Assembly: GCA_934434555.1 (NCBI GenBank)
Contig: CAKRZX010000002.1
Span: forward strand, 22,376-86,375
Length of the DNA: 64,000 nt
Reading direction: 5' to 3'
Source: an uncultured Clostridia bacterium
GTDB taxonomy: Bacteria; Bacillota; Clostridia; Christensenellales; QALW01
In this document: positions 1-64,000 of the stretch, piece by piece
Layout of the letters: every line of letters starts with the position of its first letter
Position numbering within the stretch: the first letter of the stretch is position 1
Notes under the pieces: generated by a model
What the model was told of the DNA's origin: nothing
Database searches by the model: none
The model's input: only the letters and a program-made list of their open reading frames with translations
Translations under genes and position numbers: made by a program

Positions 1-673
1 GACGGTTGGCGATTCGCGGTGTTCCGCGGGAGCGGAGCGCTATCGCGTGGGCACCGTCAGGCTCAATGGGAATTTCAAGTATTGACGCACTGCGGCGGAT
101 TATCTTCGTCAGGTCTTCCGCGTTATACATTTCAAGACGGCATACCACGCCGAAACGGTCACGCAAAGGCGAAGTAAGCATACCCGCACGGGTGGTTGCG
201 CCGATAAGCGTAAACGGCGGCAGCGACAGGCGAACCGAGCGCGCCGAGGGACCTTTGCCTATCATAATATCAAGGGCAAAGTCCTCCATTGCGGGGTAAA
301 GAACCTCCTCAACACTGCGGTTAAGGCGGTGTATTTCATCAATAAAAAGAATATCGTTTTCGTTAAGGTTGGTAAGTATTGCCGCCAAATCACCGGGACG
401 CTCTATTGCCGGACCGCTTGTTACGCGTATGGAAACACCCATTTCAAGGGCAATGATGTTTGCGAGGGTGGTTTTGCCCAAGCCCGGGGGTCCGTAGAGC
501 AGAGTGTGGTCAAGCGCTTCGCCCCTTGCCTTTGCGGCGGAAGCAAAGATATTTATAAGTTCTTTTACTTTTTCCTGACCGATATAGTCCTCAAATTTCT
601 TGGGGCGCAGAGAGTTTTCACTGTCCGCATCCTCTTCAAGAAGCCCCGAGGTAATTATTCTTTCATCTTCCAC
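1..673 (-). CDS. ruvB: Holliday junction branch migration helicase RuvB (3' end runs off the window)
   Basis: The minus-strand frame from GTG at 673 (preceded by aggaggt) reads [14 protein letters not shown]...[20 protein letters not shown], which includes a Walker A motif. It lies directly downstream of ruvA. The ORF track misses it because it is open at the window edge. Confidence 0.95.
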
Positions 674-679
674 AAAAAA

Positions 680-1279
680 TTACCTCCTGTCGAAACTTCT
701 TAAAACCGTGCGGATAATCTCTTCGGTGTTCTTGCATTCCGGCATAACGGATTCCACCGCTTTTTCCGCCTCCTGAGGGGAATATCCCAAGGCCGTAAGG
801 GCGTAAACCGCATCGTTTGCGGCGCTTGCCGCGGCGGCGGGTACATTGCCTTTGTCGGCAATGGCGCCTTTCAGTTCGTCGTTTTCCACTTTTTCGCGAA
901 GTTCAAGTATAAGCCGCTGTGCGGTCTTTTTACCGATTCCGGGTACGCGTGTCAGGGCGGAAGCGTCGCCGCCTACAAGAATAAGGGCAAGGTCGCCCGC
1001 CGAAATCGATGAAAGCACCTGTAAGGCGATTTTCGGACCTATTCCGCTTACGGAAATCAGGCGCAGAAACATTGCCTTGTCCTCTTTTGTCAAAAAGCCG
1101 AACAGGACTATTGCGTCCTCGCGCACATGCAGATACGTGTAAATTTTTCTCTTTTCTCCCGCAGAAACCGCGTTCATAACGCTTGCGGGGCATTGAAGAT
1201 AATATCCTGTGTCGCCGGCAGAAAGAACGATTCCGTTTTTGTCCGTTTCCTCTACCGTGCCGAAAATAAATGCGTACAT
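680..1279 (-). CDS. ruvA: Holliday junction DNA helicase subunit RuvA
   Basis: The translation MYAFIFGTVEE...ISVSGIGPKIALQVLS...LTRVPGIGKKTAQRLILEL carries helix-hairpin-helix motifs. I use the ATG at 1279 rather than the track start at 1336, which would overlap ruvC. Confidence 0.93.
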   Translation of the reverse strand: MYAFIFGTVEETDKNGIVLSAGDTGYYLQCPASVMNAVSAGEKRKIYTYLHVREDAIVLFGFLTKEDKAMFLRLISVSGIGPKIALQVLSSISAGDLALILVGGDASALTRVPGIGKKTAQRLILELREKVENDELKGAIADKGNVPAAAASAANDAVYALTALGYSPQEAEKAVESVMPECKNTEEIIRTVLRSFDRR

Positions 1280-1287
1280 AATTAACC

Positions 1288-1782
1288 CTATCTGATTTTG
1301 AATTGACTGCTCATTTTTGCCGTGTGAGCGTGGCATATTGCCGCGGCAAGACCGTCGGCGGCGTCGTCGGGACTGGGAATTTTGTCAAGCCCCAAAAAAT
1401 AGGTTACCATCTGCTGAACCTGATGTTTGTCCGCCCGTCCGTAGCCTACGACCGCCTGCTTTATTTGAAGCGGCGTGTACTCGTAAAGTTGGTCGGTTTT
1501 CATACTTGCCGCGGCAAGCAGAACACCGCGCGCCTGTGCAACGCTTATTGCGGTCTTTATGTTGTTGTTGAAAAAAAGTTCTTCAACCGCTATTGCATCG
1601 GGACGGAAACGGTCAATAACACGCTGAACGTCGGTATAAATATTCCTGAGCCTAACGGGCGCGGGCATACCGGCGGGAGTTGAAATCACGCCGTATTCAA
1701 TCATCCTGTGCCTGTGCCCGTCGGTGGAAATCACACCGAATCCGAGCGTTGCAAGACCCGGGTCGAAACCTAAAATAACCAT
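1288..1782 (-). CDS. ruvC: Crossover junction endodeoxyribonuclease RuvC
   Basis: MVILGFDPGLATLGFGVIS...AIAVEELFFNNN...DAADGLAAAICHA is a typical RuvC sequence. The ruvC-ruvA-ruvB order supports the call. Confidence 0.93.
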   Translation of the reverse strand: MVILGFDPGLATLGFGVISTDGHRHRMIEYGVISTPAGMPAPVRLRNIYTDVQRVIDRFRPDAIAVEELFFNNNIKTAISVAQARGVLLAAASMKTDQLYEYTPLQIKQAVVGYGRADKHQVQQMVTYFLGLDKIPSPDDAADGLAAAICHAHTAKMSSQFKIR

Positions 1783-2321
1783 TACTGCGCCTTTGAATCG
1801 GAAGAAAGCATACCGTAGTAAACCATATCGGCAAACGTGCCGTTTTCAAGGGCGATATCCGAAAGCATAATGCCCTCTTTGCGGAAACCGAGTTTTTCAA
1901 CAAGTTTCTGTGCGGGATAGTTTTCCTTATCAACGCGTACATACACTTTGTTTAATTCAAATCCCTTGAAACAGGTTGCTTTTATCATTTCGCTTGAAGT
2001 GCGGTAGGCTATGCCGCGGCGCAGAAATTCTTCATTGCCGATAACGATATAGTATTCCGCCTTGCGGTTGACGTCATCGATGTTTGTTAAGCCGAGCATA
2101 CCCACGGGATATTTGTTCCCGCCCTCTTCCGTCGCACAGATAACAAAATCTTCTCTTGATTTATCCAAAAGCGAGCGCTGAAACCACTTGTTGCCCTCAC
2201 TTTCGTTTTTGGGAAGATAGCCGTGGAAGAATTTTATGTGGGCGTGATTGTTGCCCCATTTTACCAAATAGGGGATGTCGCTCCGCTCAATCTTGCGGAT
2301 ATTAAGCCTGTAACTTACCAT
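1782..2321 (-). CDS. GNAT family N-acetyltransferase (RimJ/RimL-like)
   Basis: This 179-aa ORF has a GNAT-like core (EEFLRRGIAYRTSSEMI...NYPAQKLVEKLGFRKEG). Confidence 0.8.
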   Translation of the reverse strand: MVSYRLNIRKIERSDIPYLVKWGNNHAHIKFFHGYLPKNESEGNKWFQRSLLDKSREDFVICATEEGGNKYPVGMLGLTNIDDVNRKAEYYIVIGNEEFLRRGIAYRTSSEMIKATCFKGFELNKVYVRVDKENYPAQKLVEKLGFRKEGIMLSDIALENGTFADMVYYGMLSSDSKAQ

Positions 2322-2476
2322 AGTTGCACCTCTTAAAAAACAGATTCATTTTAATATTCTATTATATTATACCAAATTCCGCAAAAAAAGCAATGCACAT
2401 TTTTGCATTCGGGCATATTTTTGTTTTTGGTGCAGTATATTTAAGTGTAAAAAAGGTTTACTTCGGAGGGTTAGTT

Positions 2477-3988
2477 ATGGAATCAAGCAGGGAAAAAATA
2501 AATTTTGACAGTATTGAACGTTATCACTTTGCGCAAAGTGTAAGCACAAAGGAGTTTATTTCCGACGGCGCAAAACTGCTTTCGGTTTCGGCTTCGGCGT
2601 GCGCGGGCAGATGTGAAATGCTTAACGGCGAAGTTGTTATCGAGGGCAATGTACACTTTGTTGCAGTGTTCAGGGACGGCGAGGGAAAAATAGAGCGAGT
2701 TGAAAGAGCGGAGCGCTTTACCCTTAACGAAAACATTCCCGGCGCCGACGCAAGAGCCACGGCTTTTGCAAAATGCAGGGCGGAAAAGGTGCGCGGGTAC
2801 ACAGAGGCGGGCAGCCTTATGCTCTCTGCCGTTGCGGATATCTGTTTAACCGTTATTATGCCGGGCGAAAAAGAGATTCTTGTTTTGGGCGAAGATGAGG
2901 ATTTAAGAAAAAAAGAAAACACCGTCACACTGAGCCGTATAACGTTTGCGCAGAATCTGCGCTTTACCGTAAGCGATACGGGTGAACTTTCACTGCGTCT
3001 GCCGGAGGCAAAGGACATACTTTTCGTTTCGGTTCACCCGAAAGTAAACGAAACCCACGTAAGCGGCGGACAGTTGATAATCGGCGGCGAAATGCAGGTG
3101 CAGACGGTTTATTCTTCACTTGACGAATATGAGCCGATTGTGGAAATTACGGATAAGTTCGATTTTTCGCGCATTGTTGACGTTCCCGACGCTGCGGGTC
3201 AGGCGGAAGTGTTCCTTGCGCCGGAAAACGTTGCGGCACAAATAAAGACAAACGCCGACAACGAGGCAAGAATAATCGAATATACCGTTGACCTTTGCGG
3301 CTATGCGTACGCGCTTGAAGAAAAAGAGTATTCGTGCATAAGCGACGTGTATTCGGTAAAGAACAAACTTGACGTAAAAAAAGAAAAATTCACGGTAAAA
3401 AACAGCGTAAGCGGAACAAAGACCCAAATAAACAGGAACTTTTCGGTAACTTTGCCCGAAAACAAGCCTACGGTTTCACGCATAGGCTCCGTGGTGTTCT
3501 CGCCGAACATAAAAGAATGCAAAATGTACGATAATCGGGCAGTGCTTTCGGGCACGGGCGAGGTATCGGTAATTTATCAGTCGGCGGGCTCGGGCGAACC
3601 TGAGGGCTTTTTTGCAACCGTTCCCATAGAATTCACGGCGGATAACGTTGAGTGCAGAGGCGAAGTAAGCGCCGAAGCGGAACTTTTCGATATGCAGGCG
3701 GTACAGATTTCGGGAAATGAAATCGAAATAAGGTGCGGAATGACGGTAAACATATTCGGGCTTTGCGGTCAGGAAAGCGAAACGGTAACGGAAATTAACG
3801 ATAACGGTGAAAACGATATGCCCGAGTTCGGAATAATAATCTATACCGTTCAGAGAAACGACAGTATGTGGGACATCTGCAAGCGCTTTTGCGTGGACGA
3901 AAACGAAGTGCGTTCTCTTAACCCCGAACTGAAACAGGAGCCGACAGAGGGCGAAAAGATATATATTTTCATTCCGCTTAAACCGTAA
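2477..3988 (+). CDS. DUF3794-repeat protein with a C-terminal LysM domain (spore/cell-wall associated)
   Basis: The start was moved to the ATG at 2477, which follows ggaggg. The C-terminus IIIYTVQRNDSMWDICKRFCVDENEVRSLNPEL...GEKIYIP is LysM-like. The upstream body resembles clostridial DUF3794 proteins. Confidence 0.75.
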   Translation: MESSREKINFDSIERYHFAQSVSTKEFISDGAKLLSVSASACAGRCEMLNGEVVIEGNVHFVAVFRDGEGKIERVERAERFTLNENIPGADARATAFAKCRAEKVRGYTEAGSLMLSAVADICLTVIMPGEKEILVLGEDEDLRKKENTVTLSRITFAQNLRFTVSDTGELSLRLPEAKDILFVSVHPKVNETHVSGGQLIIGGEMQVQTVYSSLDEYEPIVEITDKFDFSRIVDVPDAAGQAEVFLAPENVAAQIKTNADNEARIIEYTVDLCGYAYALEEKEYSCISDVYSVKNKLDVKKEKFTVKNSVSGTKTQINRNFSVTLPENKPTVSRIGSVVFSPNIKECKMYDNRAVLSGTGEVSVIYQSAGSGEPEGFFATVPIEFTADNVECRGEVSAEAELFDMQAVQISGNEIEIRCGMTVNIFGLCGQESETVTEINDNGENDMPEFGIIIYTVQRNDSMWDICKRFCVDENEVRSLNPELKQEPTEGEKIYIFIPLKP

Positions 3989-4008
3989 AGAACAAAAAAC
4001 TATCAAAA

Positions 4009-4044
4009 AGAAAGCAAAACACACGTTTTCGCTTTCTTTTTTTT
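4009..4044 (+). terminator. Rho-independent terminator after the LysM gene
   Basis: An imperfect hairpin gaaagcaaaac/gttttcgctttc is followed by a T8 run. Confidence 0.6.
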
Positions 4045-4093
4045 GTAATATGTATTATAATAATAACGTATACGGATTGAGAGGATTTTAATT

Positions 4094-5203
4094 ATGGCAA
4101 GACCGACCGTGTGCATTGTGGACACGAATGCACTTAAATATAATTTCGAACAGATAAAAAAACAGGTTTTTGGGAAAAAAGTGCTTGTTCCCGTAAAGGC
4201 GGACGCCTACGGACACGGGCTTTGTCCCGTTGCCGCGGTACTTAAAGATGCGGCGGATTATTTCGGCGTGGCGACCCTTGAAGAGGGACGGGAACTGCGT
4301 GAAAGCGGTATAAAAACTCCGATTCTCTGCCTTGACCCGCTGCCTGAGGACAGCGAAAAAATCGCCGTTGAATATGACATCGACCAGGCGGTATGCACGC
4401 CCGAAGCGGTTTTAAGGCTTAATAAGGAGTGTGAAAAACAGAATAAGCGGGCAGGCGTACATATAAAAATCGAAACAGGTATGCACCGTACGGGCGCAAA
4501 CGCGGGAAAAGAACTTGAAGGCGTGCTTGACGCAATAAAGAATTCGCCGCGTATCCGTCTTGACGGCGTGTTTACACATTTTTTTGAATCGGATATTTTT
4601 AATAGAACAGCAACCGACACACAGGAAAAAAGATTTATGCTTGCTCTTGAACAGGTGAAGAATGCAGGCTTTGAAGATTTTATCGTTCACTGCGCAAATT
4701 CGGGCGCGGTAATGTCGTACCCCGAATATGCTTTTGATATGGTGCGTCCCGGAATTCTTATTTACGGGTATCTTCCGTCAAAGGAAACAAAAGTGCCGTT
4801 TGAACCCAGACCCGTGCTTTCATTCAAAACAAAAATCGTTGCGTTTACCCGCGTAAAAAAAGGTGAAACTGCGGGGTATTCGGCAACGTTTACTGCAAAC
4901 AGGGATACGCTGCTTGCGGTGCTTCCCGTAGGCTACGGCGACGGATATAAGCGTATGCTTTCAAATAAGGGTGATGTGCTTATTGCGGGGAAACGCGCGA
5001 AGATATGCGGAAATATATGTATGGATATGACCCTTGTTGACGTTACCGATATTCCGGATGCGGCTTTGGGCAGCGAGGCTGTGTTAATAGGAACACAGGG
5101 AAGCGAAAAAATAACCGCCGACGAAATAGCCGAAAAATGCCGGACGATAAGTTACGAAATAATGCTTTCGATAACAAAGCGCGTGCCTAAAATTTATGAA
5201 TAG
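4094..5203 (+). CDS. alr: Alanine racemase
   Basis: It has the PLP-lysine motif VKADAYGHG, and the 369-aa length fits the Alr family. Confidence 0.93.
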   Translation: MARPTVCIVDTNALKYNFEQIKKQVFGKKVLVPVKADAYGHGLCPVAAVLKDAADYFGVATLEEGRELRESGIKTPILCLDPLPEDSEKIAVEYDIDQAVCTPEAVLRLNKECEKQNKRAGVHIKIETGMHRTGANAGKELEGVLDAIKNSPRIRLDGVFTHFFESDIFNRTATDTQEKRFMLALEQVKNAGFEDFIVHCANSGAVMSYPEYAFDMVRPGILIYGYLPSKETKVPFEPRPVLSFKTKIVAFTRVKKGETAGYSATFTANRDTLLAVLPVGYGDGYKRMLSNKGDVLIAGKRAKICGNICMDMTLVDVTDIPDAALGSEAVLIGTQGSEKITADEIAEKCRTISYEIMLSITKRVPKIYE

Positions 5204-5708
5204 CAGAAAAAAAGGCAGAGATGCCCGAAAGGAAATACAGGGCGAAACCCGAAAAAAATATACGGAAGCAATAAACGCGAACATTGAAAAACTGCTGAAA
5301 AATAAACAGACTGTTATGGTGTATAACGCCATTGACGGCGAGGTTGAAATCAAAATAAAAAACAAAACGCTTATTTACCCCAGAGTTGAGGGTGAAAATA
5401 TCGTTCCCGTAATGCCGGAAAGTTTTGAAAAGGGCGCATACGGCATAAGCGAACCGGCGGGCGAGGTTTTTAAGGGGAAAATCGATGCGGTAATCGTGCC
5501 GATGTGCGCGTATTCGGATTCTCTTGACCGTGCGGGTTTCGGCAAAGGATATTACGACAGATTTTTGAAAAATACCGACGCGGTAAAAATCGGTGCGGCG
5601 TTTTCCTGTCAAAAGGGCGAAATATGCGTTAAAGATACCGATGTAAGAATGAATTATATAGTTACCGAAAAGGGAATTTTGGGAGAAGAAAAAAATGAGA
5701 ATGCTTAA
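5196..5708 (+). CDS. 5-formyltetrahydrofolate cyclo-ligase (short form)
   Basis: The C-terminal motif DAVIVPMCAYSDSLDRAGFGKGYYDRFL is typical of MTHFS. The ATG overlaps the alr stop. Confidence 0.75.
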   Translation: MNSRKKGRDARKEIQGETRKKYTEAINANIEKLLKNKQTVMVYNAIDGEVEIKIKNKTLIYPRVEGENIVPVMPESFEKGAYGISEPAGEVFKGKIDAVIVPMCAYSDSLDRAGFGKGYYDRFLKNTDAVKIGAAFSCQKGEICVKDTDVRMNYIVTEKGILGEEKNENA

Positions 5709-6291
5709 ACTTTCGGGAAAACTGTTTTTGGGTTTTGTTGCAACGTCGGCGGTGTCGTTTATAAGTATGATGCTGTTTCTGTCTGCCGAAATAGCGTCGC
5801 TTTACAAGGTTCTGCTCGGCGTGCTGTTTATAGGTTTTATTCTTATCATCGCCTGGAACGGCGCAAGCAATGCGGGGGAAAGGGACACAAAGGAAAATTC
5901 ATATAACCCTGTCCGCGGATTCCTTTCGGCACTTGTTGCTATGATTCCGGCGCTGATTTTGGCGATTCTGCTGCTTACGGTTTCATATCACGGGTGGGAA
6001 AAGAATAATTATGCGGCATACGAGGCATTTTATCTTATCCTTTACCTTGTGTTTCTGCCTTATTCGCCGCTGCTTGCAACGTTTGTTTCGTATAATCCCG
6101 CGTTAAGTATTGATTTTGCGCAGCCGGCAATAACATATATCCGCAATATCACCACGCCCAACGCGGTAAGCGCGCCTATGTTCTTTATTCCCATAGCCGC
6201 TTTCGTCATTGTTTCGGGAATAGGTTATATTTACGGCAGCCGTGAACGCAGGATTATAATCGATTCGTTAAAAAGATTGAAGTCAAAATAA
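5695..6291 (+). CDS. Hypothetical polytopic membrane protein
   Basis: The 198-aa ORF has several hydrophobic segments. I recognised no family. Confidence 0.55.
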   Translation: MRMLKLSGKLFLGFVATSAVSFISMMLFLSAEIASLYKVLLGVLFIGFILIIAWNGASNAGERDTKENSYNPVRGFLSALVAMIPALILAILLLTVSYHGWEKNNYAAYEAFYLILYLVFLPYSPLLATFVSYNPALSIDFAQPAITYIRNITTPNAVSAPMFFIPIAAFVIVSGIGYIYGSRERRIIIDSLKRLKSK

Positions 6292-6330
6292 AAATTTTTA
6301 TTGAAAATTACGTCGGATTATGGTAATATA

Positions 6331-6888
6331 ATGAAAGAGAAATTTGTTTTAAGGGTAATGAGCGGCAAATACCGCGGCAGAGGAATATCTTCGCCCGAGG
6401 GGAAAGACGCCGTCAGACCCACGTCAGGTATGGTAAAACAGGCGCTTTTTAATATGCTCCGCTTTTCTGTTGCCGACAAAGTCTTTCTTGACCTTTTTGC
6501 CGGAACGGGGCAAATGGGAATAGAAGCGGTGTCGACGGGCGCAAAAAAGTGCATTCTTGCCGATATTGACCCGTCGCTTGCCAAAAAGAATGCGTCGGCG
6601 ATATTAGAAGAAAGGGAATATGAAATTATTCCCGGCGACTGCTTTTTTGTGCTTGAAAGTTTAATAAAAAAAGGGATAAAACCCGATATTATATTCGCGG
6701 ACCCGCCCTACAAAGCGGGAATGTATGAAAAAATAATCGATTTATCAAAAAATGCGCTTAATGAGGGCGGCACGCTTATTTTGGAACACCCCGCCGAAAT
6801 GATTCTTGACGGGAACGGAAACTTTACGGTCGAGAGCGTCAGAAAATACGGCAAAAAATCCCTTACGTTTATGAAAGGACAGGAATGA
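6331..6888 (+). CDS. rsmD: 16S rRNA (guanine966-N2)-methyltransferase RsmD
   Basis: It has the SAM motif DLFAGTGQMGIEAVSTGA and the FADPPY motif. The start is set at the ATG at 6331 (MKEKFVLRVMSGKYRGR); the track start at 6301 is TTG. Confidence 0.85.
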   Translation: MKEKFVLRVMSGKYRGRGISSPEGKDAVRPTSGMVKQALFNMLRFSVADKVFLDLFAGTGQMGIEAVSTGAKKCILADIDPSLAKKNASAILEEREYEIIPGDCFFVLESLIKKGIKPDIIFADPPYKAGMYEKIIDLSKNALNEGGTLILEHPAEMILDGNGNFTVESVRKYGKKSLTFMKGQE

Positions 6889-7370
6889 AAACATTAGTTT
6901 ATCCCGGAAGTTTTGACCCAATAACAGTGGGCCACCTTGATATAATCCGCCGCGCGGCGAATATGACAGACAAACTTATAGTCACCGTAATGAACAATCC
7001 CGAAAAGCACTGTTTTTTTTCTCTTGAAGACCGTGTTGAAATGATAAAAAAGTCGGTTAAGGGAATAGACAATGTTGAGGTTGACCATTCCGAGGGGCTT
7101 ATGGTAGAATATATGCGTGCCACGGGCGCCGCTGCGGCTGTTCGCGGTCTGCGGGCTCTTACCGATTACGAATACGAATTGCAGTGGTACACCTTCAATA
7201 AAAAAATGGACCCCGCCTTTGATGCGATATTTATGATGGCTTTGCCCGAACACAACTTTTTAAGTTCGAGTATTGTCCGTGAAATAGGGCGGCTCGGCGG
7301 CGATATATCAAAAATGGTTTCGCCCGAAATACACGGCTTTGTAAAGAATAAACTTGAAAAAACAAGATAG
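6885..7370 (+). CDS. coaD: Phosphopantetheine adenylyltransferase
   Basis: MKTLVYPGSFDPITVGHLDIIRRAA carries the T/HxGH nucleotidyltransferase motif. Confidence 0.95.
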   Translation: MKTLVYPGSFDPITVGHLDIIRRAANMTDKLIVTVMNNPEKHCFFSLEDRVEMIKKSVKGIDNVEVDHSEGLMVEYMRATGAAAAVRGLRALTDYEYELQWYTFNKKMDPAFDAIFMMALPEHNFLSSSIVREIGRLGGDISKMVSPEIHGFVKNKLEKTR

Positions 7371-7381
7371 GAGATATTTTT

Positions 7382-7828
7382 ATGGATAATGCAATTTCCA
7401 ATTTGCTTGACGCACTTGAAAAGGAACTCAGCCAAACAAAAAAAGGTCTGTTTTCAGACAAATCACTTGTTGATGTGGACGCCTGCCTTGATATTCTTGA
7501 CGAACTCCGCGACAGTCTGCCCAATGAAATCGAGCGGGCGGGGAACATTATGAAAGAGCGCCGCCAGATACTTATCGATGCGGAAGAAGAGGCAAAACAG
7601 TGCATAGCACAGGCACAGAAAACCGCCGACGAGATGGTATCGGAGCACGAGATAACGCGCAATGCCGAAATTGAAGCGAAAAAGATGATTGATATGGCGC
7701 GGCAGAACGCCAAGGAAATTAAACTTTCGGCACATAATTATGCTATGGGCGTGTTTGATGAAATGAAAAAGCGCGTAAAGGAAATAGACGAGCAGATTGC
7801 GCAGGATGTTGAAGATTTCAACAAATAA
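7382..7828 (+). CDS. Coiled-coil protein of unknown function (ATPase subunit b/H-like)
   Basis: The 148-aa sequence is charged and heptad-rich, and the ORF follows coaD closely. Confidence 0.55.
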   Translation: MDNAISNLLDALEKELSQTKKGLFSDKSLVDVDACLDILDELRDSLPNEIERAGNIMKERRQILIDAEEEAKQCIAQAQKTADEMVSEHEITRNAEIEAKKMIDMARQNAKEIKLSAHNYAMGVFDEMKKRVKEIDEQIAQDVEDFNK

Positions 7829-8738
7829 GTTTTTTCCGCCTGAAAATATGCCTTGCGGCAACGGATAAAACCGTTATTGCCGCGGGCATAAAAAAGGCGG
7901 TTTTTGTATATAACAGGCACAGCAAAAACGCAATGCAGCCCGAAAAAACGCGGCAAAAAATAAATTTGCACGCATTTACGCCTTTCAGGCAGGCAAGGCA
8001 TTGGCTTATTACGCACGCTCCGCCGAAAGACAGCAAAAAACTCATTTGCGGAAGACTGCCTGAATCAAGCGAGAGCACGTTGAGTCCGCCGGTAAATTCA
8101 ATCAAACCCGAAAGCAGTCCCCGAAGAGGAACGTTTTGCGGCAATGCGGGCGAAACAAAGCCGTTTATTATTCCGAAGAATACCATAAACCCGCAGACGT
8201 TGAGTATGGCAAGTACGCTTTCGCTTATCGCCTGTGCCATACCGCCCTCTATATTTTCATTTATTTTTACGCCCGATTTTTGTTTAGGCGTGAGAAAACA
8301 GGAAAGAATTATCAGAGTACATACGTGTATGTAATAAAGCACCGCGCCCAGGAACGCACTTTTAAGCATAACCGTGCCGACGGTGCCTATAATAAATACC
8401 GGACCTGACGAACAGAACAGGCAGGCGGCGTAATCGCCGTCGTCAAGCCCGTTTTTCATCATTTGACCTACGGTTCTGCTGCCGGTTGGGTAGCCGCATA
8501 TAAGGCTTACGGCAAGAACAAATGCGTATTCTTCCGGGATAAGCAAAAGCCGCATAACCGGCTTTAATATTTTTGAGAAAAATCTCATTCCGCCTGAAAA
8601 ATACAGTGCTTTACTTAAAATAAAAAACGGAAAAAGCGAGGGCAGTACGGCGCCTGACCAAAGGATAATCGCGTCCCTTGCCGAGGATACGGCTTTTTCG
8701 GGGAACAGTATACAAACGGCAAGAATAATAATGTACAT
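7818..8738 (-). CDS. ylbJ: Sporulation integral membrane protein YlbJ-like
   Basis: It is a polytopic nucleoside-recognition-like membrane protein (..AIILWSGAVLPSLFPFFIL..). Its position next to rsmD/coaD and the patatin gene mirrors Bacillus ylbH-ylbI-ylbJ-ylbK. I chose the start at 8738 (MYIIILAV) because the track start at 8807 overlaps the divergent patatin gene. The 3' end overlaps the convergent upstream gene by 11 nt. Confidence 0.72.
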   Translation of the reverse strand: MYIIILAVCILFPEKAVSSARDAIILWSGAVLPSLFPFFILSKALYFSGGMRFFSKILKPVMRLLLIPEEYAFVLAVSLICGYPTGSRTVGQMMKNGLDDGDYAACLFCSSGPVFIIGTVGTVMLKSAFLGAVLYYIHVCTLIILSCFLTPKQKSGVKINENIEGGMAQAISESVLAILNVCGFMVFFGIINGFVSPALPQNVPLRGLLSGLIEFTGGLNVLSLDSGSLPQMSFLLSFGGACVISQCLACLKGVNACKFIFCRVFSGCIAFLLCLLYTKTAFFMPAAITVLSVAARHIFRRKKLIC

Positions 8739-8785
8739 CAGCAAATTTATCACCGATATAAAAGTATTACGGAGTTGAGGAAAAT

Positions 8786-9562
8786 ATGAAAAAAGTGGGT
8801 TTGGCACTTGGCGGCGGCGCAGCTCACGGAGTTGCGCACATAGGCGTTTTACAGGTTTTTAAGGAAAAAGGCGTGCCGATTGACTTTGTTTCTGGCTGTT
8901 CTGCCGGGGCAATAGCGGGGGCGCTTTACTGCACGGGCAGTGATATGTATCTTGCGGGCAAACTGTGTTCAAGCATAGATATGTCTGCATTTGTTGATAT
9001 AATTATCCCCAAAACGGGTTTCATAAAAGGCGAAAAAGCCGAAAATCTTGTGGATATGCTCTGCAAGGGAAAGAATATAGAAGAGTGTTCGCCGCCATTC
9101 ACTGCCATTGCCTGTGATATGATAGGCGGCAAGTGCGTAACGTTCGATAAGGGCAAGGTGGCAAAGGCGTGTCACGCGAGTTTTTCTATCCCCGGAGTGT
9201 TTGAACCTGTTGAAATTGACGGTATGCAACTTATCGACGGCGGAGCAATGACCCGCGTCCCCGTGGAACAGGTGCGTCAGATGGGCGCGGATTACGTGGT
9301 GGCGGTTGATGTGGGCTATCAGGGCTGGGGACACGCAAGGGCAAAAAATATGATGGATGTAATAATGAACGCTTTTGAAATGTGCGACTGGCAGGTTGTT
9401 GAGCAGGTTTATAAAAAAAGCGACTGTGTAATCAATCCCGACTTGCGGGATATTCCCTCTAACAGCCTTGAAAAAGCGGAAGAGTGCATTGAAAAGGGCA
9501 GGGAAGCCGCATTAAAGGCGGTGGACAAAATTCTTAAAGACATAAGTGACGAAAGCAATTGA
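8786..9562 (+). CDS. Patatin-like phospholipase (YlbK-like)
   Basis: It has the oxyanion motif GGGAAHG, the nucleophile motif GCSAG (GxSxG) and the catalytic Asp motif LIDGGA. Confidence 0.88.
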   Translation: MKKVGLALGGGAAHGVAHIGVLQVFKEKGVPIDFVSGCSAGAIAGALYCTGSDMYLAGKLCSSIDMSAFVDIIIPKTGFIKGEKAENLVDMLCKGKNIEECSPPFTAIACDMIGGKCVTFDKGKVAKACHASFSIPGVFEPVEIDGMQLIDGGAMTRVPVEQVRQMGADYVVAVDVGYQGWGHARAKNMMDVIMNAFEMCDWQVVEQVYKKSDCVINPDLRDIPSNSLEKAEECIEKGREAALKAVDKILKDISDESN

Positions 9563-9565
9563 GAT

Positions 9566-10939
9566 ATGACGGAAACAAAAAAAGGCTTTTTTAAGAAAAG
9601 CGGCGACGTTGATATGACGGTGGGCAGTATAAGCAAGCATATAATTATGTTTGCACTGCCATTATTTATAGGGAATATTTTTCAGCAACTTTATAACACG
9701 GTGGACACGTGGGTGGTTGGCAATTATGTTTCAAACGAAGCATTTTCCGCCGTTGGCACGGTAGGACCGATTATAAATCTTTTAATCGGTTTTTTTATGG
9801 GCTTTTCAAGCGGCGCGGGTGTTGTTATAAGCCAGTATTACGGTGCAAAGAGATTTGATAAAGTGGAAAAAACAGTACATACTTCAATGACCGCCACGTT
9901 TATTTTCTGCATTCTCTTTACGGTTCTCGGAGTGGCGCTTGTGCCTTTAATGCTCTCTTTAATGAAAACTCCCGACGACGTGTTAGCCGAAGCCACGGAG
10001 TATCTTACAATTTATTTTGCCGGTGTCAGCGGGTTGCTTATCTACAATATAGGGTCGGGTATTCTGCGTGCGGTAGGCGATTCTTCAAGACCGTTTTTCT
10101 TTTTGGTTGTTTCGGCAGTGGTAAACACCGTGCTTGATTTGGTGTTCGTACTCTGCTTTAATATGGGCGTTGAGGGCGTTGCCTATGCAACCATAATTGC
10201 ACAAGGCGTGTCCGCAGTGCTTGTTTTAATCGAGCTTATGCGTACTTCGTCGTGTATTAAACTTAATATAAAAAAATTGGGAATCGACTGGGAGATTTTG
10301 GGCACGGTTGCGAAAATCGGATTTCCTGCCGCATTGCAATTGGCAATTACCGCATTTTCAAACGTATTTGTACAGTCATACATAAATTATTTCGGGTCCG
10401 ACTTTATGTCCGGCTGGACGGCTTACGGAAAAATAGACCAGCTTATGCTTATGCCGCTTACGGCAGTTGCACTTGCCGCCACTACGTTTGTAGGGCAGAA
10501 CCTGGGAGTAAAAGATGTTGAACGGGCCAAAAAAGGCGTAAGGTATGCACTGCTCATTTCAGTTGTCAGTACGGTTATTTTAATGATACCGATAATGGTT
10601 TTTGCACCGCAGTTTACCGGATTCTTTAACAGTAAACCGCAGGTTGTTGAGTACGGAGCAATGCTTTTAAGGCTGATTTCGCCGTTTTATGTTCTGTGCT
10701 GTGTTAATCAGGTTTATGCAAGTTCACTGCGCGGGGCAGGCAACAGCCGTGCCCCTATGGTACTGCTTGTTTTTTCATTTGTTGTATTCCGGCAGATTTA
10801 TCTTTTCATTGTAACGCGGTTTATTTCAAATACGGTAATTCCCGTTGCGCTTTCGTATCCCGCCGGCTGGCTTGTGGCAAGCATTCTTATGACTGTTTAC
10901 TTTAAGCACGTAAAACTTACCGATTCAAGGGTGGTTTAA
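9566..10939 (+). CDS. MATE family efflux transporter
   Basis: The 457-aa ORF has a 12-TM-like profile and the N-terminal FALPLFIGNIFQQLYNTVDTWVVG typical of MATE transporters. Confidence 0.9.
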   Translation: MTETKKGFFKKSGDVDMTVGSISKHIIMFALPLFIGNIFQQLYNTVDTWVVGNYVSNEAFSAVGTVGPIINLLIGFFMGFSSGAGVVISQYYGAKRFDKVEKTVHTSMTATFIFCILFTVLGVALVPLMLSLMKTPDDVLAEATEYLTIYFAGVSGLLIYNIGSGILRAVGDSSRPFFFLVVSAVVNTVLDLVFVLCFNMGVEGVAYATIIAQGVSAVLVLIELMRTSSCIKLNIKKLGIDWEILGTVAKIGFPAALQLAITAFSNVFVQSYINYFGSDFMSGWTAYGKIDQLMLMPLTAVALAATTFVGQNLGVKDVERAKKGVRYALLISVVSTVILMIPIMVFAPQFTGFFNSKPQVVEYGAMLLRLISPFYVLCCVNQVYASSLRGAGNSRAPMVLLVFSFVVFRQIYLFIVTRFISNTVIPVALSYPAGWLVASILMTVYFKHVKLTDSRVV

Positions 10940-11652
10940 TGAAAAAGAAGGTTTTAATTACTGCGCTTTCTGCCGTTTTGATACTTATCTGCGGGCTTGT
11001 GTACACGGGCGTTATTCAGATTAACGGACTTGCGGCGTTAAAGTACGAAATCCGCGGCGTTGACGTTTCGGCGTACCAGGGAAAAATTGACTGGGAAGTT
11101 TTAAGCAAAGAAAATATCGACTTTGCGTTTATCAAAGCAACAGAGGGTTCAACCCACGTTGACGAATATTTTGAAAAGAATTTTGAAAACGCAAAGAAAA
11201 CCGCATTAAAAATAGGGGCGTATCACTTTTTCAGTTTTGAATCCGCAGGCGAAACACAGGCGCAGAATTTTATAAAAAACGTAGGCGAAGAAATGCCGCT
11301 ACCGGTTATTGATGTGGAGCATTACGGAAAATTCAATAAGAAAAACAGCGATGTTCCCGCAATAAAAAAAGAATTGCGTGTAATGGTTGAAATGTTGAAA
11401 GATTATTACGGACAAACGCCGATAATATATGCCACAAAGGCGTCGAAAAACGAGATTCTCGGCGATGATTTTGACGATTGTTTCCTGTGGCTGAGAAGTG
11501 TTTATTTTCCCGTTAACAATAAAAACGGATGGACGTTTTGGCAGTATTCAAATCGCGGCAGGTTAGAAGGATATTCGGGAAGAGAAAAGTATATAGACCT
11601 TAATGTGTTCAGGGGAACAAGAGCAGAGTTTGAAATGATGTTCGGGGGATAA
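10939..11652 (+). CDS. GH25 family lysozyme (muramidase) with an N-terminal anchor
   Basis: GVDVSAYQGKIDWEVL...FAFIKATEG is the GH25 signature. An N-terminal TM or signal segment is present. Confidence 0.88.
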   Translation: MKKKVLITALSAVLILICGLVYTGVIQINGLAALKYEIRGVDVSAYQGKIDWEVLSKENIDFAFIKATEGSTHVDEYFEKNFENAKKTALKIGAYHFFSFESAGETQAQNFIKNVGEEMPLPVIDVEHYGKFNKKNSDVPAIKKELRVMVEMLKDYYGQTPIIYATKASKNEILGDDFDDCFLWLRSVYFPVNNKNGWTFWQYSNRGRLEGYSGREKYIDLNVFRGTRAEFEMMFGG

Positions 11653-11658
11653 AAAAAG

Positions 11659-11682
11659 AGGCTGTGACGGGTGTCACAGCCT
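11659..11682. terminator. Bidirectional terminator between convergent genes
   Basis: A perfect 10-bp stem aggctgtgac/gtcacagcct with a gggt loop is flanked by an A-run upstream and a T-rich tract downstream. Confidence 0.7.
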
Positions 11683-11696
11683 TTGTTGTTCATCGA

Positions 11697-13472
11697 TTAT
11701 TTTAAGAATTTTCTTCTGTAAACGGTTACCCCGGCAAGGGAAACGAGAACAACGCCCAGTGCAATATAAAGCACTGTCAAAGGTGCGTCGCCGGTATCTT
11801 CCTTATCAGAATCGCCCGAGGGAAGTTTTGCCGTTACAACCGAATCTTTTGTAATTTCTTTTTCAAGCGCGGAATCGGCAAAATATTTGCCGCAATCTTC
11901 ACAGAGCCAGTACTCAATATTGCCCTCTGCATTTACTGTGGCGGCTTTTGCGTCAACGTGCTTTATGCCGGTATGAGCGGGTTCGATTTCCGTTATATCG
12001 GTTTTTGCGTCACAAACTTCGCAGTGACGGGACTTTGAACCTTTCTCGGTACAAGTGGCGTCCTTATCAACCGTAAAGTTTTCTGAGTAGCGGTGCTCGG
12101 CTGCGGGAATCTCAGTAATGTTTGTCTTTGCGTCGCAGCGAGTGCAATGGTTTGACTTTGAGCCTTTTTCCGTGCAGGTGGGTTTGATGTCAACAACAAA
12201 ATTGCTGTCAAAATTGTGGGAGCCGTAATAATCGTTGCAGATGTTTTCAAGTACGGCAGAAGTCTTTATGCCTGAAATACTGTTTTTGTTTGTCTGCTCG
12301 TATACGGAACCTATTGCGCTTGTTTCGGCATTGAGTTCTGTGCTGAAAGAACAATCCGCGGTTGTACCGTAACAGTCAAATCCCACAAAACCTCCCGTAG
12401 CGCCTGCGCGTTCGCCCGTAACGGTTATTTTACCGGCAAAGTGACTGTTCTTTATTTCGCTGTCGCTGTCGTTAGTGCCTACAAAACCGCCCGCCTTTAA
12501 GGGGTCATAATTAAGCGTGCTTTTAACATCGCCCATTGCAACGCAGTTGCTTATGCTGCACTGCCACGCGTAACCTATAAATCCGCCAACGTGCCAGTTT
12601 CCGCCCGAAACCTTTGCATAGGAAATGCATTTTTCCATAACGCCGCCCGCATCGGAAGAGCCGGCAAAACCGCCTACGCTGTTATAACCCGAAACAGCAC
12701 CGTCCGAAGAGCAGTTTTTATATTTTCCTATAAAGTCACTGCCTACAAAACCGCCGGAGAAACCGCGACCGATAACGATAACGTCGGATTCACAGTTTTC
12801 GTAAACACCGTATGAGTTGCTGCCGACAAGACCGCCGCATTGGTTAGGCGAACTGCTGTCAGTTGTAACCGTGCCTTGAACTTTGCAGTTTTTTACCGTG
12901 ATTTCAAGTCCGTAACCCTCGCCGGCATTGCCGATAAGTATACCAACGCCGTCGTAGCGGTTAGGGTCGGGAAGAGTTGTCTGTTTTGAAGTCACATATG
13001 CGTTTGTTATGTTGATGTTCTGCAATGAAACCGTTCCTTTGGAAGAACCGCTGAAATTGCCGAAAAAGCCTGCGGCAAAACCGTCGCCGCTTTCGTCAAC
13101 ATAAAGGTTATCAATTGTGTAACCCTTGCCGTCAAAACAGCCGTTGAAACCGTTTGTTGAAGACTGAATTGTTCCCGTGCCGATAGGAATCCAACGGTGA
13201 CCTTTAAGGTCGATGTTGTTTGTTAAAACAAAATATTCACCGTTGTGGTTTCCCTTATAAATGCCCGAGTTTGCCTCCTTGGCGAGTTTTGCCAACTGTT
13301 CTGCCGTAGAAATACGGTAGGGGTCTGTTTCCGTGCCTGTTCCGCCCGCAAACTCCTTGGCGGCATAGTCGGTCCATATACCGTCCGCCTTGGGAGCAGC
13401 AGTAATAATGAAACACTGAAACGCGGAAATGCAAAGAGCCACAGCGGCGAGAATTGCTATCCGTTTTTTCAT
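11697..13472 (-). CDS. Cell-surface protein with GLUG-motif repeats, Cys-rich C-terminal repeats and a C-terminal TM anchor
   Basis: It has a signal peptide (MKKRIAILAAVALCISAF) and at least six GG(F/L)(V/A/I)G repeats (GGLVGSN, GGFVGSD, GGFAGSS, GGFIGYA, GGFVGTN, GGFVGFD). Two TCTEKGSKSxHCxxCDAKTxITEI modules and a terminal hydrophobic helix followed by RRK are also present. Confidence 0.75.
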   Translation of the reverse strand: MKKRIAILAAVALCISAFQCFIITAAPKADGIWTDYAAKEFAGGTGTETDPYRISTAEQLAKLAKEANSGIYKGNHNGEYFVLTNNIDLKGHRWIPIGTGTIQSSTNGFNGCFDGKGYTIDNLYVDESGDGFAAGFFGNFSGSSKGTVSLQNINITNAYVTSKQTTLPDPNRYDGVGILIGNAGEGYGLEITVKNCKVQGTVTTDSSSPNQCGGLVGSNSYGVYENCESDVIVIGRGFSGGFVGSDFIGKYKNCSSDGAVSGYNSVGGFAGSSDAGGVMEKCISYAKVSGGNWHVGGFIGYAWQCSISNCVAMGDVKSTLNYDPLKAGGFVGTNDSDSEIKNSHFAGKITVTGERAGATGGFVGFDCYGTTADCSFSTELNAETSAIGSVYEQTNKNSISGIKTSAVLENICNDYYGSHNFDSNFVVDIKPTCTEKGSKSNHCTRCDAKTNITEIPAAEHRYSENFTVDKDATCTEKGSKSRHCEVCDAKTDITEIEPAHTGIKHVDAKAATVNAEGNIEYWLCEDCGKYFADSALEKEITKDSVVTAKLPSGDSDKEDTGDAPLTVLYIALGVVLVSLAGVTVYRRKFLK

Positions 13473-13569
13473 AATTACTCTCCTGCTTTCATAAAAATTT
13501 CCCTATAATTATAATCTGGGAGGGGGTAAATGTCAACAATAACATTTGTTTTTCTGTGTTAATTTTTAC

Positions 13570-13598
13570 TTGCTAAAAAGAAAATAAGGCGTTATAAT
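13570..13598 (+). promoter_or_regulatory. Sigma-A-like promoter for the GtrB-like gene
   Basis: The layout is TTGCTA, a 17-nt spacer, then TATAAT, about 30 nt upstream of the ATG at 13627. Confidence 0.45.
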
Positions 13599-13626
13599 CT
13601 CGGTAATAAACAGACGGGAGAAAAGT

Positions 13627-14541
13627 ATGTTATCTGTTATTATTCCGGCGTACGATGAAAGCGAAGTGCTTGAAATCGGCGCAGTCAGAACGGGCAAGGC
13701 GCTTGAAAGCGCCGGCATAGACTATGAATTGATTTATATCGACGACGGCTCAACGGACGGAACGTGGGAGAAAATATGCGCGCTTCACGAAAACGACAGA
13801 CAGATAAAAGGCGTAAGATTTTCGCGTAATTTCGGAAAAGACGCCGCGATTTTTGCGGGTCTTAAACGGTGCAGGGGCGACTGCGTTGCCGTAATCGATG
13901 CCGATATGCAGCACCCGCCGGAGAAACTTGTTGAAATGTATCATCTGTGGGAGCAGGGGTTTGAGGTTGTCGAGGGCGTAAAGAGCAGCCGCGGAAAAGA
14001 AAGAAAACTGCACAAAGCGTGCGCGAATCTGTTCTATAAAATGATGTCGGCGGTGACAAGGCTTGATATGCGCAACGCGTCGGATTTTAAACTGCTTGAC
14101 CGCAAGGTGGTAAATGCGCTTATAAAAATGCCTGAGCACCGCATGTTTTTCAGGACGCTTTCCTCATGGGTGGGGTATAAATCCTGCACGGTAGCATACG
14201 ACGTTGAACAGCGGGCGGGCGGCGAGTCAAAATGGTCGACGTACAAACTTATGAAGTATGCAATGTCGTCGGTAACGAGTTTTACCGCGCGGCCCATGCA
14301 GATTGTAACCGGCTGCGGCGTCGTTGTATTCGCGATTTCGGTATTTGTGGGCATTTGGAGCCTTGTCGACAAGATTGTCGGCAGAGCCATTGAGGGAATG
14401 ACCACGGTAATATTCCTTTTGCTTTTCATCGGCAGCATTATTATGATGAGTTTGGGCATAATAGGCTATTACATTGCAAGAATTTACGAAGAAGTTCAGG
14501 CGCGCCCAAGGTATATAGTGGACGAGTTTTTGGACGGATAA
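13627..14541 (+). CDS. GT2 polyprenyl-phosphate glycosyltransferase (GtrB/ArnC-like)
   Basis: LSVIIPAYDE...YIDDGSTDGT...DADMQHPP is followed by two C-terminal TM helices, which is the GtrB-type architecture. Confidence 0.85.
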   Translation: MLSVIIPAYDESEVLEIGAVRTGKALESAGIDYELIYIDDGSTDGTWEKICALHENDRQIKGVRFSRNFGKDAAIFAGLKRCRGDCVAVIDADMQHPPEKLVEMYHLWEQGFEVVEGVKSSRGKERKLHKACANLFYKMMSAVTRLDMRNASDFKLLDRKVVNALIKMPEHRMFFRTLSSWVGYKSCTVAYDVEQRAGGESKWSTYKLMKYAMSSVTSFTARPMQIVTGCGVVVFAISVFVGIWSLVDKIVGRAIEGMTTVIFLLLFIGSIIMMSLGIIGYYIARIYEEVQARPRYIVDEFLDG

Positions 14542-14544
14542 CAA

Positions 14545-14575
14545 AAATCGGGCTTTTAAGCACCCGATTTTTTAT
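14545..14575 (+). terminator. Rho-independent terminator after the GtrB-like gene
   Basis: The stem aaatcggg/cccgattt is followed by a T-run. Confidence 0.55.
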
Positions 14576-14635
14576 CTGTTTTATTAACTTTTTGTGGAAA
14601 AATGCGGCGATGTCTACGAAAATCATAAAAATTAC

Positions 14636-14664
14636 TTGACATTCACCGATTTTTGGCGTATTAT
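14636..14664 (+). promoter_or_regulatory. Sigma-A-like promoter of the EPS operon leader
   Basis: The layout is TTGACA (14636-14641), a 17-nt spacer, then TATTAT (14659-14664). Confidence 0.5.
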
Positions 14665-14680
14665 AATGCTATATAATTTA

Positions 14681-14750
14681 ATAGGGGTAAACTCATTGAA
14701 AGATGAGGACACAAAGTCATTGTGCCTAAGGTTTATTACTACGGTTGACA
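14681..14750 (+). promoter_or_regulatory. c-di-GMP-I (GEMM-I) riboswitch-like aptamer
   Basis: The sequence ataGGGGTAAACTCATTGAAAGATGAGGACACAAAGTCattgtgCCTAAGgtttattacTACGGtTGAC parallels the Vibrio Vc2 aptamer as I recall it (GGGCAAACCATTCGAAAGAGTGGGACGCAAAGCC..CCTAAAC..). It has a 6-bp hairpin capped by a GAAA tetraloop. It also has the ACACAAAG junction and a near-canonical 11-nt tetraloop receptor (CCUAAG/UACGG) in the second hairpin. Confidence 0.7.
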
Positions 14751-14798
14751 GACTGCAATTTCTGCAAGGTTTTCTTGCACATATTGCAGTCTTTTTTT
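14751..14798 (+). terminator. Intrinsic terminator (riboswitch expression platform)
   Basis: The outer stem is GACTGCAAT...ATTGCAGTC and the inner stem is TGCAAG/CTTGCA, followed by T7. It directly abuts the aptamer. Confidence 0.8.
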
Positions 14799-14876
14799 AT
14801 TGCTTTGGGCGCAAAAATTTCGCAAAAAGAAGATTTCGGCAGTTTCAGCGCGGCTTGTGCGGGATTTTTGATTTCA

Positions 14877-15218
14877 ATGCTGCTGTTTTTGGGCGAGTTT
14901 GTGTTCGTTTCAAAAATGAAATGGCATCTCGGGTGCGATATGTATCTCTGCCTTATTCCGTGTGCGTACTTTCTCTTGAAAGCGGCACTTGCAGGCAAAA
15001 TACAAATTGCCGACGGCGGAATTTTAAGGCAGCACAGTTCGCTTATATATTTTGCCCATATGTTCTGTGCGGAAATCTGCTGGATTTTAACACCTGTTGA
15101 AAACGCAAATTCACTTGTTATGTTTTTGATTATATTTGCTCCTACGGTTTTGCCTGATACGGCAATAATCTTTGCGGCAAAGTCAAAAAGACTGAGTTTT
15201 ATAAAAAGGTTTTATTAA
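14877..15218 (+). CDS. Small hydrophobic ORF, possibly a remnant of an acyltransferase-3-type gene
   Basis: This is an in-frame M downstream of the terminator within track ORF 14745..15218. The C-terminal part (SLIYFAHMF...LIIFAPTVL) is membrane-like. There is no convincing RBS, so the call is weak. Confidence 0.3.
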   Translation: MLLFLGEFVFVSKMKWHLGCDMYLCLIPCAYFLLKAALAGKIQIADGGILRQHSSLIYFAHMFCAEICWILTPVENANSLVMFLIIFAPTVLPDTAIIFAAKSKRLSFIKRFY

Positions 15219-15230
15219 GAGGAAGAAAAG

Positions 15231-16745
15231 TTGGGCAAATACGCAAGAAAGATAAAATTCAATATCTTATCGGTAGTGCTTTGCCAAATTGTCACCGTAG
15301 CCGTGGGCTTTATCCTGCCGAGAATTTATATAGAAAACTTCGGTTCCGCGGTAAACGGAGTGCTTTCAACAATAAAGCAGATTTTTACCTACCTTTGCCT
15401 TTTGGAAGCGGGGGTGGGGCTGGCAACATCGCAGGCGCTGCTTAAACCCGTTGCCACGGGCGACAAAGATAAAATAAACAGCATTCTTGCCGCAACAAAA
15501 AAGCATTACACAAAAATCGGCATTATTTATTCTGCCTCTATTGTGCTTATCGGCGTTGTTTACGGATTCTTTGTAAATACGGGAATGAATCCTTTTACCG
15601 TTGTTGCGCTTGTTCTCTTAAACGGAATACCGTCGCTTATAACTTTCTTCATTCAGGGCAAGTATTGCATTTTGCTTGAAACCGACGGTATGCAGTATGT
15701 TATAACAAATTCGCAAACGGTTTTGCAGACCGTAAGCGGACTTCTTAAAGCGGCAGTACTGCTTTTGACAAACAATCTTATACTTATGCAGGCGTCATAT
15801 TGCCTTGTTGCGTCGGCGCAGCTTATCTATGTAACGCTTTACGCGCGGCGGCGCTATAAATGGCTTGATTTTTCGGTTTCTCCCGATTCAGGCGCAATAT
15901 CGCAAAAGAATTCCGTACTCGTGCACCAGATATCGGCAATGGTTTTCAATAATACCGACATTTTGCTTCTGTCGTTTTTAACCGATTTTTCAACGGTAAG
16001 TGTTTATTATATCTACAATCTGTTCTTTTCGCAGGTTGAAGCATTTACAAGCAGTGTTGTAAAGGGATTCAATTTCGCCTTGGGGCAGTTGTTCTCCGTT
16101 GACAGGCAAGCGTTTATAAAAAAGTTCAGGATTTATGAAAGCCTTTACGTTACCGCAAATTTTATCGTTTATACTTTGATGTGTGTTTTCCTTTTACCGG
16201 TGATACAGATTTATACCGGAGGAATAAACGACGCGAATTATATCAACCCTGCGCTTGTGCTTCTGTTTGCGGTTGCTAAAATGATTTCCGCGGCAAAGAT
16301 ACCCGTAAGTCAGATTATTGAGTATTCGGGAAGTTTTAACGCCACTAAGTGGCACGCCGTCTGCGAAATGATTATAAACCTGACTTTCACCGTCGGCGGA
16401 ATTTTTGCTTGGGGCATTTGCGGTGCTCTTGCCGGTACGGTTGCGGCAATAGCTTTCAGGTACTTTGCCGCCGTGGTTTTCGCAAACAAAAAAGTGCTTA
16501 TGCGTTCGGCAAAGGACAGTTTTTTACTTTTTGCCGTAAACGCAGCGGTTTTTTTGATTGTTTTTTTAGTGTTTAATACAACGCATTTTTGCAATCTGGG
16601 ATTTTGGAAACTTTGTCTTAACGGTGTGATTCATATGCTTTGGATAATACCGTTATACGTGCTTGCAAACTTTGTTCTGCGTCCCGACGTATATAAAAAT
16701 TTGATTTTAAGCCTGAAAGGCAGAAAAAATGAAAGAGATAATTAA
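15231..16745 (+). CDS. wzx: Polysaccharide flippase (Wzx, MOP superfamily)
   Basis: The 504-aa polytopic protein has a TTG start after aagagga, a typical Wzx length and profile, and an EPS locus context. Confidence 0.85.
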   Translation: MGKYARKIKFNILSVVLCQIVTVAVGFILPRIYIENFGSAVNGVLSTIKQIFTYLCLLEAGVGLATSQALLKPVATGDKDKINSILAATKKHYTKIGIIYSASIVLIGVVYGFFVNTGMNPFTVVALVLLNGIPSLITFFIQGKYCILLETDGMQYVITNSQTVLQTVSGLLKAAVLLLTNNLILMQASYCLVASAQLIYVTLYARRRYKWLDFSVSPDSGAISQKNSVLVHQISAMVFNNTDILLLSFLTDFSTVSVYYIYNLFFSQVEAFTSSVVKGFNFALGQLFSVDRQAFIKKFRIYESLYVTANFIVYTLMCVFLLPVIQIYTGGINDANYINPALVLLFAVAKMISAAKIPVSQIIEYSGSFNATKWHAVCEMIINLTFTVGGIFAWGICGALAGTVAAIAFRYFAAVVFANKKVLMRSAKDSFLLFAVNAAVFLIVFLVFNTTHFCNLGFWKLCLNGVIHMLWIIPLYVLANFVLRPDVYKNLILSLKGRKNERDN

Positions 16746-17256
16746 AAAAGATTTATATCGGTACTACGGCGGAAAGGAACCGCTTGCAAAACGGATTTTC
16801 CGCAAGCCGGAAATAAAATTCATTATTGCCCTGAGGCGTGCTCACAACAGCAAAAATCCGATGAGGCATTTAAGGCTCTTGTATCTTTCACATAAAACGG
16901 GAATACAGATTCCAGCAAAAACCGAAATCGGCGAGGGCTTTTATATCGGGCATTTCGGAAGAGTGATAATAAACCCGAATTGCGTTTTGGGCAAAAATAT
17001 AAACATTGCAACCGGCGTAACGCTCGGGCAGGAAAATCGCGGCGCGCGGAAGGGTTCGCCGAAGATAGGCGATAACGTGTGGATAGGTACAAACGCAGTG
17101 GTCGTCGGCAATATAACCGTGGGAAGCGATGTTTTGATCGCACCCCTTGCATATGTTAATTTTGATGTTCCCGACCACAGCATAGTTATCGGGAATCCCG
17201 CAAGGATAATCAAAAGGGAAAACGCAACCGAAAGTTATATTAACAACAAGGTGTAA
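16729..17256 (+). CDS. Left-handed beta-helix O-acetyltransferase (serine acetyltransferase-like)
   Basis: Hexapeptide repeats are present: IGEGFYIGHFGRVIINPNCVLGKNINIATGVTLG...IGDNVWIGTNAVVVGNITVGSDVLIA. Confidence 0.85.
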   Translation: MKEIIKKDLYRYYGGKEPLAKRIFRKPEIKFIIALRRAHNSKNPMRHLRLLYLSHKTGIQIPAKTEIGEGFYIGHFGRVIINPNCVLGKNINIATGVTLGQENRGARKGSPKIGDNVWIGTNAVVVGNITVGSDVLIAPLAYVNFDVPDHSIVIGNPARIIKRENATESYINNKV

Positions 17257-17259
17257 ACG

Positions 17260-18000
17260 ATGAGCATACCGAAAGTGATTTATTATTGCTGGTACGGCAA
17301 AAATCCGTTGCCGAAATCGGTAAAAAAGTGCATGGAATCGTGGGAAAAGCAATGCCCGGAATATAAAATTGTCCGCATTGACGAAACGAATACCGATATT
17401 AACGAAAATGAATATGTTTCTCAGGCTTATTCCGCCGGCAAGTGGGCATTCGTAAGCGATTATTTCAGGCTTAAAGCAGTTTATGAGAACGGCGGAGTCT
17501 ATCTTGACACCGATGTTGAACTTATAAAAAGCCTTGATTGCCTGACGGAAAAATATGACGGCTTTTTCGGCTTTGAGCAGGGGAAAAATCTTATTGCCAC
17601 CGGGCTTGGGTTCGGGGCAAAAAAGAATAACAAATTCGTTAAGGCAATGCTTGATTCTTATGAAAACATTACGTTTTTTGATTCTTCCGGCAAAGCCGAC
17701 GAAACACCGTGTCCCGAAAGGAATACCGCTGCGCTTGTCAAAATGGGGGTTGACACGCAAAAGCGGAACCAGGTAATAGATAACGTTTGTTTCTTGAAAG
17801 AAGAAGTACTTTGCCCGATAAATTTTTTTACCGGCAAAAAGAAAATAACGAAAGACACGGTTTCCGTGCATCATTACGGCGCGTCCTGGTGCAGCGATGT
17901 CACAAGGCGCACGTTAAGGCTCAAAAAAATAATCGGAATTAAGAATTACAGCATTCTTTACGGGAAACTTCTTCATAAATCAAACAGGTGGGAATGGTAA
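17260..18000 (+). CDS. Glycosyltransferase, GT32-like (DXD)
   Basis: IYYCWYGKNPLP...WAFVSDYFRLKAVYENGGVYLDTDVE is a typical capsular GT32/OCH1-like signature. Confidence 0.8.
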   Translation: MSIPKVIYYCWYGKNPLPKSVKKCMESWEKQCPEYKIVRIDETNTDINENEYVSQAYSAGKWAFVSDYFRLKAVYENGGVYLDTDVELIKSLDCLTEKYDGFFGFEQGKNLIATGLGFGAKKNNKFVKAMLDSYENITFFDSSGKADETPCPERNTAALVKMGVDTQKRNQVIDNVCFLKEEVLCPINFFTGKKKITKDTVSVHHYGASWCSDVTRRTLRLKKIIGIKNYSILYGKLLHKSNRWEW

Positions 18001-18680
18001 TGCAGTATATCGATATCGAGAAAATCGATGGAAAGACCGCGAGCAGATTGGAGAGAATAATAGAAAAATCCTATGCTTCGTACTGGAAAAAGAAACGGGC
18101 GTTTGATATAATCGCCGCAACGCTTTTGCTTATTCCGCTTTTCGTGCCGATTTTGATTATGGCGCTGATTATATTTATTGACGACCCTCACGGAAATCCT
18201 TTTTATAAGCAGGTGCGTATCGGGCGTCACGGAGAGGAATTCTATATGTACAAGTTCCGTTCAATGCACGTTGACGCTGATAAACGCAAGAAAGAACTGC
18301 TTGATAAAAACGAAATGGACGGACCTGTTTTTAAGATAAAAAATGACCCGAGGGTTACAAGGGTGGGAAAAGTGATAAGAAAGTTTTCAATAGACGAACT
18401 GCCGCAGTTGTTTAATGTTTTTGCGGGTAATATGAGCCTTGTAGGACCGCGTCCGCCGCTTCCTGAGGAGGTGGAAAAGTACACCGATTATGATAAACTC
18501 CGCCTTATAGTTACTCCGGGGATAACCTGCACATGGCAGATCTCAAAAAACAGAAACGATGTTTCATACGAAAAATGGCTTGAAATGGACCTTGATTACA
18601 TAGAACACCGAACAACATGGGGAGACATAAAAATTATACTTAAAACTCCCATTGCAATGCTTGAAGCCACAGGGAGATAG
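18000..18680 (+). CDS. Initiating phosphoglycosyltransferase (bacterial sugar transferase, small monotopic PGT)
   Basis: FKFRSM...DGPVFKIKNDPRVTRVG..IDELPQLFNVFAGNMSLVGPRPP matches the family. I chose the ATG at 18000 (TAATG overlap, aggtggga RBS). GTG at 17988 and ATG at 17994 are alternatives. Confidence 0.9.
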   Translation: MQYIDIEKIDGKTASRLERIIEKSYASYWKKKRAFDIIAATLLLIPLFVPILIMALIIFIDDPHGNPFYKQVRIGRHGEEFYMYKFRSMHVDADKRKKELLDKNEMDGPVFKIKNDPRVTRVGKVIRKFSIDELPQLFNVFAGNMSLVGPRPPLPEEVEKYTDYDKLRLIVTPGITCTWQISKNRNDVSYEKWLEMDLDYIEHRTTWGDIKIILKTPIAMLEATGR

Positions 18681-18681
18681 A

Positions 18682-19812
18682 ATGAAAATATCAATGATAG
18701 GGCATAAGGCCGTGCCGTCAACAAGAGGCGGAATAGAAACGGTGCTTACAAACCTTTGCCCGATTTTAGTAAAAAAGGGAGCGGAAGTCGTATGCTTCAA
18801 CCGAAGTTCCGACCGCGCTGAACCGGAATTTATCAGTGAAATTAAGGACGGGAAATACAAAGACGTTACAATTAAGAAGGCGGGTACACTGAACATAAAC
18901 GGAGTTTCCGCGTTGCTTGCGTCCTTTTCGGCGGCATTTGCCTGCCTCTTTAATAAAAGCGACATAATACACTTTCACGCCGAGGGTCCGTCGGCAGCAA
19001 TATTTCTGCCGAAAATGTTCGGTAAAAAATGCGTTGCCACGGTTCACGGGCTTGACTGGCAGAGGGATAAGTGGAAAAACGGCTTGGGCGCAAAGTATAT
19101 TAAGTTCGGCGAAAAAATGATTGCAAAGCACGCCGACGGAATTATAGTTTTAAACCGCAGTACAAAAGATTATTTCAAAAAAACGTATAACCGTGATTCC
19201 GTAATTATTTATAACGGCGTGAATAATCCCGAAATAATTGACGATGATATAATTTCCGCAAAATTCGGACTGAAAAAGGACGGTTATATATGCGTTGTTG
19301 CAAGGCTTACCGAGGAAAAGGGAATCCTCTGCCTTATAGATGCATTTAAGGGAATAAAAACGGATAAAAAACTTGTTATCTGCGGCGAGGGAAACGGCGA
19401 TTACACGAAAAAATTGAAAAAGGCGGCAGAGGGAAATGAGAATATTATCTTTACCGGGTTCATTTCCGGAATAACGCTTGCGTCAATGTATTCAAGTGCG
19501 TATCTTGTCTGTCAGACGTCCAATATTGAGGGTATGTCAATAAGCCTTTTGGAGGCGCTTTCCTATTCAAATGCGGTGCTGTGTTCGGATATTCCGGAAA
19601 ATTCCGATGTGTGCGGCGGGAATGCCGTATATTTCCGAAAAAACGACAGCGGCGACTTAAAAGAAAAACTTGAAATGATGCTGAATAATAAAGATGTTGT
19701 TGAAAAACTCAGGCTTACTGCATCGGAAAGTGTTCTTTCAAGATTTTCCTGGGAAAAGAACGCCGAACAGACACTTGAATTCTATGAAAATATACTGAAA
19801 GGGGCAAATTGA
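18682..19812 (+). CDS. GT4 family glycosyltransferase
   Basis: MKISMIGHKAVPSTRGGIETV begins the protein, and an EX7E-type motif (EGMSISLLEALS) is present. The start was moved to 18682. Confidence 0.88.
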   Translation: MKISMIGHKAVPSTRGGIETVLTNLCPILVKKGAEVVCFNRSSDRAEPEFISEIKDGKYKDVTIKKAGTLNINGVSALLASFSAAFACLFNKSDIIHFHAEGPSAAIFLPKMFGKKCVATVHGLDWQRDKWKNGLGAKYIKFGEKMIAKHADGIIVLNRSTKDYFKKTYNRDSVIIYNGVNNPEIIDDDIISAKFGLKKDGYICVVARLTEEKGILCLIDAFKGIKTDKKLVICGEGNGDYTKKLKKAAEGNENIIFTGFISGITLASMYSSAYLVCQTSNIEGMSISLLEALSYSNAVLCSDIPENSDVCGGNAVYFRKNDSGDLKEKLEMMLNNKDVVEKLRLTASESVLSRFSWEKNAEQTLEFYENILKGAN

Positions 19813-21020
19813 ATATGAACGAAGTTTTCAGGCATATTTGCTTGCAGGCGGAAAAAACACTTTCAGCAGAAGAACTTGATTTGTTGAAAAATACGTTTAC
19901 GCTTATAAAATGTGACGGCAACCTGTTTGTGTTCGGATACAGGGACAAAGCCGCGTACAATGAATTTTTGGCAAAAAACAAGAATGCTTTGCGCAGCGCG
20001 TGCGGCGAGGTCTGCGGACAGATGCCCGATATAAGGTTCAGATTTTTGAAGAAAAAACGCGAAAGCGAAGATAAGCGTGAAAAGAACTGTAAAAAAGGTA
20101 TAAAAAATGTAGTTGCGTCGCTTATCTGCCTTGTACTTGCATTTGTTTTGGGTGTTATAAGCGTAAACTATATAGCAAACAGAAATTTTAAGGAAGATTT
20201 CTATTCCGTAAGCATAGCGCGGACGGCTGAAAATTTCAGGGTGATTCAACTTTCCGACCTGCACAACTGCTCTTACGGAACGGACAACAAAAATCTGCTT
20301 GACAGAATTACAAAACTCAGACCCGATATCATCGTTCTTACCGGCGACTGCCTTGACGAAAACGGCGATGTTGAACAGATTGTCCGCTTCTGCCGTGCTT
20401 TAAGGGAAATTGCTCCCGTGTATTATATTTACGGCAATAATGAGTGCAGACGGGCATTTTCATCGGTTATGACACTTGAAAGTCTTGATTCGCTTATAGA
20501 CGCAACGGACGAAAACAGAGATGTAAAAAAACTTTACGCTCTTGACAACGGCTTAAAAGCAACGCTTGAATCGAGCGGCATAAAGGTGCTGTTTAACGAA
20601 AGCGACAGCATTACGGTGGGAGAAAACAAAATCCGTATTTTCGGAACGCTCACGTCAAACCCGTCGGCATTCTGGCAGTATGCGGGAGCGGAATTCAGCA
20701 AATTCATAACGGAAAACAGCGATGAAATCAAACTGTTTCTATGCCACGAACCGCTGCTTATCGAAACGATAAAAGAGCCTTATTGGGGCGATTTGGTGCT
20801 TTCGGGCGATACTCACGGGGGAGAAGCGAGAATCCCCGGATTGGGCGCGGTGTATTCACGATCTTTCGGGTTTTTCCCCGAAAGAAGCAAGCATATGATA
20901 TACGGAAAATATACTTCCGGCGATTCACAGGTAATAGTAAGTTCGGGGCTTGAAAACAAAAACCCTTTAAGGATATTCAATCAGCCCGAAATAGCGATAA
21001 TCGACATTAACAAGTATTAA
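19809..21020 (+). CDS. Membrane-anchored calcineurin-like metallophosphoesterase with a DnaA-N-like N-terminal domain
   Basis: Phosphoesterase motifs are present: LSDLHN, LTGDCLDE, GNNE, LCHEP and SGDTHGG. A single TM (VVASLICLVLAFVLGVISV) lies in the middle. The roughly 80 N-terminal residues follow the DnaA domain I pattern. ATG at 19815 is an alternative start. Confidence 0.8.
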   Translation: MNMNEVFRHICLQAEKTLSAEELDLLKNTFTLIKCDGNLFVFGYRDKAAYNEFLAKNKNALRSACGEVCGQMPDIRFRFLKKKRESEDKREKNCKKGIKNVVASLICLVLAFVLGVISVNYIANRNFKEDFYSVSIARTAENFRVIQLSDLHNCSYGTDNKNLLDRITKLRPDIIVLTGDCLDENGDVEQIVRFCRALREIAPVYYIYGNNECRRAFSSVMTLESLDSLIDATDENRDVKKLYALDNGLKATLESSGIKVLFNESDSITVGENKIRIFGTLTSNPSAFWQYAGAEFSKFITENSDEIKLFLCHEPLLIETIKEPYWGDLVLSGDTHGGEARIPGLGAVYSRSFGFFPERSKHMIYGKYTSGDSQVIVSSGLENKNPLRIFNQPEIAIIDINKY

Positions 21021-21035
21021 GGAGGTGCTTTTTGA

Positions 21036-22400
21036 TTGATACCACAGATAATTAAGGCGGCGGTGATTTTAGTATCGTTTTTTCTGTTTGCCCGGGCGGC
21101 GGTCGTTTTTTATAAAAAGTCGCGGCATCAAACGAAAAGTCAGACAAAAGCGGAATTAAAAAAGGTGAAAATCTTTTCTTTCGGCGCGTTCGTGTATGCA
21201 ATTATAATCTGTTTTTGTTTTACTCTTGCATCCTACTTTGATACCGCAAAACAGGCAAGCGCGGTTGTTGCGCTTAACTATGCCGAGGCTTCTTTGGGGC
21301 AGAACGTAAACGGAACAAGGTTCAATATGTCCGAAATAATCTCCGACGACGTTATGAAAAGAGTAATAAAAAAAGGCGGATTCGATGATTTGACCGTTGA
21401 CGACTTAAAAGAATGTTTCAGCGTTTCGGCACTGAATCAGGGCAATTCCTATTCAAAGGACAAGTATCATATTTCAACCGAGTTTGCGGTGCAGTATCAG
21501 GCAAGCAAAAAAACGAAAAAATATGATTCAAATGCGGTGGTGCAACTTCTGTGCAATTCTTACCGTGATTATTACTTTGACAATTACGTAAACGACTTTC
21601 AACTGCTTAACGATGAGCGGACGGCGGACGGGCTTGATTATATTGATGCCGCCGACCTTTTAAGCAAGCGCGCGAACAATATTCTGAACTATCTTTACGG
21701 ACTTCGGGAGAAAAATTCTGCGTTTATTTCATCAAACGGCTCAACGTTTGCTTCCGTTGCGGCAAAAGTCGAACTGCTTTCGTCGGCACAGATAAACGAT
21801 TCGGTTTATTCCTTTATTCTGCAAAACGGAATTTCAAAGGACAGCGAAAAACTTATCAGTCGGTATACGTATACGAATATTCTGTACGGGTACGACAAGC
21901 AGAAAGTGCAGCAGGCATACAGCATAACAAACAGTGCCGTTGCAAAGTACGATAAGGATATGGCGCGTATAGTGCTCGTTCCCACATGGGATAACGACGG
22001 GCAGTATTACATGGGACGCACGAAAATAGGAATTGATACTCTTTCGAAGCAGTCGGTTTCGTACAGCAATAGTATTGCGTCAATCGAAAAAAGCATAAAG
22101 GACAATGAACTGAAAATAGAAAAGTTCAAATCCGCGGCGGGCAACAGTGAAGAAAACAGGGAATATGTTGCGTCGCTTATATCGTCTGCGGAAAAGAGCC
22201 TCGAAGAATTGGCACACGAGGCGAGGGCAATAGGTCAGGAATACTATTCAAGTCAGATGAACGAATGTATTTCCGCAGCCGTTTATCAGGGAACATTGTT
22301 TTCAAAAGCAAAAGTGTTAGCGCTTGTTACGGTATTGGCGTACATTGCATTTTGGGCAAAAAAGTCGTCGGAGAAATTCGGCGCTCACGAAGAGGACTAA
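21036..22400 (+). CDS. Polysaccharide co-polymerase (Wzz/PCP)-like membrane protein
   Basis: TM segments sit at both ends and flank a region of about 350 aa. The N-proximal stretch (ASAVVALNYAEASLGQNVNGTRFNMSEIISDDVMKRVI) is paralogous to the same region of the next gene. TTG start after ggagg. Confidence 0.55.
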   Translation: MIPQIIKAAVILVSFFLFARAAVVFYKKSRHQTKSQTKAELKKVKIFSFGAFVYAIIICFCFTLASYFDTAKQASAVVALNYAEASLGQNVNGTRFNMSEIISDDVMKRVIKKGGFDDLTVDDLKECFSVSALNQGNSYSKDKYHISTEFAVQYQASKKTKKYDSNAVVQLLCNSYRDYYFDNYVNDFQLLNDERTADGLDYIDAADLLSKRANNILNYLYGLREKNSAFISSNGSTFASVAAKVELLSSAQINDSVYSFILQNGISKDSEKLISRYTYTNILYGYDKQKVQQAYSITNSAVAKYDKDMARIVLVPTWDNDGQYYMGRTKIGIDTLSKQSVSYSNSIASIEKSIKDNELKIEKFKSAAGNSEENREYVASLISSAEKSLEELAHEARAIGQEYYSSQMNECISAAVYQGTLFSKAKVLALVTVLAYIAFWAKKSSEKFGAHEED

Positions 22401-22412
22401 GGAGGTGCTTCC

Positions 22413-24293
22413 GTGGAAGAGAAAAATGTTTTTGGGCTTATAAAAAAACTGCTCCCGTATGTAGTGGTGCTTGCTTTGATTCTTACCGCTTTTATCGGGG
22501 CTGCTTTAAGAAAACAGCAGAAATATATTGCGTCGGCGGTAATAAGTTATAATTTCAAATCCGCCGAGGAAGGTAAGACACCCGCGGGAACGGATTTGGA
22601 CGTGAATGAAATAAAGTCGTCGGCAATATTGAGTAAGGCGATAGAAAAACTTTCGCTTTCAGCCGAATATTCGGCAGATAAACTTTCGTCACGAATAAGC
22701 ATTACACCCGTGCCCGACCCCGACAAAGAGGCACAGAAGAAGGCAAAACTTGAAGAGGGCGAAGAATATGTCTATGTCCCTTCAACGTATATTGTTGCTT
22801 TTGCCGCAACAAGCAGAGAAGGCAGCCGTTTTGCACAAAGTATGCTTGATGAGATACTTGACGCCTATTTTTCGATTTTCGGAGAAAACAACATAAATGT
22901 TGAGCACATAAGCAATAACATTAAGGAAATCTACAATAACGATTACGATTATCTGCGTATGGTGGAACATATCGATGACAATATCGAAAACACCGTAAAT
23001 ATGCTCTATCAGCGCGACAGTGCATATCCGTACTACCGTTCCACCGAAACGGGAATGTCTTTCGGGGATATTATCGGCCGCTTTGAATTTATAAGAAACG
23101 TGAACCTTAAAGACCTGTATTCCGAAATATACGATTATCAGATAACAAAAAGCAAAAGCCTGCTTAACGCATACTACGATACGAGAATAGACAACAACAG
23201 GATAACCGGCTCGAATGAAATGAAGATGTTCGATGACATCGAAGAAGTTATTGATGCTTATGTGTTCAAAATGCGTGAATCGGGAAACACGAACATAACG
23301 TACGAGTATATCATGAAAGAAGTCCACAACAAGGATATTACCGACGGCAAGGGGAATATTATAACGAAGGTTGACCAGACCGTAACGTACGATGAACTTC
23401 TTTATGCGTGGCGCGATCACGATCTTAATGATGCATATGCAACCGTTGATACCGCCTATTGCAGGTATGTGCTGGATTCTTTCAATTCCTGCACCGGCGC
23501 GTGTGAAAACGGCGAATGCGGACATTCTGATAAAACCTGTGTGCAGCTTTCCGACCCGGAATATTCCGGGAGAGAAAAAGATGCAGAAGAAAAACTTGAA
23601 GCCATAGTGGAAGAACTGAATGTCCTTTACGATAAAACCGTTACGGCAAACAGCGAGTATAACGGATATTTGGGCTGTAAGAATATTTCGATTCTTTCTT
23701 CACCGTCAACAAACGAAAGCATAAACGTAACGCTTTACAGCATTATAGCCTTTGTATTCATAATGGTTATCTGCTGCGGCGGACTTATTCTCATAGGCAG
23801 AATGAATGATATTGTTATTGCAAACTTCTATGTTGACAAGCGCACAGGATTCTATAACAGGGCGTATTTTGACAAATTCCTGCAAAAGAAGAGCAGGAGC
23901 ATTATTGACGACGGCACGGTCATAGTTTCGGTTTCCATAAAGAATCAGCGTGAGATAAACAAAGAATTCGGGCGAAGTGCGGGCGATGAAGTTATCGAAC
24001 TGTTTGCGCAGAACCTGAAAACGGCTTTCTCAAAGATGAACGCAATGTTTGTTTATAACGAAAACACGCACTTTATTTTGGTAATAGACAAAACAGATTC
24101 CATTACCGCAGAGGACGCTGTGCAGACTTTCGCGGTGTATATCGAGAACAGGGAATCGTCGGAAAACGTTGATATTAAATATTCCGTTGGCGTTGCCGAA
24201 ACGTTCAGGGAAAAGATAAAATCGGCAAGGGCACTGCTTGTTGAAGCCATAAAGAACAGCAAGGATTTTGAGGCGCTGCCGAAAGCAAAATAA
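22413..24293 (+). CDS. Wzz/PCP-like co-polymerase fused to a C-terminal degenerate GGDEF domain
   Basis: The order is TM1 (LLPYVVVLALILTAFIGAAL), a Wzz-like segment (ASAVISYNFKS..GTDLDVNEIKSSAILSKAIEKLSL), a long external region with CTGACENGECGHSDKTC, then TM2 (LYSIIAFVFIMVICCGGLILIG). A GGDEF fold follows (DKRTGFYNRAYF..INKEFGRSAGDEVI). Its GG(D/E)EF position reads NENTH, its I-site position reads SKMN and its DxD position reads SVSIK. Confidence 0.75.
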   Translation: MEEKNVFGLIKKLLPYVVVLALILTAFIGAALRKQQKYIASAVISYNFKSAEEGKTPAGTDLDVNEIKSSAILSKAIEKLSLSAEYSADKLSSRISITPVPDPDKEAQKKAKLEEGEEYVYVPSTYIVAFAATSREGSRFAQSMLDEILDAYFSIFGENNINVEHISNNIKEIYNNDYDYLRMVEHIDDNIENTVNMLYQRDSAYPYYRSTETGMSFGDIIGRFEFIRNVNLKDLYSEIYDYQITKSKSLLNAYYDTRIDNNRITGSNEMKMFDDIEEVIDAYVFKMRESGNTNITYEYIMKEVHNKDITDGKGNIITKVDQTVTYDELLYAWRDHDLNDAYATVDTAYCRYVLDSFNSCTGACENGECGHSDKTCVQLSDPEYSGREKDAEEKLEAIVEELNVLYDKTVTANSEYNGYLGCKNISILSSPSTNESINVTLYSIIAFVFIMVICCGGLILIGRMNDIVIANFYVDKRTGFYNRAYFDKFLQKKSRSIIDDGTVIVSVSIKNQREINKEFGRSAGDEVIELFAQNLKTAFSKMNAMFVYNENTHFILVIDKTDSITAEDAVQTFAVYIENRESSENVDIKYSVGVAETFREKIKSARALLVEAIKNSKDFEALPKAK

Positions 24294-24308
24294 CAGGGAG
24301 GGCAAAAC

Positions 24309-25574
24309 GTGAAAAAGGGGATAGACGCGGTAATAAAAACATACTTTCTTTCCGTTATGTTTTTAATGTACTATTTCATAACCCAGGAAACTTCCGTTGG
24401 CGGTATAGGCATTACTCTGCGTCACGTTTTTGCCCTTTTGCTTATTGTTTCGGCATTCGTGTACTTTCTCTTTTCACCGGATATTGCACGGGGGGCGGTT
24501 ACGGTAAAATCTTCACTTGTATTCGCCGTGCCGCTGGCGATAACGCTTGTTTCGTCAATGCTTGTGTGGGTAATTGAAAAAAGCGCCGCATCAACTATTG
24601 CCCGCGGACTTTCAAGCAGCATAATTTATATGAATGTTTTTTCCTGCTCGCTGGCGGCGGGAAGCGTGCTGTATGTGTTCGGTGAGGACGGAATCTGGTT
24701 CAACCTTGCCGCGATAGTTGCGTCAAACCTTGTTATGATTTTTCAGATTATACTTTCCGACGGCGCGGGCACGTTTTTTTTGGAATTTGTCCGCCTTGTG
24801 GCAACTTTTGCGTCCGACACGGGCGAGACGATAGTAAAGGCTGAAATTCACGAACTTGCTTTCTGTCTGGGGGCGTATATAATTTATATGCTTCTGAAAC
24901 CCAAAAAGAAAGTGTGGTTCTGGGTGCTTTTTGCGTTAGCCTGTTTCTGCTTTGTTGCGGCGTTAAAGCGTATTGCGGTAATTGCAATTTTCGCGGCGAT
25001 CTCAATAAGACTTCTGCTTTTGCTCCCGGGAATAATCTCACAAAAGGCGGTGTCGCGCACGGCAAACGGAATGATGATTCTGTGCATTCTGCTGCTTGTG
25101 GGCTATATCTATATAATAAGCGCCGATGCGTTTACCTATCTTGAAAAAGCGGGCATAGATACAAGCGGGCGGGCGAATATATATTCTTACGTAAAAGACT
25201 TCTACACCTTTTCGCCCCTCTTTCCGGGACGGGGAATAGGATTTTTAACATATCAACTTTATGAAAAGACGTCAATCGGTGTGTCATCGGTGCATAACGA
25301 CTTTTTGCAGTTCTATATCGATTTGGGCTTTTGGGGATATATTCTTTGGCTGATTTCAATGACTTTTCTGCGCACAATGTATTTCGGTAAAAACGACGCC
25401 GATACCGCGGCTGTTACGGCGGCGCTTACCGTATATCTGTTAATAGTTTCAAGTACCGATAATACTATGAATTATCCGCTTGTTACTACCGTTATGGGCG
25501 TTTTGATTATGGGCAACGGATTCGGTAAAAAGGTTGAGGCACAGCAAAAATATTTTGAAAGCCGACCCGTATAA
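24309..25574 (+). CDS. wzy: O-antigen/EPS polymerase (Wzy, O-antigen ligase family)
   Basis: The 421-aa polytopic protein has the Wzy_C-like stretch SSVHNDFLQFYIDLGFWGYILWL. GTG start after gggaggg. Confidence 0.8.
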   Translation: MKKGIDAVIKTYFLSVMFLMYYFITQETSVGGIGITLRHVFALLLIVSAFVYFLFSPDIARGAVTVKSSLVFAVPLAITLVSSMLVWVIEKSAASTIARGLSSSIIYMNVFSCSLAAGSVLYVFGEDGIWFNLAAIVASNLVMIFQIILSDGAGTFFLEFVRLVATFASDTGETIVKAEIHELAFCLGAYIIYMLLKPKKKVWFWVLFALACFCFVAALKRIAVIAIFAAISIRLLLLLPGIISQKAVSRTANGMMILCILLLVGYIYIISADAFTYLEKAGIDTSGRANIYSYVKDFYTFSPLFPGRGIGFLTYQLYEKTSIGVSSVHNDFLQFYIDLGFWGYILWLISMTFLRTMYFGKNDADTAAVTAALTVYLLIVSSTDNTMNYPLVTTVMGVLIMGNGFGKKVEAQQKYFESRPV

Positions 25575-25588
25575 AAGAGAAAAAAATA

Positions 25589-26809
25589 ATGAAGATACTG
25601 TTTGTAAATAAATTTCTTTATCCCCGCGGCGGTGCGGAAAGTTATATGCTGGGGTTAGGCGAATACCTTTCAAAAATCGGACACGAAGTTCAGTATTTCG
25701 GTATGTCTGACGAAAAAAACACCGTGGGCAACAAAGCGGGGGCATATACCCCGAATATGGATTTTCATAAAAAAAGTTCCGAAAGATTCTTGTATCCGTT
25801 CAGAATAATATATTCCTTTGAGGCAAGAAGAAAGATCGGTAAGGCACTTGACGATATGAAACCCGATGTTGTGCACCTTAACAACATAAATTTTCAACTT
25901 ACGCCCTCGATAATCGATGAAATAAAAAAGCGCAATATTCCGCTTGTGTGGACATTGCACGACTACCAGCTTATCTGTCCCGCACATCTGCTTTACAACA
26001 GTGATAAAAACTGTGTTTGCGAAAAATGCGTGGGCAAAAGCAAAATATACTGTATCAAAAACAAATGCATTCATTCTTCGCGGATAAAAAGCATACTGGG
26101 CGCGGCGGAATCGTTCTTTTATAAAATAAAAGGTACGTACAAAAAGGTCGATTTATTTATTGCGCCAAGCAAATTTCTGTATTCAAAACTCGTGGCGGAT
26201 AACAGAAAAATGTTTGAAAACCGCACGGTAGTTTTGCATAATTACGTTGCAAAGCATACTGCGTCGGAAAACATAAAAAGCAAATTTCCGTTCCCGTATG
26301 TCGCTTTTGCGGGCAGGCTCAGTCAAGAGAAAGGCACGCGCATACTTAAAGAAACCGCAAGACTGCTTCCCAACGTTCAGTTCGTGGTTATGGGCGGCGG
26401 GGAAGAAGAAAATATGCTTAAAGAAGAGAAAAATATTCATCTTACCGGCTTTGTAACCGGTCAGATGCTTGTTGATAACGTTGCCGGTGCCCGTGCGGTG
26501 GCGGTGCCGTCGGTATGCTTTGAAAACTGTCCGATGACAATACTTGAAGCGCAAATGCTTTCTGTTCCCGCGGTTACAATGAATATGGGAGGAATGGCGG
26601 AACTTGTTGAGGACGGCAAGACGGGCGTGCTGGCGGAATCAGTCAATTCCCGTGCATTTGCCGCGGCGGTGGAAAATATTCTGTCGGACGATAAAAGGCT
26701 TGAACAGATGAAAGAGAATTGCAAAAAAGAGGCAGAAAACTTTCTCACGGTGGACAAGTATTGTGAAAGAATTCTTCGTTACTACAAAAAGGTTATTGAA
26801 AATGGTTGA
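25589..26809 (+). CDS. GT4 family glycosyltransferase
   Basis: MKILFVNKFLYPRGGAESY begins the protein, and the EX7E region ENCPMTILEAQMLSVPAV..ELVEDGKTG is present. Confidence 0.88.
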   Translation: MKILFVNKFLYPRGGAESYMLGLGEYLSKIGHEVQYFGMSDEKNTVGNKAGAYTPNMDFHKKSSERFLYPFRIIYSFEARRKIGKALDDMKPDVVHLNNINFQLTPSIIDEIKKRNIPLVWTLHDYQLICPAHLLYNSDKNCVCEKCVGKSKIYCIKNKCIHSSRIKSILGAAESFFYKIKGTYKKVDLFIAPSKFLYSKLVADNRKMFENRTVVLHNYVAKHTASENIKSKFPFPYVAFAGRLSQEKGTRILKETARLLPNVQFVVMGGGEEENMLKEEKNIHLTGFVTGQMLVDNVAGARAVAVPSVCFENCPMTILEAQMLSVPAVTMNMGGMAELVEDGKTGVLAESVNSRAFAAAVENILSDDKRLEQMKENCKKEAENFLTVDKYCERILRYYKKVIENG

Positions 26810-27857
26810 TGTAAGCATAATCGTTCCCGTGTTCAGGGTGGAAAAGTATCTTGACAGGTGCGTTGAATCCCTTGTACGGCAGACCTTAAAGAATATCGAA
26901 ATTATTCTTGTGGACGACGGGTCACCCGATTCGTGCCCCGAAATGTGCGATGAGTGGGCAAAGAAAGACAGCCGGATTAAAGTTATCCGCAAGGAAAATC
27001 AGGGGCTCGGGCTTGCAAGAAATTCGGGACTTGAAAAAGCAACGGGCGAATTTATAGGCTTTGTTGACCCGGACGATTTTGTCGCACCCGATATGTTTGA
27101 AAAACTTTTTCTTGCGGCAAGAAAGGAAAACGCGGATATTGCTATGAGCGGATTATGCTGTATCGGCGGTATAATGACGGAGAAAAAAGACGCGGAAGAA
27201 AGAATAAACTGCTTTGATAAATACTCCGTGTTCAGGGGAGAAAAAGAAATCAACAGGCTTATGCTTAATGTTTCGGGCGCGAAAGCGAAAGAAAAGCAGG
27301 ACAGCAAGTACGGATTCAGCAGCGTAAAGAACATTTACCGCAGCGAAGTAATAGAGAAAAATAATCTGCGCTTTCTTTCGGAAAGGGAAGTGGCAAGCGA
27401 GGACGTTTTCTTCCTGCTTGACTTTCTTCTTAAAGCGCAGTGCGCCGTGGGAATACCGGGGGCGTATTATTATTACTGCCGCAACGGCGAATCTCTTTCA
27501 AAAAGCTACCGTCCCGACCGCTTTGAAAAGTGCAAGGTAATCATTGACGGCATAAACGGACGATTGAAAACCCGTATGCCGGAGAACGAGTATAAAGTTT
27601 ATACCGACCGTCTGTTTCAGGCATATGCGCGGGCGGCATGTATGCAGGAAATTCAGTTTGCAGAACAAAACGGGCTGACGAAAAGGGAACTTGATTCGCA
27701 CCTGAAAGCGATTTGCGCGTCGCCGCGGCTTAAAAATACGCTAAAAAATTACCCTTGGCATAAACTTCCGTTCACGCAGGCGGCATTTGCGTTTACAATG
27801 AGGTTTTCGCTTATCGGGCTTCAAAAATTTCTTGTAAGGTTAAAAAGCGGGGTGTAA
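26802..27857 (+). CDS. GT2 family glycosyltransferase
   Basis: VSIIVPVFRVEKYLDRCVESLVRQTLKNIEIILVDDGSPD and FVDPDD are present. The start was moved to 26802 (MVDVS). Confidence 0.88.
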   Translation: MVDVSIIVPVFRVEKYLDRCVESLVRQTLKNIEIILVDDGSPDSCPEMCDEWAKKDSRIKVIRKENQGLGLARNSGLEKATGEFIGFVDPDDFVAPDMFEKLFLAARKENADIAMSGLCCIGGIMTEKKDAEERINCFDKYSVFRGEKEINRLMLNVSGAKAKEKQDSKYGFSSVKNIYRSEVIEKNNLRFLSEREVASEDVFFLLDFLLKAQCAVGIPGAYYYYCRNGESLSKSYRPDRFEKCKVIIDGINGRLKTRMPENEYKVYTDRLFQAYARAACMQEIQFAEQNGLTKRELDSHLKAICASPRLKNTLKNYPWHKLPFTQAAFAFTMRFSLIGLQKFLVRLKSGV

Positions 27858-27859
27858 AA

Positions 27860-28858
27860 ATGCTCTTTTCGGTCATAGTTCCCGTTTACGGGGTCGAAAA
27901 ATATCTTCGGGAGTGCGTTGACAGCATTTTAATGCAGAATTTTACCGATTTTGAACTGATACTTGTTGACGACGGCTCAAAGGATTCCTGTCCCGAAATT
28001 TGCGACGGGTACGCAAAAAAGGACGGCAGAGTAAAAGTAATACATAAGGAAAACGGCGGACTTGTAAGCGCGAGAAAAGCGGGAATGCGCCGGGCAGAGG
28101 GAGAGTATATAATAAACATCGACGGCGACGACGCTGCTATGCCGGGGTATTTTGAAAAAGCGGCGGAGATAATTTGCAAAAATTCTCCGGATATAATCAC
28201 GTTCGCAGTCAACTTTGTGTCGGGCGGAGATGTGAAAACGGATGAAGAACCTCTTAAAGAGGGACTGTACACGGATATGCGTCCCATACACGAAAATATG
28301 CTTTTAACGCCCGATATGCACCATATGCATTATTTTCTGTGGGCAAAAGTGTTCAGAAAATCGGTCATAGAGGAAATACAACTTAACGCAGATGAGCGCA
28401 TAAGTATGGGCGAGGACGTTATGTGCGTTGCAAAGGCGTACATACGCGCAAAAAGCGTGTTCGTTTCAAAATCGGCAATGTACAACTGCCGCTGCCGCGA
28501 GGGGTCTATGTCCCGTGCGTATAAGTCAACGCATTTTGACGATATTGCTCTCGGCGTAAAAGAACTTAAAGAGATAAAAAATCCGCCCGAAAATTTTGCT
28601 TGCGCGGTTGACAGATATGCTGCATTTATGTTCTTTGTGATTTTTGCGACTGCCGCAAAAGAAAAAGAAAAAAATGTGTGTGAATATTCAAAACAGGTGT
28701 GGTATAATGGTTTTGATAAATCTTTTAAGAATTCGGAATTTAAGAATATATCGCCGAAAAGCAGAATGGCAACGGCACTCTTAAAAAAGAGACGGTTTCT
28801 GCTTGCGTATCGCTTTTTGCGGATATGCGACAGGCTGAAGGGAAACAAAAATGCCTGA
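27860..28858 (+). CDS. GT2 family glycosyltransferase
   Basis: FSVIVPVYGVEKYLRECVDSILMQNFTDFELILVDDGSKD and NIDGDD are present. Confidence 0.88.
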   Translation: MLFSVIVPVYGVEKYLRECVDSILMQNFTDFELILVDDGSKDSCPEICDGYAKKDGRVKVIHKENGGLVSARKAGMRRAEGEYIINIDGDDAAMPGYFEKAAEIICKNSPDIITFAVNFVSGGDVKTDEEPLKEGLYTDMRPIHENMLLTPDMHHMHYFLWAKVFRKSVIEEIQLNADERISMGEDVMCVAKAYIRAKSVFVSKSAMYNCRCREGSMSRAYKSTHFDDIALGVKELKEIKNPPENFACAVDRYAAFMFFVIFATAAKEKEKNVCEYSKQVWYNGFDKSFKNSEFKNISPKSRMATALLKKRRFLLAYRFLRICDRLKGNKNA

Positions 28859-29852
28859 AATTTCGGTTGTAATGGCTGTGTATAACGGCGAAAAATATAT
28901 CAGAGAAGCCCTTGACAGCATTCTGAAACAGACGTTCACTCTGTTTGAGGCAATAATCATTGATGATGCGTCTGTTGACGCTACGCCCGAAATTCTCTCG
29001 GAATATGCAAAAAAGGACAGCCGTATAAAGGTTTTCACCAACGAAAGCAATCAGCGCCTTGCAAAGTCCCTTAACAGGGGAATAGCACTTGCAAAGGGCA
29101 AGTATATTCTGCGAATGGACGCCGATGATATCTGCCTTAAAGACAGGTTTGAAAAGCAGTATGAATATATGGAATCCCATAAGGATACCGATGTATCGTT
29201 TTGCAAATTCTTTGCCAAAAAAGAAAACGAAATTATTCCCTGCTGTGTGGGAAGAAAGTGCGATTTTGAAAGCATAAAGGCAATGTTCCTCTTTTTCTGC
29301 CCGGTTCTTCACCCGGGAGTAATCGCAAAAAGCGAGGTTATGAAAAAGTACGGGTACGACCCGGAGCATACCTGCTCGGAAGATTTGGATTTGTGGATGC
29401 GTATGATTTCCGACGGCAGAAAAATAGAGTGCGAGGACGACTATCTTATGCTTTACCGGCTGCATTCTTCTCAAATTACGGCAAACAGCAGCCGGAAACA
29501 GAAAGAAGAAGTGCTGAAAAGCGAAAGAAAATATTTTTCCGCAATGAACATATCGATTCCGGACGAAGAATTCTATATAAACGGCGTTTATTTTCGCGAA
29601 AGATTTGATGAAAGTAAAATGCGGGAATTCCGTGCTGCGGTTACGGGCGGCGGAAAAATTAAAAAAAGCGCAATATTAAACGCTTTTACGGAAGTGCTTG
29701 CCGAATATCGGCGCGGCGGCGAACGGGGAGTATTGCGTCTTGCGGGAATAAAACTTGCGGTGCTTGGCGCTTTTAAGAAAATAAGAAACTCAAAGGACAG
29801 AAAAAAAGCGCAGATTGCCGCAGCAAATGCAGGGATAGAGATAACAGGGTGA
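28851..29852 (+). CDS. GT2 family glycosyltransferase
   Basis: ISVVMAVYNGEKYIREALDSILKQTFTLFEAIIIDDASVD and RMDADD are present. Confidence 0.88.
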   Translation: MPEISVVMAVYNGEKYIREALDSILKQTFTLFEAIIIDDASVDATPEILSEYAKKDSRIKVFTNESNQRLAKSLNRGIALAKGKYILRMDADDICLKDRFEKQYEYMESHKDTDVSFCKFFAKKENEIIPCCVGRKCDFESIKAMFLFFCPVLHPGVIAKSEVMKKYGYDPEHTCSEDLDLWMRMISDGRKIECEDDYLMLYRLHSSQITANSSRKQKEEVLKSERKYFSAMNISIPDEEFYINGVYFRERFDESKMREFRAAVTGGGKIKKSAILNAFTEVLAEYRRGGERGVLRLAGIKLAVLGAFKKIRNSKDRKKAQIAAANAGIEITG

Positions 29853-29856
29853 AAGA

Positions 29857-31224
29857 ATGAACGAAAACTATATTTTAATAATTTTTATAATTGTGTTCTT
29901 TGCACTGTTTGCATTCGGGCTTATGTTTATTTCCCGTGCGCTGAAACAGTTCAACGGCAAAAAACGTGCGGGATTTGAGCCGCTTCTGTACGTTCAGCGG
30001 CGGTACGACAAAATCCGCAAAATATCGAGAATACCTTGCGGCGTGCTTTACATTACGGCAGGCAACGGCGATATGGAGAAAGTTTCACGCAATGAAAGCG
30101 GACTTTTTGAGCACCTCGGCGAAACTCTGCTTGCGTCCTTTGACGGCAAAGACGACCTGGTTTCAAAGATAAATTCAAAAGAATACGTCGTGCTTACAAG
30201 AATGAGCGAACCGCAGATGAACAGCGTTACCAAACAGATACTGCACGATACGGTGCTGTATTCAAAAGCGAATCCCGACGTGCCGGGCATAAAAATAAGT
30301 TTCGGAGCTTATCTTATTCCGGCAAGCAACGTGGATTTTGACGAAACGGTTGCCCGCGCAAAACTTGCCTGTATTGAATCAAAAAACAGTTCAAGGACGT
30401 ACGTTGCGTGGGATTATAATCTTCAATGCGATTACGATAACCGAGTAATGATAGAAAAAAATCTTAAAAACGGGATTGAAAACAACAACTTCTTCCTTGA
30501 ATTTCAGCCGATAATCGATATCGTAAGCGGGAACATCACCGGCGGAGAGGTGCTTTCAAGGCTTAACGGGGAATCAAAAGTGCTTCTGCCCGCAGACTTC
30601 ATTTCCGTTGTAAAAGACAAGAATATGGATTTTGAATTTGACTGCTACGTGTTTGAAAAGACCTGTCAGTGGGTTTCGGCACACCCCGAGCCCTGCGGAT
30701 TTTTAGACCACGTTTCGGTAAACTTTTCGCGCAGCACTCTTGCAACAAAGGACGCGGCGGAAAAACTGCTTGCAATAGCCGGCGGCTACGGCATTGACAG
30801 GACGTTTATCGCCATAGAGGTGCTTGAAGACGAAAGCGGCGGCTCTTTTAACACGGAAAACATCCGCGAGAACATGAAGATAATAAAGGAGGCGGGAATG
30901 ACCGTATTGCTTGACGATTTCGGCGACGGCTATTCTTCCTTTGACGACCTTAAAAATTTCCCTGCGGACATAATAAAAATAAGCAAATCCGTTACGGAAA
31001 ATATCGAAACGCAGTTGGGCGAAAGAATCTTCAAAAGCATTGCAACCATGGCGAAAAGTATGAAAGTCCAGGTTATCTGCGAGGGGGTGGAAACGCTTGA
31101 ACAGATAGAAATTCTGCGAAAAAACGGGATAAGATTCGTGCAGGGGTACTATTTCTTCCGCCCGCAAAGTCCCAACCAGTTTGAAAAGGCAGTATTAAAT
31201 AACAGAACAAGGAGAGTACAATAA
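29857..31224 (+). CDS. Membrane-anchored degenerate-GGDEF / EAL domain protein (putative c-di-GMP phosphodiesterase)
   Basis: It has an N-terminal TM (ILIIFIIVFFALFAFGLMFI) and a GGDEF-like fold with NSKEY at the GGDEF position. The EAL domain keeps the core motifs EFQPII..GGEVLSR, SVNFS, AIEVLEDE, DDFGDGYSS, IIKISKS, EGVETLEQ and QGYYFFRP. Confidence 0.85.
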   Translation: MNENYILIIFIIVFFALFAFGLMFISRALKQFNGKKRAGFEPLLYVQRRYDKIRKISRIPCGVLYITAGNGDMEKVSRNESGLFEHLGETLLASFDGKDDLVSKINSKEYVVLTRMSEPQMNSVTKQILHDTVLYSKANPDVPGIKISFGAYLIPASNVDFDETVARAKLACIESKNSSRTYVAWDYNLQCDYDNRVMIEKNLKNGIENNNFFLEFQPIIDIVSGNITGGEVLSRLNGESKVLLPADFISVVKDKNMDFEFDCYVFEKTCQWVSAHPEPCGFLDHVSVNFSRSTLATKDAAEKLLAIAGGYGIDRTFIAIEVLEDESGGSFNTENIRENMKIIKEAGMTVLLDDFGDGYSSFDDLKNFPADIIKISKSVTENIETQLGERIFKSIATMAKSMKVQVICEGVETLEQIEILRKNGIRFVQGYYFFRPQSPNQFEKAVLNNRTRRVQ

Positions 31225-31225
31225 T

Positions 31226-31870
31226 ATGAAAGTAAGTTTGTTTGGCTATAACCGTAAGGAAACGGACGATTATTTTAACTATCTTAACGAAAACAACAAT
31301 ACGCAGGCGGGAGAGATAAAGCGTCTGAGTGCCGAACTTGAAGCGGCGAAAAGGGAAGTTGAGGAATATAAACAACTTGATGAACTGAATAAGCGCGAGA
31401 TAGAAAGCCTGAAAGACAGAATCTGCGACTGCAAACTTGACGAAGACGAGCATAAAAAGCAGATAGACGAACTTTCGCGCCGTTTAAGCGAGAAAAAGGG
31501 TGCAGATGAAACCGAGAAACTTGGTATAATTTTCGCCGTTGCTTACAGGGACATAGAAAACAAGAACAAGGCGGTAAGCGAAAAAATAAGAGCTTATGCC
31601 GATATGATGTTTGACCGTATGAACCGCTACCGTGATGAAGTGGGCAAGATAGTGGATTCGGTTACATATATGCAGAACAGGCAGAAAGAAGAACTTGCAC
31701 GGCTCTGCGCGGAAGCGACCGAAAAACTTGATTTGCTTACAAAGGCTTCAAACAATACGGTTGAAGATATGAAAAAGATAGAGGAGAGCCGCGGAAACAT
31801 CTGCGGTGAAATAGAAAATATGCTCAGGGAAACCGCTAACACCGCGGTTTTGGAGGAAAAGAACCTTTAA
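31226..31870 (+). CDS. Coiled-coil protein with a DivIVA-like N-terminal motif
   Basis: The N-terminal LFGYNRKETDDYFNYL resembles the DivIVA/GpsB F..GY...EVD.FL motif. The rest is heptad-rich. Confidence 0.5.
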   Translation: MKVSLFGYNRKETDDYFNYLNENNNTQAGEIKRLSAELEAAKREVEEYKQLDELNKREIESLKDRICDCKLDEDEHKKQIDELSRRLSEKKGADETEKLGIIFAVAYRDIENKNKAVSEKIRAYADMMFDRMNRYRDEVGKIVDSVTYMQNRQKEELARLCAEATEKLDLLTKASNNTVEDMKKIEESRGNICGEIENMLRETANTAVLEEKNL

Positions 31871-31884
31871 TACGGAGGGTAAAA

Positions 31885-33414
31885 ATGGACTGTGCACTTA
31901 TGAAAAAGATAAAAACGTCGGATAAATATGCGTTTGTAAGCACTTTCGTTTTCGGGCTTATTGCGCACTTTTACCGTATGACAAACTGGCTTCCCAACTG
32001 GGATTCGCTTGTGTTCCGTGCGGACACGCAGCATATGGAGCCGCTTGGCAGATGGTTTTTGCCCTACGCGTCCCTTATAAGCACGGAATACGAACTTCCG
32101 TGGCTTAACGGGCTGCTTGCGCTTTTATATTTAAGCGTTGCCGCCGTATTTGTATCAAGAATTTTTGATATGGAAAACAAAGTTGCGGTCTGTCTTTTGG
32201 GCGGAATCACAGCCGCGTTCCCGACGGTAACTTCAACGTTTACCTACTGCTACGTTGCCGACGCATACGCGCTTTCGTTCCTTTTTGCCTGCATTGCGGC
32301 GTATCTTTTAGCCAAAAAAAGTCGCATTGCGGCGATATTTTCCGCAGTTTTAATAACGCTTTCAATGGGAATATATCAGGCATACGTAACGGTTACGGTA
32401 TCGCTGCTGCTATGTTTTTTGATAATAAATTTGCTTTCGGGAAAAAAAGATGCAGCGTCAGCCGTAAAAAGCGGCGCAAAATACTTCCTTTGCGGCGCGG
32501 CGGCATTTTTAATGTATTATATCGTTCAGAAAACAGTCACCGCGGTTATGCATATTGAGGCATCGGACTATCAGGAATTCTCACAAACGCTTTTGTTCAG
32601 GGAAACAGATATTCTTTCGGCAATTCCCGCATCGCTGTATCTGTTCATTCACTTTTTTGCGGATTTTTCAAAGGGATTCAATCTTTATTCGGCGGTAAAC
32701 GTGCTTGTGTTTTTATTTCTTGCGGCGGGATATCTTACGGTTATGATAAAAAATCTGCGGGGCGCGGGGAAAATCATTCTTACGGTTGTTTTAATTCTCT
32801 GCATTCCGTTCGGCTGTACCGCCCTGTATTTTGCAAATATCAATATTGACTATCACTGCCTTATGAAAATGGGGTTCTTTATAGTTTACGTTTATCTTAT
32901 TCTGCTGTTTGAAAAGTTTGATTTTGTTAAACTTGACACGGTAAAAAAGTGGGGGATAACGGCACTTTGCGGACTGCTTATCTTCCTTAATATCCGCACT
33001 GCAAACGTGACGTATCACAAATTGCAGATTTCTTTTGAAAAATCATACGGCATACTTATCAGAATTGCGGACAGAATGGAATCCCTTGACGGTTTCGAAA
33101 ACGCCGAAAAAATTCTTGTGGTGGGCGAACTTGAAAATTCAAAAGCGTATTCGGTTGATTTTCCGCCGGAGATTACCGGCACCACCGACGGGCTGATTAT
33201 AAGAAAAGACGATGAAACCGTACATCAAAGCGTGCTTACGGCGGCGCTTAAAGATTACTGCGACATTGAACTTGATTTCCTTTTCGGGCAGGAGGCGAAA
33301 GATATGAGGGAAAGCGAGCGCGTTAAGAATATGCCCTGCTGGCCCGCGCGGGATTCGGTTGCGATTTTTGAAAATACTGTTATAGTTAAATTGAGTGACG
33401 GGGAAGAAAAATGA
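31885..33414 (+). CDS. Polytopic membrane protein, GtrII/ArnT-like candidate extracytoplasmic glycosyltransferase
   Basis: The 509-aa protein has about 10 or more TM segments and a C-terminal soluble domain. The N-terminal FVFGLIAHFYRMTNWLPNWDSL...LGRWFLPY resembles the Glucos_trans_II family as I recall it. A GtrB-like partner lies at 13627. Confidence 0.55.
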   Translation: MDCALMKKIKTSDKYAFVSTFVFGLIAHFYRMTNWLPNWDSLVFRADTQHMEPLGRWFLPYASLISTEYELPWLNGLLALLYLSVAAVFVSRIFDMENKVAVCLLGGITAAFPTVTSTFTYCYVADAYALSFLFACIAAYLLAKKSRIAAIFSAVLITLSMGIYQAYVTVTVSLLLCFLIINLLSGKKDAASAVKSGAKYFLCGAAAFLMYYIVQKTVTAVMHIEASDYQEFSQTLLFRETDILSAIPASLYLFIHFFADFSKGFNLYSAVNVLVFLFLAAGYLTVMIKNLRGAGKIILTVVLILCIPFGCTALYFANINIDYHCLMKMGFFIVYVYLILLFEKFDFVKLDTVKKWGITALCGLLIFLNIRTANVTYHKLQISFEKSYGILIRIADRMESLDGFENAEKILVVGELENSKAYSVDFPPEITGTTDGLIIRKDDETVHQSVLTAALKDYCDIELDFLFGQEAKDMRESERVKNMPCWPARDSVAIFENTVIVKLSDGEEK

Positions 33415-34241
33415 AGATTTACTTCTGTGCCGACGATTTCGGATTATCACCCGAAAGCGACGGGCATATAAAAGAGTGCAAAGTAAATAAAATAAGCGTG
33501 CTTGCAAATTTTGATGCGGATCTTTCGGAATTAAACGCAAAGGTTTCCACACACATAAATTTTGTTGAGGGCAAGTGCGTAAGCGACAAAAATCTGATTC
33601 CGCTGCTTGTTGACGAAAACGGATATTTCAAACACACGTTCGGGGGCTTACTTAAATTATCTTTGGGCAAGACAGGAAAGGCGTTCAGGCAGCAGGTAAA
33701 GACCGAAATGCGGGCGCAGATAAATAAAGTAAATGCGCCGGAAATGATAGACAGCCATCAGCACGTGCATATGATTCCCGCAATTTTTTCCTGTCTTTGC
33801 GAGATAATAAAAGAGGACGGGCTGCAAACAGAGTATCTGCGGATTCCCGCAGAGCCGGTATTGCCGTACATTTCGGCACCGGAACTTTATAAGAGTTATT
33901 TTTCGCTGAATTTTATCAAACAGCAGACGCTTAAATTTCTTAATCTTTTTAACAAGAGCAAATTAAAAAGTATGGGACTTAAACAAAACGACTTTTTCGG
34001 AATAATGTTTTCGGGCAATATGAATGAAAAACGGGTAAATCGTTTGCTTAATGCGTTTGTAAGGCACGCGGAAAGGAAAAACAGAGATTTGGAAGTGCTG
34101 TTTCACCCCGGGTTTGTTGAAACGGCAGAGGGGAAAAATGTGATGAAAGAATATAAATTCAGCACGTTTTATCTCGCTGATGGGCGGAAAAAAGAGTTCC
34201 TTGCGGCAAAAAACATTGCAAAAGACGAAAAAATGCCGTAA
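33411..34241 (+). CDS. ChbG/HpnK (YdjC-like) carbohydrate deacetylase
   Basis: MKIYFCADDFGLS and DSHQHVHMIP metal-binding motifs are present. Confidence 0.8.
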   Translation: MKIYFCADDFGLSPESDGHIKECKVNKISVLANFDADLSELNAKVSTHINFVEGKCVSDKNLIPLLVDENGYFKHTFGGLLKLSLGKTGKAFRQQVKTEMRAQINKVNAPEMIDSHQHVHMIPAIFSCLCEIIKEDGLQTEYLRIPAEPVLPYISAPELYKSYFSLNFIKQQTLKFLNLFNKSKLKSMGLKQNDFFGIMFSGNMNEKRVNRLLNAFVRHAERKNRDLEVLFHPGFVETAEGKNVMKEYKFSTFYLADGRKKEFLAAKNIAKDEKMP

Positions 34242-34257
34242 AAGCATACATAAGCGG

Positions 34258-34286
34258 TTGACATAACGACTGAAATATGATATCAT
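34258..34286 (+). promoter_or_regulatory. Strong sigma-A-like promoter with an extended -10
   Basis: The layout is TTGACA (34258-34263), a 17-nt spacer ending in TGA, then TATCAT (34281-34286). No ORF follows on this strand. Confidence 0.55.
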
Positions 34287-34292
34287 ACATTC

Positions 34293-34537
34293 GATGAATT
34301 GATTATTTTCGGATGCGGTATTCTTTGCTGCTTTGACGGTACGATAGCCGTAATATCGGACTTACGGGTCCAAAAGCGTTTCTGAGTACCGACTTGTGCC
34401 GTAACGGCTGTTTACCGAAATAAAAACTGCGGCATAATATAACTTGATAAAACTGCGGCGGGTTATTTCCTTTCTTTCTTTTCATAGATTTCTTTTTTTC
34501 CGCCGCGTTTTTGGCAGACCTTGTGTCTGCCTTTTTT
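34293..34537 (+). ncRNA. Candidate orphan small RNA (about 245 nt, family not recognised)
   Basis: It is bounded by the promoter above and by a plus-strand-specific terminator (GGCAGAC cttgt GTCTGCC plus T6, 34513-34537). Internal hairpins are GGAC/GTCC, GCCG/CGGC, CGGTAC/GTACCG and GCGGCGG/CCGCCGC. The last hairpin encloses the CU-rich loop tttcctttctttcttttc. Confidence 0.4.
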
Positions 34538-35315
34538 ATTTTCCTATGAAATCACCCGGTGAGCAATGTTCAAAACGCTTAAAAGTACGGCAAAAATAAC
34601 TTGCGTCGTTAAAGCCCGAAAGTGCGGCAATCTGCGATGTTTTCAGATTCGGCTTTTCCACAATCAGCCGCTTTGCATTTTGTATGCGCACCTGTAAAAG
34701 ATACTCAAAGGGCGATACGGAATATGTTTTTTTGAATTCGCGGCAGAATGCAAAACGGGAAAGATGGCACAGTTCGGCAAGGGATTCAAGAGAAATATCG
34801 TTGCGGAAGTTCTTTGAAATGAACTGAACAGCCGCGTCCAGATGAGATTCCTTTTTGTCGTTTTTTGCGGCGGAAAAGAAATCGATTATAAACGAATAAA
34901 GCATAAACGACAGTTTGCTTTCGTCAATATGTTTTGCGGCGGCTTTCCACAGAGGCATAAGGTCAAGTGTATCGCCGCAGTGAAAAAGTTCAAAATTTTT
35001 GCCGGAGTAATAGTCAAACAAACCGTCGCAGCCCGAGCCGTTAAAAGTAACCCATACGTTCTTGTACGGCTCCTCTGTGGGGCAGTAGGCATGGGGGATA
35101 TTTTTGCGCAGAAAAACCGCGTCTCCCGCTTTTACGGTATAGGTTTTGTTTTCGCATTCAAAAATTCCGGAACCGGAAAGAAAAATAAAAATATGGTGTG
35201 ACGGATATCCGTTTTTTCTTTCAACGGGCGTTTGCGATTCGTTGCCGCCTATTGACGTAATATAAAACGGCAGATTCACCGTGTTGCGGCTTATTATCGG
35301 GTACTGGGATTTCAT
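34536..35315 (-). CDS. AraC family transcriptional regulator (cupin + HTH)
   Basis: It has a C-terminal double HTH (LAELCHLSRFAFCREFKKTYSVSPFEYLLQVRIQNAKRL..IAALSGFNDASYFCRTFKR) and is divergent from the GH2 gene. Confidence 0.88.
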   Translation of the reverse strand: MKSQYPIISRNTVNLPFYITSIGGNESQTPVERKNGYPSHHIFIFLSGSGIFECENKTYTVKAGDAVFLRKNIPHAYCPTEEPYKNVWVTFNGSGCDGLFDYYSGKNFELFHCGDTLDLMPLWKAAAKHIDESKLSFMLYSFIIDFFSAAKNDKKESHLDAAVQFISKNFRNDISLESLAELCHLSRFAFCREFKKTYSVSPFEYLLQVRIQNAKRLIVEKPNLKTSQIAALSGFNDASYFCRTFKRFEHCSPGDFIGK

Positions 35316-35384
35316 AGTTCTCCTTTTGCAAAATAGTTATATCTGCAATATAATTATATTGACTTTTGCTGCTTATACAGGTAA

Positions 35385-38390
<3,006 letters not shown>

Positions 38391-38396
38391 ATGAGC

Positions 38397-38428
38397 CGGC
38401 GGAGAAACTTCCGCCGCTTCTTTTTTTC
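38397..38428 (+). terminator. Rho-independent terminator after lacZ
   Basis: The stem cggcgga/tccgccg is followed by a ttcttttttt tail. Confidence 0.7.
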
Positions 38429-38494
38429 TTGACGATAAAGGGCGTATGTATTATAATTTATGCAGGCAAATTTTTTCTTCCGTAGGGGGACTTG

Positions 38495-39430
38495 ATGAAT
38501 TTACAGCATATGAAATACGCCGTGGAGGTTGCGGATACAAAAAGCATAAACAAGGCGGCTGAAAAACTGTTTGTAGGGCAATCGAATTTAAGCCGGGCGA
38601 TAAAAGAACTTGAAGCGGGATTGGGAACCGCTGTTTTTGACCGCAGTGCAAAGGGAATGTCATTAACTCCCGACGGCGAAGTGTTTATACAGTACGCACG
38701 CGCCGTACTTAAACAGGTGGACGATATCGAACATCTGTTTTCAAAAGGCGAAACGATAAAAAAACGGTTTTCGGTTTCAGCGCCCCGTGCAAGCTATGTT
38801 GCAAAGGCTTTTGCCGAGTTCTCGCTGCTTATAGGAAAAGACGAAAAGGCGGAGCTTTTTTATCGCGAAACCAACTCAATGCGAACGATAAAAAACATTT
38901 TGGAGGACGACTATAAGTTAGGAATTTTGCGTTATGCGGAAAATTACGACAGATACTATAAATCGATGATGGACGAAAAGGGGCTTGAATACGAACTTGT
39001 TACGCAGTTTTCGTATATGCTTGTAATGAATGAAAAAAGCCCCGTTGCCAATAAAGAAAACATATGTTTTGAGGATTTGGAGCCGCTTACGGAAATCGCC
39101 CACGCTGACCCGTATGTGCCGTCGCTTCCGTTTGCCGAGGTAAAAAAAGAAGAATTACCCGATAATTCCGACAGGCGCATATTCGTTTTTGAGCGGAGCA
39201 GCCAGTTTGAACTTTTAAGCAGGAATCCCGAAACATATATGTGGGTTTCGCCGCTGCCGAAAGAATATCTGACGCGGTACGGACTTATTCAGCGCACCTG
39301 CGGCGAAAACAGCCGTGTTTACAGAGATATGCTTATCCATAAAAAAGAATACACTCTTACAAATCTTGATAAAATGTTTATTGAGCAGCTTGTAAAAACC
39401 AAGCGGGATGTTTTCGGGAGGGAAGAATAA
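38495..39430 (+). CDS. LysR family transcriptional regulator
   Basis: The N-terminal HTH is MNLQHMKYAVEVADTKSINKAAEKLFVGQSNLSRAIKELEAGLG. Confidence 0.88.
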   Translation: MNLQHMKYAVEVADTKSINKAAEKLFVGQSNLSRAIKELEAGLGTAVFDRSAKGMSLTPDGEVFIQYARAVLKQVDDIEHLFSKGETIKKRFSVSAPRASYVAKAFAEFSLLIGKDEKAELFYRETNSMRTIKNILEDDYKLGILRYAENYDRYYKSMMDEKGLEYELVTQFSYMLVMNEKSPVANKENICFEDLEPLTEIAHADPYVPSLPFAEVKKEELPDNSDRRIFVFERSSQFELLSRNPETYMWVSPLPKEYLTRYGLIQRTCGENSRVYRDMLIHKKEYTLTNLDKMFIEQLVKTKRDVFGREE

Positions 39431-39972
39431 TGAAATATATGATAGTTTCCGATATTCACGGAAGCGGTTTCTACGCACAAAAGGCAGTTGATAAATTTTT
39501 TGAGGAAAAGTGCGGCAGAATGATTCTTTTGGGAGATATTCTATACCACGGACCGAGAAACGAACTGCCGAAAGAATACGACCCGAAACGCGTTGCAGAA
39601 CTTTTTAACGGAATAAAGGAAAATATTCTTGCCGTTCGCGGAAACTGCGACGCGGAAGTTGACCAGATGGTGCTTGAATTTCCTATCCGCGCGGACTATG
39701 CTTTGCTTGACGCGGGCGAAAAACTTGTTTTCATCACTCACGGGCATCTTTTTAACGAAGATAATCTTCCGAATATAAAAAAAGGCGATATTCTGCTTCA
39801 CGGGCACACTCACGTTCCGGTACTGAAAGATACGGGAAAATGCATTATTATGAATCCCGGAAGTGCGGCACTGCCGAAAGAAAACAGTTATAACGGCTAT
39901 ATGACCTTTGAAAACGGACTCTTTTTGTGGAAGGACTTTGACGAAAATATAAAAAACAGTTTTGAAATATAA
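39430..39972 (+). CDS. YfcE/MJ0936-family metallophosphoesterase
   Basis: VSDIHGS, GDILYHGPRN, GNCD, THGH and GHTH motifs are present. Confidence 0.85.
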   Translation: MKYMIVSDIHGSGFYAQKAVDKFFEEKCGRMILLGDILYHGPRNELPKEYDPKRVAELFNGIKENILAVRGNCDAEVDQMVLEFPIRADYALLDAGEKLVFITHGHLFNEDNLPNIKKGDILLHGHTHVPVLKDTGKCIIMNPGSAALPKENSYNGYMTFENGLFLWKDFDENIKNSFEI

Positions 39973-40130
39973 AATTTTACCTTGAAAAATTCATAAAAAC
40001 CTCTTAAAAAAAGTGCATTCGCTCACGGCTATATCGATAAATGCAATACCGATATCCGAAAATCGCAATTCCCCCAAAACGGAAAATCTGATATAATCAC
40101 GGTACAGATAATCGAAGGGGGAAAAGACCG

Positions 40131-40718
40131 TTGAAAGAAAACGGAATATCGCGTGCAACGCTGGGAAGATTGCCGGAGTATCTTAACTTTCTTAAATCAA
40201 CAGGCGAAAAAAACGTCTCGGCAACCGCGGTTGCCAAAGGGCTTGATTTAGGCGAAGTTCAGGTACGCAAGGACCTTTCGGCAGTGTGCGGAATGGGCAG
40301 ACCTAAAACGGGCTATGTTAAAGAAGAACTGATACAAAGCATAGAAAAACTGCTTAAAGGCAATACCGGAGCCGTAATAATAGGCGCGGGAAAACTGGGC
40401 AGAGCGCTGCTTGACTATTCGGGCTTTAACGGTTACGGCATAAATATGCTGGCGGCATTTGACCTTACTGCGGACGAAAAATCGGACAAACCGGTTTTAT
40501 CCGTAAACGAACTTGATACGTTTTTAAGAAAAAACGATGTTAAGATCGGCGTGATTGTGGTACCGAAAAGTGCGGCGCAGGAAGTATGCGACAGGCTTGT
40601 TCGGGGCGGCGTATTTCTTATTTGGTGCTTTGCGCCGTGTAAACTTAAAGTGCCGGAAAACGTTACGGTACAGTATGAAGATCTTGCACTTTCCCTTGCA
40701 CATCTGAGAATGCATTAA
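40131..40718 (+). CDS. rex: Redox-sensing transcriptional repressor Rex
   Basis: ISRATLGRLPEYLNFL (winged helix) and the Rossmann motif VIIGAGKLGRALLDY are present. TTG start after gaaggggg. Confidence 0.9.
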   Translation: MKENGISRATLGRLPEYLNFLKSTGEKNVSATAVAKGLDLGEVQVRKDLSAVCGMGRPKTGYVKEELIQSIEKLLKGNTGAVIIGAGKLGRALLDYSGFNGYGINMLAAFDLTADEKSDKPVLSVNELDTFLRKNDVKIGVIVVPKSAAQEVCDRLVRGGVFLIWCFAPCKLKVPENVTVQYEDLALSLAHLRMH

Positions 40719-40780
40719 AAGGAACGCAGACACTGCATTTTTGCTGTACGTTCGGCGTTTGAAATTTTAGGAGGTAAAAC

Positions 40781-43492
40781 ATGAACATTGACGGAAGAAA
40801 AACGGTTGACAGTGTTGAGGCACTTGAAGCAACCCTTAAAAGCGTAAAGGCGGCGCAGGAAAAGTATTCGCATTTTACGCAGGAACAGGTTGATAAAATT
40901 TTCTTTGCCGCGGCATCGGCGGCGGATAAGGCGAGAATTCCGCTTGCAAAAATGGCGGTTGAAGAAACCGGTATGGGCATAGTTGAAGATAAAGTTATCA
41001 AGAACAATTATGCATCGGAATATATTTATAACGCTTATAAGGATACAAAAACCTGCGGCGTAATTGAAGAGGACAAGGCGTTCGGATTAAAGAAAATTGC
41101 CGAGCCGATTGGTGTTGTTGCGGCGGTTATACCCACAACCAACCCCACGTCAACGGCAATATTCAAGTGCCTGCTTGCACTTAAAACCCGCAACGCAATA
41201 ATTATCAGTCCTCACCCCAGAGCAAAGGCATCAACAGCGGCGGCGGCAAAAACCGTGCTTGACGCGGCGGTAAAAGCGGGCGCTCCCGAGGGAATTATCG
41301 AATGGATTGACGTTCCCTCACTTGAAATGACCAACACTCTTATGAAAGAGGCAGACATAATCCTTGCTACCGGCGGTCCGGGAATGGTTAAGGCCGCTTA
41401 TTCTTCCGGAAAACCCGCTCTCGGCGTAGGCGCAGGCAACACTCCCGCTATTATCGACGAAAGCGCAAACATCGTGCTTGCGGTAAACTCAATTATCCAT
41501 TCAAAAACGTTTGATAACGGTATGATCTGCGCGTCAGAACAGTCGGTAATCGTTCATAAAAATGTTTACGATGCGGTAAAACACGAATTTGCACTGCGCG
41601 GCTGCTATTTCCTTAAAGGAAACGAAATTGACAAGGTAAGAAAGACCATTCTTATAAACGGCGCACTTAACGCAAAAATCGTAGGGCAGTCGGCCTGCAC
41701 CATAGCGGCGCTGGCGGGCGTTGCCGTTCCCGAGGGAACAAAAATCCTTATCGGCGAAGTTGAAAGCGTTGATATCTCGGAAGAGTTTGCGCACGAAAAA
41801 CTTTCACCGGTTCTGGCAATGTACAGGGCGGAAGATATTTCCGATGCGTTTGACAAGGCGGAACACCTTATTGCCGACGGCGGTTACGGACATACTTCAT
41901 CAATATATATTAACGAGCAGACCGAGAAAGATAAACTCGACGAGTTTACTTCACGTATGAAAACCTGCCGTATACTTGTAAATACTCCTTCTTCACACGG
42001 TGGACTGGGCGACCTTTACAACTTCAAACTTACCCCGTCACTTACATTGGGCTGCGGCTCGTGGGGCGGAAACTCGGTAAGCGAAAACGTAGGTGTAAAG
42101 CATTTGCTTAATATTAAAACCGTTGCGGAGAGGAGAGAGAATATGCTGTGGTTCAGAGCACCTGAAAAGGTATATATAAAGAAAGGGTGCCTGCCCGTGG
42201 CACTTGATGAGTTAAAGCACGTAATGGGCAAAAAACGTGCGTTTATAGTAACGGATAATTTCCTGTATCATAACGGCTACACAAAGCCGATTACCGATAA
42301 ACTTGACGAAATGGGTATAGTTCACGCCACGTTCGGCGATGTTGCGCCCGACCCCACGCTTCAATGTGCCCTTAAAGGCGTTGAACAGATGCACGCATTC
42401 GCACCCGATACCATAATCGCCCTCGGCGGCGGCTCGGCAATGGACGCGGCAAAGATTATGTGGGTGCTTTACGAACACCCCGAAGCGGACTTCATGGATA
42501 TGGCCATGCGTTTTATGGATATCCGCAAGCGTGTGTATACTTTCCACAAAATGGGCGAAAAAGCGTATTTTATAGCGATTCCCACTTCCGCAGGTACGGG
42601 CAGTGAGGTTACGCCTTTTGCGGTTATTACCGATGAGACAAGCGGAATAAAATATCCCCTTGCCGACTATCAGTTGCTGCCCAATATGGCTATAATCGAT
42701 ACCGATTTCCATATGAGCGCACCCAGGGGACTTACCGCCGCATCGGGCATCGATGCAGTTACCCACGCACTGGAAGCATATGCATCCCTTATGGCGACCG
42801 ACTATACCGACGGTCTTGCAAAACAGGCGCTTAAAGTTATATTTGAATATCTTCCCCGCGCTTACGACAACGGCGCAACCGATGTTGAAGCAAGGGAGAA
42901 AATGGCTAACGCCGCCACAATGGCAGGTATGGCTTTTGCCAACGCTTTCCTGGGCGTATGCCACTCAATGGCGCATAAACTGGGCGCGTTCCATCATTTG
43001 CCCCACGGCATTGCAAATGCGCTTATGATTGAGCAGGTTCTGCGCTTTAATGCCGCGGAAGCACCCGCAAAAATGGGTACGTTCCCGCAGTACGACCACC
43101 CGCACACACTTCACCGCTATGCGGAAGTTGCCGACAGCCTTAATTTGGGCGGCAATACCGATAAGGAAAAACTTGAAAACCTTATTTCGGCGGTAAATGC
43201 CCTGAAAGAGCGTGTGGGAATCAAGAAGACAATCGCCGATTACAATATTGACGAAAAGGACTTCCTTGAAAGACTTGACGCGATGACCGAACAGGCGTTT
43301 GACGACCAGTGCACAGCCGCAAATCCCCGCTATCCGCTTATGAGCGAAATCAGGCAGATGTATCTTAACGCTTACTACGGCAAGAGCGGGTTTGAAGAAA
43401 AGCCCATGCCCGGCGTTGAGCAGACCGAAACAGATGTACACGATTTTAAGCAGGCGTACCGCAGAGCGGAAAACGGACAGAGCAAGGCATAA
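40781..43492 (+). CDS. adhE: Bifunctional acetaldehyde-CoA/alcohol dehydrogenase
   Basis: The 903-aa protein has an ALDH domain with a catalytic-Cys region (FDNGMICASEQ) and a C-terminal iron-ADH domain (GGGSAMDAAK...HSMAHKLG). Confidence 0.96.
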   Translation: MNIDGRKTVDSVEALEATLKSVKAAQEKYSHFTQEQVDKIFFAAASAADKARIPLAKMAVEETGMGIVEDKVIKNNYASEYIYNAYKDTKTCGVIEEDKAFGLKKIAEPIGVVAAVIPTTNPTSTAIFKCLLALKTRNAIIISPHPRAKASTAAAAKTVLDAAVKAGAPEGIIEWIDVPSLEMTNTLMKEADIILATGGPGMVKAAYSSGKPALGVGAGNTPAIIDESANIVLAVNSIIHSKTFDNGMICASEQSVIVHKNVYDAVKHEFALRGCYFLKGNEIDKVRKTILINGALNAKIVGQSACTIAALAGVAVPEGTKILIGEVESVDISEEFAHEKLSPVLAMYRAEDISDAFDKAEHLIADGGYGHTSSIYINEQTEKDKLDEFTSRMKTCRILVNTPSSHGGLGDLYNFKLTPSLTLGCGSWGGNSVSENVGVKHLLNIKTVAERRENMLWFRAPEKVYIKKGCLPVALDELKHVMGKKRAFIVTDNFLYHNGYTKPITDKLDEMGIVHATFGDVAPDPTLQCALKGVEQMHAFAPDTIIALGGGSAMDAAKIMWVLYEHPEADFMDMAMRFMDIRKRVYTFHKMGEKAYFIAIPTSAGTGSEVTPFAVITDETSGIKYPLADYQLLPNMAIIDTDFHMSAPRGLTAASGIDAVTHALEAYASLMATDYTDGLAKQALKVIFEYLPRAYDNGATDVEAREKMANAATMAGMAFANAFLGVCHSMAHKLGAFHHLPHGIANALMIEQVLRFNAAEAPAKMGTFPQYDHPHTLHRYAEVADSLNLGGNTDKEKLENLISAVNALKERVGIKKTIADYNIDEKDFLERLDAMTEQAFDDQCTAANPRYPLMSEIRQMYLNAYYGKSGFEEKPMPGVEQTETDVHDFKQAYRRAENGQSKA

Positions 43493-43504
43493 GGAGGAAA
43501 AATT

Positions 43505-44254
43505 ATGAACCTTGACAGAATAATTGCAGTAAGAAATAATAAAACAGTATACAGGGACGGCGACCGCTGCCTTAAAGTGTTCAGCCCCGATTATTCAAAG
43601 GCGGACGTTCTTAACGAGGCGCTTAATCAGGCGCGGGTTGAAACAACGGGACTGAATATTCCAAAGGTTCTTGAAGTAACGGTGCTTGACGGCAAATGGA
43701 CGATAGTTTCCGAATTTATAAAGGGCAAAACTCTTGCACAGCTTATGCAGGAGAACCCCGACAAAAAACAGGAGTATCTTGAAAGATTCGTTAAAATTCA
43801 ACTTGAAATGCATTCAAAGACCTGCCCCGGACTTAACAAACTCAAAGACAAGATGAATGCAAAAATCACGCAGACCGACCTTTCGGCAACGGTAAGATAT
43901 GACCTGCATACCCGCTTGGAGGGTATGCCCAAGCACAACAAACTCTGCCACGGCGATTATAACCCCTCAAACGTTATAATCACCGATGACGGAAAGGCGT
44001 ATATAATCGACTGGTCACACGCCACACAGGGTAACGCTTCTGCCGACGCGGCACGCACTTACCTCAGGTTCTGGCTTGACGGAGATGGAGATGGTGCAAA
44101 AGAGTATCTTAAACTGTTTTGCGAAAAGAGCGATACTGCGGTACAGTATGTGCAAAAGTGGATGCCGATTGTTGCCGCGTCGCAGACGGTTAAGGGTAAC
44201 GCTCACGAGCGTGAATTCCTTAATTCATGGATAGATGTTGTTGATTACGAGTAA
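43505..44254 (+). CDS. Protein-kinase-like phosphotransferase (APH/choline kinase fold); putative Ser/Thr kinase of the HydS module
   Basis: The catalytic loop LCHGDYNPSNVII and the IIDWSHA motif are present, and it sits between adhE and hydS. Confidence 0.78.
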   Translation: MNLDRIIAVRNNKTVYRDGDRCLKVFSPDYSKADVLNEALNQARVETTGLNIPKVLEVTVLDGKWTIVSEFIKGKTLAQLMQENPDKKQEYLERFVKIQLEMHSKTCPGLNKLKDKMNAKITQTDLSATVRYDLHTRLEGMPKHNKLCHGDYNPSNVIITDDGKAYIIDWSHATQGNASADAARTYLRFWLDGDGDGAKEYLKLFCEKSDTAVQYVQKWMPIVAASQTVKGNAHEREFLNSWIDVVDYE

Positions 44255-44266
44255 GGAGGAAAAAAA

Positions 44267-44506
44267 GTGAAAGTAACCGTTTGTATAGGTTCGTCCTGCC
44301 ACATCAAAGGTTCACGCCAGGTGGTGGAGCAGTTGCAGGAACTTATTAAAAAGAACAGCCTTTCGGATAAGGTTGAACTTGCCGGCACTTTCTGCATGGG
44401 CGAATGCCAAAAAGGCGTCTGTGTAAAGGTAGACGATGAGTTCTTTTCGGTAAATCCCGAAACTACGGAAGAGTTCTTTAACAAAAACGTACTTGCGAGG
44501 GTATAA
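44267..44506 (+). CDS. Thioredoxin-like [2Fe-2S] ferredoxin (NuoE-like), copy 1
   Basis: It has a Cx4C...Cx3C pattern (CIGSSC ... CMGEC). GTG start after aaggagg. Confidence 0.75.
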   Translation: MKVTVCIGSSCHIKGSRQVVEQLQELIKKNSLSDKVELAGTFCMGECQKGVCVKVDDEFFSVNPETTEEFFNKNVLARV

Positions 44507-44509
44507 AAA

Positions 44510-44761
44510 GTGGAAGTAAAAGTATGCGTCGGTTCATCGTGCTACCTTAAAGGCGCGGAAAGAATCGCCGCCGCGTGCGACGAAAAAATCAAAGCAAACG
44601 GGCTTGAAAATACGGTAAGTCTCTCGGGCAGTTTCTGCACCGGGAGATGCAACCGCGAGGGTGTTACGGTTACGGTGGACGGTGAAGTGTTCACCGGGCT
44701 TACGCCTGAAAAGTTCGATGCGTTTTTTACCGAAAAAATTCTTAACCGTGTAAAGGGGTAA
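44510..44761 (+). CDS. Thioredoxin-like [2Fe-2S] ferredoxin (NuoE-like), copy 2
   Basis: It is a paralog of the previous ORF (CVGSSC ... CTGRC). GTG start. Confidence 0.75.
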   Translation: MEVKVCVGSSCYLKGAERIAAACDEKIKANGLENTVSLSGSFCTGRCNREGVTVTVDGEVFTGLTPEKFDAFFTEKILNRVKG

Positions 44762-44768
44762 AAGAGAG

Positions 44769-46442
44769 ATGGAATGTCTTACTCTTAAAAAGTCCAATTG
44801 CAAAAACTGCTATAAGTGCATACGCCACTGTCCCGTAAAATCAATCAGGTTTTCGGGCAATCAGGCATACATAATAGGCGATGAGTGTATTCTTTGCGGA
44901 CACTGTTTTGTTGTTTGCCCGCAAAATGCAAAGCAGATAACGGACGAGACGGAAAAGGTAAAGGTGCTTTTGCAAAGCGGCGACCCGGTTGTGGTAAGCC
45001 TTGCGCCGTCGTTTGTGGCAAACTACCACGGCGTGGGCATAGGTTCAATGCGCGAAGCAATTAAAAAACTTGGCTTTTACGACGTTGAGGAAACCGCAAT
45101 AGGCGCAACAATTGTAAAAAATCAGTACGAGAAGATGGCGGAGGAAGGGAACAGCGATATTATTATCACGTCCTGCTGCCACACGGTAAATCTGCTTATA
45201 CAGAAGTATTATCCCAAGGAACTGCCGTATCTTGCAGACGTACTTTCGCCTATGCAGGCACACTGCCGCGATATAAAACAGCGCATACCCAATGCAAAAA
45301 CCGTGTTTATCGGTCCATGCGTAGCAAAAAAAGACGAGGCACAGCGATATGAGGGTATTGTTGATGCAGTACTTACGTTTGACGAGCTTACCGCGTGGCT
45401 TAAAGAAAAGAATATTGAGCCTGAAACTGAGACGGATTTTGATGAGCACAGCCGCGCAAGGTTTTTCCCCACAACGGGCGGCATACTTAAAACACTTAAA
45501 AAAGAAAATCCCGATTACACCTATATGGCGGTTGACGGCATAGAAAACTGCATTGAGGTGCTTAAAGACATTGAAAGCGGAAACGTGCATAAATGCTTTA
45601 TTGAGATGTCCTCCTGCGTGGGCAGCTGCGTCGGCGGACCGGTAATGGAAAAGTTCCACCGTTCACCCGTACAGGACTATTCTGCGGTTGCACACTTTGC
45701 GGGCAAGGAAGATTTTGAAGTAAAGCAGCCTGATTCGCTTGCGCTGGGAAAAAGTTTTTCGGTAATAGACAGAAACGTTCAGATGCCGACGGAGTACGAA
45801 ATACAGGAAATCCTGCACCGCATGGGCAAAATGAAGCCTTCGGACGAACTTAACTGCGGGTCATGCGGTTATAACACCTGCCGCGAAAAGGCAATAGCCA
45901 TTTTTCAGGGTAAGGCGGAAATATCAATGTGCCTGCCATACTTAAAGGATAAGGCGGAAAGTTTTTCGGACAATATCGTTCACAACACGCCTAACGGAAT
46001 TATCCTGCTGAACGAAAAACTTGAAGTACAGCAGATAAACAAGGCGGCGCTTAAAATTATGAACCTGCGTGCCGCGTCGGACGTTTTGGGCGACGGCGTA
46101 GTGCGTATACTTGACCCTAAGGATTTTTTAAGCGTTTTAAGCAGCGGACGCAGTATTCACGAAAAGAGGGTATTCCTTGCCGAGTACGGCAAATATGTGG
46201 AGGAAACCGTTATTTATGACCGGGAATACAGGCTTCTTATATGTATTATGCGCGATGTTACCGAGGAAGAAACCCAAAAAGAAAAGAAAGAGAATATTAC
46301 AAGGCAGACAGTTGAGATTGCAGATAAAGTTGTAGATAAACAGATGCGCATTGTACAGGAAATTGCTTCCCTTTTGGGTGAAACTGCGGCAGAAACAAAA
46401 ATTGCACTTTCCAAGCTCAAGGAGTCGGTAGAAAATGAATAA
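44769..46442 (+). CDS. hydS: Sensory [FeFe]-hydrogenase-like protein with a C-terminal PAS domain (HydS type)
   Basis: The N-terminus has 2x[4Fe-4S] motifs (CKNCYKCIRHCP, CILCGHCFVVCP). H-cluster-like motifs are ITSCCH, GPCVAKKDE and EMSSCVGSCVGGP. An extra CGSCGYNTC motif is present, followed by a PAS-like segment (NTPNGIILLNEKLEVQQINKAALKIMN). Confidence 0.85.
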   Translation: MECLTLKKSNCKNCYKCIRHCPVKSIRFSGNQAYIIGDECILCGHCFVVCPQNAKQITDETEKVKVLLQSGDPVVVSLAPSFVANYHGVGIGSMREAIKKLGFYDVEETAIGATIVKNQYEKMAEEGNSDIIITSCCHTVNLLIQKYYPKELPYLADVLSPMQAHCRDIKQRIPNAKTVFIGPCVAKKDEAQRYEGIVDAVLTFDELTAWLKEKNIEPETETDFDEHSRARFFPTTGGILKTLKKENPDYTYMAVDGIENCIEVLKDIESGNVHKCFIEMSSCVGSCVGGPVMEKFHRSPVQDYSAVAHFAGKEDFEVKQPDSLALGKSFSVIDRNVQMPTEYEIQEILHRMGKMKPSDELNCGSCGYNTCREKAIAIFQGKAEISMCLPYLKDKAESFSDNIVHNTPNGIILLNEKLEVQQINKAALKIMNLRAASDVLGDGVVRILDPKDFLSVLSSGRSIHEKRVFLAEYGKYVEETVIYDREYRLLICIMRDVTEEETQKEKKENITRQTVEIADKVVDKQMRIVQEIASLLGETAAETKIALSKLKESVENE

Positions 46443-47607
46443 CCTGTGCTGTGAAATAGGATGGAAAAGCATAAATCACGCAGGGGAGCAGCTTTGCGGA
46501 GACCATGTGGATATTGTTGAGCAGGGAGAGGATTCATCGGTTATAGTGCTTGCCGACGGTCTCGGAAGCGGGGTAAAGGCAAGCATACTGTCAACCCTTA
46601 CATCAAAGATAATTTCCACAATGATGGCAGAGGGACTGCCGCTGGAAGAATGCGTTTCAACAATAGCGGCAACGTTGCCCATTTGCTCGGTGCGGGGTGT
46701 TGCGTATTCAACTTTTACAATAATTCACCTGATAAATAACGAAACTGCCGAAATTATACAGTACGATAATCCGAAAGTTATACTTATACGGGATTATGCC
46801 CTGTGTGATTATCAAAAAGACGAACTTAATATCGGCGGGAAAAAAATATATAAATCCGCAGTACAGCTTCGCGAGGGCGATGTTTTTGTGGCAATGAGTG
46901 ACGGTTGCCCTCATGCCGGAATGGGTACAGCGTATAATTTCGGATGGAAATGGGAAGATATTGCCGATTTTATGGCGACGGTTGTTCCTGCCGGATATAC
47001 GGCAAAAACTCTTTCGGCAATGCTTGTTGACGAGTGCGACAAACTTTACGGGTTTGCTCCCGGAGACGATGCCACAGCGTGCGTTGTCAAGGTGCGCAAG
47101 CGCCAACCTATGAACATTCTGTTCGGCCCGCCGCGTTTCCGTGATGACTGTGACAGAATGATGTCACTGTTCTTTTCAAAAGAAGGCAAGCATATAGTGT
47201 GCGGGGGAACAACGTCGTCAATAGCGGCAAAATATCTGGGCAAAACCGTTAAAGCCACGCTGAGTTTTGAAAAAAGCGATGTTCCGCCCATTGCGGAAAT
47301 CGAGGGCGTAGACCTTACCACCGAGGGTGTTATAACAATAAGTAAAGTTATTGAGTACGCCAAAGACGCACTGGGAAAAAACGAACTTTACGAGCAATGG
47401 GGCTACGGACATGACGGCGCGTCGCTTATCTGCCGGATGCTTTTTGAAGAGGCGACGGACATCAACTTCTTCGTGGGCAGAGCGGTAAACCCCGCCCATC
47501 AGAACCCCGATTTGCCCATAAATTTCAACATAAAAATGAATCTTGTAAGCGAACTTTCGGACTGCCTTAAAAAAATGGGAAAACGGATAAAGGTAAGTTA
47601 CTTCTAA
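46435..47607 (+). CDS. PP2C/SpoIIE-family protein phosphatase
   Basis: CGDHVDIV...VIVLADGLGSGVKASI...VAMSDG is present. The start overlaps the hydS stop. Confidence 0.8.
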   Translation: MNNLCCEIGWKSINHAGEQLCGDHVDIVEQGEDSSVIVLADGLGSGVKASILSTLTSKIISTMMAEGLPLEECVSTIAATLPICSVRGVAYSTFTIIHLINNETAEIIQYDNPKVILIRDYALCDYQKDELNIGGKKIYKSAVQLREGDVFVAMSDGCPHAGMGTAYNFGWKWEDIADFMATVVPAGYTAKTLSAMLVDECDKLYGFAPGDDATACVVKVRKRQPMNILFGPPRFRDDCDRMMSLFFSKEGKHIVCGGTTSSIAAKYLGKTVKATLSFEKSDVPPIAEIEGVDLTTEGVITISKVIEYAKDALGKNELYEQWGYGHDGASLICRMLFEEATDINFFVGRAVNPAHQNPDLPINFNIKMNLVSELSDCLKKMGKRIKVSYF

Positions 47608-47617
47608 GGAGGACAAA

Positions 47618-49045
47618 ATGCATAAATTCGATACCAAGGTACAGTACCTTAAATATAAAGTATTACGGGAAGTTGCAAGGCTTGCGTGGAACGACACATT
47701 GCTTGACAACGTGCTTGATATCCCCAAAACGATAGTTCCGGGCAAAACGCCTACAATGCGCTGCTGTGTCTATAAAGAACGGGCGATTCTTGCCGAGCGC
47801 GTTAAACTTGCAATGGGCGGAGATAAGGAAAGACATAATGTTATAGAGGTAATTGACATTGCCTGTGACGAATGTCCCATGGGCGGATATGAAGTTACCA
47901 ATGCCTGCCGCGGCTGTCTTGCACACCGGTGCGAGGATGCCTGCCGTTTCGGCGCAATTACGTTTGACGAAAACCACGTTGCGCATATAGATAAAACAAA
48001 GTGTAAGGAATGCGGCTGCTGTGCGAGAGTCTGCCCGTATACGGCTATAATTTCGCGCCGCCGCCCCTGTGAAAATGCCTGCAAAATCAAGGCGATAAGC
48101 ATGAACGAGGACAAGTCTGCGGCAATTGACGACTCAAAATGCATATCCTGCGGCGCCTGCGTATATCAGTGTCCGTTCGGCGCGATTACCGATAAGTCAT
48201 TTATCCTTGACGCAATAGATATTCTTAAAAAGAGTGAGAACAATAAAAAATACAAGGTGTTCGCCGTTGTTGCGCCGTCGATTTCAAGTCAGTTTACATA
48301 TGCAAAACTGGGTCAGGTAATAACGGGACTGAAAGAGCTAGGTTTCCACACGGTTATCGAGGCGGCTTTGGGCGCGGATATGGTTGCGTTCTCCGAATCA
48401 AAAGAGCTTACCGAAAAGGGATTTTTGACAAGTTCCTGCTGTCCGGCGTTTGTAAGTTTTGTTGAAAAGAACTTCCCGCAGTTAAAGGAACATATTTCAC
48501 ACAATCTTTCGCCTATGGGTGCAATAGCGAAGTACATCAAGGAACACGAAGCACCATGCAAGGTTATTTTCATAGGTCCCTGTACTGCCAAAAAGGCGGA
48601 AGTTCAGAAAGAATCCGTTAAACCCTATGTGGACGTTGCAATGACGTTTGAAGAATTGCAGGCGCTGTTTGACAGCCGGGATATCGACATTACGACGCTT
48701 TCCGAGGGCGTGCTTGACAATGCGTCCTACTACGGCAGAATTTTTGCCCGTTCCGGCGGACTTTCCGACGCGGTTCAGGAAGCGCTTAAAGAACAGGGCT
48801 ATGACGATTTCACCCTTAAACCCTGTGCCTGTGACGGAATAGAAGCCTGCCGCGTGGCACTGCTTAAAAAGAGCAAGAATCTTCTTGACGCTAACTTTAT
48901 TGAGGGTATGGCTTGCGTAGGCGGCTGTATAGGCGGCGCCGGATGTCTGACTCACGGCGAGAAGAACAAAGCCGAGGTTGACAAGTACGGCAGAGAGGCG
49001 TTTGAAAAGACAATCAGCGACGCAATCCGTCCGTTGGAAAAATAA
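47618..49045 (+). CDS. hydA: [FeFe]-hydrogenase catalytic subunit, monomeric (HydA2-like)
   Basis: It has multiple Fe-S Cys clusters (CKECGCCARVCP, CISCGACVYQCP). H-cluster motifs are TSSCCP, GPCTAKKAE and EGMACVGGCIGG. Confidence 0.88.
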   Translation: MHKFDTKVQYLKYKVLREVARLAWNDTLLDNVLDIPKTIVPGKTPTMRCCVYKERAILAERVKLAMGGDKERHNVIEVIDIACDECPMGGYEVTNACRGCLAHRCEDACRFGAITFDENHVAHIDKTKCKECGCCARVCPYTAIISRRRPCENACKIKAISMNEDKSAAIDDSKCISCGACVYQCPFGAITDKSFILDAIDILKKSENNKKYKVFAVVAPSISSQFTYAKLGQVITGLKELGFHTVIEAALGADMVAFSESKELTEKGFLTSSCCPAFVSFVEKNFPQLKEHISHNLSPMGAIAKYIKEHEAPCKVIFIGPCTAKKAEVQKESVKPYVDVAMTFEELQALFDSRDIDITTLSEGVLDNASYYGRIFARSGGLSDAVQEALKEQGYDDFTLKPCACDGIEACRVALLKKSKNLLDANFIEGMACVGGCIGGAGCLTHGEKNKAEVDKYGREAFEKTISDAIRPLEK

Positions 49046-49053
49046 ATTCTTCG

Positions 49054-49080
49054 GAGCAGTTATTATACTGCTCTTTTTTT
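49054..49080 (+). terminator. Rho-independent terminator after hydA
   Basis: The stem gagcagt/actgctc is followed by T7. Confidence 0.75.
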
Positions 49081-49091
49081 GCAATTCTTTG

Positions 49092-49120
49092 TTGACTGAC
49101 TGCGCAAATTATGGTAAACT
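49092..49120 (+). promoter_or_regulatory. Sigma-A-like promoter upstream of the cobalamin riboswitch
   Basis: The layout is TTGACT (49092-49097), a 17-nt spacer ending in TGG, then TAAACT (49115-49120). Confidence 0.5.
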
Positions 49121-49145
49121 AACACGGAAAATAAAATATTTTGAA

Positions 49146-49300
49146 AGATACGGTTTGAAAAGTTGTACGCTGAGTAGATGTAAAAGGAAATTCGGTTTGA
49201 ATCCGAAACAACCGCCATTACTGTATTTGACGATTAGGGGATTACTCTCTTTTTTAGGGGAGGTTCCGTGTTCATAAGTCAGGATACCTGCCTATCTTTC
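49146..49300 (+). promoter_or_regulatory. Cobalamin riboswitch aptamer
   Basis: The core is AAAAGGAAAttCGGTttGAATCCGaaaCAaCCGCCattACTGTA (49181-49224). The B12-box AGTCAGGATACCTGCC lies at 49276-49291. Confidence 0.8.
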
Positions 49301-49370
49301 GGACAAACACTGCTTTGGTGTGAAGAGTGCTGCCGCTTTTTTGCTCTTTGCCGCGCAGAATAAGTTGCAG

Positions 49371-49400
49371 AAACTCTTCAAAAAAAGAAGAGTTTTTTTA
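49371..49400 (+). terminator. Riboswitch expression-platform terminator
   Basis: The stem aaactcttc/gaagagttt has an A7 loop and a T-run, 40 nt upstream of the first gene. Confidence 0.7.
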
Positions 49401-49439
49401 TGCTTGGCAGGCAGATAAAAAACGGAAAGGTAGAAAAAA

Positions 49440-50549
49440 ATGAAAAAAATCTTGTCACTGATTATCGCTCTTGCGCTTGTGTTTTCGGCGCTCTCAACCG
49501 TAACGGTATTTGCGGAGGAAGAAGATATTTCCATCACAATTTCCGTTGAGGGTGCTACAATCGGGCAGGGATTTTACGTTGAACCCACCGTTTATACGCT
49601 TTCTGAAATCAACGACCTGCTTTCGCAAGAGGACTACGGACCGTACACCGCCGAAACGCTTACTGCGGGCATGGCAACTCTTGCTATGTTTATCGACTAC
49701 GGTATAGAATACCGAATAACAGGCGATTGGGAAAGCAGTGTTTATATTGCTGAAATTAAAGGCATAGACACAGGTAAATTAAATATTCCCGATGTTATCA
49801 GCAAAAACGGAGGACCGTCAAATGATGATAATCAAGGAAATGAAGATGAATGGCTGGGCGAATTCGATTACAGTTTTATGTCCGGCTGGATGATTACGGT
49901 TGACCACCATATGATTGGCGTGGGCTGCGGCAGTTACAATGCTGCACAGGCACGCGCCGAGGGTTCGACTTTCGGCGACGGCTCAGTTATCCGTTGGCAG
50001 TTTACACTCTGGGGTTACGGACTTGATTTAGGTGTGGATAACGGCTGGGGAATGGGCGGACCCTATTACACCGCCGCAAATAAATGCGACATTTACCGCA
50101 AGTACGCAGAACTTAAACAGCGGGGATTCTTTAATACGCACCCCGAAGCAAAAGCCGCTGCGCTTGCCGTTATGGAAAATCTTACGGCAACACAGGCACA
50201 GGCGGACGGCGCACTTTCGGCACTTGAAAAAGCCGAGGAAGACGAAAAACTTCAAAACAAACAGGTTGAAGCAGTAACGGCGCAGATTGGTGCACTGGGC
50301 AATATCACTCTTGCAAAACAGGACGCGGTTAAAAAGGCAAGAGAGGAGTATGACGCACTGACTGACGCGCAGAAAGCACTTGTAAAAAATGCTGACGTTT
50401 TGATTGCGGCGGAAGCAAAGATAAAGGAGCTTAAAGCGGAACTTAACAATAAACCCGAAGATTCGGGCGATGAAATAATGTTCGTTCCCGCGGCATTGCT
50501 TGTGCTTGCATCCTGCGCCCTTGTTGTAAGAAAAAAACGCAAAGGTTGA
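49440..50549 (+). CDS. Surface-anchored DUF4430 (transcobalamin C-terminal-like) protein with a coiled-coil stalk and C-terminal TM
   Basis: It has a signal peptide and a DUF4430-like core (FMSGWMITVDHHMIGVGCGSY...GDGSVIRWQFT). An Ala/Gln/Lys-rich helical region and a C-terminal FVPAALLVLASCALVVRKKRKG anchor follow. Confidence 0.7.
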   Translation: MKKILSLIIALALVFSALSTVTVFAEEEDISITISVEGATIGQGFYVEPTVYTLSEINDLLSQEDYGPYTAETLTAGMATLAMFIDYGIEYRITGDWESSVYIAEIKGIDTGKLNIPDVISKNGGPSNDDNQGNEDEWLGEFDYSFMSGWMITVDHHMIGVGCGSYNAAQARAEGSTFGDGSVIRWQFTLWGYGLDLGVDNGWGMGGPYYTAANKCDIYRKYAELKQRGFFNTHPEAKAAALAVMENLTATQAQADGALSALEKAEEDEKLQNKQVEAVTAQIGALGNITLAKQDAVKKAREEYDALTDAQKALVKNADVLIAAEAKIKELKAELNNKPEDSGDEIMFVPAALLVLASCALVVRKKRKG

Positions 50550-50556
50550 TTAAAAA

Positions 50557-50598
50557 ACGTATGAAGGGAGCGGCAACCTCTTCATACGTCCCTTTTTT
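50557..50598 (+). terminator. Intrinsic terminator inside the B12-regulated cluster
   Basis: A perfect 10-bp stem acgtatgaag/cttcatacgt is followed by ccc and T6. Confidence 0.65.
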
Positions 50599-50612
50599 AT
50601 AGGCGGGATAAA

Positions 50613-52451
50613 ATGAAAAGATTTTTTAACTTGAAAAATTCAATAACAGTATTCCTTATCCTTATTTTACTTTTACCCGTTTCAGTTTTTGCAAAAAACG
50701 ACAGCATACTTGAAACGGCAGAGGGGATAGTTGCGTGGAAAAAGGCCGATAACGGCGGCGGTGAAAATTTAATAAACGACAAGCTTCTTGAAAGCGCCGG
50801 AACGACAGCGGGGGACTGGTATCCTATCGGACTTTCACGGCTCGGTTTTAACGATAATTTTGAGGGATATCTTGCGGTTATAAAGGAAAACGTGCGCAAA
50901 AGATATTCGGAAAAAGGCAAGTTAAGCAATGCAAAGGCTACCGAATGGCACAGGATTTCACTTGCCGTGCTTGCCGCCGGCGGCGACCCGCGGGATATGG
51001 GCAATGACGAAAACGGCGGGAAAATCGACCTTATTGCCGACGGAACTTATAATCGCGGGAAAACCGCGTCACTGGGCAGACAGGGCATAAACGGCTGGAT
51101 TTGGGGGCTTATCGCTCTTGATTCAAAAAGATACGATGTTCCCGATGACGCATACAATACCCGTGACGATATTATCTTTGAAATTATGTCAAAGCAGTGC
51201 CCCGACGGCGGATTTGCCCTTATGGGTTCGGTTTCCGACCCGGATATAACCGCAATGGCGGTTCAGGCGCTTGCACCCTATAATAACAGCGAAACCGTAT
51301 ATTCTCTTAAAACAGGAGAGAAAAAAGTTTATACGGTAATAAACGAGGCTCTTGACTGTCTTTCAAAACTGCAAAACGAAAGGGGCGGCTTTGAAAGTTG
51401 GGGCACGGAAAACGTGGAAAGCACCTGTCAGGTAACGGTTGCGCTGTGTACTCTCGGTATCGACCCGCTTTCTGATGCAAGATTCATAAAAAACGGTAAT
51501 ACTTTACTTGATGCAATAATGACTTTCCGTATGCCGGACGGAGGGTTTACCCATTCGTTTGTTCTTGATAAAGCAAACCCAACGGCGCTTCCGGATAAAT
51601 CAAACTCAATGGCAGGCGAACAGGTGCTTTATACTCTTGCGGCGCTTTATCGCCTTAATAACGGTATGCGCACGCTGTACGATTTCAGGAACGAACAGCC
51701 TGACGGACTTAAAGCGAGAATAAAAGATATTGAGGACGGCACAGAAAAACTTGACGGGAACCGCGAAACGGCGCTTGAACTGCTTAAAAAGTATTTTGCC
51801 TTGCCCGAAGATGAGCGCAGTTATGTTAATAATTACAGAGAACTGGCTGATTTTGCAATAAGTGCCGGCATTGATATTTCGGAAATAGATAATTCCACCG
51901 AGGTGATTATTGATAAGCCCGAAGAAGAAAACTCGGTTTTGCTTTATTTTTCGGACGAGGATAAAGCACAGGTAAACAGTCTCCCCGAAAAGCTGACTAC
52001 GGAATATTATGTTCCCGTGGTTTCACTGCTTGAAAAACTTAACAGCAGCGAGGATTTTGACGAAAAGGATCATTATCTTAACAAGCTTACAAAGGCAAAA
52101 AGTGAAATTGAGGATTTACAGGCGGAGATTGACAGCATAAATGCCGATGTAAAGGAAAAACTTTATCCGTTTGAAAATATAACGCTTAAAGACAAAAAAA
52201 CAGTTGACGGCATTGTAAAGCGCTATAACGGTTTAAGTGAATACGATAAAGAAAAGATACTTCGGTATGAAGATGTTCTGAAAACAAAAACAAAACTTGA
52301 TAACACAGTCCGTGCAATATGGATTTTTGCGGTACTTGCGGTTGTTTGTGCCGCCCTGGCAGCAGTTACGGTAAAGCAAATCAAAAAAAGAAAAAATGCC
52401 GCAAAAGATGCTATGGAGCAACTTGCGCGGGAATATGAGGACGAAGATTGA
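50613..52451 (+). CDS. Surface-anchored alpha/alpha-toroid (prenyltransferase/squalene-cyclase repeat) protein
   Basis: It has a signal peptide and repeated xDGGF motifs (CPDGGFALMG, ERGGFESWG, MPDGGFTHSF). The C-terminus is coiled and ends in a TM anchor (IWIFAVLAVVCAALAAVTV). Confidence 0.7.
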   Translation: MKRFFNLKNSITVFLILILLLPVSVFAKNDSILETAEGIVAWKKADNGGGENLINDKLLESAGTTAGDWYPIGLSRLGFNDNFEGYLAVIKENVRKRYSEKGKLSNAKATEWHRISLAVLAAGGDPRDMGNDENGGKIDLIADGTYNRGKTASLGRQGINGWIWGLIALDSKRYDVPDDAYNTRDDIIFEIMSKQCPDGGFALMGSVSDPDITAMAVQALAPYNNSETVYSLKTGEKKVYTVINEALDCLSKLQNERGGFESWGTENVESTCQVTVALCTLGIDPLSDARFIKNGNTLLDAIMTFRMPDGGFTHSFVLDKANPTALPDKSNSMAGEQVLYTLAALYRLNNGMRTLYDFRNEQPDGLKARIKDIEDGTEKLDGNRETALELLKKYFALPEDERSYVNNYRELADFAISAGIDISEIDNSTEVIIDKPEEENSVLLYFSDEDKAQVNSLPEKLTTEYYVPVVSLLEKLNSSEDFDEKDHYLNKLTKAKSEIEDLQAEIDSINADVKEKLYPFENITLKDKKTVDGIVKRYNGLSEYDKEKILRYEDVLKTKTKLDNTVRAIWIFAVLAVVCAALAAVTVKQIKKRKNAAKDAMEQLAREYEDED

Positions 52452-52999
52452 AAAAAGATATTTTGGCAATTTTCGGTATTGTGCTAATAATTGCTCTGCT
52501 TATAAGCGGAACGAATATTCAGTCCGTAGACGAATATTATCTTACCCATATTGACGACATTACACCGGAGAGCGAAACGGTGAAGATTTCCATTGTCTGC
52601 ACAACCGTGTTTGACAATATCAATATGCTTGATATTGCGCTTAAAGATGGAGATTATTTCCCCGAAGACGGGATAATTCTGCCCGAAACGGAGTATGTTC
52701 TGCGGGAGGGTGATACGGTGTTTGATATCCTTGACAGGGCGGTAAGGTACAACAAAATTCAAATGGAATATCAGGGTGCGGAACATAACAGTTACAAAAG
52801 CGCGTATATCCGCGGCATCAGTTATCTTTATGAATTTTCCTGCGGTCCGCTTTCAGGGTGGATGTATAAAGTTGACGGGGAATATCCGTCGTATGGGTGT
52901 TCAAAGTATATTCTGCACGACGGACAGGTTATAGAATGGGTTTATACCTGTAATTTAGGTAAGGACGTAGGCTGCGACTGGGAGGGACTTGAAGAATGA
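52448..52999 (+). CDS. DUF4430 (transcobalamin C-terminal-like) domain protein, membrane-anchored
   Basis: LSGWMYKVDGEYPSYGCSKYILHDGQVIEWVYT is present, along with an N-terminal TM. The TTG start overlaps the upstream stop. Confidence 0.8.
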   Translation: MKKDILAIFGIVLIIALLISGTNIQSVDEYYLTHIDDITPESETVKISIVCTTVFDNINMLDIALKDGDYFPEDGIILPETEYVLREGDTVFDILDRAVRYNKIQMEYQGAEHNSYKSAYIRGISYLYEFSCGPLSGWMYKVDGEYPSYGCSKYILHDGQVIEWVYTCNLGKDVGCDWEGLEE

Positions 53000-53856
53000 A
53001 AAACGTACATCCCGTAAGCGCTGCGGTTTATTTCTTCTCGGTGCTTATCATTGCAATGTTTTCAATAAATCCCGTGTTTCAGGCGCTTGCCCTTTCGGGA
53101 GCAATTCTTTTTTGCCTTTTTGTATGCAAAAAAACAAAATCCGATATTTTCTTTTACCCGGTAATGTTCATTTTAATTGCAATAACAAATCCGCTGTTTT
53201 CCCATAACGGCGTAACGCCCCTGTTCTTTCTTAACGGAAATCCCGTAACGAAAGAAGCGTTTTTGTACGGAATTGACATAGCCGTCGCGCTTATTGCGGT
53301 TATGCTGTGGTTCAAGGCGTATAATGAAATTTTTACCGAGGACAAACTGCTGTATCTGTTCGGGCGGATTCTGCCCGAAACCGCGCTTATTCTTTCAATG
53401 GCGCTCAGGTTTATTCCTCTTTTTAAGCAGAAAATGCACCGTGTGGACGAGGCTCAAAAAGCAATGGGGCTTTATTCGTCAAAAAGTTTTGTTGATAGAA
53501 TTCACGGGCGCTTGCGTGTGTTTTCGGCAATGATTGCCTGGTCCCTTGAAAACTCGGTTGATACCGCTATTTCAATGAAAATGCGCGGGTACGGTTTGAA
53601 AGGTCGGACGCATTTTGCACTGTTCAGGTTCACAAAAAGCGACGGAGCGGTTTTAATTATATCGCTTGCGCTTTTTGCGTTTGCGCTTTTGGGGCAAAAT
53701 AACATAACTTTTGCGTTTTATCCGCGGATAACGGCACTTGAATTTAATTTTTACACGCTTTCGGTTTATTTTTCTTACTGCGTACTGGCGCTTATGCCCG
53801 CATTTATTGAAGTCAGGGAGAGATTGCTTTGGAAATACTGCGTTTTGAAGATTTAA
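52996..53856 (+). CDS. ecfT: ECF transporter transmembrane (T) component, CbiQ/EcfT family
   Basis: The 286-aa polytopic protein has the coupling-helix region (ALRFIPLF...VDEAQKAMGLY...). It is adjacent to the ECF ATPase. Confidence 0.85.
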   Translation: MKNVHPVSAAVYFFSVLIIAMFSINPVFQALALSGAILFCLFVCKKTKSDIFFYPVMFILIAITNPLFSHNGVTPLFFLNGNPVTKEAFLYGIDIAVALIAVMLWFKAYNEIFTEDKLLYLFGRILPETALILSMALRFIPLFKQKMHRVDEAQKAMGLYSSKSFVDRIHGRLRVFSAMIAWSLENSVDTAISMKMRGYGLKGRTHFALFRFTKSDGAVLIISLALFAFALLGQNNITFAFYPRITALEFNFYTLSVYFSYCVLALMPAFIEVRERLLWKYCVLKI

Positions 53857-55484
53857 GTTTTACATATGCCGGCGCGGATAAAAAGGCAATAGATAATGTT
53901 TCGTTTTCCGTAAACAAGGGCGAATTTGTGCTTTTGTGCGGGCAGTCGGGCTGCGGAAAAACTACGCTTATGCGCTTGGTAAAAAAACAGGCGGCGCCGT
54001 CGGGGGAGAAACAGGGCAAAATTTTTGTGTTTGAAAAAGATTCGGAAACGCTTGATTTGCGGGAGAGCGCGGAGAAAATCGGTTACGTTCTGCAAGACCC
54101 GGACAAGCAGATTGTTTGCGACAAAGTGTGGCACGAACTTGCTTTCGGGCTTGAAAATTTGGGTGAAAACAGCGACGTTATCCGCCGCCGCACTGCGGAA
54201 ATGGCAAGTTACTTCGGAATAGAAAAGTGGTTTCACAAAAAAACGTCGGAACTTTCTGGTGGGCAGAAACAGCTCTTGAACCTTGCATCGGTTATGGTTA
54301 TGCACCCGGAAATTCTCATTCTTGACGAGCCCACCGCTCAACTTGACCCCATTGCCGCGTCAGACTTTCTCAATACCTTAAAAAAAATCAACACGGAACT
54401 GGGACTGACGGTAATTCTTATCGAGCACAGGCTTGAAGAGGGTTTTTCATCGGCTGATAAAGTTGCCGTAATGGAAAACGGAAAACTTATTTCCTTTACA
54501 AAGCCCGAAGACACCGCGCGTGAGATGAAAAACAGCAATCACCCTATGCTTTTGGGCTTGCCTGCGGCTGTCAGGGTGTTCAATGCATTTGATTTTGACG
54601 AAAAATGTCCTCTTGACGTGCGTCACGGCAGAGATTTTCTTGTTTCGCACTTTGAAAAATGCGAAAATGAAGAAAAAGAGTATGTCCATGACGAGGAAAT
54701 AAAAGTCGAACTTGAAAACGTGTATTTCCGTTACGAACGTAATCTGCCCGACGTGCTTGCGGGATTGAATCTTACCGTTTACAAAAACGAGATTTTCTGC
54801 ATTTTGGGCGGCAACGGCTGCGGCAAGACCACCGCGCTCAACGTGATTTCGGGCTTAAAAAAAGCATATCGCGGCAAGGTGATTATCGACGGTATGAATA
54901 TAAAAAAATATTCGGGGAATTCCCTGTACCGCAACAAACTTGCCTTTTTGCCGCAGGACGTTTTAAGCGTGTTTATTAAAGATAATGTTCGCGAGGATTT
55001 TAAGGATATCCTTAAAATTTTAGGCGAAACGGATATTGAAGAAAAGATTGTTTCAGCAAGCAGAAGAACGGGCTGCGAGCATTTACTTGACCGTCACCCC
55101 TACGATTTAAGCGGCGGCGAGGCACAGAAGTGCGCACTGGCAAAAATGCTGCTGCTTTCGCCCGAAATTCTGCTGCTTGACGAGCCCACAAAAGGGCTTG
55201 ACGCTTACGCAAAAAACGAGGCGGGCGAACTTTTGAGAAAACTGAAACAGGACGGCTTAACGGTGATAACGGTTACTCACGATACCGAATTTGCCGCTTG
55301 CTTTGCCGACCGCTGTACGCTTTTTTTTGATTGCTCCGCCCTGAAAGCGGATACTCCCGAAAAGTTTTTCGGCGAAAATATGTTTTATACCACCGCGGCA
55401 AACAGAATGTCAAGGGAACTGTTTGCGGGCGCCGTAACGGTTGAAGAGGTAACTGACTTATGCAAAAAAAGCATATCAAAATAA
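53829..55484 (+). CDS. ecfA: ECF transporter fused double ATPase (EcfA-EcfA')
   Basis: It has two Walker A motifs (GQSGCGKTT, GGNGCGKTT), two signature motifs (LSGGQKQ, LSGGEAQ) and two Walker B motifs (ILILDEP, ILLLDEP). Confidence 0.92.
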   Translation: MEILRFEDLSFTYAGADKKAIDNVSFSVNKGEFVLLCGQSGCGKTTLMRLVKKQAAPSGEKQGKIFVFEKDSETLDLRESAEKIGYVLQDPDKQIVCDKVWHELAFGLENLGENSDVIRRRTAEMASYFGIEKWFHKKTSELSGGQKQLLNLASVMVMHPEILILDEPTAQLDPIAASDFLNTLKKINTELGLTVILIEHRLEEGFSSADKVAVMENGKLISFTKPEDTAREMKNSNHPMLLGLPAAVRVFNAFDFDEKCPLDVRHGRDFLVSHFEKCENEEKEYVHDEEIKVELENVYFRYERNLPDVLAGLNLTVYKNEIFCILGGNGCGKTTALNVISGLKKAYRGKVIIDGMNIKKYSGNSLYRNKLAFLPQDVLSVFIKDNVREDFKDILKILGETDIEEKIVSASRRTGCEHLLDRHPYDLSGGEAQKCALAKMLLLSPEILLLDEPTKGLDAYAKNEAGELLRKLKQDGLTVITVTHDTEFAACFADRCTLFFDCSALKADTPEKFFGENMFYTTAANRMSRELFAGAVTVEEVTDLCKKSISK

Positions 55485-56146
55485 TAAACGCCGTTATTAT
55501 GTGCGTGCTTGTTCCGCTTGTTGTATATCTGGGTGCAAAAATTTTTAAGGAAAAACAGTACGCGTGGATTTCACTTTGTGTGGCGATTCTTGCCTGTGTG
55601 CCGTTCTTTATAAGGTTTGAAAGCAGGGATAATGACGTAAGGCGGCTTGTGCTTATTGCGGTTATGGTCGCACTTTCGGTTGTGGGAAGATTTGTTTTTG
55701 CGCCTGTTCCGGGGTTTAAGCCCGTAACGGCAATGGTGGCGGTAACGGCGATGTATTTCGGCTCAGAAGCGGGATTTATGACGGGAGCGCTTACGGCGGT
55801 TATATCAAATTTCTATTTCGGACAGGGTCCGTGGACACCGTTTCAGATGTTCGCGTGGGGAATAATAGGCTTTGTTATCGGGCTTATTGCCGAACCGCTT
55901 AAACGCAGCACGTTTCTTTTGGTGTTAAGCGGAATAATTGCTGGGGTGGCGTTTTCTCTGCTTATGGACGTATGGTCGACGCTTAATGCCGACGGCACTT
56001 TCAACATTATGCGGTATTTTTCGTTTGTGGTATCGTCGCTGCAATTTATGGCGATTTATGCGGTTTCAAACGTTATATTCCTGCTTGTGCTGTCAAAGCC
56101 TATCGGCAAAATTTTTGAGCGTGTAAAAGTAAAATACGGTATGTAG
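55460..56146 (+). CDS. ECF transporter substrate-specific (S) component, candidate corrinoid-specific
   Basis: The 228-aa protein has about 6 TM segments. It is the last gene of the riboswitch-controlled ECF cluster. Confidence 0.7.
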   Translation: MQKKHIKIINAVIMCVLVPLVVYLGAKIFKEKQYAWISLCVAILACVPFFIRFESRDNDVRRLVLIAVMVALSVVGRFVFAPVPGFKPVTAMVAVTAMYFGSEAGFMTGALTAVISNFYFGQGPWTPFQMFAWGIIGFVIGLIAEPLKRSTFLLVLSGIIAGVAFSLLMDVWSTLNADGTFNIMRYFSFVVSSLQFMAIYAVSNVIFLLVLSKPIGKIFERVKVKYGM

Positions 56147-56201
56147 GGTATTGACTTTTTCGGCGGAATAAAATATCATATTTCCTGCGGGGGTGAAAAA
56201 A

Positions 56202-57884
56202 ATGAGAGATGTGCTTCACGAATGCGACCTTTGCGTAGTGGGCGGAGGAATGGCAGGAATCTCGGCGGCGGTTTCGGCGGCAAGAAAAGGAATAAAGGTT
56301 ATCCTTGTGCAGGACAGAGGTGTGCTGGGTGGAAATGCGTCAGGCGAAATCCGTATGTGGATTTGCGGCGCTCACGGCAGGGATAATCGGGAAACAGGCA
56401 TAATTGAGGAAATTATGCTTAAAAACTTTTATGAAAATCCGCAGCTCAGCTACCCTGTGTGGGACGCTGTTTTATATAATTTTGTTGCGCATACGGAAAA
56501 TTTAACGGTTCTGCTTAACACAAGCTGCTTTGACGCAGAATGTAAAAACAACAGAATAATTTCAATTAAAGCATGGCAGAGCAACTGCGAAACAATGCAT
56601 ATAATCCGCGCAAAATTCTTTGCCGATTGCTCCGGCGACAGTATTCTGGCACCGCTTTCGGGCGCGCATTTCCGTATGGGGCGCGAGGCAAAAGACGAAT
56701 TTAACGAATCCATCGAGCCTGAAAAGGCAGATAAAAAAACAATGGGTATGAGTTGCCTGTTTCAGGTGCGCGAAACCGATTCGCCTAAAAAATTCATTCC
56801 GCCCGAATGGGCATACAAATATCCTGACGATAATTGCATTCCGTTCAGGGAACATGACCTTTCAACTAATTTCTGGTGGATTGAACTGGGCGGCGAAGGC
56901 GACTGCCTGCACGGCGCGGACGAATACCGTGACGAACTTTTGAAAATTGCCTACGGTGTGTGGGACCACGTTAAAAACTACGGCGACCACGGTGCGGATA
57001 ACTATGTTCTTGAATGGGTGGGGCTGCTTCCCGGAAAGCGTGAAACAAGGCGCTATACGGGCAAATACACCGTAACGCAAAATGACGTGGAATCCGGCGG
57101 AGTATTCCCGGACACCGTTGCATACGGCGGGTGGAGTATGGACGACCATTTCCCCGCGGGATTTGAGCATAAAACTTCCTACCCCACAATTTTTCATCCG
57201 GCACCGTCACCGTGGGGGATACCGTTCAGGACGCTGTGTTCGGAAAATATTGAAAACCTGCTTTTTGCGGGGCGGAATATAAGCGTTACCCATGCGGCGC
57301 TGTCTTCCTCACGCGTAATGGCAACCTGTGCGCTTTTGGGTCAGGCGATAGGCACCGCCGCGGCGCAAATGATACTGAAAAATACGGATTATCCCGACAT
57401 CAAGGAATTACAGAAAACGCTGCTTGATGACGATTGCTTTATTCCGGGGCTGAAAAGGGAAGTTTCGCCGCTTTCAAAAGAACTTGAATGCAGCAGCGAT
57501 ATTGTCCGCAGCGGCATTGACAGGGGCGAAGAAAACAGATGGGTGGGCAATATCGGCGATTTTATTGAATATAAAAGCAAAACACCTTTTATGCTTCAAG
57601 GGGTCAGAATCGTTTTTGACAGCGACCTTAACAGGGATTATCACAATATGCCATGCGTTATAAGGCTTAATGAAACACGGTACAAATTGCCCGAAACGCT
57701 TATTTCGGATTTCGATATAGTTTTAACCGATAAATCGGGGCAGAGTAAAAAAATACAGGTGCGTGATTCTCACAACCGTTTTGTAAAAATGAATATAACG
57801 GGTGAGTACACAAGCGTAAAACTTATTCCCCTAAAAACTCACGGCGCAGAAGAATTTTACGTATTTTCATTTGAGGTTTTTTAG
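56202..57884 (+). CDS. FAD-dependent oxidoreductase
   Basis: The dinucleotide-binding motif is CDLCVVGGGMAGISAAVSAARKG...VQDRGVLGGNAS. A TTGACT-17-TATCAT promoter-like site lies at 56150-56178. Confidence 0.8.
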   Translation: MRDVLHECDLCVVGGGMAGISAAVSAARKGIKVILVQDRGVLGGNASGEIRMWICGAHGRDNRETGIIEEIMLKNFYENPQLSYPVWDAVLYNFVAHTENLTVLLNTSCFDAECKNNRIISIKAWQSNCETMHIIRAKFFADCSGDSILAPLSGAHFRMGREAKDEFNESIEPEKADKKTMGMSCLFQVRETDSPKKFIPPEWAYKYPDDNCIPFREHDLSTNFWWIELGGEGDCLHGADEYRDELLKIAYGVWDHVKNYGDHGADNYVLEWVGLLPGKRETRRYTGKYTVTQNDVESGGVFPDTVAYGGWSMDDHFPAGFEHKTSYPTIFHPAPSPWGIPFRTLCSENIENLLFAGRNISVTHAALSSSRVMATCALLGQAIGTAAAQMILKNTDYPDIKELQKTLLDDDCFIPGLKREVSPLSKELECSSDIVRSGIDRGEENRWVGNIGDFIEYKSKTPFMLQGVRIVFDSDLNRDYHNMPCVIRLNETRYKLPETLISDFDIVLTDKSGQSKKIQVRDSHNRFVKMNITGEYTSVKLIPLKTHGAEEFYVFSFEVF

Positions 57885-57896
57885 GACATTAAAAAA

Positions 57897-57914
57897 GCAG
57901 AGCGGTTGCTCTGC
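57897..57914. terminator. Bidirectional terminator
   Basis: The stem gcagagc ggtt gctctgc is flanked by A6 and T5 and lies between convergent genes. Confidence 0.7.
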
Positions 57915-57938
57915 TTTTTAACATGACTGCAAAAGGGG

Positions 57939-58784
57939 TTAATTATACACAAACATCTGTACACCGGAACAGCCTATGCCGTTTTTCTGAATTTCAACGT
58001 CATACAAAATCCCGTATCTGCCGTTTTTAAGGCGAACTACGCGCTGTTCTTCAACTCTGCCGGTATAGCCGTCGTTCAAAACTTCATCTAAGCGGGAAGA
58101 TAATGAACTGTTCGCTTTATCCATATTGACATTGAGTTTTTCAATTCCTTTCATTGACGGGGCAAATTGAAAACTGATGTCGCAAAGTTCACCGGAAGAA
58201 TTTATGCTTATGCTGACTTCGTCGCAAGTGAGATATTCGCCTATTTTCTTTGAGAAAATAAACGTGTGGCGAATGTCCTCGGTAGTCCAGGGACGCTCGA
58301 ATTCTTCAATAAGAACGTATTCACCCTCGGTATACTTTTCAACGTATTCTTTTGCTATCGCCAATCTTTCGTCGCGGGTATTTCTTTCGCTTTCGTCAAG
58401 GGAGAGTTTTGCTTTCCTCAACCGCATATATGTTACCGGTTCGCCGCTTTTTACGTTTATACCTACCCGATATTCTGTTCCCGCTTCATCGGTATAAATA
58501 TATTCGTCGTAGTCGCAGTGATAGTAGGGCATATATCCCGTTTCGTTATATTCGCCCTTTATCTCTATTCCCTCAAAGGTGATATCAATTGTTTTGGGCG
58601 CACCGCTCCGCTTTCCCCATTGGTATTGAAGAGAAATTTCTTCTTTCTCGATTCTGTCCAAGAAAAAGCCGTTGTACACGCCACTGACAAGTACTTTCTT
58701 TCCTGTATTACACGCTGTACTTGTGATACAAATAAGAATTATACTTATTAGTGCTATAAACTTTTTCATTTTATGCTGCTCCAT
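57939..58784 (-). CDS. Lipoprotein of unknown function (paralog B)
   Basis: It has a lipobox-like signal (ALISIILICITSTAC). It is clearly paralogous to 58847..59674: both share ERLAIAK.(Y/F)VE..T.GEY and the C-terminal MFVYN. Confidence 0.65.
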   Translation of the reverse strand: MEQHKMKKFIALISIILICITSTACNTGKKVLVSGVYNGFFLDRIEKEEISLQYQWGKRSGAPKTIDITFEGIEIKGEYNETGYMPYYHCDYDEYIYTDEAGTEYRVGINVKSGEPVTYMRLRKAKLSLDESERNTRDERLAIAKEYVEKYTEGEYVLIEEFERPWTTEDIRHTFIFSKKIGEYLTCDEVSISINSSGELCDISFQFAPSMKGIEKLNVNMDKANSSLSSRLDEVLNDGYTGRVEEQRVVRLKNGRYGILYDVEIQKNGIGCSGVQMFVYN

Positions 58785-58807
58785 TTTGCATAAGATAAAC
58801 AGGGGTT

Positions 58808-58830
58808 GCGGGCAGATTTTGTCTGCCCGC
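58808..58830 (-). other. Inter-paralog stem-loop with no U-tract
   Basis: A 9-bp GC-rich stem gcgggcaga/tctgcccgc lies between the two lipoprotein genes. It is not followed by a T-run on the coding strand. Confidence 0.35.
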
Positions 58831-58846
58831 AGTGGGGAAAAACAAT

Positions 58847-59674
58847 TCAGTTGTAAACAAACATTTTGAAAATACTTGATAACCCGTTCTTTGTAACTCT
58901 GACATTGTATTCCGTTCCGAAATTTCCGTTTCTGAGTCTTGTAACATACTCTGAAAGAATTTCATATTCGGTATTCTCATCTGTAATTTTTTCAAGCCTT
59001 TTCTCTGCCACTTTTCGGCTTCTTTCGGCATCAATTTTCAGTTCGCTTACACCGTCCATAATCATATTTTTTTTGTAACTGCAAATTTCGCCGAGAGAGT
59101 TCACTGTTACGCATATTTTATCTGCTGTAAGCAGTCCGCTTATTCGCTTATTAAAGAAAAAAGTATGCAAAATCCCTTCACTTTTAGTTTTAACATTGGC
59201 ATTGCCGTTATCCCACGTAAGTTCATATTCTCCGGTCGTATTTTCTTCAACAAACTTTTTTGCTATTGCCAATCTCTCGTCGCTTTCATTCATTTCTTCC
59301 GGAGTTAACTCCCTTGTGGAGTTCCTTAAATAGCGTGCCCAACCCACAATCTCACCGGTTTTTGAATCAAGGTCAAATGATATTCCTACGCCATCGCCTG
59401 AATATTCATATATGTCATAGTCATAGTTATAATAGGGTGAATATACTGATTCATCATATACCGTATCATATGTCTTTCCGTCAAATGTGATTTGCTTGGT
59501 TTCGGGCATAGATGCTTTCTTCTCTCTCTTTTTCAGAAATTCTATTTCATCGCTTATGCCTTCAACAATATTCCCGTCTGTCGTGTTAAAAATATATGCC
59601 TTATTTCTGTTGGCGCAAGCGCAAAGGCTTACAAGTACCACAAATACTATAATTATGCTTATTATTTTTTTCAT
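58847..59674 (-). CDS. Lipoprotein of unknown function (paralog A)
   Basis: It has a lipobox-like signal (VVLVSLCAC). The start lies 1 nt after the upstream stop, which suggests operonic coupling. Confidence 0.65.
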   Translation of the reverse strand: MKKIISIIIVFVVLVSLCACANRNKAYIFNTTDGNIVEGISDEIEFLKKREKKASMPETKQITFDGKTYDTVYDESVYSPYYNYDYDIYEYSGDGVGISFDLDSKTGEIVGWARYLRNSTRELTPEEMNESDERLAIAKKFVEENTTGEYELTWDNGNANVKTKSEGILHTFFFNKRISGLLTADKICVTVNSLGEICSYKKNMIMDGVSELKIDAERSRKVAEKRLEKITDENTEYEILSEYVTRLRNGNFGTEYNVRVTKNGLSSIFKMFVYN

Positions 59675-61435
59675 TTTAATTTTCCTCTCCCGCTATTTGA
59701 TATGAATATAAAAGACTGTCGTTAACCTTTATTGAGGCTTTCCGGCAAGATTCCTGAATGCCGTATCCTTCTGCTCGGTATTTGAAAAAATATTCCGTCC
59801 AAACATTTGCGTTGGAAGTCGGAATTTTATCAGAAAAACCGATTGCGCTTCTTGCTCCGGCACGGACGCTTGCATCTACTATGTTTTTGCCCGTGTCTCT
59901 GTTCTTTGCACTGTGGCAGAATACAAACATTGCCAAGTCAAGATTTGACAGGTCTTCGTTTTGAATGTCTAATGACGAAACCGTATCAAGAGTATCTTCG
60001 TTAATAACAACATAAGTTTCATTAGCGTTATACGCACCGTGTGAGCGATTTATAAATATTCTTGATTCCTTTAACTTTTCAATATAATCGCTTTTTGATA
60101 TTGATGGAACACGATTCATATTGTACTCGTTGATTCCGAGATACGACATATACAAAAAGGTGTGACCGATAGTTGACTGGCGATCAGTGCCGATACTTCC
60201 TATTGAGACAACGGTAACTTGATTTCCGCCGATCTTCTGTAAAAGCCATTCGTCAGTACGGTCGGTTTTATCATTTTTATACGGCATTTGTTCCACGTTG
60301 CGACCATTTATATCACCGATTCCCGCTCTCAGACCTGCACCCAAGTCAGCATCAGTATAAGTTTCCGCAGACTTTGATTTGAATCTTACGGTACCGTCAT
60401 TAAGTATAATAACTTGCCATTTCTGCCTGTCAGAGCCTTCGTATGGCTGTATGGTCAGCATCTGCTGTTTTCTGTTCTCGTGCCCGTCCTTAACAGAAAG
60501 TGATTGACCGTTAGCCAAGCATATTATTTTATAATACCCGCTTCCGATATAGTCGATTTGCCATTGTTGTTCTGATTCACCGCAAAAACGCCAAACTTCC
60601 ATAACTAAATTTCCGGAAGTAAACCCGGTTATTTTGTCGTTATTGTCCGGTTGTAAATATAAACCGTGCTGAACATTTCTGACAAAGTATGCGCCGCTAT
60701 TTAATTTATGATACTTCGGGTCAACCGTAACGGTGCAGTAGCGTTTTTGCGGACCGCACGTAACGTGTATGGTGGTTTGCCCTGCCGAAACTGCCGTAAC
60801 CTCACCTTTGCTGTTTACGGTTGCAACATTTTTGTTTGATGAATAAAAGCCAATTCCGTACTCCTTATTGGTATTGATTTTCATAGTTTCGCCTATGTAG
60901 AGATATCCTGACGTTTTGTCTATTTCAAAGTCGTCGGGCTCATAGTATTTTTCTATACGGACATCGTCAATATACACCGCCTGACCGTCAACAGGGTCAA
61001 GATGGTCAAACATAAGTCTGAACAATCCTGTTTCTGCTGAAATATCGGAATCAAGTATATCGACTGTGCCGGAAAGAGTAAACCAATTGTTTGCGGTCAC
61101 TCCGCTGTATTTGCCCGCAAGACGGTAAAAATAGTTTCCGCTGTGGTCGGTTGAGAACGAGTTCTCTGTTTGTGTGCGAATTAACATTCCTATTATCGGC
61201 GCTTCGGGGGTTACCGCCGTTGTCAGGACTTTCATTGAAATGGTGTACTTACCCGCACCGTTTTGACGGATTATTGAGTAAATGTTCTTTGCGGGCGAAT
61301 ACCACGCTTTTGTTCTGCCGGTTATTTTGAGAGAATAATCTCCCATTGCTGAAAAGTCGGTTGAACGTGTGATTGTACCGCCATAGGGTGTTGACCACCC
61401 GTCCGCACTCGCACCGCTTTCAAAACTTTCAAACC

Positions 61436-61455
61436 TAGGGTTACGCTACCCATCC
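61436..61455. repeat. Left terminal inverted repeat
   Basis: tagggttacgctacccatcc. Confidence 0.8.
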
Positions 61456-61686
61456 GAACCCGTTCAAATGCGCAAAAAACGCACATCTACGGCGTCAAAG
61501 CGTCTTATAATATTTCCCTATATTATCTCACCGCTTTTCCTTGTATCTGCACATTTTTACGAATCTTCGACCTTAAACCGAATTATTTTTTCGTTTTTCA
61601 AGGCGACGGAACGCAGGAATACCGGGAGTATTTCAAGTTTCGGCAACGCAGAAAAGCGGAAAAAGAATCGGTTTAAGGCGTGATTA

Positions 61687-61706
61687 GGATGGGTATCGTA
61701 ACCCTA
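61687..61706. repeat. Right terminal inverted repeat
   Basis: The sequence is ggatgggtatcgtaacccta. Its reverse complement differs from the left TIR at one position. Confidence 0.8.
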
Positions 61707-62103
61707 CTGTTTCGTACGCGGCAGATACCTTAATGCTCTGGAACAAAGGAATTAACATAACAAGTATAAGCAGTAAGGTAATAGGTATTCTTGCTGTTTT
61801 CAATGTCTTAATCATATCAAATTCTTCATCCAAAAGTTTTTTATAAAAATCTTTGCAACCAAAAATCCCGCATTTTACACCTATTCTCCCTTCTTTGCCC
61901 TGTCTTAATCGCAGAAAATTTTTATTTCATTGGTACTATACCATATTCCGTATACAAAAGTCAATACCCAAATGCAAAAATTTACAATTTGTTTTTTTAA
62001 TTCAAATTTTGCGTGTTAAAAAGACTTTTTCCGCATTTCATATATAAAAACGCTTTTCGGGTTTGTTTTGTTACACCGGAAACAAAAAAAATTTTTATAA
62101 AAC

Positions 62104-62126
62104 AAAAAAATCCCCGCATAGCGGGG
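62104..62126 (-). terminator. Rho-independent terminator of the MATE gene
   Basis: The stem ccccgc ata gcgggg is followed by a T-run on the minus strand. Confidence 0.7.
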
Positions 62127-62149
62127 AAAAAACATAATATTTTTTAATT

Positions 62150-63508
62150 TTACTCGGCATCAAATTCGGGTTCGTATTCGGTAACGCCGCTCTTAATCCA
62201 ACTGCGGTAAAAAAGTACCGAAAGCACGGTTGAAATAATCCAGCCGATAGGCCACGAAAGCCATATTCCCGTTGAGCCGAGGGCGGTTGACGAAAGTATC
62301 GCCGCAAGCACAACGCGCAGCAAAAGGTCGGTAAAGGTTGCCGCCATAAAAAGTTTCATCTGTCCCGCGCCGCGGAGAACGCCGTCGGAAACAAGTTTTA
62401 CGGCAACAACAAAGTAAAAGGGCGAAACTATGCTTAAAAACATCTTGCCGGTGTTCAGTGCGTCGCCGCTTGCGTCTTCAAGGAAAATGCTTACCAGCGG
62501 ACGGGAAAGAATAAGATACGCGGCAATGACCGGTACGCAGATAATGCAAACAAGTTTTATTCCTGCCTTAAAGCCCTCGGAAATGCGGCTATATTCCTTT
62601 GCACCTAAGTTCTGCGCGGTGAAGTTTGAAATTCCGTTTGCAAGGGTGGTAAGAGAGGTAATAACCATATTGTTAAGTTTTATTGCGGCGGAATATCCCG
62701 CAATGGTACCGGAACCGAATCCGTTTATAAGGCTCTGGATAAAGATGTTTCCCACAGAAATAAAACTCTGTTGAAGTATGCTCGGAACGGCGATTTTCGA
62801 TACCGTTTTAAGAACGGAAAACGAGAAAACAGGTGCTTTTCCGTCTGATTTAATCTTTTTAAGCCTGAGGAACACGAAAATAAGTGCAAGCACGCAGCTT
62901 ACGCCCTGACACAGGAACGTTGCCCACGCAACACCCGCAACGCCCATAGAAAAAGCGGTAACGAAAAGTATATCCATACCGATGTTTGAAAGGGACGAAC
63001 AAGCAAGGAATATAAACGGCGTTTTTGAATCGCCGAGCGCCGAAAAGATTCCCGTTGCAATGTTATAGAAGAAAACAAAGGGCAGACCCAAAACGTAGAT
63101 ATCAAGATACAGCGCAGAGTCGGCAAAAATATTTTCGGGTGTGTTTATAAGCGCAAGCAGTTTGTCGCACAGGGTAAACCCGAGAAGCATTAAAAGCCCG
63201 CACAGCGCACCTCCGGCAATAAGCGTCGTTGATACCGCGCACTTCATTTTTGAATAGTCTTTTGCGCCGAAAAACTGCGATACTATTACCGAACAGCCGA
63301 TATTGCACCCGAAAGCAAACGCAATGAAAATCAGCGTGATTTCATAACTGTTGCCGACGGCGGCAAGCGCGTCATTACTTATAAATTTGCCGGCAACAAA
63401 ACTGTCGGCTATGTTGTACAGTTGCTGAAAAATTACGCTTGCGAAAAGGGGCAGACAGAATTTCCACAGCACCGTACCCGGCTTTCCTACCGTAAGGTCT
63501 TTGTTCAT
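62150..63508 (-). CDS. MATE family efflux transporter
   Basis: The 452-aa protein begins FCLPLFASVIFQQLYNIADSFVAG and has a 12-TM-like profile. Confidence 0.9.
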   Translation of the reverse strand: MNKDLTVGKPGTVLWKFCLPLFASVIFQQLYNIADSFVAGKFISNDALAAVGNSYEITLIFIAFAFGCNIGCSVIVSQFFGAKDYSKMKCAVSTTLIAGGALCGLLMLLGFTLCDKLLALINTPENIFADSALYLDIYVLGLPFVFFYNIATGIFSALGDSKTPFIFLACSSLSNIGMDILFVTAFSMGVAGVAWATFLCQGVSCVLALIFVFLRLKKIKSDGKAPVFSFSVLKTVSKIAVPSILQQSFISVGNIFIQSLINGFGSGTIAGYSAAIKLNNMVITSLTTLANGISNFTAQNLGAKEYSRISEGFKAGIKLVCIICVPVIAAYLILSRPLVSIFLEDASGDALNTGKMFLSIVSPFYFVVAVKLVSDGVLRGAGQMKLFMAATFTDLLLRVVLAAILSSTALGSTGIWLSWPIGWIISTVLSVLFYRSWIKSGVTEYEPEFDAE

Positions 63509-63618
63509 AAAAATTTCCCTTGCCTTATTTAATTTACCGATATATTATAATACCGAAAGATATAATTGTAAAATATAATTTGCGTATGCTTATATATCAA
63601 TTTGATATGGAGTGAACT

Positions 63619-64000
63619 TATGAATACAAACTGTGATTATTACAGAATCTTTTATTATGTTGCCAAGTGCGGCAGTATTACCGGAGCGGCGGAAATGCTT
63701 TTAAGCAGTCAGCCGAACGTAACACGGGCAATAAAGAACCTTGAAAGCGAACTTGAATGTACGCTGTTTTTCAGAAACAGCCGCGGAGTGACGCTTACAC
63801 CTCAGGGAGAAGTGCTTTACAGGCGCGTATGCAAAGCGTTTGAACTTATTGAGACGGGCGAGCGGGAACTGCGGAAAAGTCTTGAACAGGGCACGGTCAA
63901 CGTGGGAACAACGGAGATATCGCTTCACTGTTTTCTGCTGCCGGTGCTTAAAGAATACCGTCGGATTTATCCGGGAATACGCATAAAAATAACGAATCAG
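63619..64000 (+). CDS. LysR family transcriptional regulator (5' part, runs off the window)
   Basis: My translation from the ATG at 63619 is MNTNCDYYRIFYYVAKCGSITGAAEMLLSSQPNVTRAIKNLESELECTLFFRNSRGVTLTPQGEVLY. It is divergent from the MATE gene and absent from the ORF track because it is open-ended. Confidence 0.85.

Follow-up and report, generated by a model that had tools for sequence, protein, structure and literature searches.

The structural reference for class I c-di-GMP riboswitches (c-di-GMP-I or GEMM-I; Rfam RF01051) is Vc2 of Vibrio cholerae, a two-hairpin GEMM fold in which a GAAA tetraloop docks into a CCUAAG/UAYGG-type receptor and G20, A47 and C92 contact the ligand, G20 reading one of its guanines (PMC4744006, PMC6140456). 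The class I riboswitches of V. cholerae do not act by transcription termination (PMC6366702). Bc2 of Bacillus thuringiensis, which belongs to the cap gene, is a class I ON switch and provides a precedent for control by read-through (PMC6366702). Class I riboswitches of Clostridioides difficile, also a member of the Clostridia, act through termination (e.g. upstream of flgB), and all seven functional examples are OFF switches (PMC6366702, PMC11477304), with flagella, a protease and small proteins as their cargo. The GEMM-Ib riboswitches of Geobacter sense 3′3′-cGAMP with the same fold, and a G20A change permits binding of this ligand (PMC6140456).

Here we describe a c-di-GMP-I riboswitch in a 64-kb stretch of DNA from a 320-kb gut metagenome scaffold (ENA), referred to throughout as the window (Table 1). 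It is an ordinary new example of a well-known class; the standard covariance model detects it, and knowledge of the class itself is unchanged by it. Like Vc2, it has the two-hairpin fold with the GAAA tetraloop and its receptor, the equivalents of G20, A47 and C92 and the interhelical C-G nucleotides (PMC4744006). However, there is no clear outer P1 helix and, unlike the V. cholerae class I riboswitches, it has an overlapping intrinsic terminator. Its logic would be the read-through ON logic of Bc2, but whereas Bc2 controls a single adhesin gene, the window riboswitch heads a polysaccharide operon of ~19 kb that includes a probable c-di-GMP phosphodiesterase. It shares aptamer class, bacterial class and termination output with the C. 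difficile examples. These are uniformly OFF, whereas the window has an ON-type architecture and exopolysaccharide synthesis as its cargo. The Clostridia would gain with it a family of ON-type terminator switches of class I. Eight orthologues carry the A at G20 that is diagnostic of GEMM-Ib; unlike these, the window copy has G, with which specificity for c-di-GMP would be expected (PMC6140456).

The operon cargo fits known c-di-GMP biology, and the locus offers a concrete and testable regulatory connection from c-di-GMP to the making of capsule or exopolysaccharide in uncultured Clostridia that are widespread in the human and ruminant gut (Oscillospiraceae/Acutalibacteraceae-like MAGs). The most interesting aspect is an EAL gene that lies under the riboswitch in two arrangements, a natural example of what may be feedback through a c-di-GMP-I RNA. 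A literature search, whose incomplete coverage makes it weak evidence of absence, turned up no account of this operon, nor of an exopolysaccharide cluster headed by a riboswitch in gut Clostridia.

Table 1. Features of the riboswitch-led unit and its flanks, with positions counted from the first nucleotide of the window.
Feature	Position	Strand	Basis or detail
Upstream GT2 (GtrB-like) gene	13627-14541	+	Pfam
Intrinsic terminator of the upstream GT2 gene	14543-14578	+	Hairpin AAAAAUCGGG...CCCGAUUUUU, then U's; -10.8 kcal/mol, z = -3.2
Sigma-70-type promoter, TTGACA-17-TATTAT	14636-14664	+	11/12 consensus matches
c-di-GMP-I (GEMM-I) aptamer	14676-14760	+	RF01051, R1, helix covariation in 30 distinct orthologues
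First aptamer hairpin (P2, crystal-structure naming)	14687-14712	+	Rfam alignment
Second aptamer hairpin (P3)	14715-14754	+	Rfam alignment; strands 14715-14726 and 14743-14754
Intrinsic terminator after the aptamer	stem 14750-14792, U tract (U6) 14793-14798	+	Folding
Remnant of 5′-deleted Acyl_transf_3 gene, last ~140 codons	14796-15218	+	Protein and DNA homology
First intact gene, 504-aa polytopic membrane protein	15231-16745	+	At least 10 hydrophobic segments
Remaining operon genes	16729-34241	+	Pfam
454-aa membrane protein	21036-22400	+
626-aa protein, degenerate GGDEF domain	22413-24293	+	Two membrane segments flank an outside domain of ~410 aa
455-aa EAL protein	29857-31224	+	One membrane segment, degenerate GGDEF-like region, EAL domain
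Operon-end terminator, GGCAGAC-CUUGU-GUCUGCC then U6	34513-34537	+	-11.8 kcal/mol, z = -3.75
Convergent AraC-family gene	34536-35315	-	Pfam

Aptamer identity and anatomy

The whole window was scanned against 4227 Rfam families, and c-di-GMP-I was one of two matches above gathering score. It scored 59.9 bits, where 35 is the gathering score (E 3.3e-9), with model positions 1-87 of 87 aligned. A permissive local scan of 14540-15240 returned RF01051 alone, as the same match, and c-di-GMP-I was the best-scoring family of its Rfam clan. The initial annotation had recognised a GEMM-I-like leader here by comparison with Vc2 and had proposed a covariance-model search. That search bears the reading out, and the Rfam consensus was used in place of the Vc2 sequence for the element-by-element comparison. 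The proposed control, c-di-GMP-II (RF01786), had no match in the all-family scans of the window and of 14540-15240. With a clade-specific covariance model (R1) the window aptamer scored 100.7 bits. Judged by its sequence, it is a genuine class I c-di-GMP riboswitch aptamer and would be expected to bind c-di-GMP.

Both hairpins hold the docking motifs that had been noticed at the outset. The first is capped by the GAAA tetraloop (14698-14701) on a 6-bp stem, CUCAUU-GAAA-GAUGAG, at 14692-14707. The second carries the receptor, CCUAAG at 14725-14730 and UACGG at 14740-14744, the letters of which are kept in the orthologue alignments. By the register of the Rfam and R1 alignments, the ligand contacts G20, A47 and C92 of Vc2 correspond to G14686, A14713 and C14756. 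The nucleotides of the interhelical pair (Vc2 C44-G83) are represented by C14710, within GAC, and the bulged G14747, both invariant in the alignment of close relatives; this check concerns the presence of the two nucleotides rather than their pairing. An outer P1 helix was considered as well. Duplex energies of the 5′ and 3′ flanks were no better than those of shuffles across 30 orthologous sequences, and the possible flank pairing in the window amounts to a 4-bp AAUU/AAUU (14675-14678 with 14757-14760). Because the flank energies are at chance level, the claim of a P1 helix was dropped.

With the 504-aa protein as anchor, relatives were collected from species-representative genomes. The resulting 68 loci all come from MAGs of uncultured gut Clostridia, with humans and ruminants as hosts. 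Rfam matched RF01051 in nine of the 15 nearest loci. With the R1 model, 32 loci out of the 68 proved to have a single copy each, which in every case lies ahead of the anchor gene and on the strand of the genes; another 22 have ~4 kb of upstream sequence available without a riboswitch, and in 14 the upstream sequence is too short to judge its presence. A metagenome scan with the GGDEF protein of the operon gave two loci, one of which (L070) holds a further aptamer copy, bringing the related loci to 33 in total.

Among 30 distinct orthologues, 91.3% of the pair cells are standard pairs and 12 of the 21 pairs change on both sides. All six stem pairs of the first hairpin vary on both sides, with 98% of their cells paired. 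The covariation score of 0.516 (at most 0.097 for slid partners) was reached by none of 500 shuffles, in an alignment that was fitted to the model and so favours the structure. Chance resemblance in AT-rich intergenic DNA has the low G+C of the match (0.36) in its favour and nothing else. It is refuted by the E-value over the whole window and by 33 orthologous copies with compensatory changes, and we give it practically no credence.

Promoter, terminator and switch logic

The promoter that had been described ahead of the aptamer was recovered, with TTGACA at 14636-14641, a 17-nt spacer and TATTAT at 14659-14664. It outscores every other sigma-70-like site in a 20-kb scan (14000-33900), and the TTGACA box is kept at equal distance in related leaders. 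The predicted start of transcription lies near 14671, ~5 nt before the start of the aptamer model. Since the GT2 gene upstream has its own terminator, the riboswitch leader is a separate unit, insulated from upstream transcription.

The terminator that follows the aptamer has a 5-nt apical loop and a 3x3 internal loop, because of which it was missed by a simple terminator scan. Its folding energy is -22.1 kcal/mol (z = -5.9), and none of 200 shuffles was equally stable. The initial annotation had called this terminator very strong and placed it at 14751-14798; the strength stands, but the stem starts at 14750.

Positions 14750-14759 are common to the aptamer and the terminator 5′ arm, in agreement with the overlap first proposed for the aptamer 3′ side. 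The arm consists of the last five nucleotides of the P3 3′ strand (14750-14754), G14755, C14756 (the C92 equivalent) and three more nucleotides. As the terminator 5′ arm is made of aptamer nucleotides, the aptamer and terminator folds are mutually exclusive. The aptamer secondary structure alone is worth -10.9 kcal/mol, against the -22.1 kcal/mol of the terminator. Enforcing the aptamer fold leaves a residual hairpin at 14755-14787 (-12.8 kcal/mol), which ends 5 nt before the U tract. With the terminator the more stable of two exclusive folds, termination would be the default and the ligand would favour read-through. We infer from these structures an ON (anti-termination) design.

The same overlap is found among the relatives. 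A terminator follows the aptamer in 30 of 30 orthologous leaders without a large insertion (mean -20.2 kcal/mol), and in all of them the 5′ arm takes in the C92 equivalent together with 3-4 nucleotides from the base of the second helix. Moreover, the shared tetranucleotide varies by group (GACU, GGCC, AGCU), and the aptamer partner and the terminator partner change along with it. Nothing else argues as strongly as this joint change of both partners with the shared letters that the function under selection is the competition between folds.

A switch of opposite direction, in which c-di-GMP binds a real aptamer and promotes termination, would have the C. difficile class I riboswitches, from the same bacterial class, as its precedent. 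It needs an anti-terminator that is sequestered by the bound aptamer, but here the terminator 5′ arm is itself aptamer (14750-14759) and the direct competition recurs in all 30 orthologues. Induction of a polysaccharide operon at high c-di-GMP, as by an ON switch, would also suit the usual biology. We regard an OFF switch as very improbable.

For the ON switch, the following sequence of events is proposed. At low c-di-GMP the terminator hairpin would win, taking the last five P3 nucleotides, the ligand-pairing cytosine 14756 and the nucleotides after it, and transcription would stop at the U tract. At high c-di-GMP the bound aptamer would keep 14750-14756, so that the shortened hairpin alone could form, 5 nt short of the U tract, and polymerase would pass through the acyltransferase remnant into the Wzy-type polysaccharide operon. 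This residual hairpin could still cause some termination in the bound state. The EAL phosphodiesterase made from the operon would lower c-di-GMP again, giving negative feedback. Taken together, the complete unit head (promoter, aptamer and terminator), the ON logic, the read-through into the operon and the EAL feedback make up an explanation that we hold with considerable confidence.

Three related leaders (L010:2615-2771, L004:2619 onward and L007:116 onward) contain an insertion of ~75 nt in the distal second aptamer hairpin. Despite the insertion, L010 has an Rfam score of 58 bits, and the same terminator follows.

The polysaccharide operon and the acyltransferase remnant ahead of it

The genes from 15231 to 34241 all lie on the + strand and every gap between them is at most 15 nt or an overlap; they would be read as a single transcript. 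The next convincing + strand terminator is that at the operon end, which upholds the earlier claim of a same-strand run of ~19 kb without a further terminator, and it faces the convergent AraC-family gene. Behind the 504-aa gene come genes for a hexapeptide acyltransferase, a DXD glycosyltransferase, a Bac_transf priming transferase, a GT4 and a metallophosphoesterase. The 454-aa membrane protein, the 626-aa GGDEF protein, a Wzy_C polymerase, a second GT4 and three GT2 follow, and the operon ends with the 455-aa EAL protein, a coiled-coil protein, GtrII and YdjC.

Of the parts of a Wzx/Wzy-dependent cluster, the priming transferase, the glycosyltransferases and the Wzy-type polymerase are present, with Bac_transf (2e-65), Wzy_C (1e-10), two GT4, three GT2 and the DXD glycosyltransferase all matched in Pfam. 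The 504-aa protein has no sequence match in Pfam, NCBIfam or PDB. Relatives of 53-54% identity are named 'polysaccharide biosynthesis C-terminal domain-containing protein' by NCBI, and by these names it may be a divergent Wzx-type flippase. The 454-aa protein and the adjacent 626-aa protein have a large outside domain, for which no family matched, and a PCP-like membrane layout. Neither gave a Wzz match in Pfam, even at E<=5, and a Wzz/PCP naming was dropped, with PCP-like kept as a description of the layout. In L070 (57-77% protein identity) the order is colinear from the riboswitch to the coiled-coil gene, the differences being an intact acyltransferase and a missing hexapeptide acyltransferase gene.

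Other genes flank the operon. A GH25 lysozyme-like gene (+) and a gene for a 591-aa GLUG-motif protein (-) lie within 10939-13472, and a GH2 beta-galactosidase gene (35424-38390, +) lies beyond the AraC-family regulator. The 295-nt spacer after the operon (34242-34535) contains repeats rich in G+C and, near 34259, a TTGACA...TATGAT that resembles a promoter. Rfam gave no match there at E<=1, and the idea that the spacer encodes another structured RNA was dropped for that reason.

The initial annotation had the leader heading an exopolysaccharide operon. The operon is indeed downstream; however, the leader is not in direct contact with its first gene, as an acyltransferase remnant lies between them. 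Three gene orders occur behind the riboswitch. In 15 loci it is followed directly by the 504-aa gene (order 1). In the six nearest relatives and L070 an Acyl_transf_3 gene of ~350 aa precedes the 504-aa gene (order 2), and in 11 loci a stand-alone 278-aa EAL gene and then an acetyltransferase gene do so (order 3). The window is a deletion derivative of order 2. The 351-aa acyltransferase of the related locus L008, which matches PF01757, shares 46% identity with the remnant over its own residues 207-351 (E 1e-37).

A closer inspection of the junction reveals an 8-nt microhomology, TTTATTGC, at 14796-14803, where homology to the leader stops and gene-internal homology starts. Relatives have this octamer behind the terminator as well as within the intact acyltransferase gene, which points to a microhomology-mediated deletion of ~650 bp. 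The same junction is present in a 98%-identical contig from another sample (L072:822-1295), and the deletion is therefore real and not an assembly error. The remnant has no ribosome-binding site, and in the second sample it has a 2-nt insertion and ATA at the position of the only plausible ATG of the window (14877). Therefore, the remnant is a pseudogene. The ORF 14745/14775-15218 was accordingly rejected as the true first gene, being a C-terminal fragment that lacks a ribosome-binding site and whose ATG and frame are not conserved in the 98%-identical contig.

The deletion bears on whether the leader still works. It could be a decaying relic or a constitutive attenuator, irrelevant since the deletion, with the operon driven from promoters downstream of 14798. 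The deletion ends exactly at the terminator tail, promoter-like sites in the remnant (15097-15124) could drive the operon independently, and close relatives do entirely without a riboswitch. However, promoter, aptamer and terminator are intact, the U tract is unaltered by the deletion, and the R1 score of the aptamer is on a par with those of relatives. Moreover, the aptamer core and terminator are identical in the second sample, while the adjoining remnant gained an indel and lost its ATG. We consider a relic unlikely, and a working riboswitch ahead of the operon remains the preferred reading.

EAL genes and the distribution of the riboswitch

Two proteins of the operon carry domains of c-di-GMP metabolism. 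The GGDEF domain of the 626-aa protein has ENTHF in place of GGEEF, serines in place of the metal-binding aspartates and no RxxD site. An active diguanylate cyclase in the operon was ruled out by this motif and these serines. The degenerate motif is conserved (as NDNSHF) in L070 and L071, and the domain may link the sensing of a nucleotide to assembly of the polymer. The EAL domain of the 455-aa protein matches PF00563 (E 8e-55). Aligned with the MorA GGDEF-EAL structure (4rnh), it shows the catalytic signature EVL, N, E..E, DDFG, K, EGVE and QG. The D of the K-x-D motif is replaced by S (KID to KIS; KISK), which makes the EAL activity uncertain. From its sequence, the protein is probably an active c-di-GMP phosphodiesterase.

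With EAL and degenerate GGDEF proteins encoded in the operon, the riboswitch would also control c-di-GMP turnover. The EAL gene occurs under the riboswitch in two arrangements, within the operon (the window and L070) and as the first gene (11 loci), and its position suggests negative feedback on c-di-GMP. More tentatively, the parts may form a self-limiting circuit in which high c-di-GMP opens the ON switch and both the polysaccharide and the c-di-GMP-removing EAL protein are made, with the 626-aa protein as a possible second layer. Such a circuit, if it exists, would make induction a pulse or hold it at a set point.

The riboswitch is not universal among the relatives. Seven loci (L002, L003, L005, L009, L040, L065 and L014) have the same first genes, an acyltransferase or EAL gene and then the 504-aa gene, behind a plain promoter (leaders at L002:2553-2943 and L005:2780-2920, for example). 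A search of these seven with filters off found no hidden riboswitches. That a plain promoter serves these genes in L002, L003, L005 and L009 indicates that riboswitch control is dispensable, and the absence of the riboswitch from close relatives indicates its gain or loss from one near neighbour to the next. Across uncultured gut Clostridia, the pairing of riboswitch and EAL gene recurs in two gene orders, appearing and disappearing among close relatives.

Some of the orthologous aptamers differ at the position that reads the ligand. The eight with A at the Vc2 G20 position are L015:2383-2466, L066:501-584, L033:2281-2364, L022:1971-2054, L068:2370-2453 and, all at 2415-2497, L064, L041 and L045. 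The first gene downstream of these riboswitches encodes a stand-alone EAL phosphodiesterase. Sibling copies in L018, L059 and L017 keep G.

These eight leaders, and the effect of G20A on ligand choice (PMC6140456), raise the question of whether the window aptamer might itself sense 3′3′-cGAMP, as GEMM-Ib riboswitches do. However, the window has G rather than the GEMM-Ib adenine at this position (14686), the GGDEF/EAL-type proteins of the operon belong to c-di-GMP signalling, and c-di-GMP-I scores best within the Rfam clan. We judge cGAMP sensing in the window to be highly improbable, and c-di-GMP is the expected ligand.

The window contains one other riboswitch, a cobalamin riboswitch at 49133-49309 (+), which matches RF00174 with 50.1 bits where the gathering score is 31.5. 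Behind it on the + strand lie ORFs at 49440-50549 and 50613-52451, with weak Pfam hints of DUF4430 and a prenyltransferase-like toroid.

Follow-up and report, generated by a model that had tools for sequence, protein, structure and literature searches.

A polysaccharide operon with c-di-GMP-related regulatory parts

How is polysaccharide synthesis controlled in an operon in which Pfam and NCBIfam domain searches find no LCP, BY-kinase, CpsB-type phosphatase or transcription-factor domains? The locus that raises this question lies in a 64,000-nucleotide stretch of DNA (the window) from an uncultured gut Clostridia bacterium, and the polysaccharide system that it encodes is real. Domain searches combined with the list of open reading frames place 17 co-directional plus-strand genes of a Wzx/Wzy-type pathway at 15231-34241. 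The recognizable regulatory parts are all c-di-GMP related and, in these respects, the analysis agrees with the original prediction and with most of its domain calls. We consider it reasonably probable that the locus is a c-di-GMP-switched, Wzx/Wzy-dependent heteropolysaccharide operon, with an assembly module and EAL-mediated feedback, of an Oscillospirales-type Clostridium. Apart from the assembly module and the EAL gene, the array comprises the following.

15231-16745, plus strand: polytopic membrane protein (at least nine hydrophobic segments), probable MOP-family flippase (Wzx)
16729-17256, plus strand: hexapeptide-repeat acetyltransferase (Hexapep, 45 bits)
17260-18000, plus strand: GT32-like glycosyltransferase with DXD (Gly_transf_sug, 57 bits; Caps_synth, 48 bits)
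17988-18680, plus strand: initiating polyprenyl-phosphate sugar-phosphate transferase (PGT; Bac_transf, 219.9 bits)
18652-19812, plus strand: GT4 glycosyltransferase (Glycos_transf_1 and Glyco_transf_4)
24309-25574, plus strand: Wzy-type polymerase (Wzy_C, 41.9 bits against a cut-off of 31.7)
25589-26809, plus strand: GT4 glycosyltransferase (domain search)
26763-27857, 27860-28858 and 28851-29852, plus strand: three tandem GT2 glycosyltransferases (Glycos_transf_2, 130-135 bits each)
31226-31870, plus strand: soluble coiled-coil protein with a weakly DivIVA-like N terminus
31885-33414, plus strand: GtrII-like polytopic glycosyltransferase (Glucos_trans_II, 168.9 bits)
33411-34241, plus strand: YdjC/ChbG-family deacetylase-like protein (YdjC, 108.6 bits)

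The earlier assignment of the first gene as Wzx fits its polytopic profile, the NCBI name of its homologs ([quoted passage not shown]) and a weak hhalign match, consistent in position, to a Polysacc_synt protein, although Pfam, NCBIfam and PDB profiles gave no match. The “DivIVA-like” label of the coiled-coil protein holds only as a sub-threshold N-terminal similarity (DivIVA, E 0.019), and its orthologs are confined to close loci. The GtrII-like protein is presumed to modify the glycan on the outer face.

Neighboring genes in the array are separated by 1-15 nt or overlap slightly; the longest-ORF list gives two longer overlaps, of 29 and 47 nt, but these vanish with the alternative starts of the gene callers. 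From 14865 to 34512 no hairpin-plus-U-tract terminator was found. The data agree with one transcription unit that probably ends at 34531 rather than at 34241, where the operon had been thought to stop; the gene array stands, but the unit would continue through a tail to the only strong plus-strand terminator past the riboswitch.

34242-34540, plus strand: structured 3′ tail with a terminator (34513-34531) plus T-run and a promoter-like site (34258-34286)

The tail has a fold z-score of -3.85, belongs to no Rfam family and resembles nothing in the loci from other species, most of which end within their clusters.

A c-di-GMP-I riboswitch precedes the operon

14636-14664, plus strand: sigma-70-type promoter-like site, TTGACA-17-TATTAT (11 of 12 consensus matches)
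14676-14760, plus strand: c-di-GMP-I riboswitch aptamer (Rfam RF01051, full length, 59.9 bits against a gathering score of 35)
14750-14799, plus strand: intrinsic terminator serving as expression platform (from folding; stem 14750-14792, then U7)
14796-15218, plus strand: 3′ remnant (pseudogene) of an acyltransferase-3 gene

The leader, previously described as riboswitch-like, is a true c-di-GMP-I riboswitch. In an alignment of 12 homologous instances, 94% of cells pair, as against 24-45% in slid controls, and 13 of the 21 pairs show compensatory changes. Related loci have a TTGACA/TAT(T/A)AT element at the corresponding place before the aptamer, and relatives without an aptamer have one before the operon. 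The terminator, with a folding energy of about -20 to -21.5 kcal/mol, overlaps through its 5′ arm the last 5 nt of the 3′ strand of aptamer helix P2 (14748-14754). This overlap recurs in all 26 riboswitch loci compared, namely the present one and 25 related ones, with differing stem sequences (AGACUGCAAU, GGCCGCAA, AGCUGCAAU), and from it we infer that c-di-GMP is the ON signal for the operon. When folding was constrained to enforce the aptamer, the only hairpin possible was a shortened one, detached from the U-tract.

The small open reading frame that follows, previously listed as doubtful, aligns with 46% identity to residues 207-351 of an intact 351-aa gene in a related locus (L012; Acyl_transf_3, 75 bits). 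By this alignment it is a 5′-truncated acyltransferase-3 pseudogene; the gene is intact in every other close locus (sister species).

Two PCP paralogs, a dead GGDEF domain and a metallophosphoesterase

19809-21020, plus strand: membrane-anchored, single-pass metallophosphoesterase, YaeI/LpxG-like (Metallophos, 42.5 bits)
21036-22400, plus strand: PCP-like protein without a cytoplasmic domain (TM-ectodomain-TM profile), paralog of the 22413-24293 product
22413-24293, plus strand: PCP-like 626-aa protein (TM1, ectodomain, TM2) with a C-terminal GGDEF domain at residues ~465-626 (GGDEF, 50 bits)

The larger PCP-like protein, a presumed co-polymerase acting in chain length and export, for which an AF2 model has a pLDDT of 82, is predicted to have a Wzc/Wzz-like fold. 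The best PDB matches of its N-terminal domain are all PCPs, that is, Wzc (E 4.4e-5), WzzE, KpsE and FepE, at a TM-score of 0.25 and large rmsd, while its C-terminal domain matches diguanylate cyclases. Its paralog aligns with its N-terminal part (BLASTP E 3e-8) and with the equivalent gene in a distant locus, L135 (27% identity, E 3e-31). Pfam Wzz matches neither PCP-like protein of the window; relatives of both give sub-threshold Wzz matches, and the equivalent of the paralog in L133 scores 24.5 bits against a cut-off of 25.5. Whereas PCP-2a proteins carry a BY-kinase in the cytoplasm, the PCP described here has a GGDEF domain at that place.

Judged by its residues, this GGDEF domain is catalytically dead. 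Its motif reads NENTHF, and YNGxGQF across the family, and the RxxD I-site, the GG(D/E)EF motif, the acidic catalytic residues and the Mg-binding Asp are absent. Known degenerate-GGDEF receptors use the RxxD I-site, in contrast to the present domain, and because both RxxD and the acidic catalytic residues are gone, no known mode of c-di-GMP binding is recognizable in it. Thus, its proposed part as a c-di-GMP regulator is reduced to an unproven sensing hypothesis. YNGxGQF is nevertheless strongly conserved down to ~25% identity, with the guanine-contact Asn and the Gly-Asp positions retained. The metallophosphoesterase resembles YaeI (75 bits) and LpxG (64 bits) in NCBIfam, in each case below the cut-off. 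A K/R-rich segment precedes its TM helix (residues 101-119), and by the positive-inside rule alone its catalytic domain is predicted to face outward.

The EAL protein and a GtrB-like gene upstream

29857-31224, plus strand: membrane-anchored EAL protein (EAL, 186 bits; TM helix 6-24)
13627-14541, plus strand: GtrB/PgfS/ArnC-like polyprenyl-phosphate glycosyltransferase (Pfam GT2; C-terminal TM helices 226-244 and 261-279)

The EAL protein had been described as GGDEF-EAL. Its EAL domain looks catalytically intact, but GGDEF is not significant in Pfam in its N-terminal half, which is poorly conserved and possibly GGDEF-derived; the sole sequence support for that half comes from NCBIfam alignments to GGDEF-EAL phosphodiesterases, which begin at residues ~87-107. 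Since the EAL catalytic motifs are all at least 90% conserved among 65 orthologs, the protein is probably a feedback c-di-GMP phosphodiesterase.

The GtrB-like gene lies just beyond the region covered by the original prediction. This gene comes with a separate promoter-like site (13570-13598) and terminator (14535-14578); it lies upstream of the riboswitch promoter and is not under riboswitch control. Its product scores 252.6 bits against PgfS and 154 bits against the ArnC-type family in NCBIfam, each below the equivalog cut-off. It is likely the partner of the GtrII-like gene, and its ortholog stands at the 3′ end of the cluster in distant relatives. The description of the locus as self-contained does not hold: no cyclase is encoded, the GtrB-like partner is outside the riboswitch unit, and the window contains no GtrA.

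Conservation and gene order in relatives

The layout of a riboswitch-led operon with a dead GGDEF domain replacing the kinase on a PCP is conserved in well over 100 gut species, and this kinase-less arrangement is apparently undescribed. Precomputed Pfam annotation shows no BY-kinase, CpsB or LCP domains in the related loci checked. A trio of PCP-GGDEF (or PCP-EAL), a second PCP paralog like the 21036-22400 product, and the metallophosphoesterase is conserved in unrelated Wzx/Wzy loci with otherwise different glycosyltransferases, in which no BY-kinase appears. The phosphoesterase gene adjoins PCP-GGDEF/EAL in loci L133, L135 and L136, and in P0201 the enzyme is fused, after a TM helix, to the PCP-GGDEF protein. 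Some relatives, such as P0237, have in place of the GGDEF domain an EAL domain with partly degenerate catalytic residues.

Of 39 resolved loci, ~26 carry the riboswitch. It is missing from 5 of 14 close relatives with the same promoter and from ~8 distant ones, which retain the rest of the locus, so that transcriptional control by c-di-GMP would be dispensable. Riboswitch, PCP-GGDEF and EAL thus do not co-vary, as had been envisaged; the latter two are constant. In some relatives, an intact-motif diguanylate cyclase (RMGGDEF) lies directly upstream of the riboswitch, which is also flanked by an extra EAL gene; the order there is GGDEF protein, riboswitch, EAL280 and the remaining operon. In two loci (L063 and L115), a GGDEF-PAS-GGDEF-EAL gene abuts the cluster. 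Collectively, these comparisons strengthen the link of the operon to c-di-GMP.

A model for the switch and its alternatives

Built on the observed switch architecture and product domains, our model of the switch logic, product roles and circuit runs as follows. A constitutive-looking promoter would fire into the c-di-GMP-I aptamer. Without ligand, the strong intrinsic terminator would form, taking the last 5 nt of P2; with c-di-GMP bound, P2 would be held and the base of the terminator beside the U-tract lost, allowing read-through of ~19.8 kb to 34531. The pathway proper would consist of the PGT, six cytoplasmic glycosyltransferases, the flippase, Wzy, acetylation and deacetylation enzymes and the GtrII outer-face modifier, served by a noncanonical assembly module of the two PCPs, one with the cytoplasmic dead GGDEF domain, and the outward-facing membrane phosphoesterase. 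The substrate of this enzyme may be the lipid-pyrophosphate-linked polymer, which it could release; such release would be in keeping with a locus that has no LCP ligase. The dead GGDEF domain might couple polymerization or export to nucleotide state, either as a binding site for a guanine nucleotide or as a dock for the EAL protein. After the operon has been switched on, the EAL enzyme would lower c-di-GMP and so feed back negatively or buffer the nucleotide locally at the assembly machinery.

Four other readings bear on parts of this model. Control could be transcriptional only, through the riboswitch and an EAL sink, with the PCP pair setting chain length and the GGDEF domain a structural relic or oligomerization module that senses no nucleotide. 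Many degenerate GGDEF domains are scaffolds, and the loss of RxxD, GG(D/E)EF and the Mg-binding Asp points the same way; however, the conserved YNGxGQF, together with the kept guanine-contact residues, favors a preserved site for a ligand or partner, and the replacement of GGDEF in some relatives by EAL, another c-di-GMP-binding fold, also speaks against this possible but less favored reading. Somewhat more doubtful is that the product is not a released exopolysaccharide but a cell-envelope glycopolymer (capsule or secondary cell-wall polysaccharide) or a protein-glycosylation glycan, with the phosphoesterase and the GtrB/GtrII/PgfS-like genes decorating the envelope. More than 50 species-level genomes share the full glycosyltransferase set at ~50% protein identity; conservation of this kind is uncommon in hypervariable EPS/CPS loci and typical of core envelope polymers. 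The closest similarity of the GtrB-like protein is to PgfS, which belongs to a streptococcal protein-glycosylation system. Against this, no LCP ligase is encoded in the locus, nor any oligosaccharyltransferase besides the Wzy_C protein, and riboswitch gating and the lost acetyltransferase gene argue for a conditional, nonessential polymer.

Clostridia are known to have class I c-di-GMP riboswitches of either polarity, and the unconstrained MFE structure of the leader already includes the terminator, as would suit an OFF switch in which c-di-GMP favors termination and polysaccharide is made at low c-di-GMP. We regard this as very unlikely: it needs a separate antiterminator competing with the aptamer, whereas here, in every locus compared, the 3′ strand of the aptamer itself doubles as the 5′ arm of the terminator. 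Moreover, a cyclase upstream and an EAL gene downstream of the riboswitch in relatives make sense as induce-then-degrade, and an OFF switch would run contrary to the general rule that high c-di-GMP leads to EPS production (PMC8461298). The ON switch that we favor could still act on only part of the array if the assembly or late genes had internal promoters that bypass the riboswitch. Units of 19 kb commonly contain internal promoters, and promoter-like matches occur within the array (for example, 18084-18112, 19884-19911, 26214-26242 and 33748-33775). Such a split, which would have undone the single operon originally proposed, is nonetheless unlikely: internal terminators are lacking, the matches are at the chance level expected from shuffling (26 against 22.9±5.1, and 23 against 19.5±4.4), and the short or overlapping junctions leave no room for regulatory regions.

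Results and Discussion

A c-di-GMP-I Aptamer Heads a Putative Wzx/Wzy Operon

The leader that the original prediction had called riboswitch-like contains a full-length c-di-GMP-I aptamer (14676–14760), which covers positions 1–87 of 87 of the Rfam covariance model RF01051 and scores 59.9 bits against a gathering score of 35; aptamers from related loci score 60–67 bits on the same model. The aptamer starts 12 nt downstream of a promoter-like TTGACA-17-TATTAT site (14636–14664), and a hairpin of about −20 kcal/mol (14750–14792) follows, ending in seven U residues. The 5′ arm of this hairpin takes in the last five nucleotides of the 3′ strand of aptamer helix P2 (14748–14754), and when the aptamer is enforced during folding only a shortened hairpin, apart from the U-tract, remains. 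From this geometry we infer a transcriptional switch that is ON in the presence of ligand. Across the aptamer alignment 94% of cells are paired (24–45% in slid controls), 13 of 21 pairs have changes on both sides, and 0 of 500 shuffles reached the observed pairing score, values that are to be read with the fact that the alignment was fitted to the model, which favors the structure. The unpaired G before P1 is invariant in the aptamer instances and the GC after P2 is kept in all 26 platforms; these map to what we take to be G20 and C92 in Vc2 numbering, presumably positions that contact c-di-GMP rather than cGAMP, and the contact nucleotides thus appear compatible with c-di-GMP as the ligand.

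Downstream, 17 tightly packed ORFs occupy the + strand from 15231 to 34241, with Pfam and NCBIfam domains mostly as predicted.

Principal members of the operon array
15231–16745, + strand: gene 1, probable wzx
Within 15231–34241, + strand: hexapeptide acetyltransferase, GT32-like enzyme, two GT4 and three tandem GT2 glycosyltransferases (Pfam, NCBIfam)
Within 15231–34241, + strand: Bac_transf initiating transferase (phosphoglycosyl transferase), Pfam 219.9 bits
Within 15231–34241, + strand: Wzy_C protein, Pfam 41.9 bits against a cutoff of 31.7
19809–21020, + strand: Metallophos phosphoesterase (Pfam/NCBIfam)
21036–22400, + strand: g7, polysaccharide co-polymerase (PCP)-like protein
22413–24293, + strand: g8, 626-aa protein with a C-terminal GGDEF domain (Pfam/NCBIfam), here termed PCP-GGDEF
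29857–31224, + strand: EAL protein, 186 bits
31885–33414, + strand: GtrII-like protein, 168.9 bits
Within 15231–34241, + strand: YdjC-family protein

Three of the predicted assignments proved weaker than stated, namely Wzx, the DivIVA-like protein, and the GGDEF half of the EAL protein. Gene 1 is polytopic and its homologs carry the NCBI name [quoted passage not shown] but it has no match in Pfam (even at E ≤ 10), NCBIfam, or the PDB profiles, and its hhalign alignment with a bona fide Polysacc_synt protein is weak (E 0.017, 67 columns). The 214-aa coiled-coil protein matches DivIVA at a sub-threshold E value of 0.019. The Wzy protein has several hydrophobic segments in a simple hydropathy scan, and the pathway encoded by the operon is, by its gene content, of the Wzx/Wzy type, with an as yet unconfirmed candidate for the flippase.

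As predicted, no LytR-CpsA-Psr (LCP), BY-kinase, phosphotyrosine-phosphatase, or DNA-binding domain was found in the array. An AraC-family gene just beyond it (34536–35315, − strand) was considered as a regulator of the operon and set aside, because it runs toward the operon and forms a divergent pair with a GH2 β-galactosidase gene, to which it is assigned.

A scan of the + strand between 13400 and 35400 for hairpins adjoining a U-rich tract, subject to an energy cutoff, found no terminator between 14865 and 34512. Its matches lie upstream of the locus (13424–13463), at the end of a separate GT2 gene (13627–14541, terminator at 14535–14578), at the riboswitch terminator, and downstream of the operon (34513–34531), together with a weak terminator-like element of −8.5 kcal/mol at 14818–14864. 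Promoter-like matches within the array are no commoner than in shuffled sequence. Given the lack of both an internal terminator and an excess of promoter matches, the sequence fits one transcription unit of ∼19.9 kb that ends ∼290 nt past the last gene.

The weak terminator-like element falls within the doubtful small ORF of the original prediction, which can no longer be counted as a gene. The 430 nt between the riboswitch terminator and gene 1 are 46% identical to residues 207–351 of a 351-aa Acyl_transf_3 gene (75 bits) that all other close relatives keep whole between riboswitch and wzx. On this comparison the ORF is a pseudogene remnant, the first ∼200 codons having been deleted in this species.

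A Probable Co-polymerase Fused to a Degenerate GGDEF Domain

PCP-GGDEF has transmembrane (TM) helices at residues 13–31 and 444–462 with a large extracytoplasmic domain between them. Its AlphaFold models (pLDDT 82 and 80) show, in order, TM1, an apparent α/β base with long helical hairpins, TM2, and a GGDEF-fold domain. Because a fold search with the full-length model was swamped by matches to the GGDEF domain, the N-terminal domain was modeled alone; the best PDB matches of the ectodomain are all co-polymerases (Wzc at E 4.4e-5, WzzE, KpsE, and FepE), with low TM-scores. The window proteins have no match to Pfam Wzz (PF02706), even at E ≤ 10, and relatives reach 17–24.5 bits against a cutoff of 25.5. 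The g8 protein is accordingly a probable and well-supported PCP.

Residues 350–376 of the ectodomain hold a cluster of cysteines at the tip of the helical region, of which C360, C364, C369, and C376 are invariant and C350 nearly so; this CxxxCxxxxCxxxxxxC-like pattern could form disulfides or an extracellular metal site. Two further cysteines, C454 and C455, lie in TM2.

The cytoplasmic domain (residues ∼465–626) matches diguanylate cyclases. NENTHF stands in place of the GGDEF motif, the Mg-binding Asp is lost, and SKMN occupies the position of the RxxD inhibitory site (I-site), five residues upstream of the GGDEF position, and the domain is, by these motifs, catalytically dead. The original prediction of a pseudo-GGDEF domain on the PCP holds, and no c-di-GMP site can be recognized in that domain. 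It lacks the motifs of an active cyclase as well as those of I-site receptors such as PelD, PssE, and YdaK. Among 76 family members, extending to ∼25% identity, the motif (G)YNGxGQF is conserved, which argues for a function of the dead domain. The guanine-contacting Asn and Gly-Asp positions are retained. The family has no conserved Asp at the DxD position, and its I-site position reads K/R-[TM]-x-A or is variable.

A Probable Phosphodiesterase Encoded Within the Operon

A single TM helix at the N terminus of the EAL protein is followed by a middle region of low conservation and then the EAL domain. Among 65 orthologs the catalytic motifs QP, EVLxR, NFSR, ExLED, DDFGxG, K, CEGxET, and QGxY are at least 90% conserved, and the window protein has EVLSR, NFSR, EVLED, DDFGDGYSS, KIS, EGVET, and QGY; it is most likely an active phosphodiesterase. 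The EAL part of what had been predicted as a GGDEF-EAL protein has intact motifs. Pfam gives no significant match for the GGDEF half; in NCBIfam, the alignments with GGDEF-EAL phosphodiesterases begin at residues ∼87–107. An ON riboswitch driving a phosphodiesterase gene would amount to negative feedback.

The Locus Family in Uncultured Gut Clostridia

The exact PCP-GGDEF protein was found on 17 metagenome contigs, the protein collection includes over 1000 members of its family, and relatives are encoded in at least 182 GTDB species-representative genomes. A protein-cluster look-up yielded no names. All 80 loci retrieved come from metagenome-assembled genomes of uncultured gut or rumen Clostridia, labeled Ruminococcaceae, Oscillospiraceae, Acutalibacteraceae, Monoglobaceae, or Eubacteriales. 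When the window proteins were searched against these 80 loci with tblastn, nearly the whole gene set, including all glycosyltransferases, was found to be kept down to ∼48% PCP identity. In the group of loci more distant in kinship to the window locus, the GtrII and YdjC genes follow the GT32 gene instead, and the ortholog of the GT2 gene at 13627–14541 sits at the 3′ end, after the EAL gene. The product of this GT2 gene has two C-terminal TM helices and is most like PgfS and ArnC-type polyprenyl-phosphate glycosyltransferases, at scores below the equivalog cutoffs; it is the expected, putative lipid-sugar donor synthase for GtrII. In the window the gene lies upstream of the riboswitch promoter.

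To survey the riboswitch, a covariance model was built from the window and its relatives. A first survey, anchored on the PCP gene with 10-kb flanks, had suggested that the riboswitch is rare (12 of 81 sources). This rarity is an artefact, because the operons of distant relatives start more than 10 kb upstream of the PCP gene; with loci anchored on Wzx the figure rises to ∼26 of the 39 loci with a resolved 5′ end, and the aptamer was found in 26 loci in total. The overlap of terminator and P2 is common to all 26, with differing stem sequences. Several 5′ architectures occur. In the close group the order is promoter, riboswitch, acyltransferase, wzx, and the aptamer is present in nine loci and absent from L008, L009, L011, L013, and L090; the leaders of L009 and L013, the two of these five that were read, have the same promoter with the aptamer missing. 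In distant relatives the gene for a 766-aa membrane protein with RMGGDEF immediately precedes a riboswitch (60–67 bits), which is followed by a stand-alone EAL gene, optionally GtrA, then Hexapep, wzx, and the rest of the locus. This arrangement, in which a cyclase gene precedes the switch and two EAL genes follow, would make the same feedback point more strongly. Other loci have Hexapep, riboswitch, and wzx, or, in L063 and L115, a GGDEF-PAS-GGDEF-EAL gene that abuts the cluster with no riboswitch. A last set has no visible c-di-GMP element upstream, a search with filters off giving noise of 16 bits or less, and L034 has a single weak aptamer match of 23.7 bits.

In some close relatives the aptamer is enlarged: those of L014 (960–1124), L016 (900–1076), L093 (8612–8776), and L092 (8744–8872) score 77–90 bits and carry an insertion of 35–85 nt in the P2 terminal hairpin. 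The 766-aa protein (L087, 6040–8340; L088, 6024–8324; L089, 1048–3345) has an intact RMGGDEF without RxxD, a long N-terminal region that Pfam does not match, and ∼130 aa beyond the GGDEF domain at its C terminus.

PCP-GGDEF and the 455-aa EAL protein are present wherever a locus extends far enough. Since these two are constant and the riboswitch is missing from some loci, the three elements do not covary: the two proteins belong to the core of the locus, to which the riboswitch is a frequent addition that, as these genomes indicate, can be dispensed with. Nor is the locus self-contained, as the window has no cyclase and no GtrA (PF04138, encoded by distant relatives) and the GtrB-like GT2 gene lies upstream of the riboswitch promoter. 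Comparative evidence strengthens the central part of the original prediction, a c-di-GMP-linked polysaccharide operon. Four points of it need amending: self-containment is not borne out, the riboswitch proves dispensable among sister species, the small ORF is a gene remnant, and the pseudo-GGDEF domain shows no c-di-GMP site that can be recognized.

A Candidate Kinase-Less Assembly Trio

A search of 1.8 billion representative proteins with the ectodomain alone returned 625 clusters, whose C termini are mostly GGDEF and sometimes absent; single sampled cases end in an EAL domain whose DNFG and EVSN motifs are degenerate (P0237) or in GGDEF-TM-Metallophos (P0201). We examined five loci of remote members (L133–L137). 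The four long enough to judge are all Wzx/Wzy loci with differing glycosyltransferase sets, and in each of them the PCP fusion has a g7-like protein beside it, together with Metallophos as a gene or as a fused domain. The g7 protein is itself a remote paralog of the g8 ectodomain; it is 27% identical to its equivalent in L135 (E 3e-31), and its L133 counterpart reaches 24.5 bits against Wzz. In the Metallophos proteins the catalytic domain comes after a K/R-rich segment and a single TM helix, and the P0201 fusion adds a TM helix before that domain; on these two grounds the catalytic domain is predicted to face outward. The same topology and the extra helix of P0201 speak against the alternative that the Metallophos protein is a cytoplasmic hydrolase of c-di-GMP or pGpG, since they would place its active domain outside the cell.

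Neither in the 17 genes of the array nor in the related loci surveyed through precomputed Pfam annotation did we find the Walker A/B tyrosine autokinase domain, the separate BY-kinase gene, or the cognate phosphotyrosine phosphatase of a BY-kinase-coupled PCP-2 system, and those related loci have no BY-kinase, CpsB, or LCP domain. On this basis we infer, by analogy, that the trio of PCP-GGDEF (or PCP-EAL), g7-like paralog, and outward-facing metallophosphoesterase may occupy the genomic and architectural niche of CpsC/CpsD/CpsB or Wzc/Wzb. This conserved kinase-less co-polymerase module, seemingly assembled from c-di-GMP-type domains and widespread in uncultured gut Clostridia, is to us the most interesting result of the analysis. 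A further step, which we offer tentatively and regard as rather doubtful, is that in many gut Clostridia the kinase/phosphatase control module (CpsBCD/Wzc-Wzb) has been replaced by this undescribed trio, a hetero-pair of PCPs plus the metallophosphoesterase, which would gate polymerization through a c-di-GMP-type nucleotide. The cytoplasmic GGDEF domain (EAL in some lineages) would then read c-di-GMP or a related guanine nucleotide in a mode other than the I-site, either directly or via the co-encoded membrane EAL protein; the second messenger would gate polymerization and export posttranslationally, on top of the transcriptional control that the riboswitch would provide.

Relation to Known Systems

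Control of exopolysaccharide (EPS) production by c-di-GMP is textbook knowledge for synthase-dependent systems (cellulose, Pel, alginate, and PNAG), and the accepted posttranslational control of Wzx/Wzy pathways is tyrosine phosphorylation. The present loci suggest that there is another solution, in which the co-polymerase draws its cytoplasmic module from the c-di-GMP toolkit, and if the proposed reading of the trio is true, a Wzx/Wzy pathway would for the first time be seen to have a co-polymerase that responds to c-di-GMP. No Wzx/Wzy case appears in a 2021 review of how c-di-GMP controls EPS (PMC8461298), and our literature search, incomplete in coverage, found no description of riboswitch-controlled Wzx/Wzy loci or PCP-GGDEF fusions.

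With the PCP-2a and PCP-2b systems (Wzc-Wzb and CpsC-CpsD-CpsB) PCP-GGDEF shares the TM-ectodomain-TM layout, best structural matches to Wzc/Wzz, a cytoplasmic regulatory domain after TM2, a phosphoesterase neighbor, and a Wzx/Wzy locus. In contrast to those systems, it has no Walker-motif kinase and no tyrosine cluster, its cytoplasmic domain being of the GGDEF fold (EAL in some relatives); the phosphoesterase is of the Metallophos type and predicted to face outward, instead of a cytoplasmic PHP or low-molecular-weight phosphotyrosine phosphatase; and a second PCP paralog is always present. The outward-facing enzyme is a candidate for detaching EPS from its lipid carrier without an LCP ligase in Gram-positive bacteria.

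PelD, PssE, and YdaK bind c-di-GMP via an intact RxxD I-site and serve synthase-dependent pathways. The literature places these degenerate-GGDEF proteins within EPS operons of Gram-positive or Gram-negative bacteria (PMC7112168, PMC4125290, and PMC9800504), and to that extent PelD (Pel), PssE (Listeria Pss), and YdaK (Bacillus ydaJKLMN) share with PCP-GGDEF a membrane-anchored, dead GGDEF domain encoded inside an EPS operon. The protein described here differs in the absence of RxxD, its own YNGxGQF motif, the fusion to a PCP ectodomain, and the Wzx/Wzy pathway; residues 465–626 with YNGxGQF are accordingly a target in the search for a new nucleotide- or partner-binding mode of GGDEF domains. 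The periplasmic part of Alg44 is MFP-like rather than Wzz-like. Alg44, a membrane-spanning co-polymerase whose cytoplasmic c-di-GMP-binding domain controls polymerization posttranslationally (PMC8461298), is the closest functional analog of PCP-GGDEF, from which it differs in its PilZ domain and synthase-dependent pathway.

The leader belongs to the same family (GEMM-I, RF01051) as the c-di-GMP-I transcriptional riboswitches of Firmicutes and has their promoter-aptamer-terminator layout and a surface/biofilm target; here, however, it would gate a 19-kb Wzx/Wzy operon that encodes an EAL phosphodiesterase, and in relatives the element sits between a cyclase gene and an EAL gene. A natural circuit running from cyclase to ON riboswitch to operon-encoded phosphodiesterases would thereby be available. 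As in GtrA/GtrB/GtrII modules, there is a GtrII-family protein (168.9 bits) and a GtrB/PgfS/ArnC-like GT2 with two C-terminal TM helices; unlike them, the window is without GtrA, and its GtrB-like gene is set apart from the operon by the riboswitch promoter. The locus would mark a surface glycan with wide conservation among bacteria that are abundant in human and ruminant guts yet uncultured.

Other Features in and Around the Locus

In L133, just downstream of the PCP-EAL Wzx/Wzy locus, a c-di-GMP-I aptamer of 45 bits (11864–11925) is cut by the contig end and points to another putative c-di-GMP-controlled unit adjoining this remote locus. The other large ORFs of the window that were scanned have no GGDEF or EAL domain.

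The spacer after the operon (34242–34540, + strand, 290 nt) has a strong promoter-like TTGACA-17-TATCAT site with a TG (34258–34286), the terminator at 34513–34531, and a predicted fold of unusual stability (z −3.85). No Rfam family matches it, and the other-species loci, most of which end before that point, contain no similar sequence; it may be part of a 3′ UTR or a small RNA in its own right.

Upstream, a gene for a 591-aa GLUG-motif protein (11697–13472, − strand) is divergent from the GtrB-like gene and is kept beside the locus in three loci of the same species (L001–L003); a GH25 lysozyme-family gene (10939–11652, + strand) adjoins it. Further away, 2324–3988 and 40131–46442 encode a SipL/LysM protein, alanine racemase, a Rex-like regulator, AdhE, and an [FeFe]-hydrogenase-like PAS protein, apparently the housekeeping context of a spore-forming anaerobe. 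A cobalamin riboswitch (49133–49309, + strand; RF00174, 50.1 bits against a cutoff of 31.5) lies upstream of + strand ORFs (49440–57884) that include an ABC ATPase (53829–55484) and a protein with a weak prenyltransferase-toroid match (50613–52451).

Follow-up and report, generated by a model that had tools for sequence, protein, structure and literature searches.

The closest described counterparts of the locus reported here are polysaccharide co-polymerases (PCPs) whose regulatory module is a BY-kinase, and exopolysaccharide (EPS) machines that carry a degenerate GGDEF domain. In PCP-2b systems, the outer loops of the co-polymerase are short. YdaK and PssE are degenerate-GGDEF c-di-GMP receptors of EPS machines, and Caulobacter PdeA (CC3396) contains a GTP-sensing degenerate GGDEF domain in which the phosphate and metal ligands are retained and which is linked to an EAL domain in the same protein. 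PelD and BcsE are further degenerate-GGDEF receptors of EPS machines, and all characterized GGDEF-type c-di-GMP receptors named in the same source use the I-site (PMC8461298). Alg44 is a PilZ-containing alginate ‘co-polymerase’ (PMC8461298). In EpsV-EcpK from Myxococcus xanthus, a PCP-2 that works independently of phosphorylation is paired with a BY pseudokinase (PMC12004946). A fusion of a PCP with a GGDEF domain was not described in any report found by our literature search, in line with the initial annotation, which knew of no characterized example.

Such a fusion is predicted in the window, by which we mean the whole 64,000-nucleotide stretch of DNA analyzed here. Three genes on the forward strand, separated by gaps of 12-15 nt, encode a membrane-anchored metallophosphoesterase (19809-21020), a short PCP paralogue of 454 aa without a cytoplasmic domain (21036-22400) and a long PCP of 626 aa fused to a degenerate GGDEF domain (dGGDEF; 22413-24293). 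The long protein was assigned from its open reading frame, Pfam and NCBIfam profiles, hydrophobicity, an AF2 model and Foldseek. A hydrophobicity scan places its hydrophobic segments at residues ~5-35 and ~435-470, and the AF2 model has helices at residues 2-35 and 439-462. The two transmembrane (TM) helices (TM1, 22449-22511; TM2, 23727-23807; both + strand) enclose a PCP-like extracytoplasmic domain of about 400 aa (residues 36-438; 22518-23726, + strand), delimited by AF2, Foldseek and the PF02706 matches of homologues. In the model, this domain combines an alpha/beta base with long antiparallel helices (pLDDT 79). Wzc accounts for each of its first eight Foldseek matches in the PDB (E 2.8e-5 to 5e-3) and KpsE comes next; its significant matches are PCPs without exception. 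The TM-scores against Wzc are low (~0.22), so the resemblance is one of fold class.

The protein had been annotated as a Wzz/PCP with a GGDEF domain, and HMMER matches to both families were expected. The two-TM topology, the fold and the GGDEF match (PF00990, residues 473-612) bear this out; the Wzz match does not materialize, since PF02706 matches neither the 626-aa protein nor its 454-aa paralogue in a Pfam scan even at E≤1. Among homologues of the N-terminal domain, 23 of 80 match PF02706 (best E 3.1e-8), and members scanned singly lie slightly below the 25.5-bit cut-off. Reading of the sequence before and inside TM2 shows a Pro/Gly region (SSPS...CCGGLILIG) in which G462 is invariant and G456/G457 almost so; the canonical PX2PX4SPK spacing is absent there. 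The missing PF02706 match and the low TM-scores would fit an N-terminal part that is some other two-TM coiled-coil protein, making this an ordinary degenerate GGDEF signaling protein that lies in an EPS operon by chance, as would a PDB search with the short-paralogue profile (A5), which retrieved no PCP. We consider this quite improbable in view of the exclusively PCP-type Foldseek matches, the Wzz matches among homologues and the Wzy_C gene that adjoins in nearly all loci examined. The topology, the predicted fold and the Wzz matches of homologues, rather than a direct PF02706 match, thus support a PCP-type membrane protein with a catalytically dead GGDEF domain fused to it.

The gene that follows the long PCP encodes a Wzy-type polymerase (24309-25574, + strand; Wzy_C, PF04932 E 1.1e-10). 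In nine of the ten annotated related loci, Wzy_C is encoded no more than two genes away from the long PCP, while L017 has a 425-aa gene without a Pfam match at the Wzy position. The gene directly upstream of the long PCP is, as annotated, its paralogue: the 454-aa protein matches the 626-aa protein by BLASTP (E 3e-8) and, in hhalign, by which it was assigned, the 626-aa family with a probability of 99.6 (E 8.6e-24, 379 columns). The short PCP precedes the long one directly in every locus that extends that far. The PCP paralogues of 454 and 626 aa form a conserved pair beside Wzy in the EPS operon of an uncultured Clostridia member from the gut (Ruminococcaceae/Eubacteriales), and the hhalign match, their invariant adjacency and a tandem fusion of a short-type with a long-type PCP (P0199) suggest that the two work together. 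Together with the metallophosphoesterase, they and Wzy form a conserved core module.

The metallophosphoesterase in front of both PCP genes had been noted as a membrane protein, which its PF00149 match (E 1.3e-10) and single TM helix (residues ~96-125) confirm. The DxH and GD motifs are kept, and the clade has GNNE and GDTHGG; matches to the NCBIfam models YaeI and LpxG are far under their cut-offs. The gene is tied to the PCP module by the fusions L015 and P0204; in the latter, PCP, dGGDEF, a TM helix and the metallophosphoesterase follow one another in that order. The charge distribution around the TM helix and the topology of P0204 indicate that the catalytic domain is probably extracytoplasmic, across the membrane from the dGGDEF, and the protein is therefore not an analogue of CpsB. 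On the same two grounds we rejected it as a CpsB equivalent, and the earlier proposal that it fills the CpsB slot fails for a calcineurin-type enzyme with a predicted outward-facing catalytic domain.

The first intact gene of the operon encodes a multi-TM protein of 504 aa by hydrophobicity scan, a candidate flippase (15231-16745, + strand), which has no Pfam match at E≤0.5 and which BLAST does not relate to the Polysacc_synt protein of L010. Flippase families matched no open reading frame of the EPS locus, which does contain an initiating phosphoglycosyl transferase (PGT; Bac_transf, 17988-18680, + strand; PF02397 E 2.4e-65) besides Wzy_C. The reported absence of a BY-kinase and a PHP phosphatase from the operon stands: when the plausible open reading frames of 150 aa or more in the 64-kb window were scanned against Pfam, neither a P-loop family of the BY-kinase type nor PHP or LMW-PTP was found. 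Pfam annotation likewise found no BY-kinase or phosphatase in the related loci L005-L012 and L014-L017, within flanks of up to 10 kb (some contigs end sooner), so the co-occurrence of the fusion with a lack of BY-kinase that had been anticipated holds in each related locus examined. The marks of a PCP-2 system, a fused or adjacent BY-kinase with Walker A, A' and B motifs and a C-terminal Tyr cluster together with a cognate phosphatase, thus did not appear in these scans of the window and the related loci; the operon has a single phosphoesterase, a calcineurin-type enzyme.

The dGGDEF begins about ten residues past TM2 and spans residues 473-612 (23829-24248, + strand), as defined by PF00990, TIGR00254, Foldseek and motif alignments. 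That the C-terminus has a GGDEF fold, as first annotated, is clear from PF00990 (E 3e-13, 50.3 bits vs a cut-off of 23.8), TIGR00254 (40.1 bits vs 37.4) and Foldseek searches with the AF2 model (pLDDT 80.6), in which this domain retrieves only diguanylate cyclases (DgcR 6zxb, E 2e-7) and matches DgcR, PleD and WspR with probability 1.0. Motif registers were set by HMMER alignment to DgcR and a MAFFT alignment of the family. The GG(D/E)EF motif is lost, although the annotated register (NENTH) was off by one residue; ENTHF occupies the GGEEF position (residues 550-554; 24060-24074, + strand). The other degenerate motifs were placed correctly: SKMN occupies the RxxD position of the I-site (residues 540-543; 24030-24041, + strand), and in the metal-binding region (SVSIK) DxD aligns with S508-I-K510 (23934-23942, + strand). 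The RxxD that marks the receptors PelD, BcsE, YdaK, PssE and PopA is therefore replaced. No Asp occupies the position of PleD D327, so this metal ligand is missing. The domain ends where the C-terminal Lys/Arg phosphate-binding motif would be expected, and the motif therefore appears to have gone as well. The guanine-contacting N and D are retained, as had been pointed out, at N516 and G524-D525. Judged by its motifs, the domain is incapable of c-di-GMP synthesis.

The loss of all catalytic motifs could mean that the domain is a functionless, decaying remnant, but this is very unlikely, to the point of being scarcely credible. Compared with the closest orthologues, the domain has a dN/dS of ~0.08-0.10 (dS is almost saturated), and its conservation is on a par with that of the ectodomain. 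A family-specific motif is retained at 20-45% overall identity, and the domain persists as a separate gene in L015. By these measures the dGGDEF is under purifying selection, with a family signature of its own.

The PCP::dGGDEF fusion represents a large, unnamed family that comprises 626 clusters at 50% identity and is marked by the signature DxxTxLPNR ... INxxxGRxxGD ... YNG[SG]GQF; GGDEF is never present, and the position of ENTHF in our protein is held by G[SG]GQF in the family. Of 121 full-length representatives, 75 carry the dGGDEF fused to a PCP; in L015 it forms a separate 149-aa gene directly after the PCP (motif HNGSGVF). Both observations suggest that the dGGDEF is functionally part of the PCP. 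In two members (P0236, P0261), an EAL domain that retains most catalytic residues takes its place at the same position. Phosphate and metal ligands are lost across the 75 members examined. None of these has RxxD; R is not among the six commonest residues at its position, and D occurs in 9 of 75. The guanine-contact equivalents are N in 55 of 75, D in 60 (with N in another 13) and, at R521, R in 59.

This pattern can also be read as that of a ligand-independent scaffold, a dead cyclase that binds no nucleotide and either holds the PCP oligomer together or recruits, through direct protein contacts, cytoplasmic partners such as glycosyltransferases, the PGT or the EAL protein, as EcpK has been proposed to do for EpsV. 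I-site, metal and phosphate ligands are gone family-wide, the conserved YNG hairpin is a possible interface, a pseudo-enzyme as PCP partner has precedent (PMC12004946), and certain loci have no c-di-GMP genes nearby. On the other hand, two guanine-contact positions are retained in 73-80% of members, an EAL domain substitutes for the module in some, and c-di-GMP elements recur around the locus. We regard a pure scaffold as possible but rather doubtful.

At the head of the EPS operon is a c-di-GMP-I riboswitch aptamer (RF01051; 14676-14760, + strand), which matches the model over its full length with 59.9 bits (gathering score 35). Directly upstream lies a promoter-like site, TTGACA-17-TATTAT (14636-14664, + strand), a consensus match at 11 of 12 positions and no more than that. 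The aptamer is followed by an intrinsic terminator hairpin with U7 (14750-14799, + strand; MFE -22.1 kcal/mol, z = -5.2 vs shuffles); the overlap between its 5' arm and the 3' end of the aptamer suggests an ON switch. The riboswitch also heads the orthologous loci L002, L005, L008 and L009. Further downstream, a phosphodiesterase with a TM anchor, an EAL domain and a GGDEF remnant at its N-terminus (29857-31224, + strand; PF00563 E 8e-55) aligns with MorA (4rnh) from residue 92 and has EVL, N, ExxE, DDFGxGYSS, K, EGVE and QG all in place; it is apparently active. The EAL gene is conserved in L005, L008 and L009, and an open reading frame of equal size is found there in L001 and L002; in L008 and L009 a canonical GGDEF cyclase follows it. 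PAS-GGDEF-EAL genes are neighbors of the PCP module in L015. No c-di-GMP enzyme or riboswitch lies inside the examined flanks of the distant loci L012, L016 and L017. At the locus level, this gene content makes the predicted link of the operon to c-di-GMP strong, and with the riboswitch, the EAL protein, the cyclase of related loci and the PCP::EAL variants, c-di-GMP control is better supported than was previously apparent. The initial annotation had overlooked the riboswitch and terminator, the phosphodiesterase within the operon and the canonical cyclase in relatives.

c-di-GMP signaling proteins are typically built with an outer domain between two TM helices and a GGDEF or EAL domain after it. 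The 626-aa protein matches this layout and might thus be an outside-in sensor, in which the PCP-like ectodomain signals the state of polymer or assembly to the cytoplasm and the dGGDEF (or EAL) output modulates the EAL phosphodiesterase of the operon. Altered c-di-GMP would then act through the riboswitch on operon transcription in a feedback loop that does not control polymerization, and the short paralogue would be the working co-polymerase. The catalytic residues of the PCP::EAL variants and the presence of riboswitch, EAL protein with GGDEF remnant and dGGDEF in one operon agree with this. However, since the dGGDEF is dead in all members, any output would need a partner, and no EAL or GGDEF partner lies near L012, L016 and L017; the dGGDEF also shows no specific similarity to the GGDEF remnant of the EAL protein. 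We therefore consider a sensor unlikely.

Our tentative proposal, quite possible though short of probable, is that ligand-gated pairing of dGGDEF domains under a mixed PCP ring controls Wzy polymerization in a c-di-GMP-switched operon. c-di-GMP would first turn the operon on via the riboswitch. The pseudo-cyclase domain would occupy the place of the BY-kinase domain in Wzc or CpsC-CpsD, as the cytoplasmic module beneath a mixed oligomer of short and long PCPs. Neighboring domains would pair when a guanine nucleotide, most likely c-di-GMP, is bound in the remnant active-site half-pocket (N516, R521, D525 and the YN hairpin) rather than at an I-site, and their association state would decide whether the ring supports polymerization. 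The EAL enzyme of the operon would reset the system by lowering the local signal. The metallophosphoesterase would belong to the same machine and act outside the cell; its substrate might, speculatively, be the undecaprenyl-pyrophosphate terminus of either polymer or carrier. In favor of the proposal are the c-di-GMP elements of the locus, the retained guanine-contact equivalents and the EpsV-EcpK precedent for a PCP that needs no phosphorylation and has a pseudo-enzyme partner (PMC12004946). Loss of the I-site speaks against c-di-GMP binding in the manner of known receptors, N and D may have been conserved for structural reasons, L012, L016 and L017 have no c-di-GMP elements in their examined flanks, and the riboswitch by itself could account for c-di-GMP dependence. 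An inactive cyclase-like domain instead of a tyrosine kinase, in the company of c-di-GMP elements, suggests an undescribed control of polymer assembly.

Among known systems, the best structural match is Wzc of E. coli K30 and colanic acid (PCP-2a), which likewise partners Wzy, has two TM helices that enclose a large, helical outer domain, and carries its cytoplasmic regulatory domain C-terminally within a single polypeptide. Wzc carries a P-loop BY-kinase with a Tyr cluster, whereas the domain of the 626-aa protein is derived from GGDEF; no Wza/OPX is expected for the latter in its presumed Gram-positive host, there is no phosphatase, and a second, domain-less PCP paralogue is its partner. The PCP-2b systems CpsC/CpsD (Wzd/Wze) with CpsB are similar in setting, being Firmicute EPS or capsule operons with a Wzy polymerase in which PCP and regulatory module lie side by side early in the operon. 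In contrast, our operon lacks a CpsD-type kinase and a PHP phosphatase, its phosphoesterase is of a different type from CpsB and predicted to face outward, and the outer domain of the 626-aa protein, at ~400 aa, is far from a short loop.

Like PelD, BcsE, YdaK and PssE, the dGGDEF is a membrane-associated dead GGDEF domain inside an EPS operon, positioned for post-translational control. Those receptors serve synthase-dependent pathways and bind c-di-GMP through RxxD, whereas the domain described here is fused to a PCP in a pathway that contains Wzy and RxxD is gone family-wide. Alg44 also places a c-di-GMP-related module on a membrane protein that assists polymerization, but the module is PilZ rather than GGDEF, the pathway is synthase-dependent, and the protein is unrelated to Wzz-type PCPs. 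PdeA, in which the domain is a nucleotide sensor, offers a parallel for a dead GGDEF domain with retained base-contact residues beside an EAL activity; our locus differs in that its dead GGDEF domain has lost the phosphate and metal ligands and its EAL domain resides on a separate protein. EpsV-EcpK shares the use of a catalytically dead enzyme fold as the cytoplasmic module of a PCP, with a mode of action proposed to be free of phosphorylation. There, the module is a separate protein with a P-loop kinase fold, whereas here it is a GGDEF fold, fused to the PCP and embedded in a c-di-GMP locus.

The window carries a single EPS operon on the + strand, extending from about 15.2 to 34.2 kb, in which a PCP-like (polysaccharide co-polymerase) pair adjoins Wzy. 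Gene calls are based on Pfam scans of plausible ORFs of at least 150 aa. The operon opens with a 504-aa multi-TM protein (15231-16745), followed by a hexapeptide acyltransferase and a glycosyltransferase, the initiating Bac_transf PGT and a GT4, the metallophosphoesterase (19809-21020), the two PCP paralogues (21036-22400 and 22413-24293), Wzy_C, a GT4 with three GT2, an EAL protein (29857-31224), a 214-aa coiled-coil protein (31226-31870) and a GtrII-like protein with YdjC. The three adjoining ORFs, encoding 403, 454 and 626 aa and spaced by 12-15 nt, agree with the description in the initial annotation. The absence of a BY-kinase, the usual tyrosine kinase partner of a PCP, and of a PHP phosphatase also holds: the scanned ORFs (at least 150 aa) of the 64-kb window yielded no BY-kinase-type P-loop protein, PHP or LMW-PTP.

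Several other genes of the region are of note. The 504-aa protein has about 12 hydrophobic segments, is the first gene in orthologous operons too, and has no Pfam match at E ≤ 0.5; it may be a divergent flippase. It shows no similarity to a recognisable Wzx from a related locus (L010). The N-terminus of the 214-aa protein, FGYNRKETDDYF, is faintly DivIVA-like (PF05103, E 0.019, below threshold), and ORFs of the same size follow the EAL gene in two related loci, L001 and L002. Just upstream of the EPS region lie a divergent gene for a 590-aa protein with a GLUG motif (11697-13472, − strand) and a separate GT2 gene (13627-14541), which stands ahead of the riboswitch promoter and has a hairpin and T-run directly after it. 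Further downstream, a cobalamin riboswitch (49133-49309, + strand, 50.1 bits) precedes genes for DUF4430, a prenyltransferase-like protein, CbiQ, an ABC ATPase and an ECF S-component; the cluster probably serves corrinoid uptake. At 44769-49045 (+ strand), a gene for an [FeFe]-hydrogenase-like protein with a PAS domain, of the sensory hydrogenase type, stands before genes for a SpoIIE-family phosphatase and a second hydrogenase large subunit; these look like a putative H2-sensing regulatory unit.

The Wzz (PF02706) match foreseen for the 626-aa protein did not appear, even at E ≤ 1, in either this protein or its 454-aa neighbour, and scans of both with Pfam and NCBIfam gave no Wzz match. Searches of the PDB found no PCP: the 626-aa sequence returned GGDEF domains only, and a profile of the short-paralogue family returned designed coiled coils only. 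The assignment of the N-terminal part as a PCP is instead supported by three independent lines of evidence, namely model anatomy, Foldseek and Wzz-matching homologues. In the AlphaFold2 model of the 626-aa protein (40 homologues as input; mean pLDDT 80.6, about 87-90 in the C-terminal domain), the N-terminus forms a TM helix, a small alpha/beta base, several helices of 25-40 residues, a beta strand returning to the base and a second TM helix. The two-TM topology originally proposed is borne out by strongly hydrophobic stretches at residues ~5-35 and ~435-470. In Foldseek searches of the PDB, the top 50 matches of the full-length model were all GGDEF domains, exclusively diguanylate cyclases, the best being DgcR (6zxb, E 2.4e-7). 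Residues 1-470 were therefore modelled apart (pLDDT 79.3). Ranks 1-8 of the resulting matches were all E. coli Wzc (E 2.8e-5 to 5e-3, probability 0.96-1.0), and KpsE, a PCP-3 protein, came next. This is fold-class evidence, since TM-scores are low at ~0.22; a monomer model of long, flexible helices is expected to score so.

A HMMER search with residues 1-470 against 1.84 billion cluster representatives gave 626 relatives at E ≤ 1e-3. Among 80 of these scanned with Pfam, 23 match Wzz (best 3.1e-8) and 40 match GGDEF. The PCP family comprises 626 clusters at 50% identity, and no family name was found in the collections searched. Across the full TM1-to-TM2 span the 454-aa protein is paralogous to the 626-aa protein, as first suggested (BLASTP E 3e-8; hhalign 99.6, E 8.6e-24, 379 columns).

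The C-terminal GGDEF fold of the 626-aa protein is confirmed by PF00990 (residues 473-612, E 3e-13, 50.3 bits) and by TIGR00254 (40.1 bits; cut-off 37.4). Residue registers were taken from the HMMER alignment to DgcR and from the family alignment. The motif at the GGDEF position is degenerate, as the initial annotation stated, although its assignment to NENTH was one residue off: GGEEF aligns with ENTHF (residues 550-554). The remaining assignments stand. SKMN occupies the RxxD position (residues 540-543), the Asp-x-Asp of the metal site aligns with S508-I-K510, and the guanine-contacting pair is retained, with N516 and D525 equivalent to PleD N335 and D344. The domain stops where the canonical AKxxGRN phosphate-binding helix would stand. 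As the GGDEF, metal-site and AKxxGRN motifs are all missing, the protein cannot act as a cyclase, and its sequence is also without the canonical c-di-GMP inhibitory site.

Close homologues of the 626-aa protein (48-99% identity, ~625 aa each) come from human-gut metagenomes, match PF00990 only and are unnamed. The nearest genomes are uncultured Ruminococcaceae/Eubacteriales MAGs, and a search of genome contigs gave four close MAG relatives. Residues were counted in 75 domain-carrying representatives that share 20-45% identity with the query. The GGDEF position nearly always reads YNG[SG]GQF and never GGDEF, with Y of the YN hairpin in 63 and N in 70 of the 75. At the arginine position of RxxD, R is not one of the most frequent residues, and the first metal site has no Asp. 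Other positions are strongly kept: D475 (69/75), N482 (73/75), R483 (67/75), R521 (59/75) and R606 (66/75). The guanine-contacting N is present in 55 sequences and the D in 60, with N at the latter position in a further 13. The degenerate GGDEF domain (dGGDEF) and the ectodomain evolve at an equal rate, with all-pairs identity of 0.57 vs 0.64 in the close set and 0.28 vs 0.31 in the wide set. Compared with the nearest orthologues, dN/dS of the domain is ~0.08-0.10, with dS near saturation. On these comparisons the domain is a stable fold variant under selection rather than a cyclase in decay. Catalytically dead yet selected, it stands where Wzc has its kinase domain. In the ectodomain, four Cys (C360, C364, C369 and C376; CTGACENGECGHSDKTC; residues 360-376, window 23490-23540) are conserved without exception in the close clade. 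The insertion at the ectodomain tip that holds them is missing from the wider family, and they might pair as disulfides or bind a metal on a loop outside the cell, in an anaerobe.

Ten further loci share a common core, the short and the long PCP with Wzy and Metallophos genes close by, and no BY-kinase was found in any of the ten. In one family member, P0199, a short-type PCP and a long-type PCP are fused in tandem, which argues that both paralogues act in one complex. Locus L015 has the order GT4::Metallophos, short PCP, long-type PCP without C-domain, stand-alone 149-aa dGGDEF (HNGSGVF) and Wzy, with PAS-GGDEF-EAL and PAS-GGDEF genes just upstream. In P0236 and P0261, an EAL domain replaces the dGGDEF with gene order unchanged; the EAL of P0236 has DNFGEV in place of DDFGTG. 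The fused and split variants indicate that the cytoplasmic position of the long PCP has repeatedly been filled by a c-di-GMP-family domain.

The metallophosphoesterase is predicted to be an outward-facing part of this module. In the fusion P0204, PCP::dGGDEF::TM::Metallophos, the extra TM helix places the phosphoesterase across the membrane from the dGGDEF, and a Lys/Arg cluster before the TM helix of the window protein agrees with this topology. The proposal that it takes the place of CpsB is not sustained, because the enzyme is predicted to face outward; roles as a CpsB substitute in the cytoplasm and as a hydrolase of c-di-GMP or pGpG were rejected on the same topology. A distant resemblance to LpxG and YaeI leads us to speculate that its substrate is a pyrophosphate-linked lipid carrier or the end of the polymer. 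Members of the window clade have an extra cytoplasmic N-terminal extension of ~95 aa and an insertion of ~25 aa, and they carry GNNE and GDTHGG vs the canonical GNHE and GHxHGG of distant members. The enzyme occurs fused to GT4 (L015) and to PCP::dGGDEF (P0204).

The operon has a riboswitch and a probable phosphodiesterase gene and, among the ORFs of at least 150 aa scanned, neither BY-kinase nor PHP or LMW-PTP phosphatase. A full-length c-di-GMP-I riboswitch (Rfam; 59.9 bits vs a gathering score of 35) lies at 14676-14760 on the + strand, just downstream of a near-consensus promoter-like site (14636-14664). A strong hairpin with U7 follows directly (14750-14799; -22.1 kcal/mol, z = -5.2), and its 5' arm shares the 3' end of the aptamer. 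This overlap suggests that ligand binding stops termination, making the element an ON switch. Riboswitch copies head orthologous loci at 2022-2105 in L002, 1316-1401 in L005 and 1564-1647 in L008/L009; the L010 copy (11864-11925) is at the contig 3' end, downstream of a PCP::EAL locus. A 168-aa ORF (14594-15100) covering promoter and riboswitch was rejected as a gene. The 157-aa ORF 14745-15218 may be the hydrophobic C-terminal remnant of the Acyl_transf_3 gene that stands directly after the riboswitch in L008, and if it is such a remnant the leader would contain a candidate truncated acyltransferase gene.

ORF 29857-31224 encodes a TM-anchored protein in which an EAL domain (PF00563, E 8e-55) accompanies a GGDEF remnant. 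Since all catalytic residues are kept (EVL, N, ExxE, DDFGxGYSS, K, EGVE, QG), it is probably an active phosphodiesterase. The gene is retained in place in L005, L008 and L009, and an ORF of equal size occupies the position in L001 and L002. Its GGDEF remnant, with NSKEY at the GGDEF position, is visible only via alignment to MorA and has no similarity to the PCP dGGDEF that would make it a specific paralogue. In L008 and L009, a clade at 64% identity, the gene after the EAL gene encodes a 465-aa membrane protein (18911-20308) that has canonical DVDNFKRIND and LGGDEF motifs, and TEKD instead of RxxD; the 214-aa coiled-coil gene is at the counterpart position in the window. A second rival to the mechanism proposed below has signalling in the reverse direction: the PCP-like ectodomain would act as a sensor and control the EAL enzyme, and through it the riboswitch. 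We regard it as improbable.

In the mechanism we propose, c-di-GMP would switch the operon on at the RNA level, and the dGGDEF, tied to TM2 in the model by only ~10 helical residues, would serve as a cytoplasmic association module under a mixed PCP oligomer. In Wzc this role is held by the BY-kinase ring, and in the EpsV system the pseudokinase EcpK has been proposed for it (PMC12004946). Pairing of the domains may be ligand-gated, through a guanine nucleotide in the remnant of the active-site half-pocket. We favour this reading tentatively, because the two base-contacting residues survive despite the loss of everything needed for phosphate and metal binding, and because EAL can substitute for the domain. 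A nucleotide-free scaffold is the main rival, which we consider somewhat less likely than the ligand-gated reading. In its favour are the total lack of the I-site used by characterised GGDEF-type receptors (PMC8461298) and three loci without c-di-GMP genes nearby; against it stand the surviving base contacts.

Both the anatomy and the connection of the locus to c-di-GMP are firmly supported. Taken further, the short-PCP/long-PCP::dGGDEF pair would be a new Clostridia PCP class, in which a second messenger, c-di-GMP or another guanine nucleotide, bound at a non-canonical, I-site-independent pseudo-cyclase site gates Wzy polymerisation instead of tyrosine phosphorylation. The phosphodiesterase and riboswitch would complete a two-level RNA/protein circuit, and the extracellular metallophosphoesterase would be a further new assembly component; this combined proposal is doubtful as a whole. 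An incomplete literature search found no PCP-GGDEF or PCP-EAL fusion and no c-di-GMP binding to or control of a PCP or BY-kinase, which is absence of evidence. If true, a PCP with a c-di-GMP-family domain in the kinase position would join two fields, synthase-type c-di-GMP control and Wzx/Wzy control, and would give a testable answer to how polymerisation is controlled in the many Firmicute EPS loci without CpsD-type kinases. As the family is large, has no name in the collections searched and was met here in metagenomes and MAGs of the human gut, it also matters for how abundant uncultured commensals make surface polysaccharide. The GGDEF-fold variant conserved as YNG[SG]GQF and devoid of an I-site is a candidate new ligand-binding or interaction mode of a very common domain.

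A 2021 review (PMC8461298) limits its account of c-di-GMP acting post-translationally on EPS machines to synthase-dependent systems (cellulose, alginate, Pel) and mentions neither Wzx nor Wzy. Current opinion holds that BY-kinase cycles or, more recently, pseudokinase scaffolds (PMC12004946) govern Wzx/Wzy-dependent systems. Judged by its motifs, the 626-aa protein does not qualify as a cyclase. It lacks the RxxD of the degenerate-GGDEF receptors of synthase-dependent EPS systems, which it resembles, and the BY-kinase of PCP-2 systems, whose co-polymerase it resembles with the kinase replaced.

Follow-up and report, generated by a model that had tools for sequence, protein, structure and literature searches.

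An exopolysaccharide operon that appears to be controlled by a riboswitch, in the genome of an uncultured gut Clostridia bacterium, harbours a gene that probably encodes a membrane-anchored c-di-GMP phosphodiesterase, acting in negative feedback and as a local c-di-GMP sink; the probability of this reading is put at roughly 0.6. The features involved (Table 1) all lie on one stretch of 64,000 nucleotides, referred to as the window. In the proposed mechanism the whole operon would be transcribed from one promoter via a c-di-GMP-I riboswitch. Without ligand the 3' strand of the aptamer would pair into a terminator, while in the c-di-GMP-bound state the aptamer would hold this strand and allow transcription readthrough. 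High c-di-GMP would therefore switch on the polysaccharide machinery along with an enzyme hydrolysing c-di-GMP at the membrane. The gene of this enzyme would be a fixed component of the Wzy-type operon, and the catalytic part of its product would be turned to the cytoplasm, with the GGDEF-like domain as a dead scaffold. Such a self-limiting circuit would be assembled from known kinds of parts.

Table 1 Features of the leader, the operon and the EAL protein (positions in the window)
Feature	Position	Strand	Basis and details
Sigma-70-type promoter of the operon, TTGACA-17-TATTAT	14636..14664	+	11/12 match
c-di-GMP-I (GEMM-I) riboswitch aptamer	14676..14760	+	Rfam RF01051
Remnant of membrane acyltransferase-like gene, C-terminal ~140 aa	14745..15218	+	BLASTP
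Intrinsic terminator	14750..14798	+	Arms 14750-14759 (AGACTGCAAT) and 14783-14792 (ATTGCAGTCT), then T-run
Seventeen-gene Wzy-type exopolysaccharide operon	15231..34241	+	Pfam assignments
PCP-like membrane protein, 454 aa	21036..22400	+	Paralog of N-terminal part of 22413..24293 product
PCP-like protein fused to cytoplasmic degenerate GGDEF domain, 626 aa	22413..24293	+	Pfam GGDEF, AF2
TM / degenerate-GGDEF / EAL protein	29857..31224	+	455 aa, ATG start
N-terminal transmembrane helix (predicted), residues 3-33	29863..29955	+	AF2 helix, then basic stretch
Degenerate GGDEF-fold domain, residues ~43-185	29983..30411	+	Homology and fold; NSKEY at 30172-30186
EAL domain, residues 201-436	30457..31164	+	Pfam EAL; Q217 E231 R235 N289 E321 E324 D353 D354 K374 E409 E412 Q429

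The operon, its PCP-like proteins and related loci

The operon encodes a Wzx-like protein, a hexapeptide acetyltransferase, GTs, a priming Bac_transf protein, a Metallophos protein, two PCP-like proteins and Wzy, as well as a GT4, three GT2 proteins, the EAL protein, a coiled-coil protein, GtrII and YdjC. The shorter PCP-like protein has TM segments at both ends of its translation and was matched by profile A2 (hmmsearch, E = 3.5e-13). In the longer one Pfam GGDEF was found on residues 473-612 (E = 3e-13), and its AF2 model displays the order TM1, extracytoplasmic helical domain, TM2 and GGDEF, with Foldseek matches to GGDEF domains. The Wzz profile gave a weak Pfam match in 3 of 30 members of this fusion family. 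The signature reads YNENTHF (family consensus VYNGNxHF) and is not accompanied by RxxD; judged by these residues, the fusion protein is a degenerate GGDEF protein and not a cyclase. A family profile search revealed no other GGDEF or EAL genes in the window, a cognate cyclase included.

In 63 of 64 evaluable genomes, from uncultured gut Oscillospirales-type Clostridia, the GGDEF-fusion gene is followed at a distance of 7.3-8.1 kb by the EAL gene. A collection with one genome per species contained 250 stretches matching the cluster, all of them from uncultured gut and rumen Clostridia. Of the evaluable leaders about one in two has the riboswitch, whereas the EAL gene is present almost throughout, so that feedback through the RNA switch cannot be the only role of the EAL protein. 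Among loci of GTDB anchored on the GGDEF-fusion gene the riboswitch count was 11/67, a lower bound since the upstream stretches are too short; when the frequency was re-counted in metagenomes with the Wzx-like gene as anchor, it was absent in 12 of 24 evaluable loci. It is also missing in the close relatives L011, L012, L013 and L016, and together these absences indicate that the role of the protein does not depend on the switch. When six loci without the riboswitch were scanned with Rfam for other classes, such as c-di-GMP-II, nothing but tRNAs was found. In one variant of the locus the first gene behind the same riboswitch aptamer encodes a stand-alone EAL protein, with an intact-GGDEF protein (sensor diguanylate cyclase) encoded just upstream. 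A cGAMP (Hypr-GGDEF) reading of the variant loci was rejected, the neighbouring cyclase retaining GHAAGD.

It is conceivable, but in our view rather unlikely, that the EAL protein is a trigger or sensor enzyme, which binds and slowly hydrolyses c-di-GMP mainly for sensing and governs polymerisation or export by contacting the PCP-like GGDEF-fusion protein, for instance by pairing of the dead GGDEF domains. E. coli PdeR, which reportedly contacts DgcM, may serve as a model. Neither PilZ nor an I-site, the canonical c-di-GMP receptors, turned up among the products of the operon, yet the EAL domain strictly co-occurs with a pair of degenerate GGDEF domains (63/64), and the EAL protein and the fusion protein are both membrane-bound. 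Retention of the EAL gene where the riboswitch is absent would also agree with a sensing role, and the separate stand-alone EAL protein of some loci could be the bulk phosphodiesterase. However, the fully conserved catalytic residues described below suit a plain enzyme equally well.

The EAL protein and its metal site

The start codon of the EAL gene lies 4 nt past the stop codon of the preceding GT2 gene, and AGGGTGA stands immediately 5' of the ATG. The AF2 model of the product (pLDDT 87) matched tandem GGDEF-EAL structures and predicts a single TM helix; the basic stretch after it would place the remainder of the protein in the cytoplasm (positive-inside rule). Since no named equivalog reached the cut-off in an NCBIfam search, the protein is not considered an ortholog of any named phosphodiesterase.

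A Pfam scan of the protein alone gave no match to GGDEF (PF00990), and homology of the N-terminal domain therefore had to be established by profile and fold. A phmmer alignment of residues 92-443 sets NSKEY (residues 106-110) against the GGDEF of MorA (4rnh), the family profile matches stand-alone GGDEF domains (5euh, 6.5e-6; 4urq, 4e-4), and Pfam GGDEF is reached by 11 of 52 family members. By alignment and model the domain is a GGDEF homologue despite the missing Pfam match. The active-site signature GG(D/E)EF is absent and its position drifts freely among 120 homologs. Upstream of it, residues 97-100, which by PleD spacing we take to be the position of the RxxD inhibitory site, read GKDD. 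As substrate-binding positions cannot be recognised by eye, the domain seems to serve purely as a scaffold. The preliminary description had proposed exactly this arrangement of TM helix, degenerate GGDEF domain with NSKEY at the signature and EAL domain, and the single predicted helix, the GGDEF homology and the Pfam EAL match of 186 bits bear it out.

Pfam EAL (PF00563) matched with E = 8e-55 and 186.2 bits against a cut-off of 31.3 bits. In the AF2 model the domain adopts a TIM-barrel-like fold, with TM scores of 0.87-0.88 and an rmsd of 2.7-2.9 A (Foldseek) to the EAL domains of TBD1265 (3n3t/2r6o), MorA and BifA. All motifs previously quoted as retained are present, namely EVLSR (231-235), SVNFS (287-291), EVLEDE (321-326), DDFGDGYSS (353-361), IKISKS (373-378), EGVE (409-412) and QGYYF (429-433); IKISKS is, however, not a canonical K-x-D motif, the Asp being Ser376. 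Seven residues of RocR with a function in Mg2+ binding or catalysis, E175, N233, E265, E268, D295, K316 and E352, have been used for calling EAL domains active (PMC2952852). The alignment to RocR that had been proposed as a check was favourable for these seven, which correspond to E231, N289, E321, E324, D353, K374 and E409 (set by motif identity and checked against the RocR alignment offsets) and are invariant across 120 homologs with identity down to 31%. Four further RocR residues, Q161, R179, D296 and D318, are involved in substrate or M2 'recognition' (PMC2952852). Q217, R235 and D354 are kept here, but the equivalent of D318 is Ser376 (codon 30982-30984), so that this set is incomplete. 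The corresponding Asp of PA3825, D183, is an M2 Mg2+ ligand (PMC5301497).

Among the 120 homologs 91 have D at residue 376, 24 have S and 5 have G. Loop 6 deviates as well, reading DFGDGYSS instead of DFG(T/A)GYSS with D357 (codon 30925-30927) as the differing residue; across the family this position is occupied by S, D, E, K, R or N. Loss of D376 coincides with an acidic residue 357 (DFG-D/E-G) in 29 of 29 cases, and 357 is acidic exactly where D376 is gone. Because the two changes always go together, relocation of the Mg2+ ligand from 376 to loop 6, rather than loss of function, is suggested. Loss of metal-binding residues had been named beforehand as evidence against a phosphodiesterase; one such residue has indeed been lost, and the co-varying acidic residue 357 may compensate for it. 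Judged by its residues and predicted fold, the protein is likely an active membrane-tethered phosphodiesterase.

LapD and FimX share with the EAL protein a GGDEF-EAL tandem fold in which both domains are non-canonical, and LapD is membrane-associated. That the EAL protein is a catalytically inactive c-di-GMP receptor of this kind, with S376 and the altered loop 6 abolishing hydrolysis, is given little credence. The replacement of D376 takes away a Mg2+ ligand, loop 6 departs from consensus and YkuI, an EAL protein with intact residues, is said to be inactive in vitro. However, receptor-type EAL domains are reported to have lost the general base, the Lys and metal ligands, while here no variation is seen in E409 (the general base), K374 or the remaining metal ligands, and the strict pairing of D376 loss with an acidic 357 suggests that the metal site is kept. 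LapD and FimX have been described as lacking residues for catalysis and metal binding in their EAL domains (PMC5301497 for the DDFGTG of FimX); in contrast, except for the K-x-D Asp all such residues are kept here, the catalytic ones intact and invariant.

The leader and transcription of the operon

The promoter in front of the operon is the top match within 14.4-34.4 kb, and in the related locus L108 the aptamer likewise stands behind a similar promoter. The leader carries a genuine c-di-GMP-I aptamer, which matched RF01051 over model positions 1-87 of 87 with 59.9 bits (threshold 35; E = 3e-9); by our own derivation the equivalent of G20 is the G at 14686, whereas the leaders of L028, L074 and L108 are of A20 type. 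Comparison of 9 related leaders revealed that 13 of 21 pairs had changed on both sides, with 92.6% of cells paired against 21-48% in slid controls, and none of 500 shuffles matched the observed score. The 5' arm of the terminator is the 3' strand of the aptamer, and the minimum free energy fold of the leader (z = -4.6) contains the terminator hairpin. This overlap was found in 10 of 11 leaders, with compensatory changes and folded segments of about -19 to -35 kcal/mol. The terminator was detected by folding, as its loop of more than 8 nt is overlooked by a simple scan. Since the two structures overlap and are mutually exclusive, the polarity of the switch is predicted to be ON, in line with the c-di-GMP ON switch assumed for this leader in the preliminary description. 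The product of the gene remnant at 14745..15218 shows 44% identity (BLASTP, E = 9e-38) to residues 174-315 encoded by L014:2272-3219, and relatives keep an intact 315-aa gene.

Bc2 of Bacillus thuringiensis, an ON switch upstream of cap, likewise combines a class-I aptamer with a terminator behind it and controls a surface or adhesion function; in the absence of c-di-GMP the gene it precedes is kept repressed (PMC4933901). Unlike in Bc2, the operon controlled here includes a predicted phosphodiesterase gene, which comes first in variants. Class-I c-di-GMP switches of C. difficile have been described as OFF (PMC9286219). If the switch here were OFF as well, or covered only leader-proximal genes, with the EAL gene 15 kb downstream transcribed from internal promoters, there would be no feedback in this genome; in favour of this, a single transcript of the operon would be about 19.5 kb long, and weak promoter-like matches do occur within the operon. 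This we consider improbable, as the mutually exclusive terminator and aptamer argue for ON logic, the genes of the operon overlap or stand at most 15 nt apart, the internal promoter-like matches are at chance level (38 versus 37.6 in shuffles) and in variant loci an EAL gene stands directly behind the switch. No convincing internal terminator was found on the + strand in a simple scan, in which loops of more than 8 nt are missed. The earlier assignment of the EAL gene to an operon thus agrees with its position in a tightly packed string, and co-transcription over 15 kb would be expected.

The reading as feedback or local-pool control, put forward in the preliminary description, is strengthened in part. 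The riboswitch, the operon, the catalytic residues and related clusters with an EAL gene behind the same riboswitch all point towards it, while the D to S change at 376, the deviating loop 6, the absence of the riboswitch from about half of the clusters, the degenerate GGDEF domain of the partner and the lack of a canonical c-di-GMP receptor among the operon's products weigh against it.

Known systems and biological meaning

A c-di-GMP phosphodiesterase (a predicted one here) linked to one polysaccharide machine, with proposed action on a local pool, also characterizes PdeK (YhjK) of E. coli. PdeK is reportedly membrane-bound too, with a degenerate GGDEF and an EAL domain and its gene beside the bcs genes; its input region is said to be periplasmic with HAMP. 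PdeK and DgcC at the cellulose synthase represent local c-di-GMP signalling under local phosphodiesterase control (PMC7397504). That pathway is synthase-dependent and has no riboswitch, its known target being the PilZ domain of BcsA; at the present locus, by contrast, the membrane anchor is a lone TM helix, the pathway is Wzy-dependent, no receptor has been recognised and a riboswitch precedes the operon. The tandem GGDEF-EAL fold with a dead cyclase signature and intact EAL catalytic residues is shared with the composite phosphodiesterases Caulobacter PdeA (CC3396) and P. aeruginosa BifA; MorA (4rnh) and RbdA (5m3c) are structural matches. In CC3396 the degenerate GGDEF domain reportedly retains GTP binding and stimulates the EAL domain. 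In contrast to these composite phosphodiesterases, the EAL protein has a scaffold-like GGDEF domain, a replaced K-x-D Asp and an acidic loop 6 residue.

More tentatively, and with the odds clearly against it, the locus could be a self-contained c-di-GMP-run Wzy-dependent machine, in which the PCP-like/dead-GGDEF fusion and the EAL protein replace the PCP, tyrosine-kinase and phosphatase module of other Firmicute capsule loci. The machine would then sense c-di-GMP through the EAL protein, which would act as a trigger enzyme and be more than a sink; nucleotide binding might persist in the dead GGDEF domain, and sensor cyclase, riboswitch and second EAL protein would complete the circuit in fuller loci. 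The carboxylate swap from D376 to loop 6 would then be a previously unrecognised metal-site variant of active EAL domains. The linked change at 357 and 376 bears in any case on rule-based prediction of active EAL proteins.

It has been stated that c-di-GMP riboswitches rarely control genes of c-di-GMP metabolism (PMC6366702). The present class-I switch, ON-type in its architecture, appears to govern an operon carrying a predicted phosphodiesterase, the gene of which comes first in sister loci. This would be a natural and compact negative-feedback circuit that is directly testable. As all 250 matched stretches derive from uncultured gut or rumen Clostridia, the locus may illustrate the control of a surface polysaccharide in a large group of gut anaerobes that has gone unstudied.

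Domain composition of the EAL protein

The EAL protein is encoded by an open reading frame that begins 4 nt past the stop of the upstream GT2 gene and is preceded by a purine-rich AGGGTGA. Pfam recognises a full-length EAL domain in residues 201-436 (186 bits against a cut-off of 31.3), and all EAL-protein motifs quoted in the preliminary description were found at their places in the translation. The degenerate GGDEF-like N-terminal domain proposed there, with NSKEY at the signature position, was borne out by phmmer, a family profile and the fold. Residues 92-443 align with the GGDEF-EAL tandem of MorA (4rnh), placing NSKEY opposite GGDEF (phmmer, PDB sequences), and the profile of the 52-member family also matches stand-alone GGDEF domains (5euh, 6.5e-6; 4urq, 4e-4). 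Pfam GGDEF was reached alone by 11 of the 52 members. In the AlphaFold2 model (mean pLDDT 87), a helix (3-33) and an alpha/beta domain (43-185) precede the EAL barrel. Foldseek matched it to the tandem GGDEF-EAL structures of MorA, RbdA, DosP and LapD, and to the isolated EAL domains of TBD1265, MorA and BifA (TM 0.87-0.88). Alignments and model indicate that residues 1-200 are a GGDEF homolog despite the missing Pfam GGDEF match in this region.

The RxxD position of this domain reads GKDD and the signature is lost, while the metal- and guanine-binding residues of active cyclases are unrecognisable by eye. Conservation is confined to scaffold positions (Y65, L92, F95, G150, R167, A171 and W185). 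The domain thus appears to be dead, and its role is probably structural or in contacts. The sole hydrophobic segment of the protein (residues ~5-26) is followed by R27, K30, K35, K36 and R37, which suggests an N-out/C-in membrane anchor; a sensory ectodomain is not predicted. By fold and residues, the EAL protein falls squarely into the composite degenerate-GGDEF/EAL class, deviating in one secondary feature (D318 replaced by S).

Features of the window and of related loci (L handles, from genome and metagenome comparison)
Feature	Position	Strand	Remarks
Promoter	14636-14664		best match of region, directly ahead of aptamer
c-di-GMP-I aptamer	14676-14760		Rfam, 59.9 bits vs 35
Terminator hairpin arms	14750-14759 and 14783-14792		T-run after; MFE fold of leader
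Remnant ORF	14745-15218		right after riboswitch terminator; C-terminal ~140 aa of membrane acyltransferase-like protein
Operon genes, in order			Wzx-like membrane protein, hexapeptide acetyltransferase, glycosyltransferases and priming Bac_transf, Metallophos, two PCP-like membrane proteins, Wzy, GT4, three GT2, EAL protein, coiled-coil protein, GtrII, YdjC
Metallophos gene	19809-21020		YaeI/LpxG-like phosphoesterase, N-terminal extension ~140 aa; conserved cluster member directly 5' of PCP-like genes
Tandem paralogous PCP-like membrane proteins	21036-22400 and 22413-24293		second fused to degenerate GGDEF
EAL-protein ORF	29857..31224	+	455 aa, ATG start
EAL-protein residues 357 and 376	30925-30927 and 30982-30984		co-varying pair
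Cobalamin riboswitch	49133-49309	+	Rfam, 50.1 bits vs 31.5; unrelated to EAL protein
Variant-locus spans	L108:6091-9973, L074:8-2949, L156:2-2370, L124:3-2526, L028:48-1065		
A-type aptamers	L028:58, L074:1938, L108:8426, L110:633, L156:799		

The riboswitch leader and the polysaccharide operon

The leader at 14681 had been supposed to be a c-di-GMP ON switch, and the Rfam match together with the terminator/aptamer overlap agrees with an ON-type design. The terminator uses the aptamer's 3' strand as its 5' arm, so that the two structures are predicted to be mutually exclusive. For the covariance model of the aptamer, pairing holds in 92.6% of cells, and changes on both sides occur at 13 of the 21 pairs. 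The ORF following the terminator shares 44% identity (E = 9e-38) with an intact 315-aa protein of a related locus (L014:2272-3219) and is probably a 5'-truncated remnant, now within the 470-nt leader. Behind the leader lie 17 genes on the + strand, from 15231 to 34241, overlapping or with gaps of at most 15 nt; no convincing internal terminator was found in this gene string.

We favour, with a probability of about 0.6, a riboswitch-driven operon with a membrane-tethered c-di-GMP-hydrolysing EAL enzyme, a mechanism whose functional statements are predictions. c-di-GMP from cyclases encoded elsewhere in the genome would bind the leader RNA and block terminator formation, so that RNA polymerase could continue into the polysaccharide genes. 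The EAL enzyme would be made from this transcript as well, and local hydrolysis near the assembly machinery would limit or insulate the response. Class-I riboswitches whose repression is lifted in the presence of c-di-GMP are known from Bacillus thuringiensis (PMC4933901). That a phosphodiesterase (PDE) can serve a single polysaccharide machine is an established concept for PdeK/DgcC and E. coli cellulose (PMC7397504). Unusual are the combination of a class-I riboswitch with a PDE-bearing polysaccharide operon itself, the absence of any recognised c-di-GMP receptor in the window operon, and the PCP-like/GGDEF fusion, of which a literature search found no description.

The GGDEF domain of the fusion protein (22413..24293) carries the signature YNENTHF (G-N-x-H-F in its family) and lacks RxxD, and the protein is predicted to be no cyclase. 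By spacing, this domain appears to retain guanine-binding N516 and D525 and phosphate-binding R606. The order Metallophos, PCP, PCP-GGDEF is reminiscent of cpsB-C-D; the cluster lacks a tyrosine kinase. Besides these two proteins, no further GGDEF or EAL genes were found in the 64-kb window. That the EAL protein serves instead as a trigger or sensor, by contacting the fusion protein, is considered unlikely.

EAL catalytic residues and the 357/376 pair

The favoured hydrolytic role was examined against RocR, in which E175, N233, E265, E268, D295, K316 and E352 are the seven positions by which an EAL site is judged intact, and Q161, R179, D296 and D318 are four further positions for substrate recognition (PMC2952852). 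Their counterparts, set by motif identity and RocR alignment offsets, are E231, N289, E321, E324, D353, K374 and E409, and Q217, R235, D354 and S376, respectively. The seven catalytic positions are intact, but the Asp of K-x-D is replaced by Ser376, a deviation overlooked when IKISKS was listed among the retained hydrolysis motifs. In PA3825 the counterpart, Asp183, is an M2 Mg2+ ligand alongside the second Asp of DDFG (PMC5301497).

Among 120 homologs (31-100% identity), the seven residues as well as R235, D354, E412 and Q429 are invariant, and position 217 is Gln in 119. The GGDEF-signature columns drift freely in the same alignment, which points to selection on EAL-domain catalysis and none on cyclase chemistry. 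Loop-6 position 357 and position 376 co-vary: a non-acidic 357 accompanies Asp376 in 89 homologs, so in 89 of the 91 that keep this Asp, while the other two combine it with Glu357. The remaining 29 have Asp/Glu357 with Ser/Gly376, the K-x-D Asp being lost always with an acidic 357. The carboxylate may have shifted from the strand to loop 6, relocating the M2 metal ligand and keeping the metal site. These 29 sequences are essentially one clade and therefore represent few independent events. Ser376 speaks for the EAL protein as an inactive receptor, a reading that we regard as improbable.

Related loci and stand-alone EAL genes

The EAL protein occurs in human-gut metagenomes, Hadza samples among them, and has hundreds of same-length relatives. 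The fusion protein is encoded in 250 stretches (scan with one genome per species); the 80 loci listed of these all belong to uncultured gut Clostridia (human, ruminant and other hosts), labelled Acutalibacteraceae, Oscillospiraceae, Ruminococcaceae and similar. The order Metallophos, PCP-like, PCP-like-GGDEF, Wzy, GT4, three GT2, EAL persists at 57% and at 34% identity, and in 63 of the 64 loci long enough to judge, 7.3-8.1 kb separate the fusion gene from the EAL gene downstream of it. L033 (GTDB MAG CATZYY010000005.1) is the only evaluable genome locus without an EAL homolog within 10 kb downstream of the PCP-like GGDEF gene. L001 (ERZ28615273 scaffold_1225) encodes an identical EAL protein amid split cluster genes (454 aa into 302+146, 626 aa into 69+554, GT4 and GT2 in fragments), reflecting either strain frameshift decay or assembly errors.

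With the aptamer covariance model, the switch was located ahead of the cluster in 11 genome and 17 metagenome loci; 24 metagenome loci extend 1.7 kb or more upstream of the first gene, and 12 of these carry it. The terminator/aptamer overlap recurs, with compensatory changes, in 10 of 11 leaders. No aptamer was detected by the model in the close relatives L011, L012, L013 and L016, nor by Rfam in L011 and L016; L011:1400-1710 retains a promoter similar to that of the window (TTGACATTCGGG...). The riboswitch was lost or gained within this clade. It is thus frequent and old in the cluster, yet dispensable, unlike the EAL gene. The L017 match (964-1121) spans 158 nt, with a ~73-nt insertion in the P3 hairpin and the terminator kept, and that of L019 (904-983) reaches only 41 bits without a clear terminator; both switches may be decaying. 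That leader and EAL-protein gene are uncoupled has little probability.

Support for the favoured coupling of switch and PDE comes from variant loci. The first gene past the aptamer in L028, L074, L108 and L156 is a stand-alone EAL of 279-287 aa in which every catalytic motif, K-x-D among them, is present. An EAL homolog of it (325 aa in L124) occupies the corresponding position ahead of the Wzx-like gene in L097 and L124, in which no aptamer was detected; a hexapeptide acetyltransferase intervenes in L108, L124 and L156. Directly upstream of the aptamer, L108 and L074 encode a 761-aa protein with intact RMGGDEF, present as cut fragments in L124 and L156, and L108 has a promoter between this gene and the aptamer. 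The two long enough, L028 and L074, also contain the TM-GGDEF*-EAL gene (GGDEF* being degenerate). At the cluster 3' end, ~2 kb past that gene, L044, L045, L061, L063, L065, L067, L070, L071, L075, L086 and L089 have a stand-alone EAL (51-59% identity to the L108 copy; at about 19.9-20.8 kb in most, 11.4-12.2 kb in L086), so that many loci encode two EAL proteins.

In the five variant-locus aptamers the nucleotide immediately preceding the first P2 pair (column 11 of aptamer alignment A7) is A, where all 18 others, including the window's at 14686, have G. By our own derivation this column corresponds to G20 of Vc2; an A in its place is the mark of cGAMP-sensing GEMM-Ib. GHAAGD is retained in the neighbouring cyclase, which therefore looks like an ordinary c-di-GMP synthase. 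A search of the window found neither a stand-alone EAL nor a neighbouring cyclase. In the variant loci, sensor cyclase, riboswitch and stand-alone EAL would form a complete make/sense/break circuit ahead of the polysaccharide cluster. An EAL gene directly behind an ON-type riboswitch provides independent support that switch-driven PDE expression would be under selection in this cluster family.
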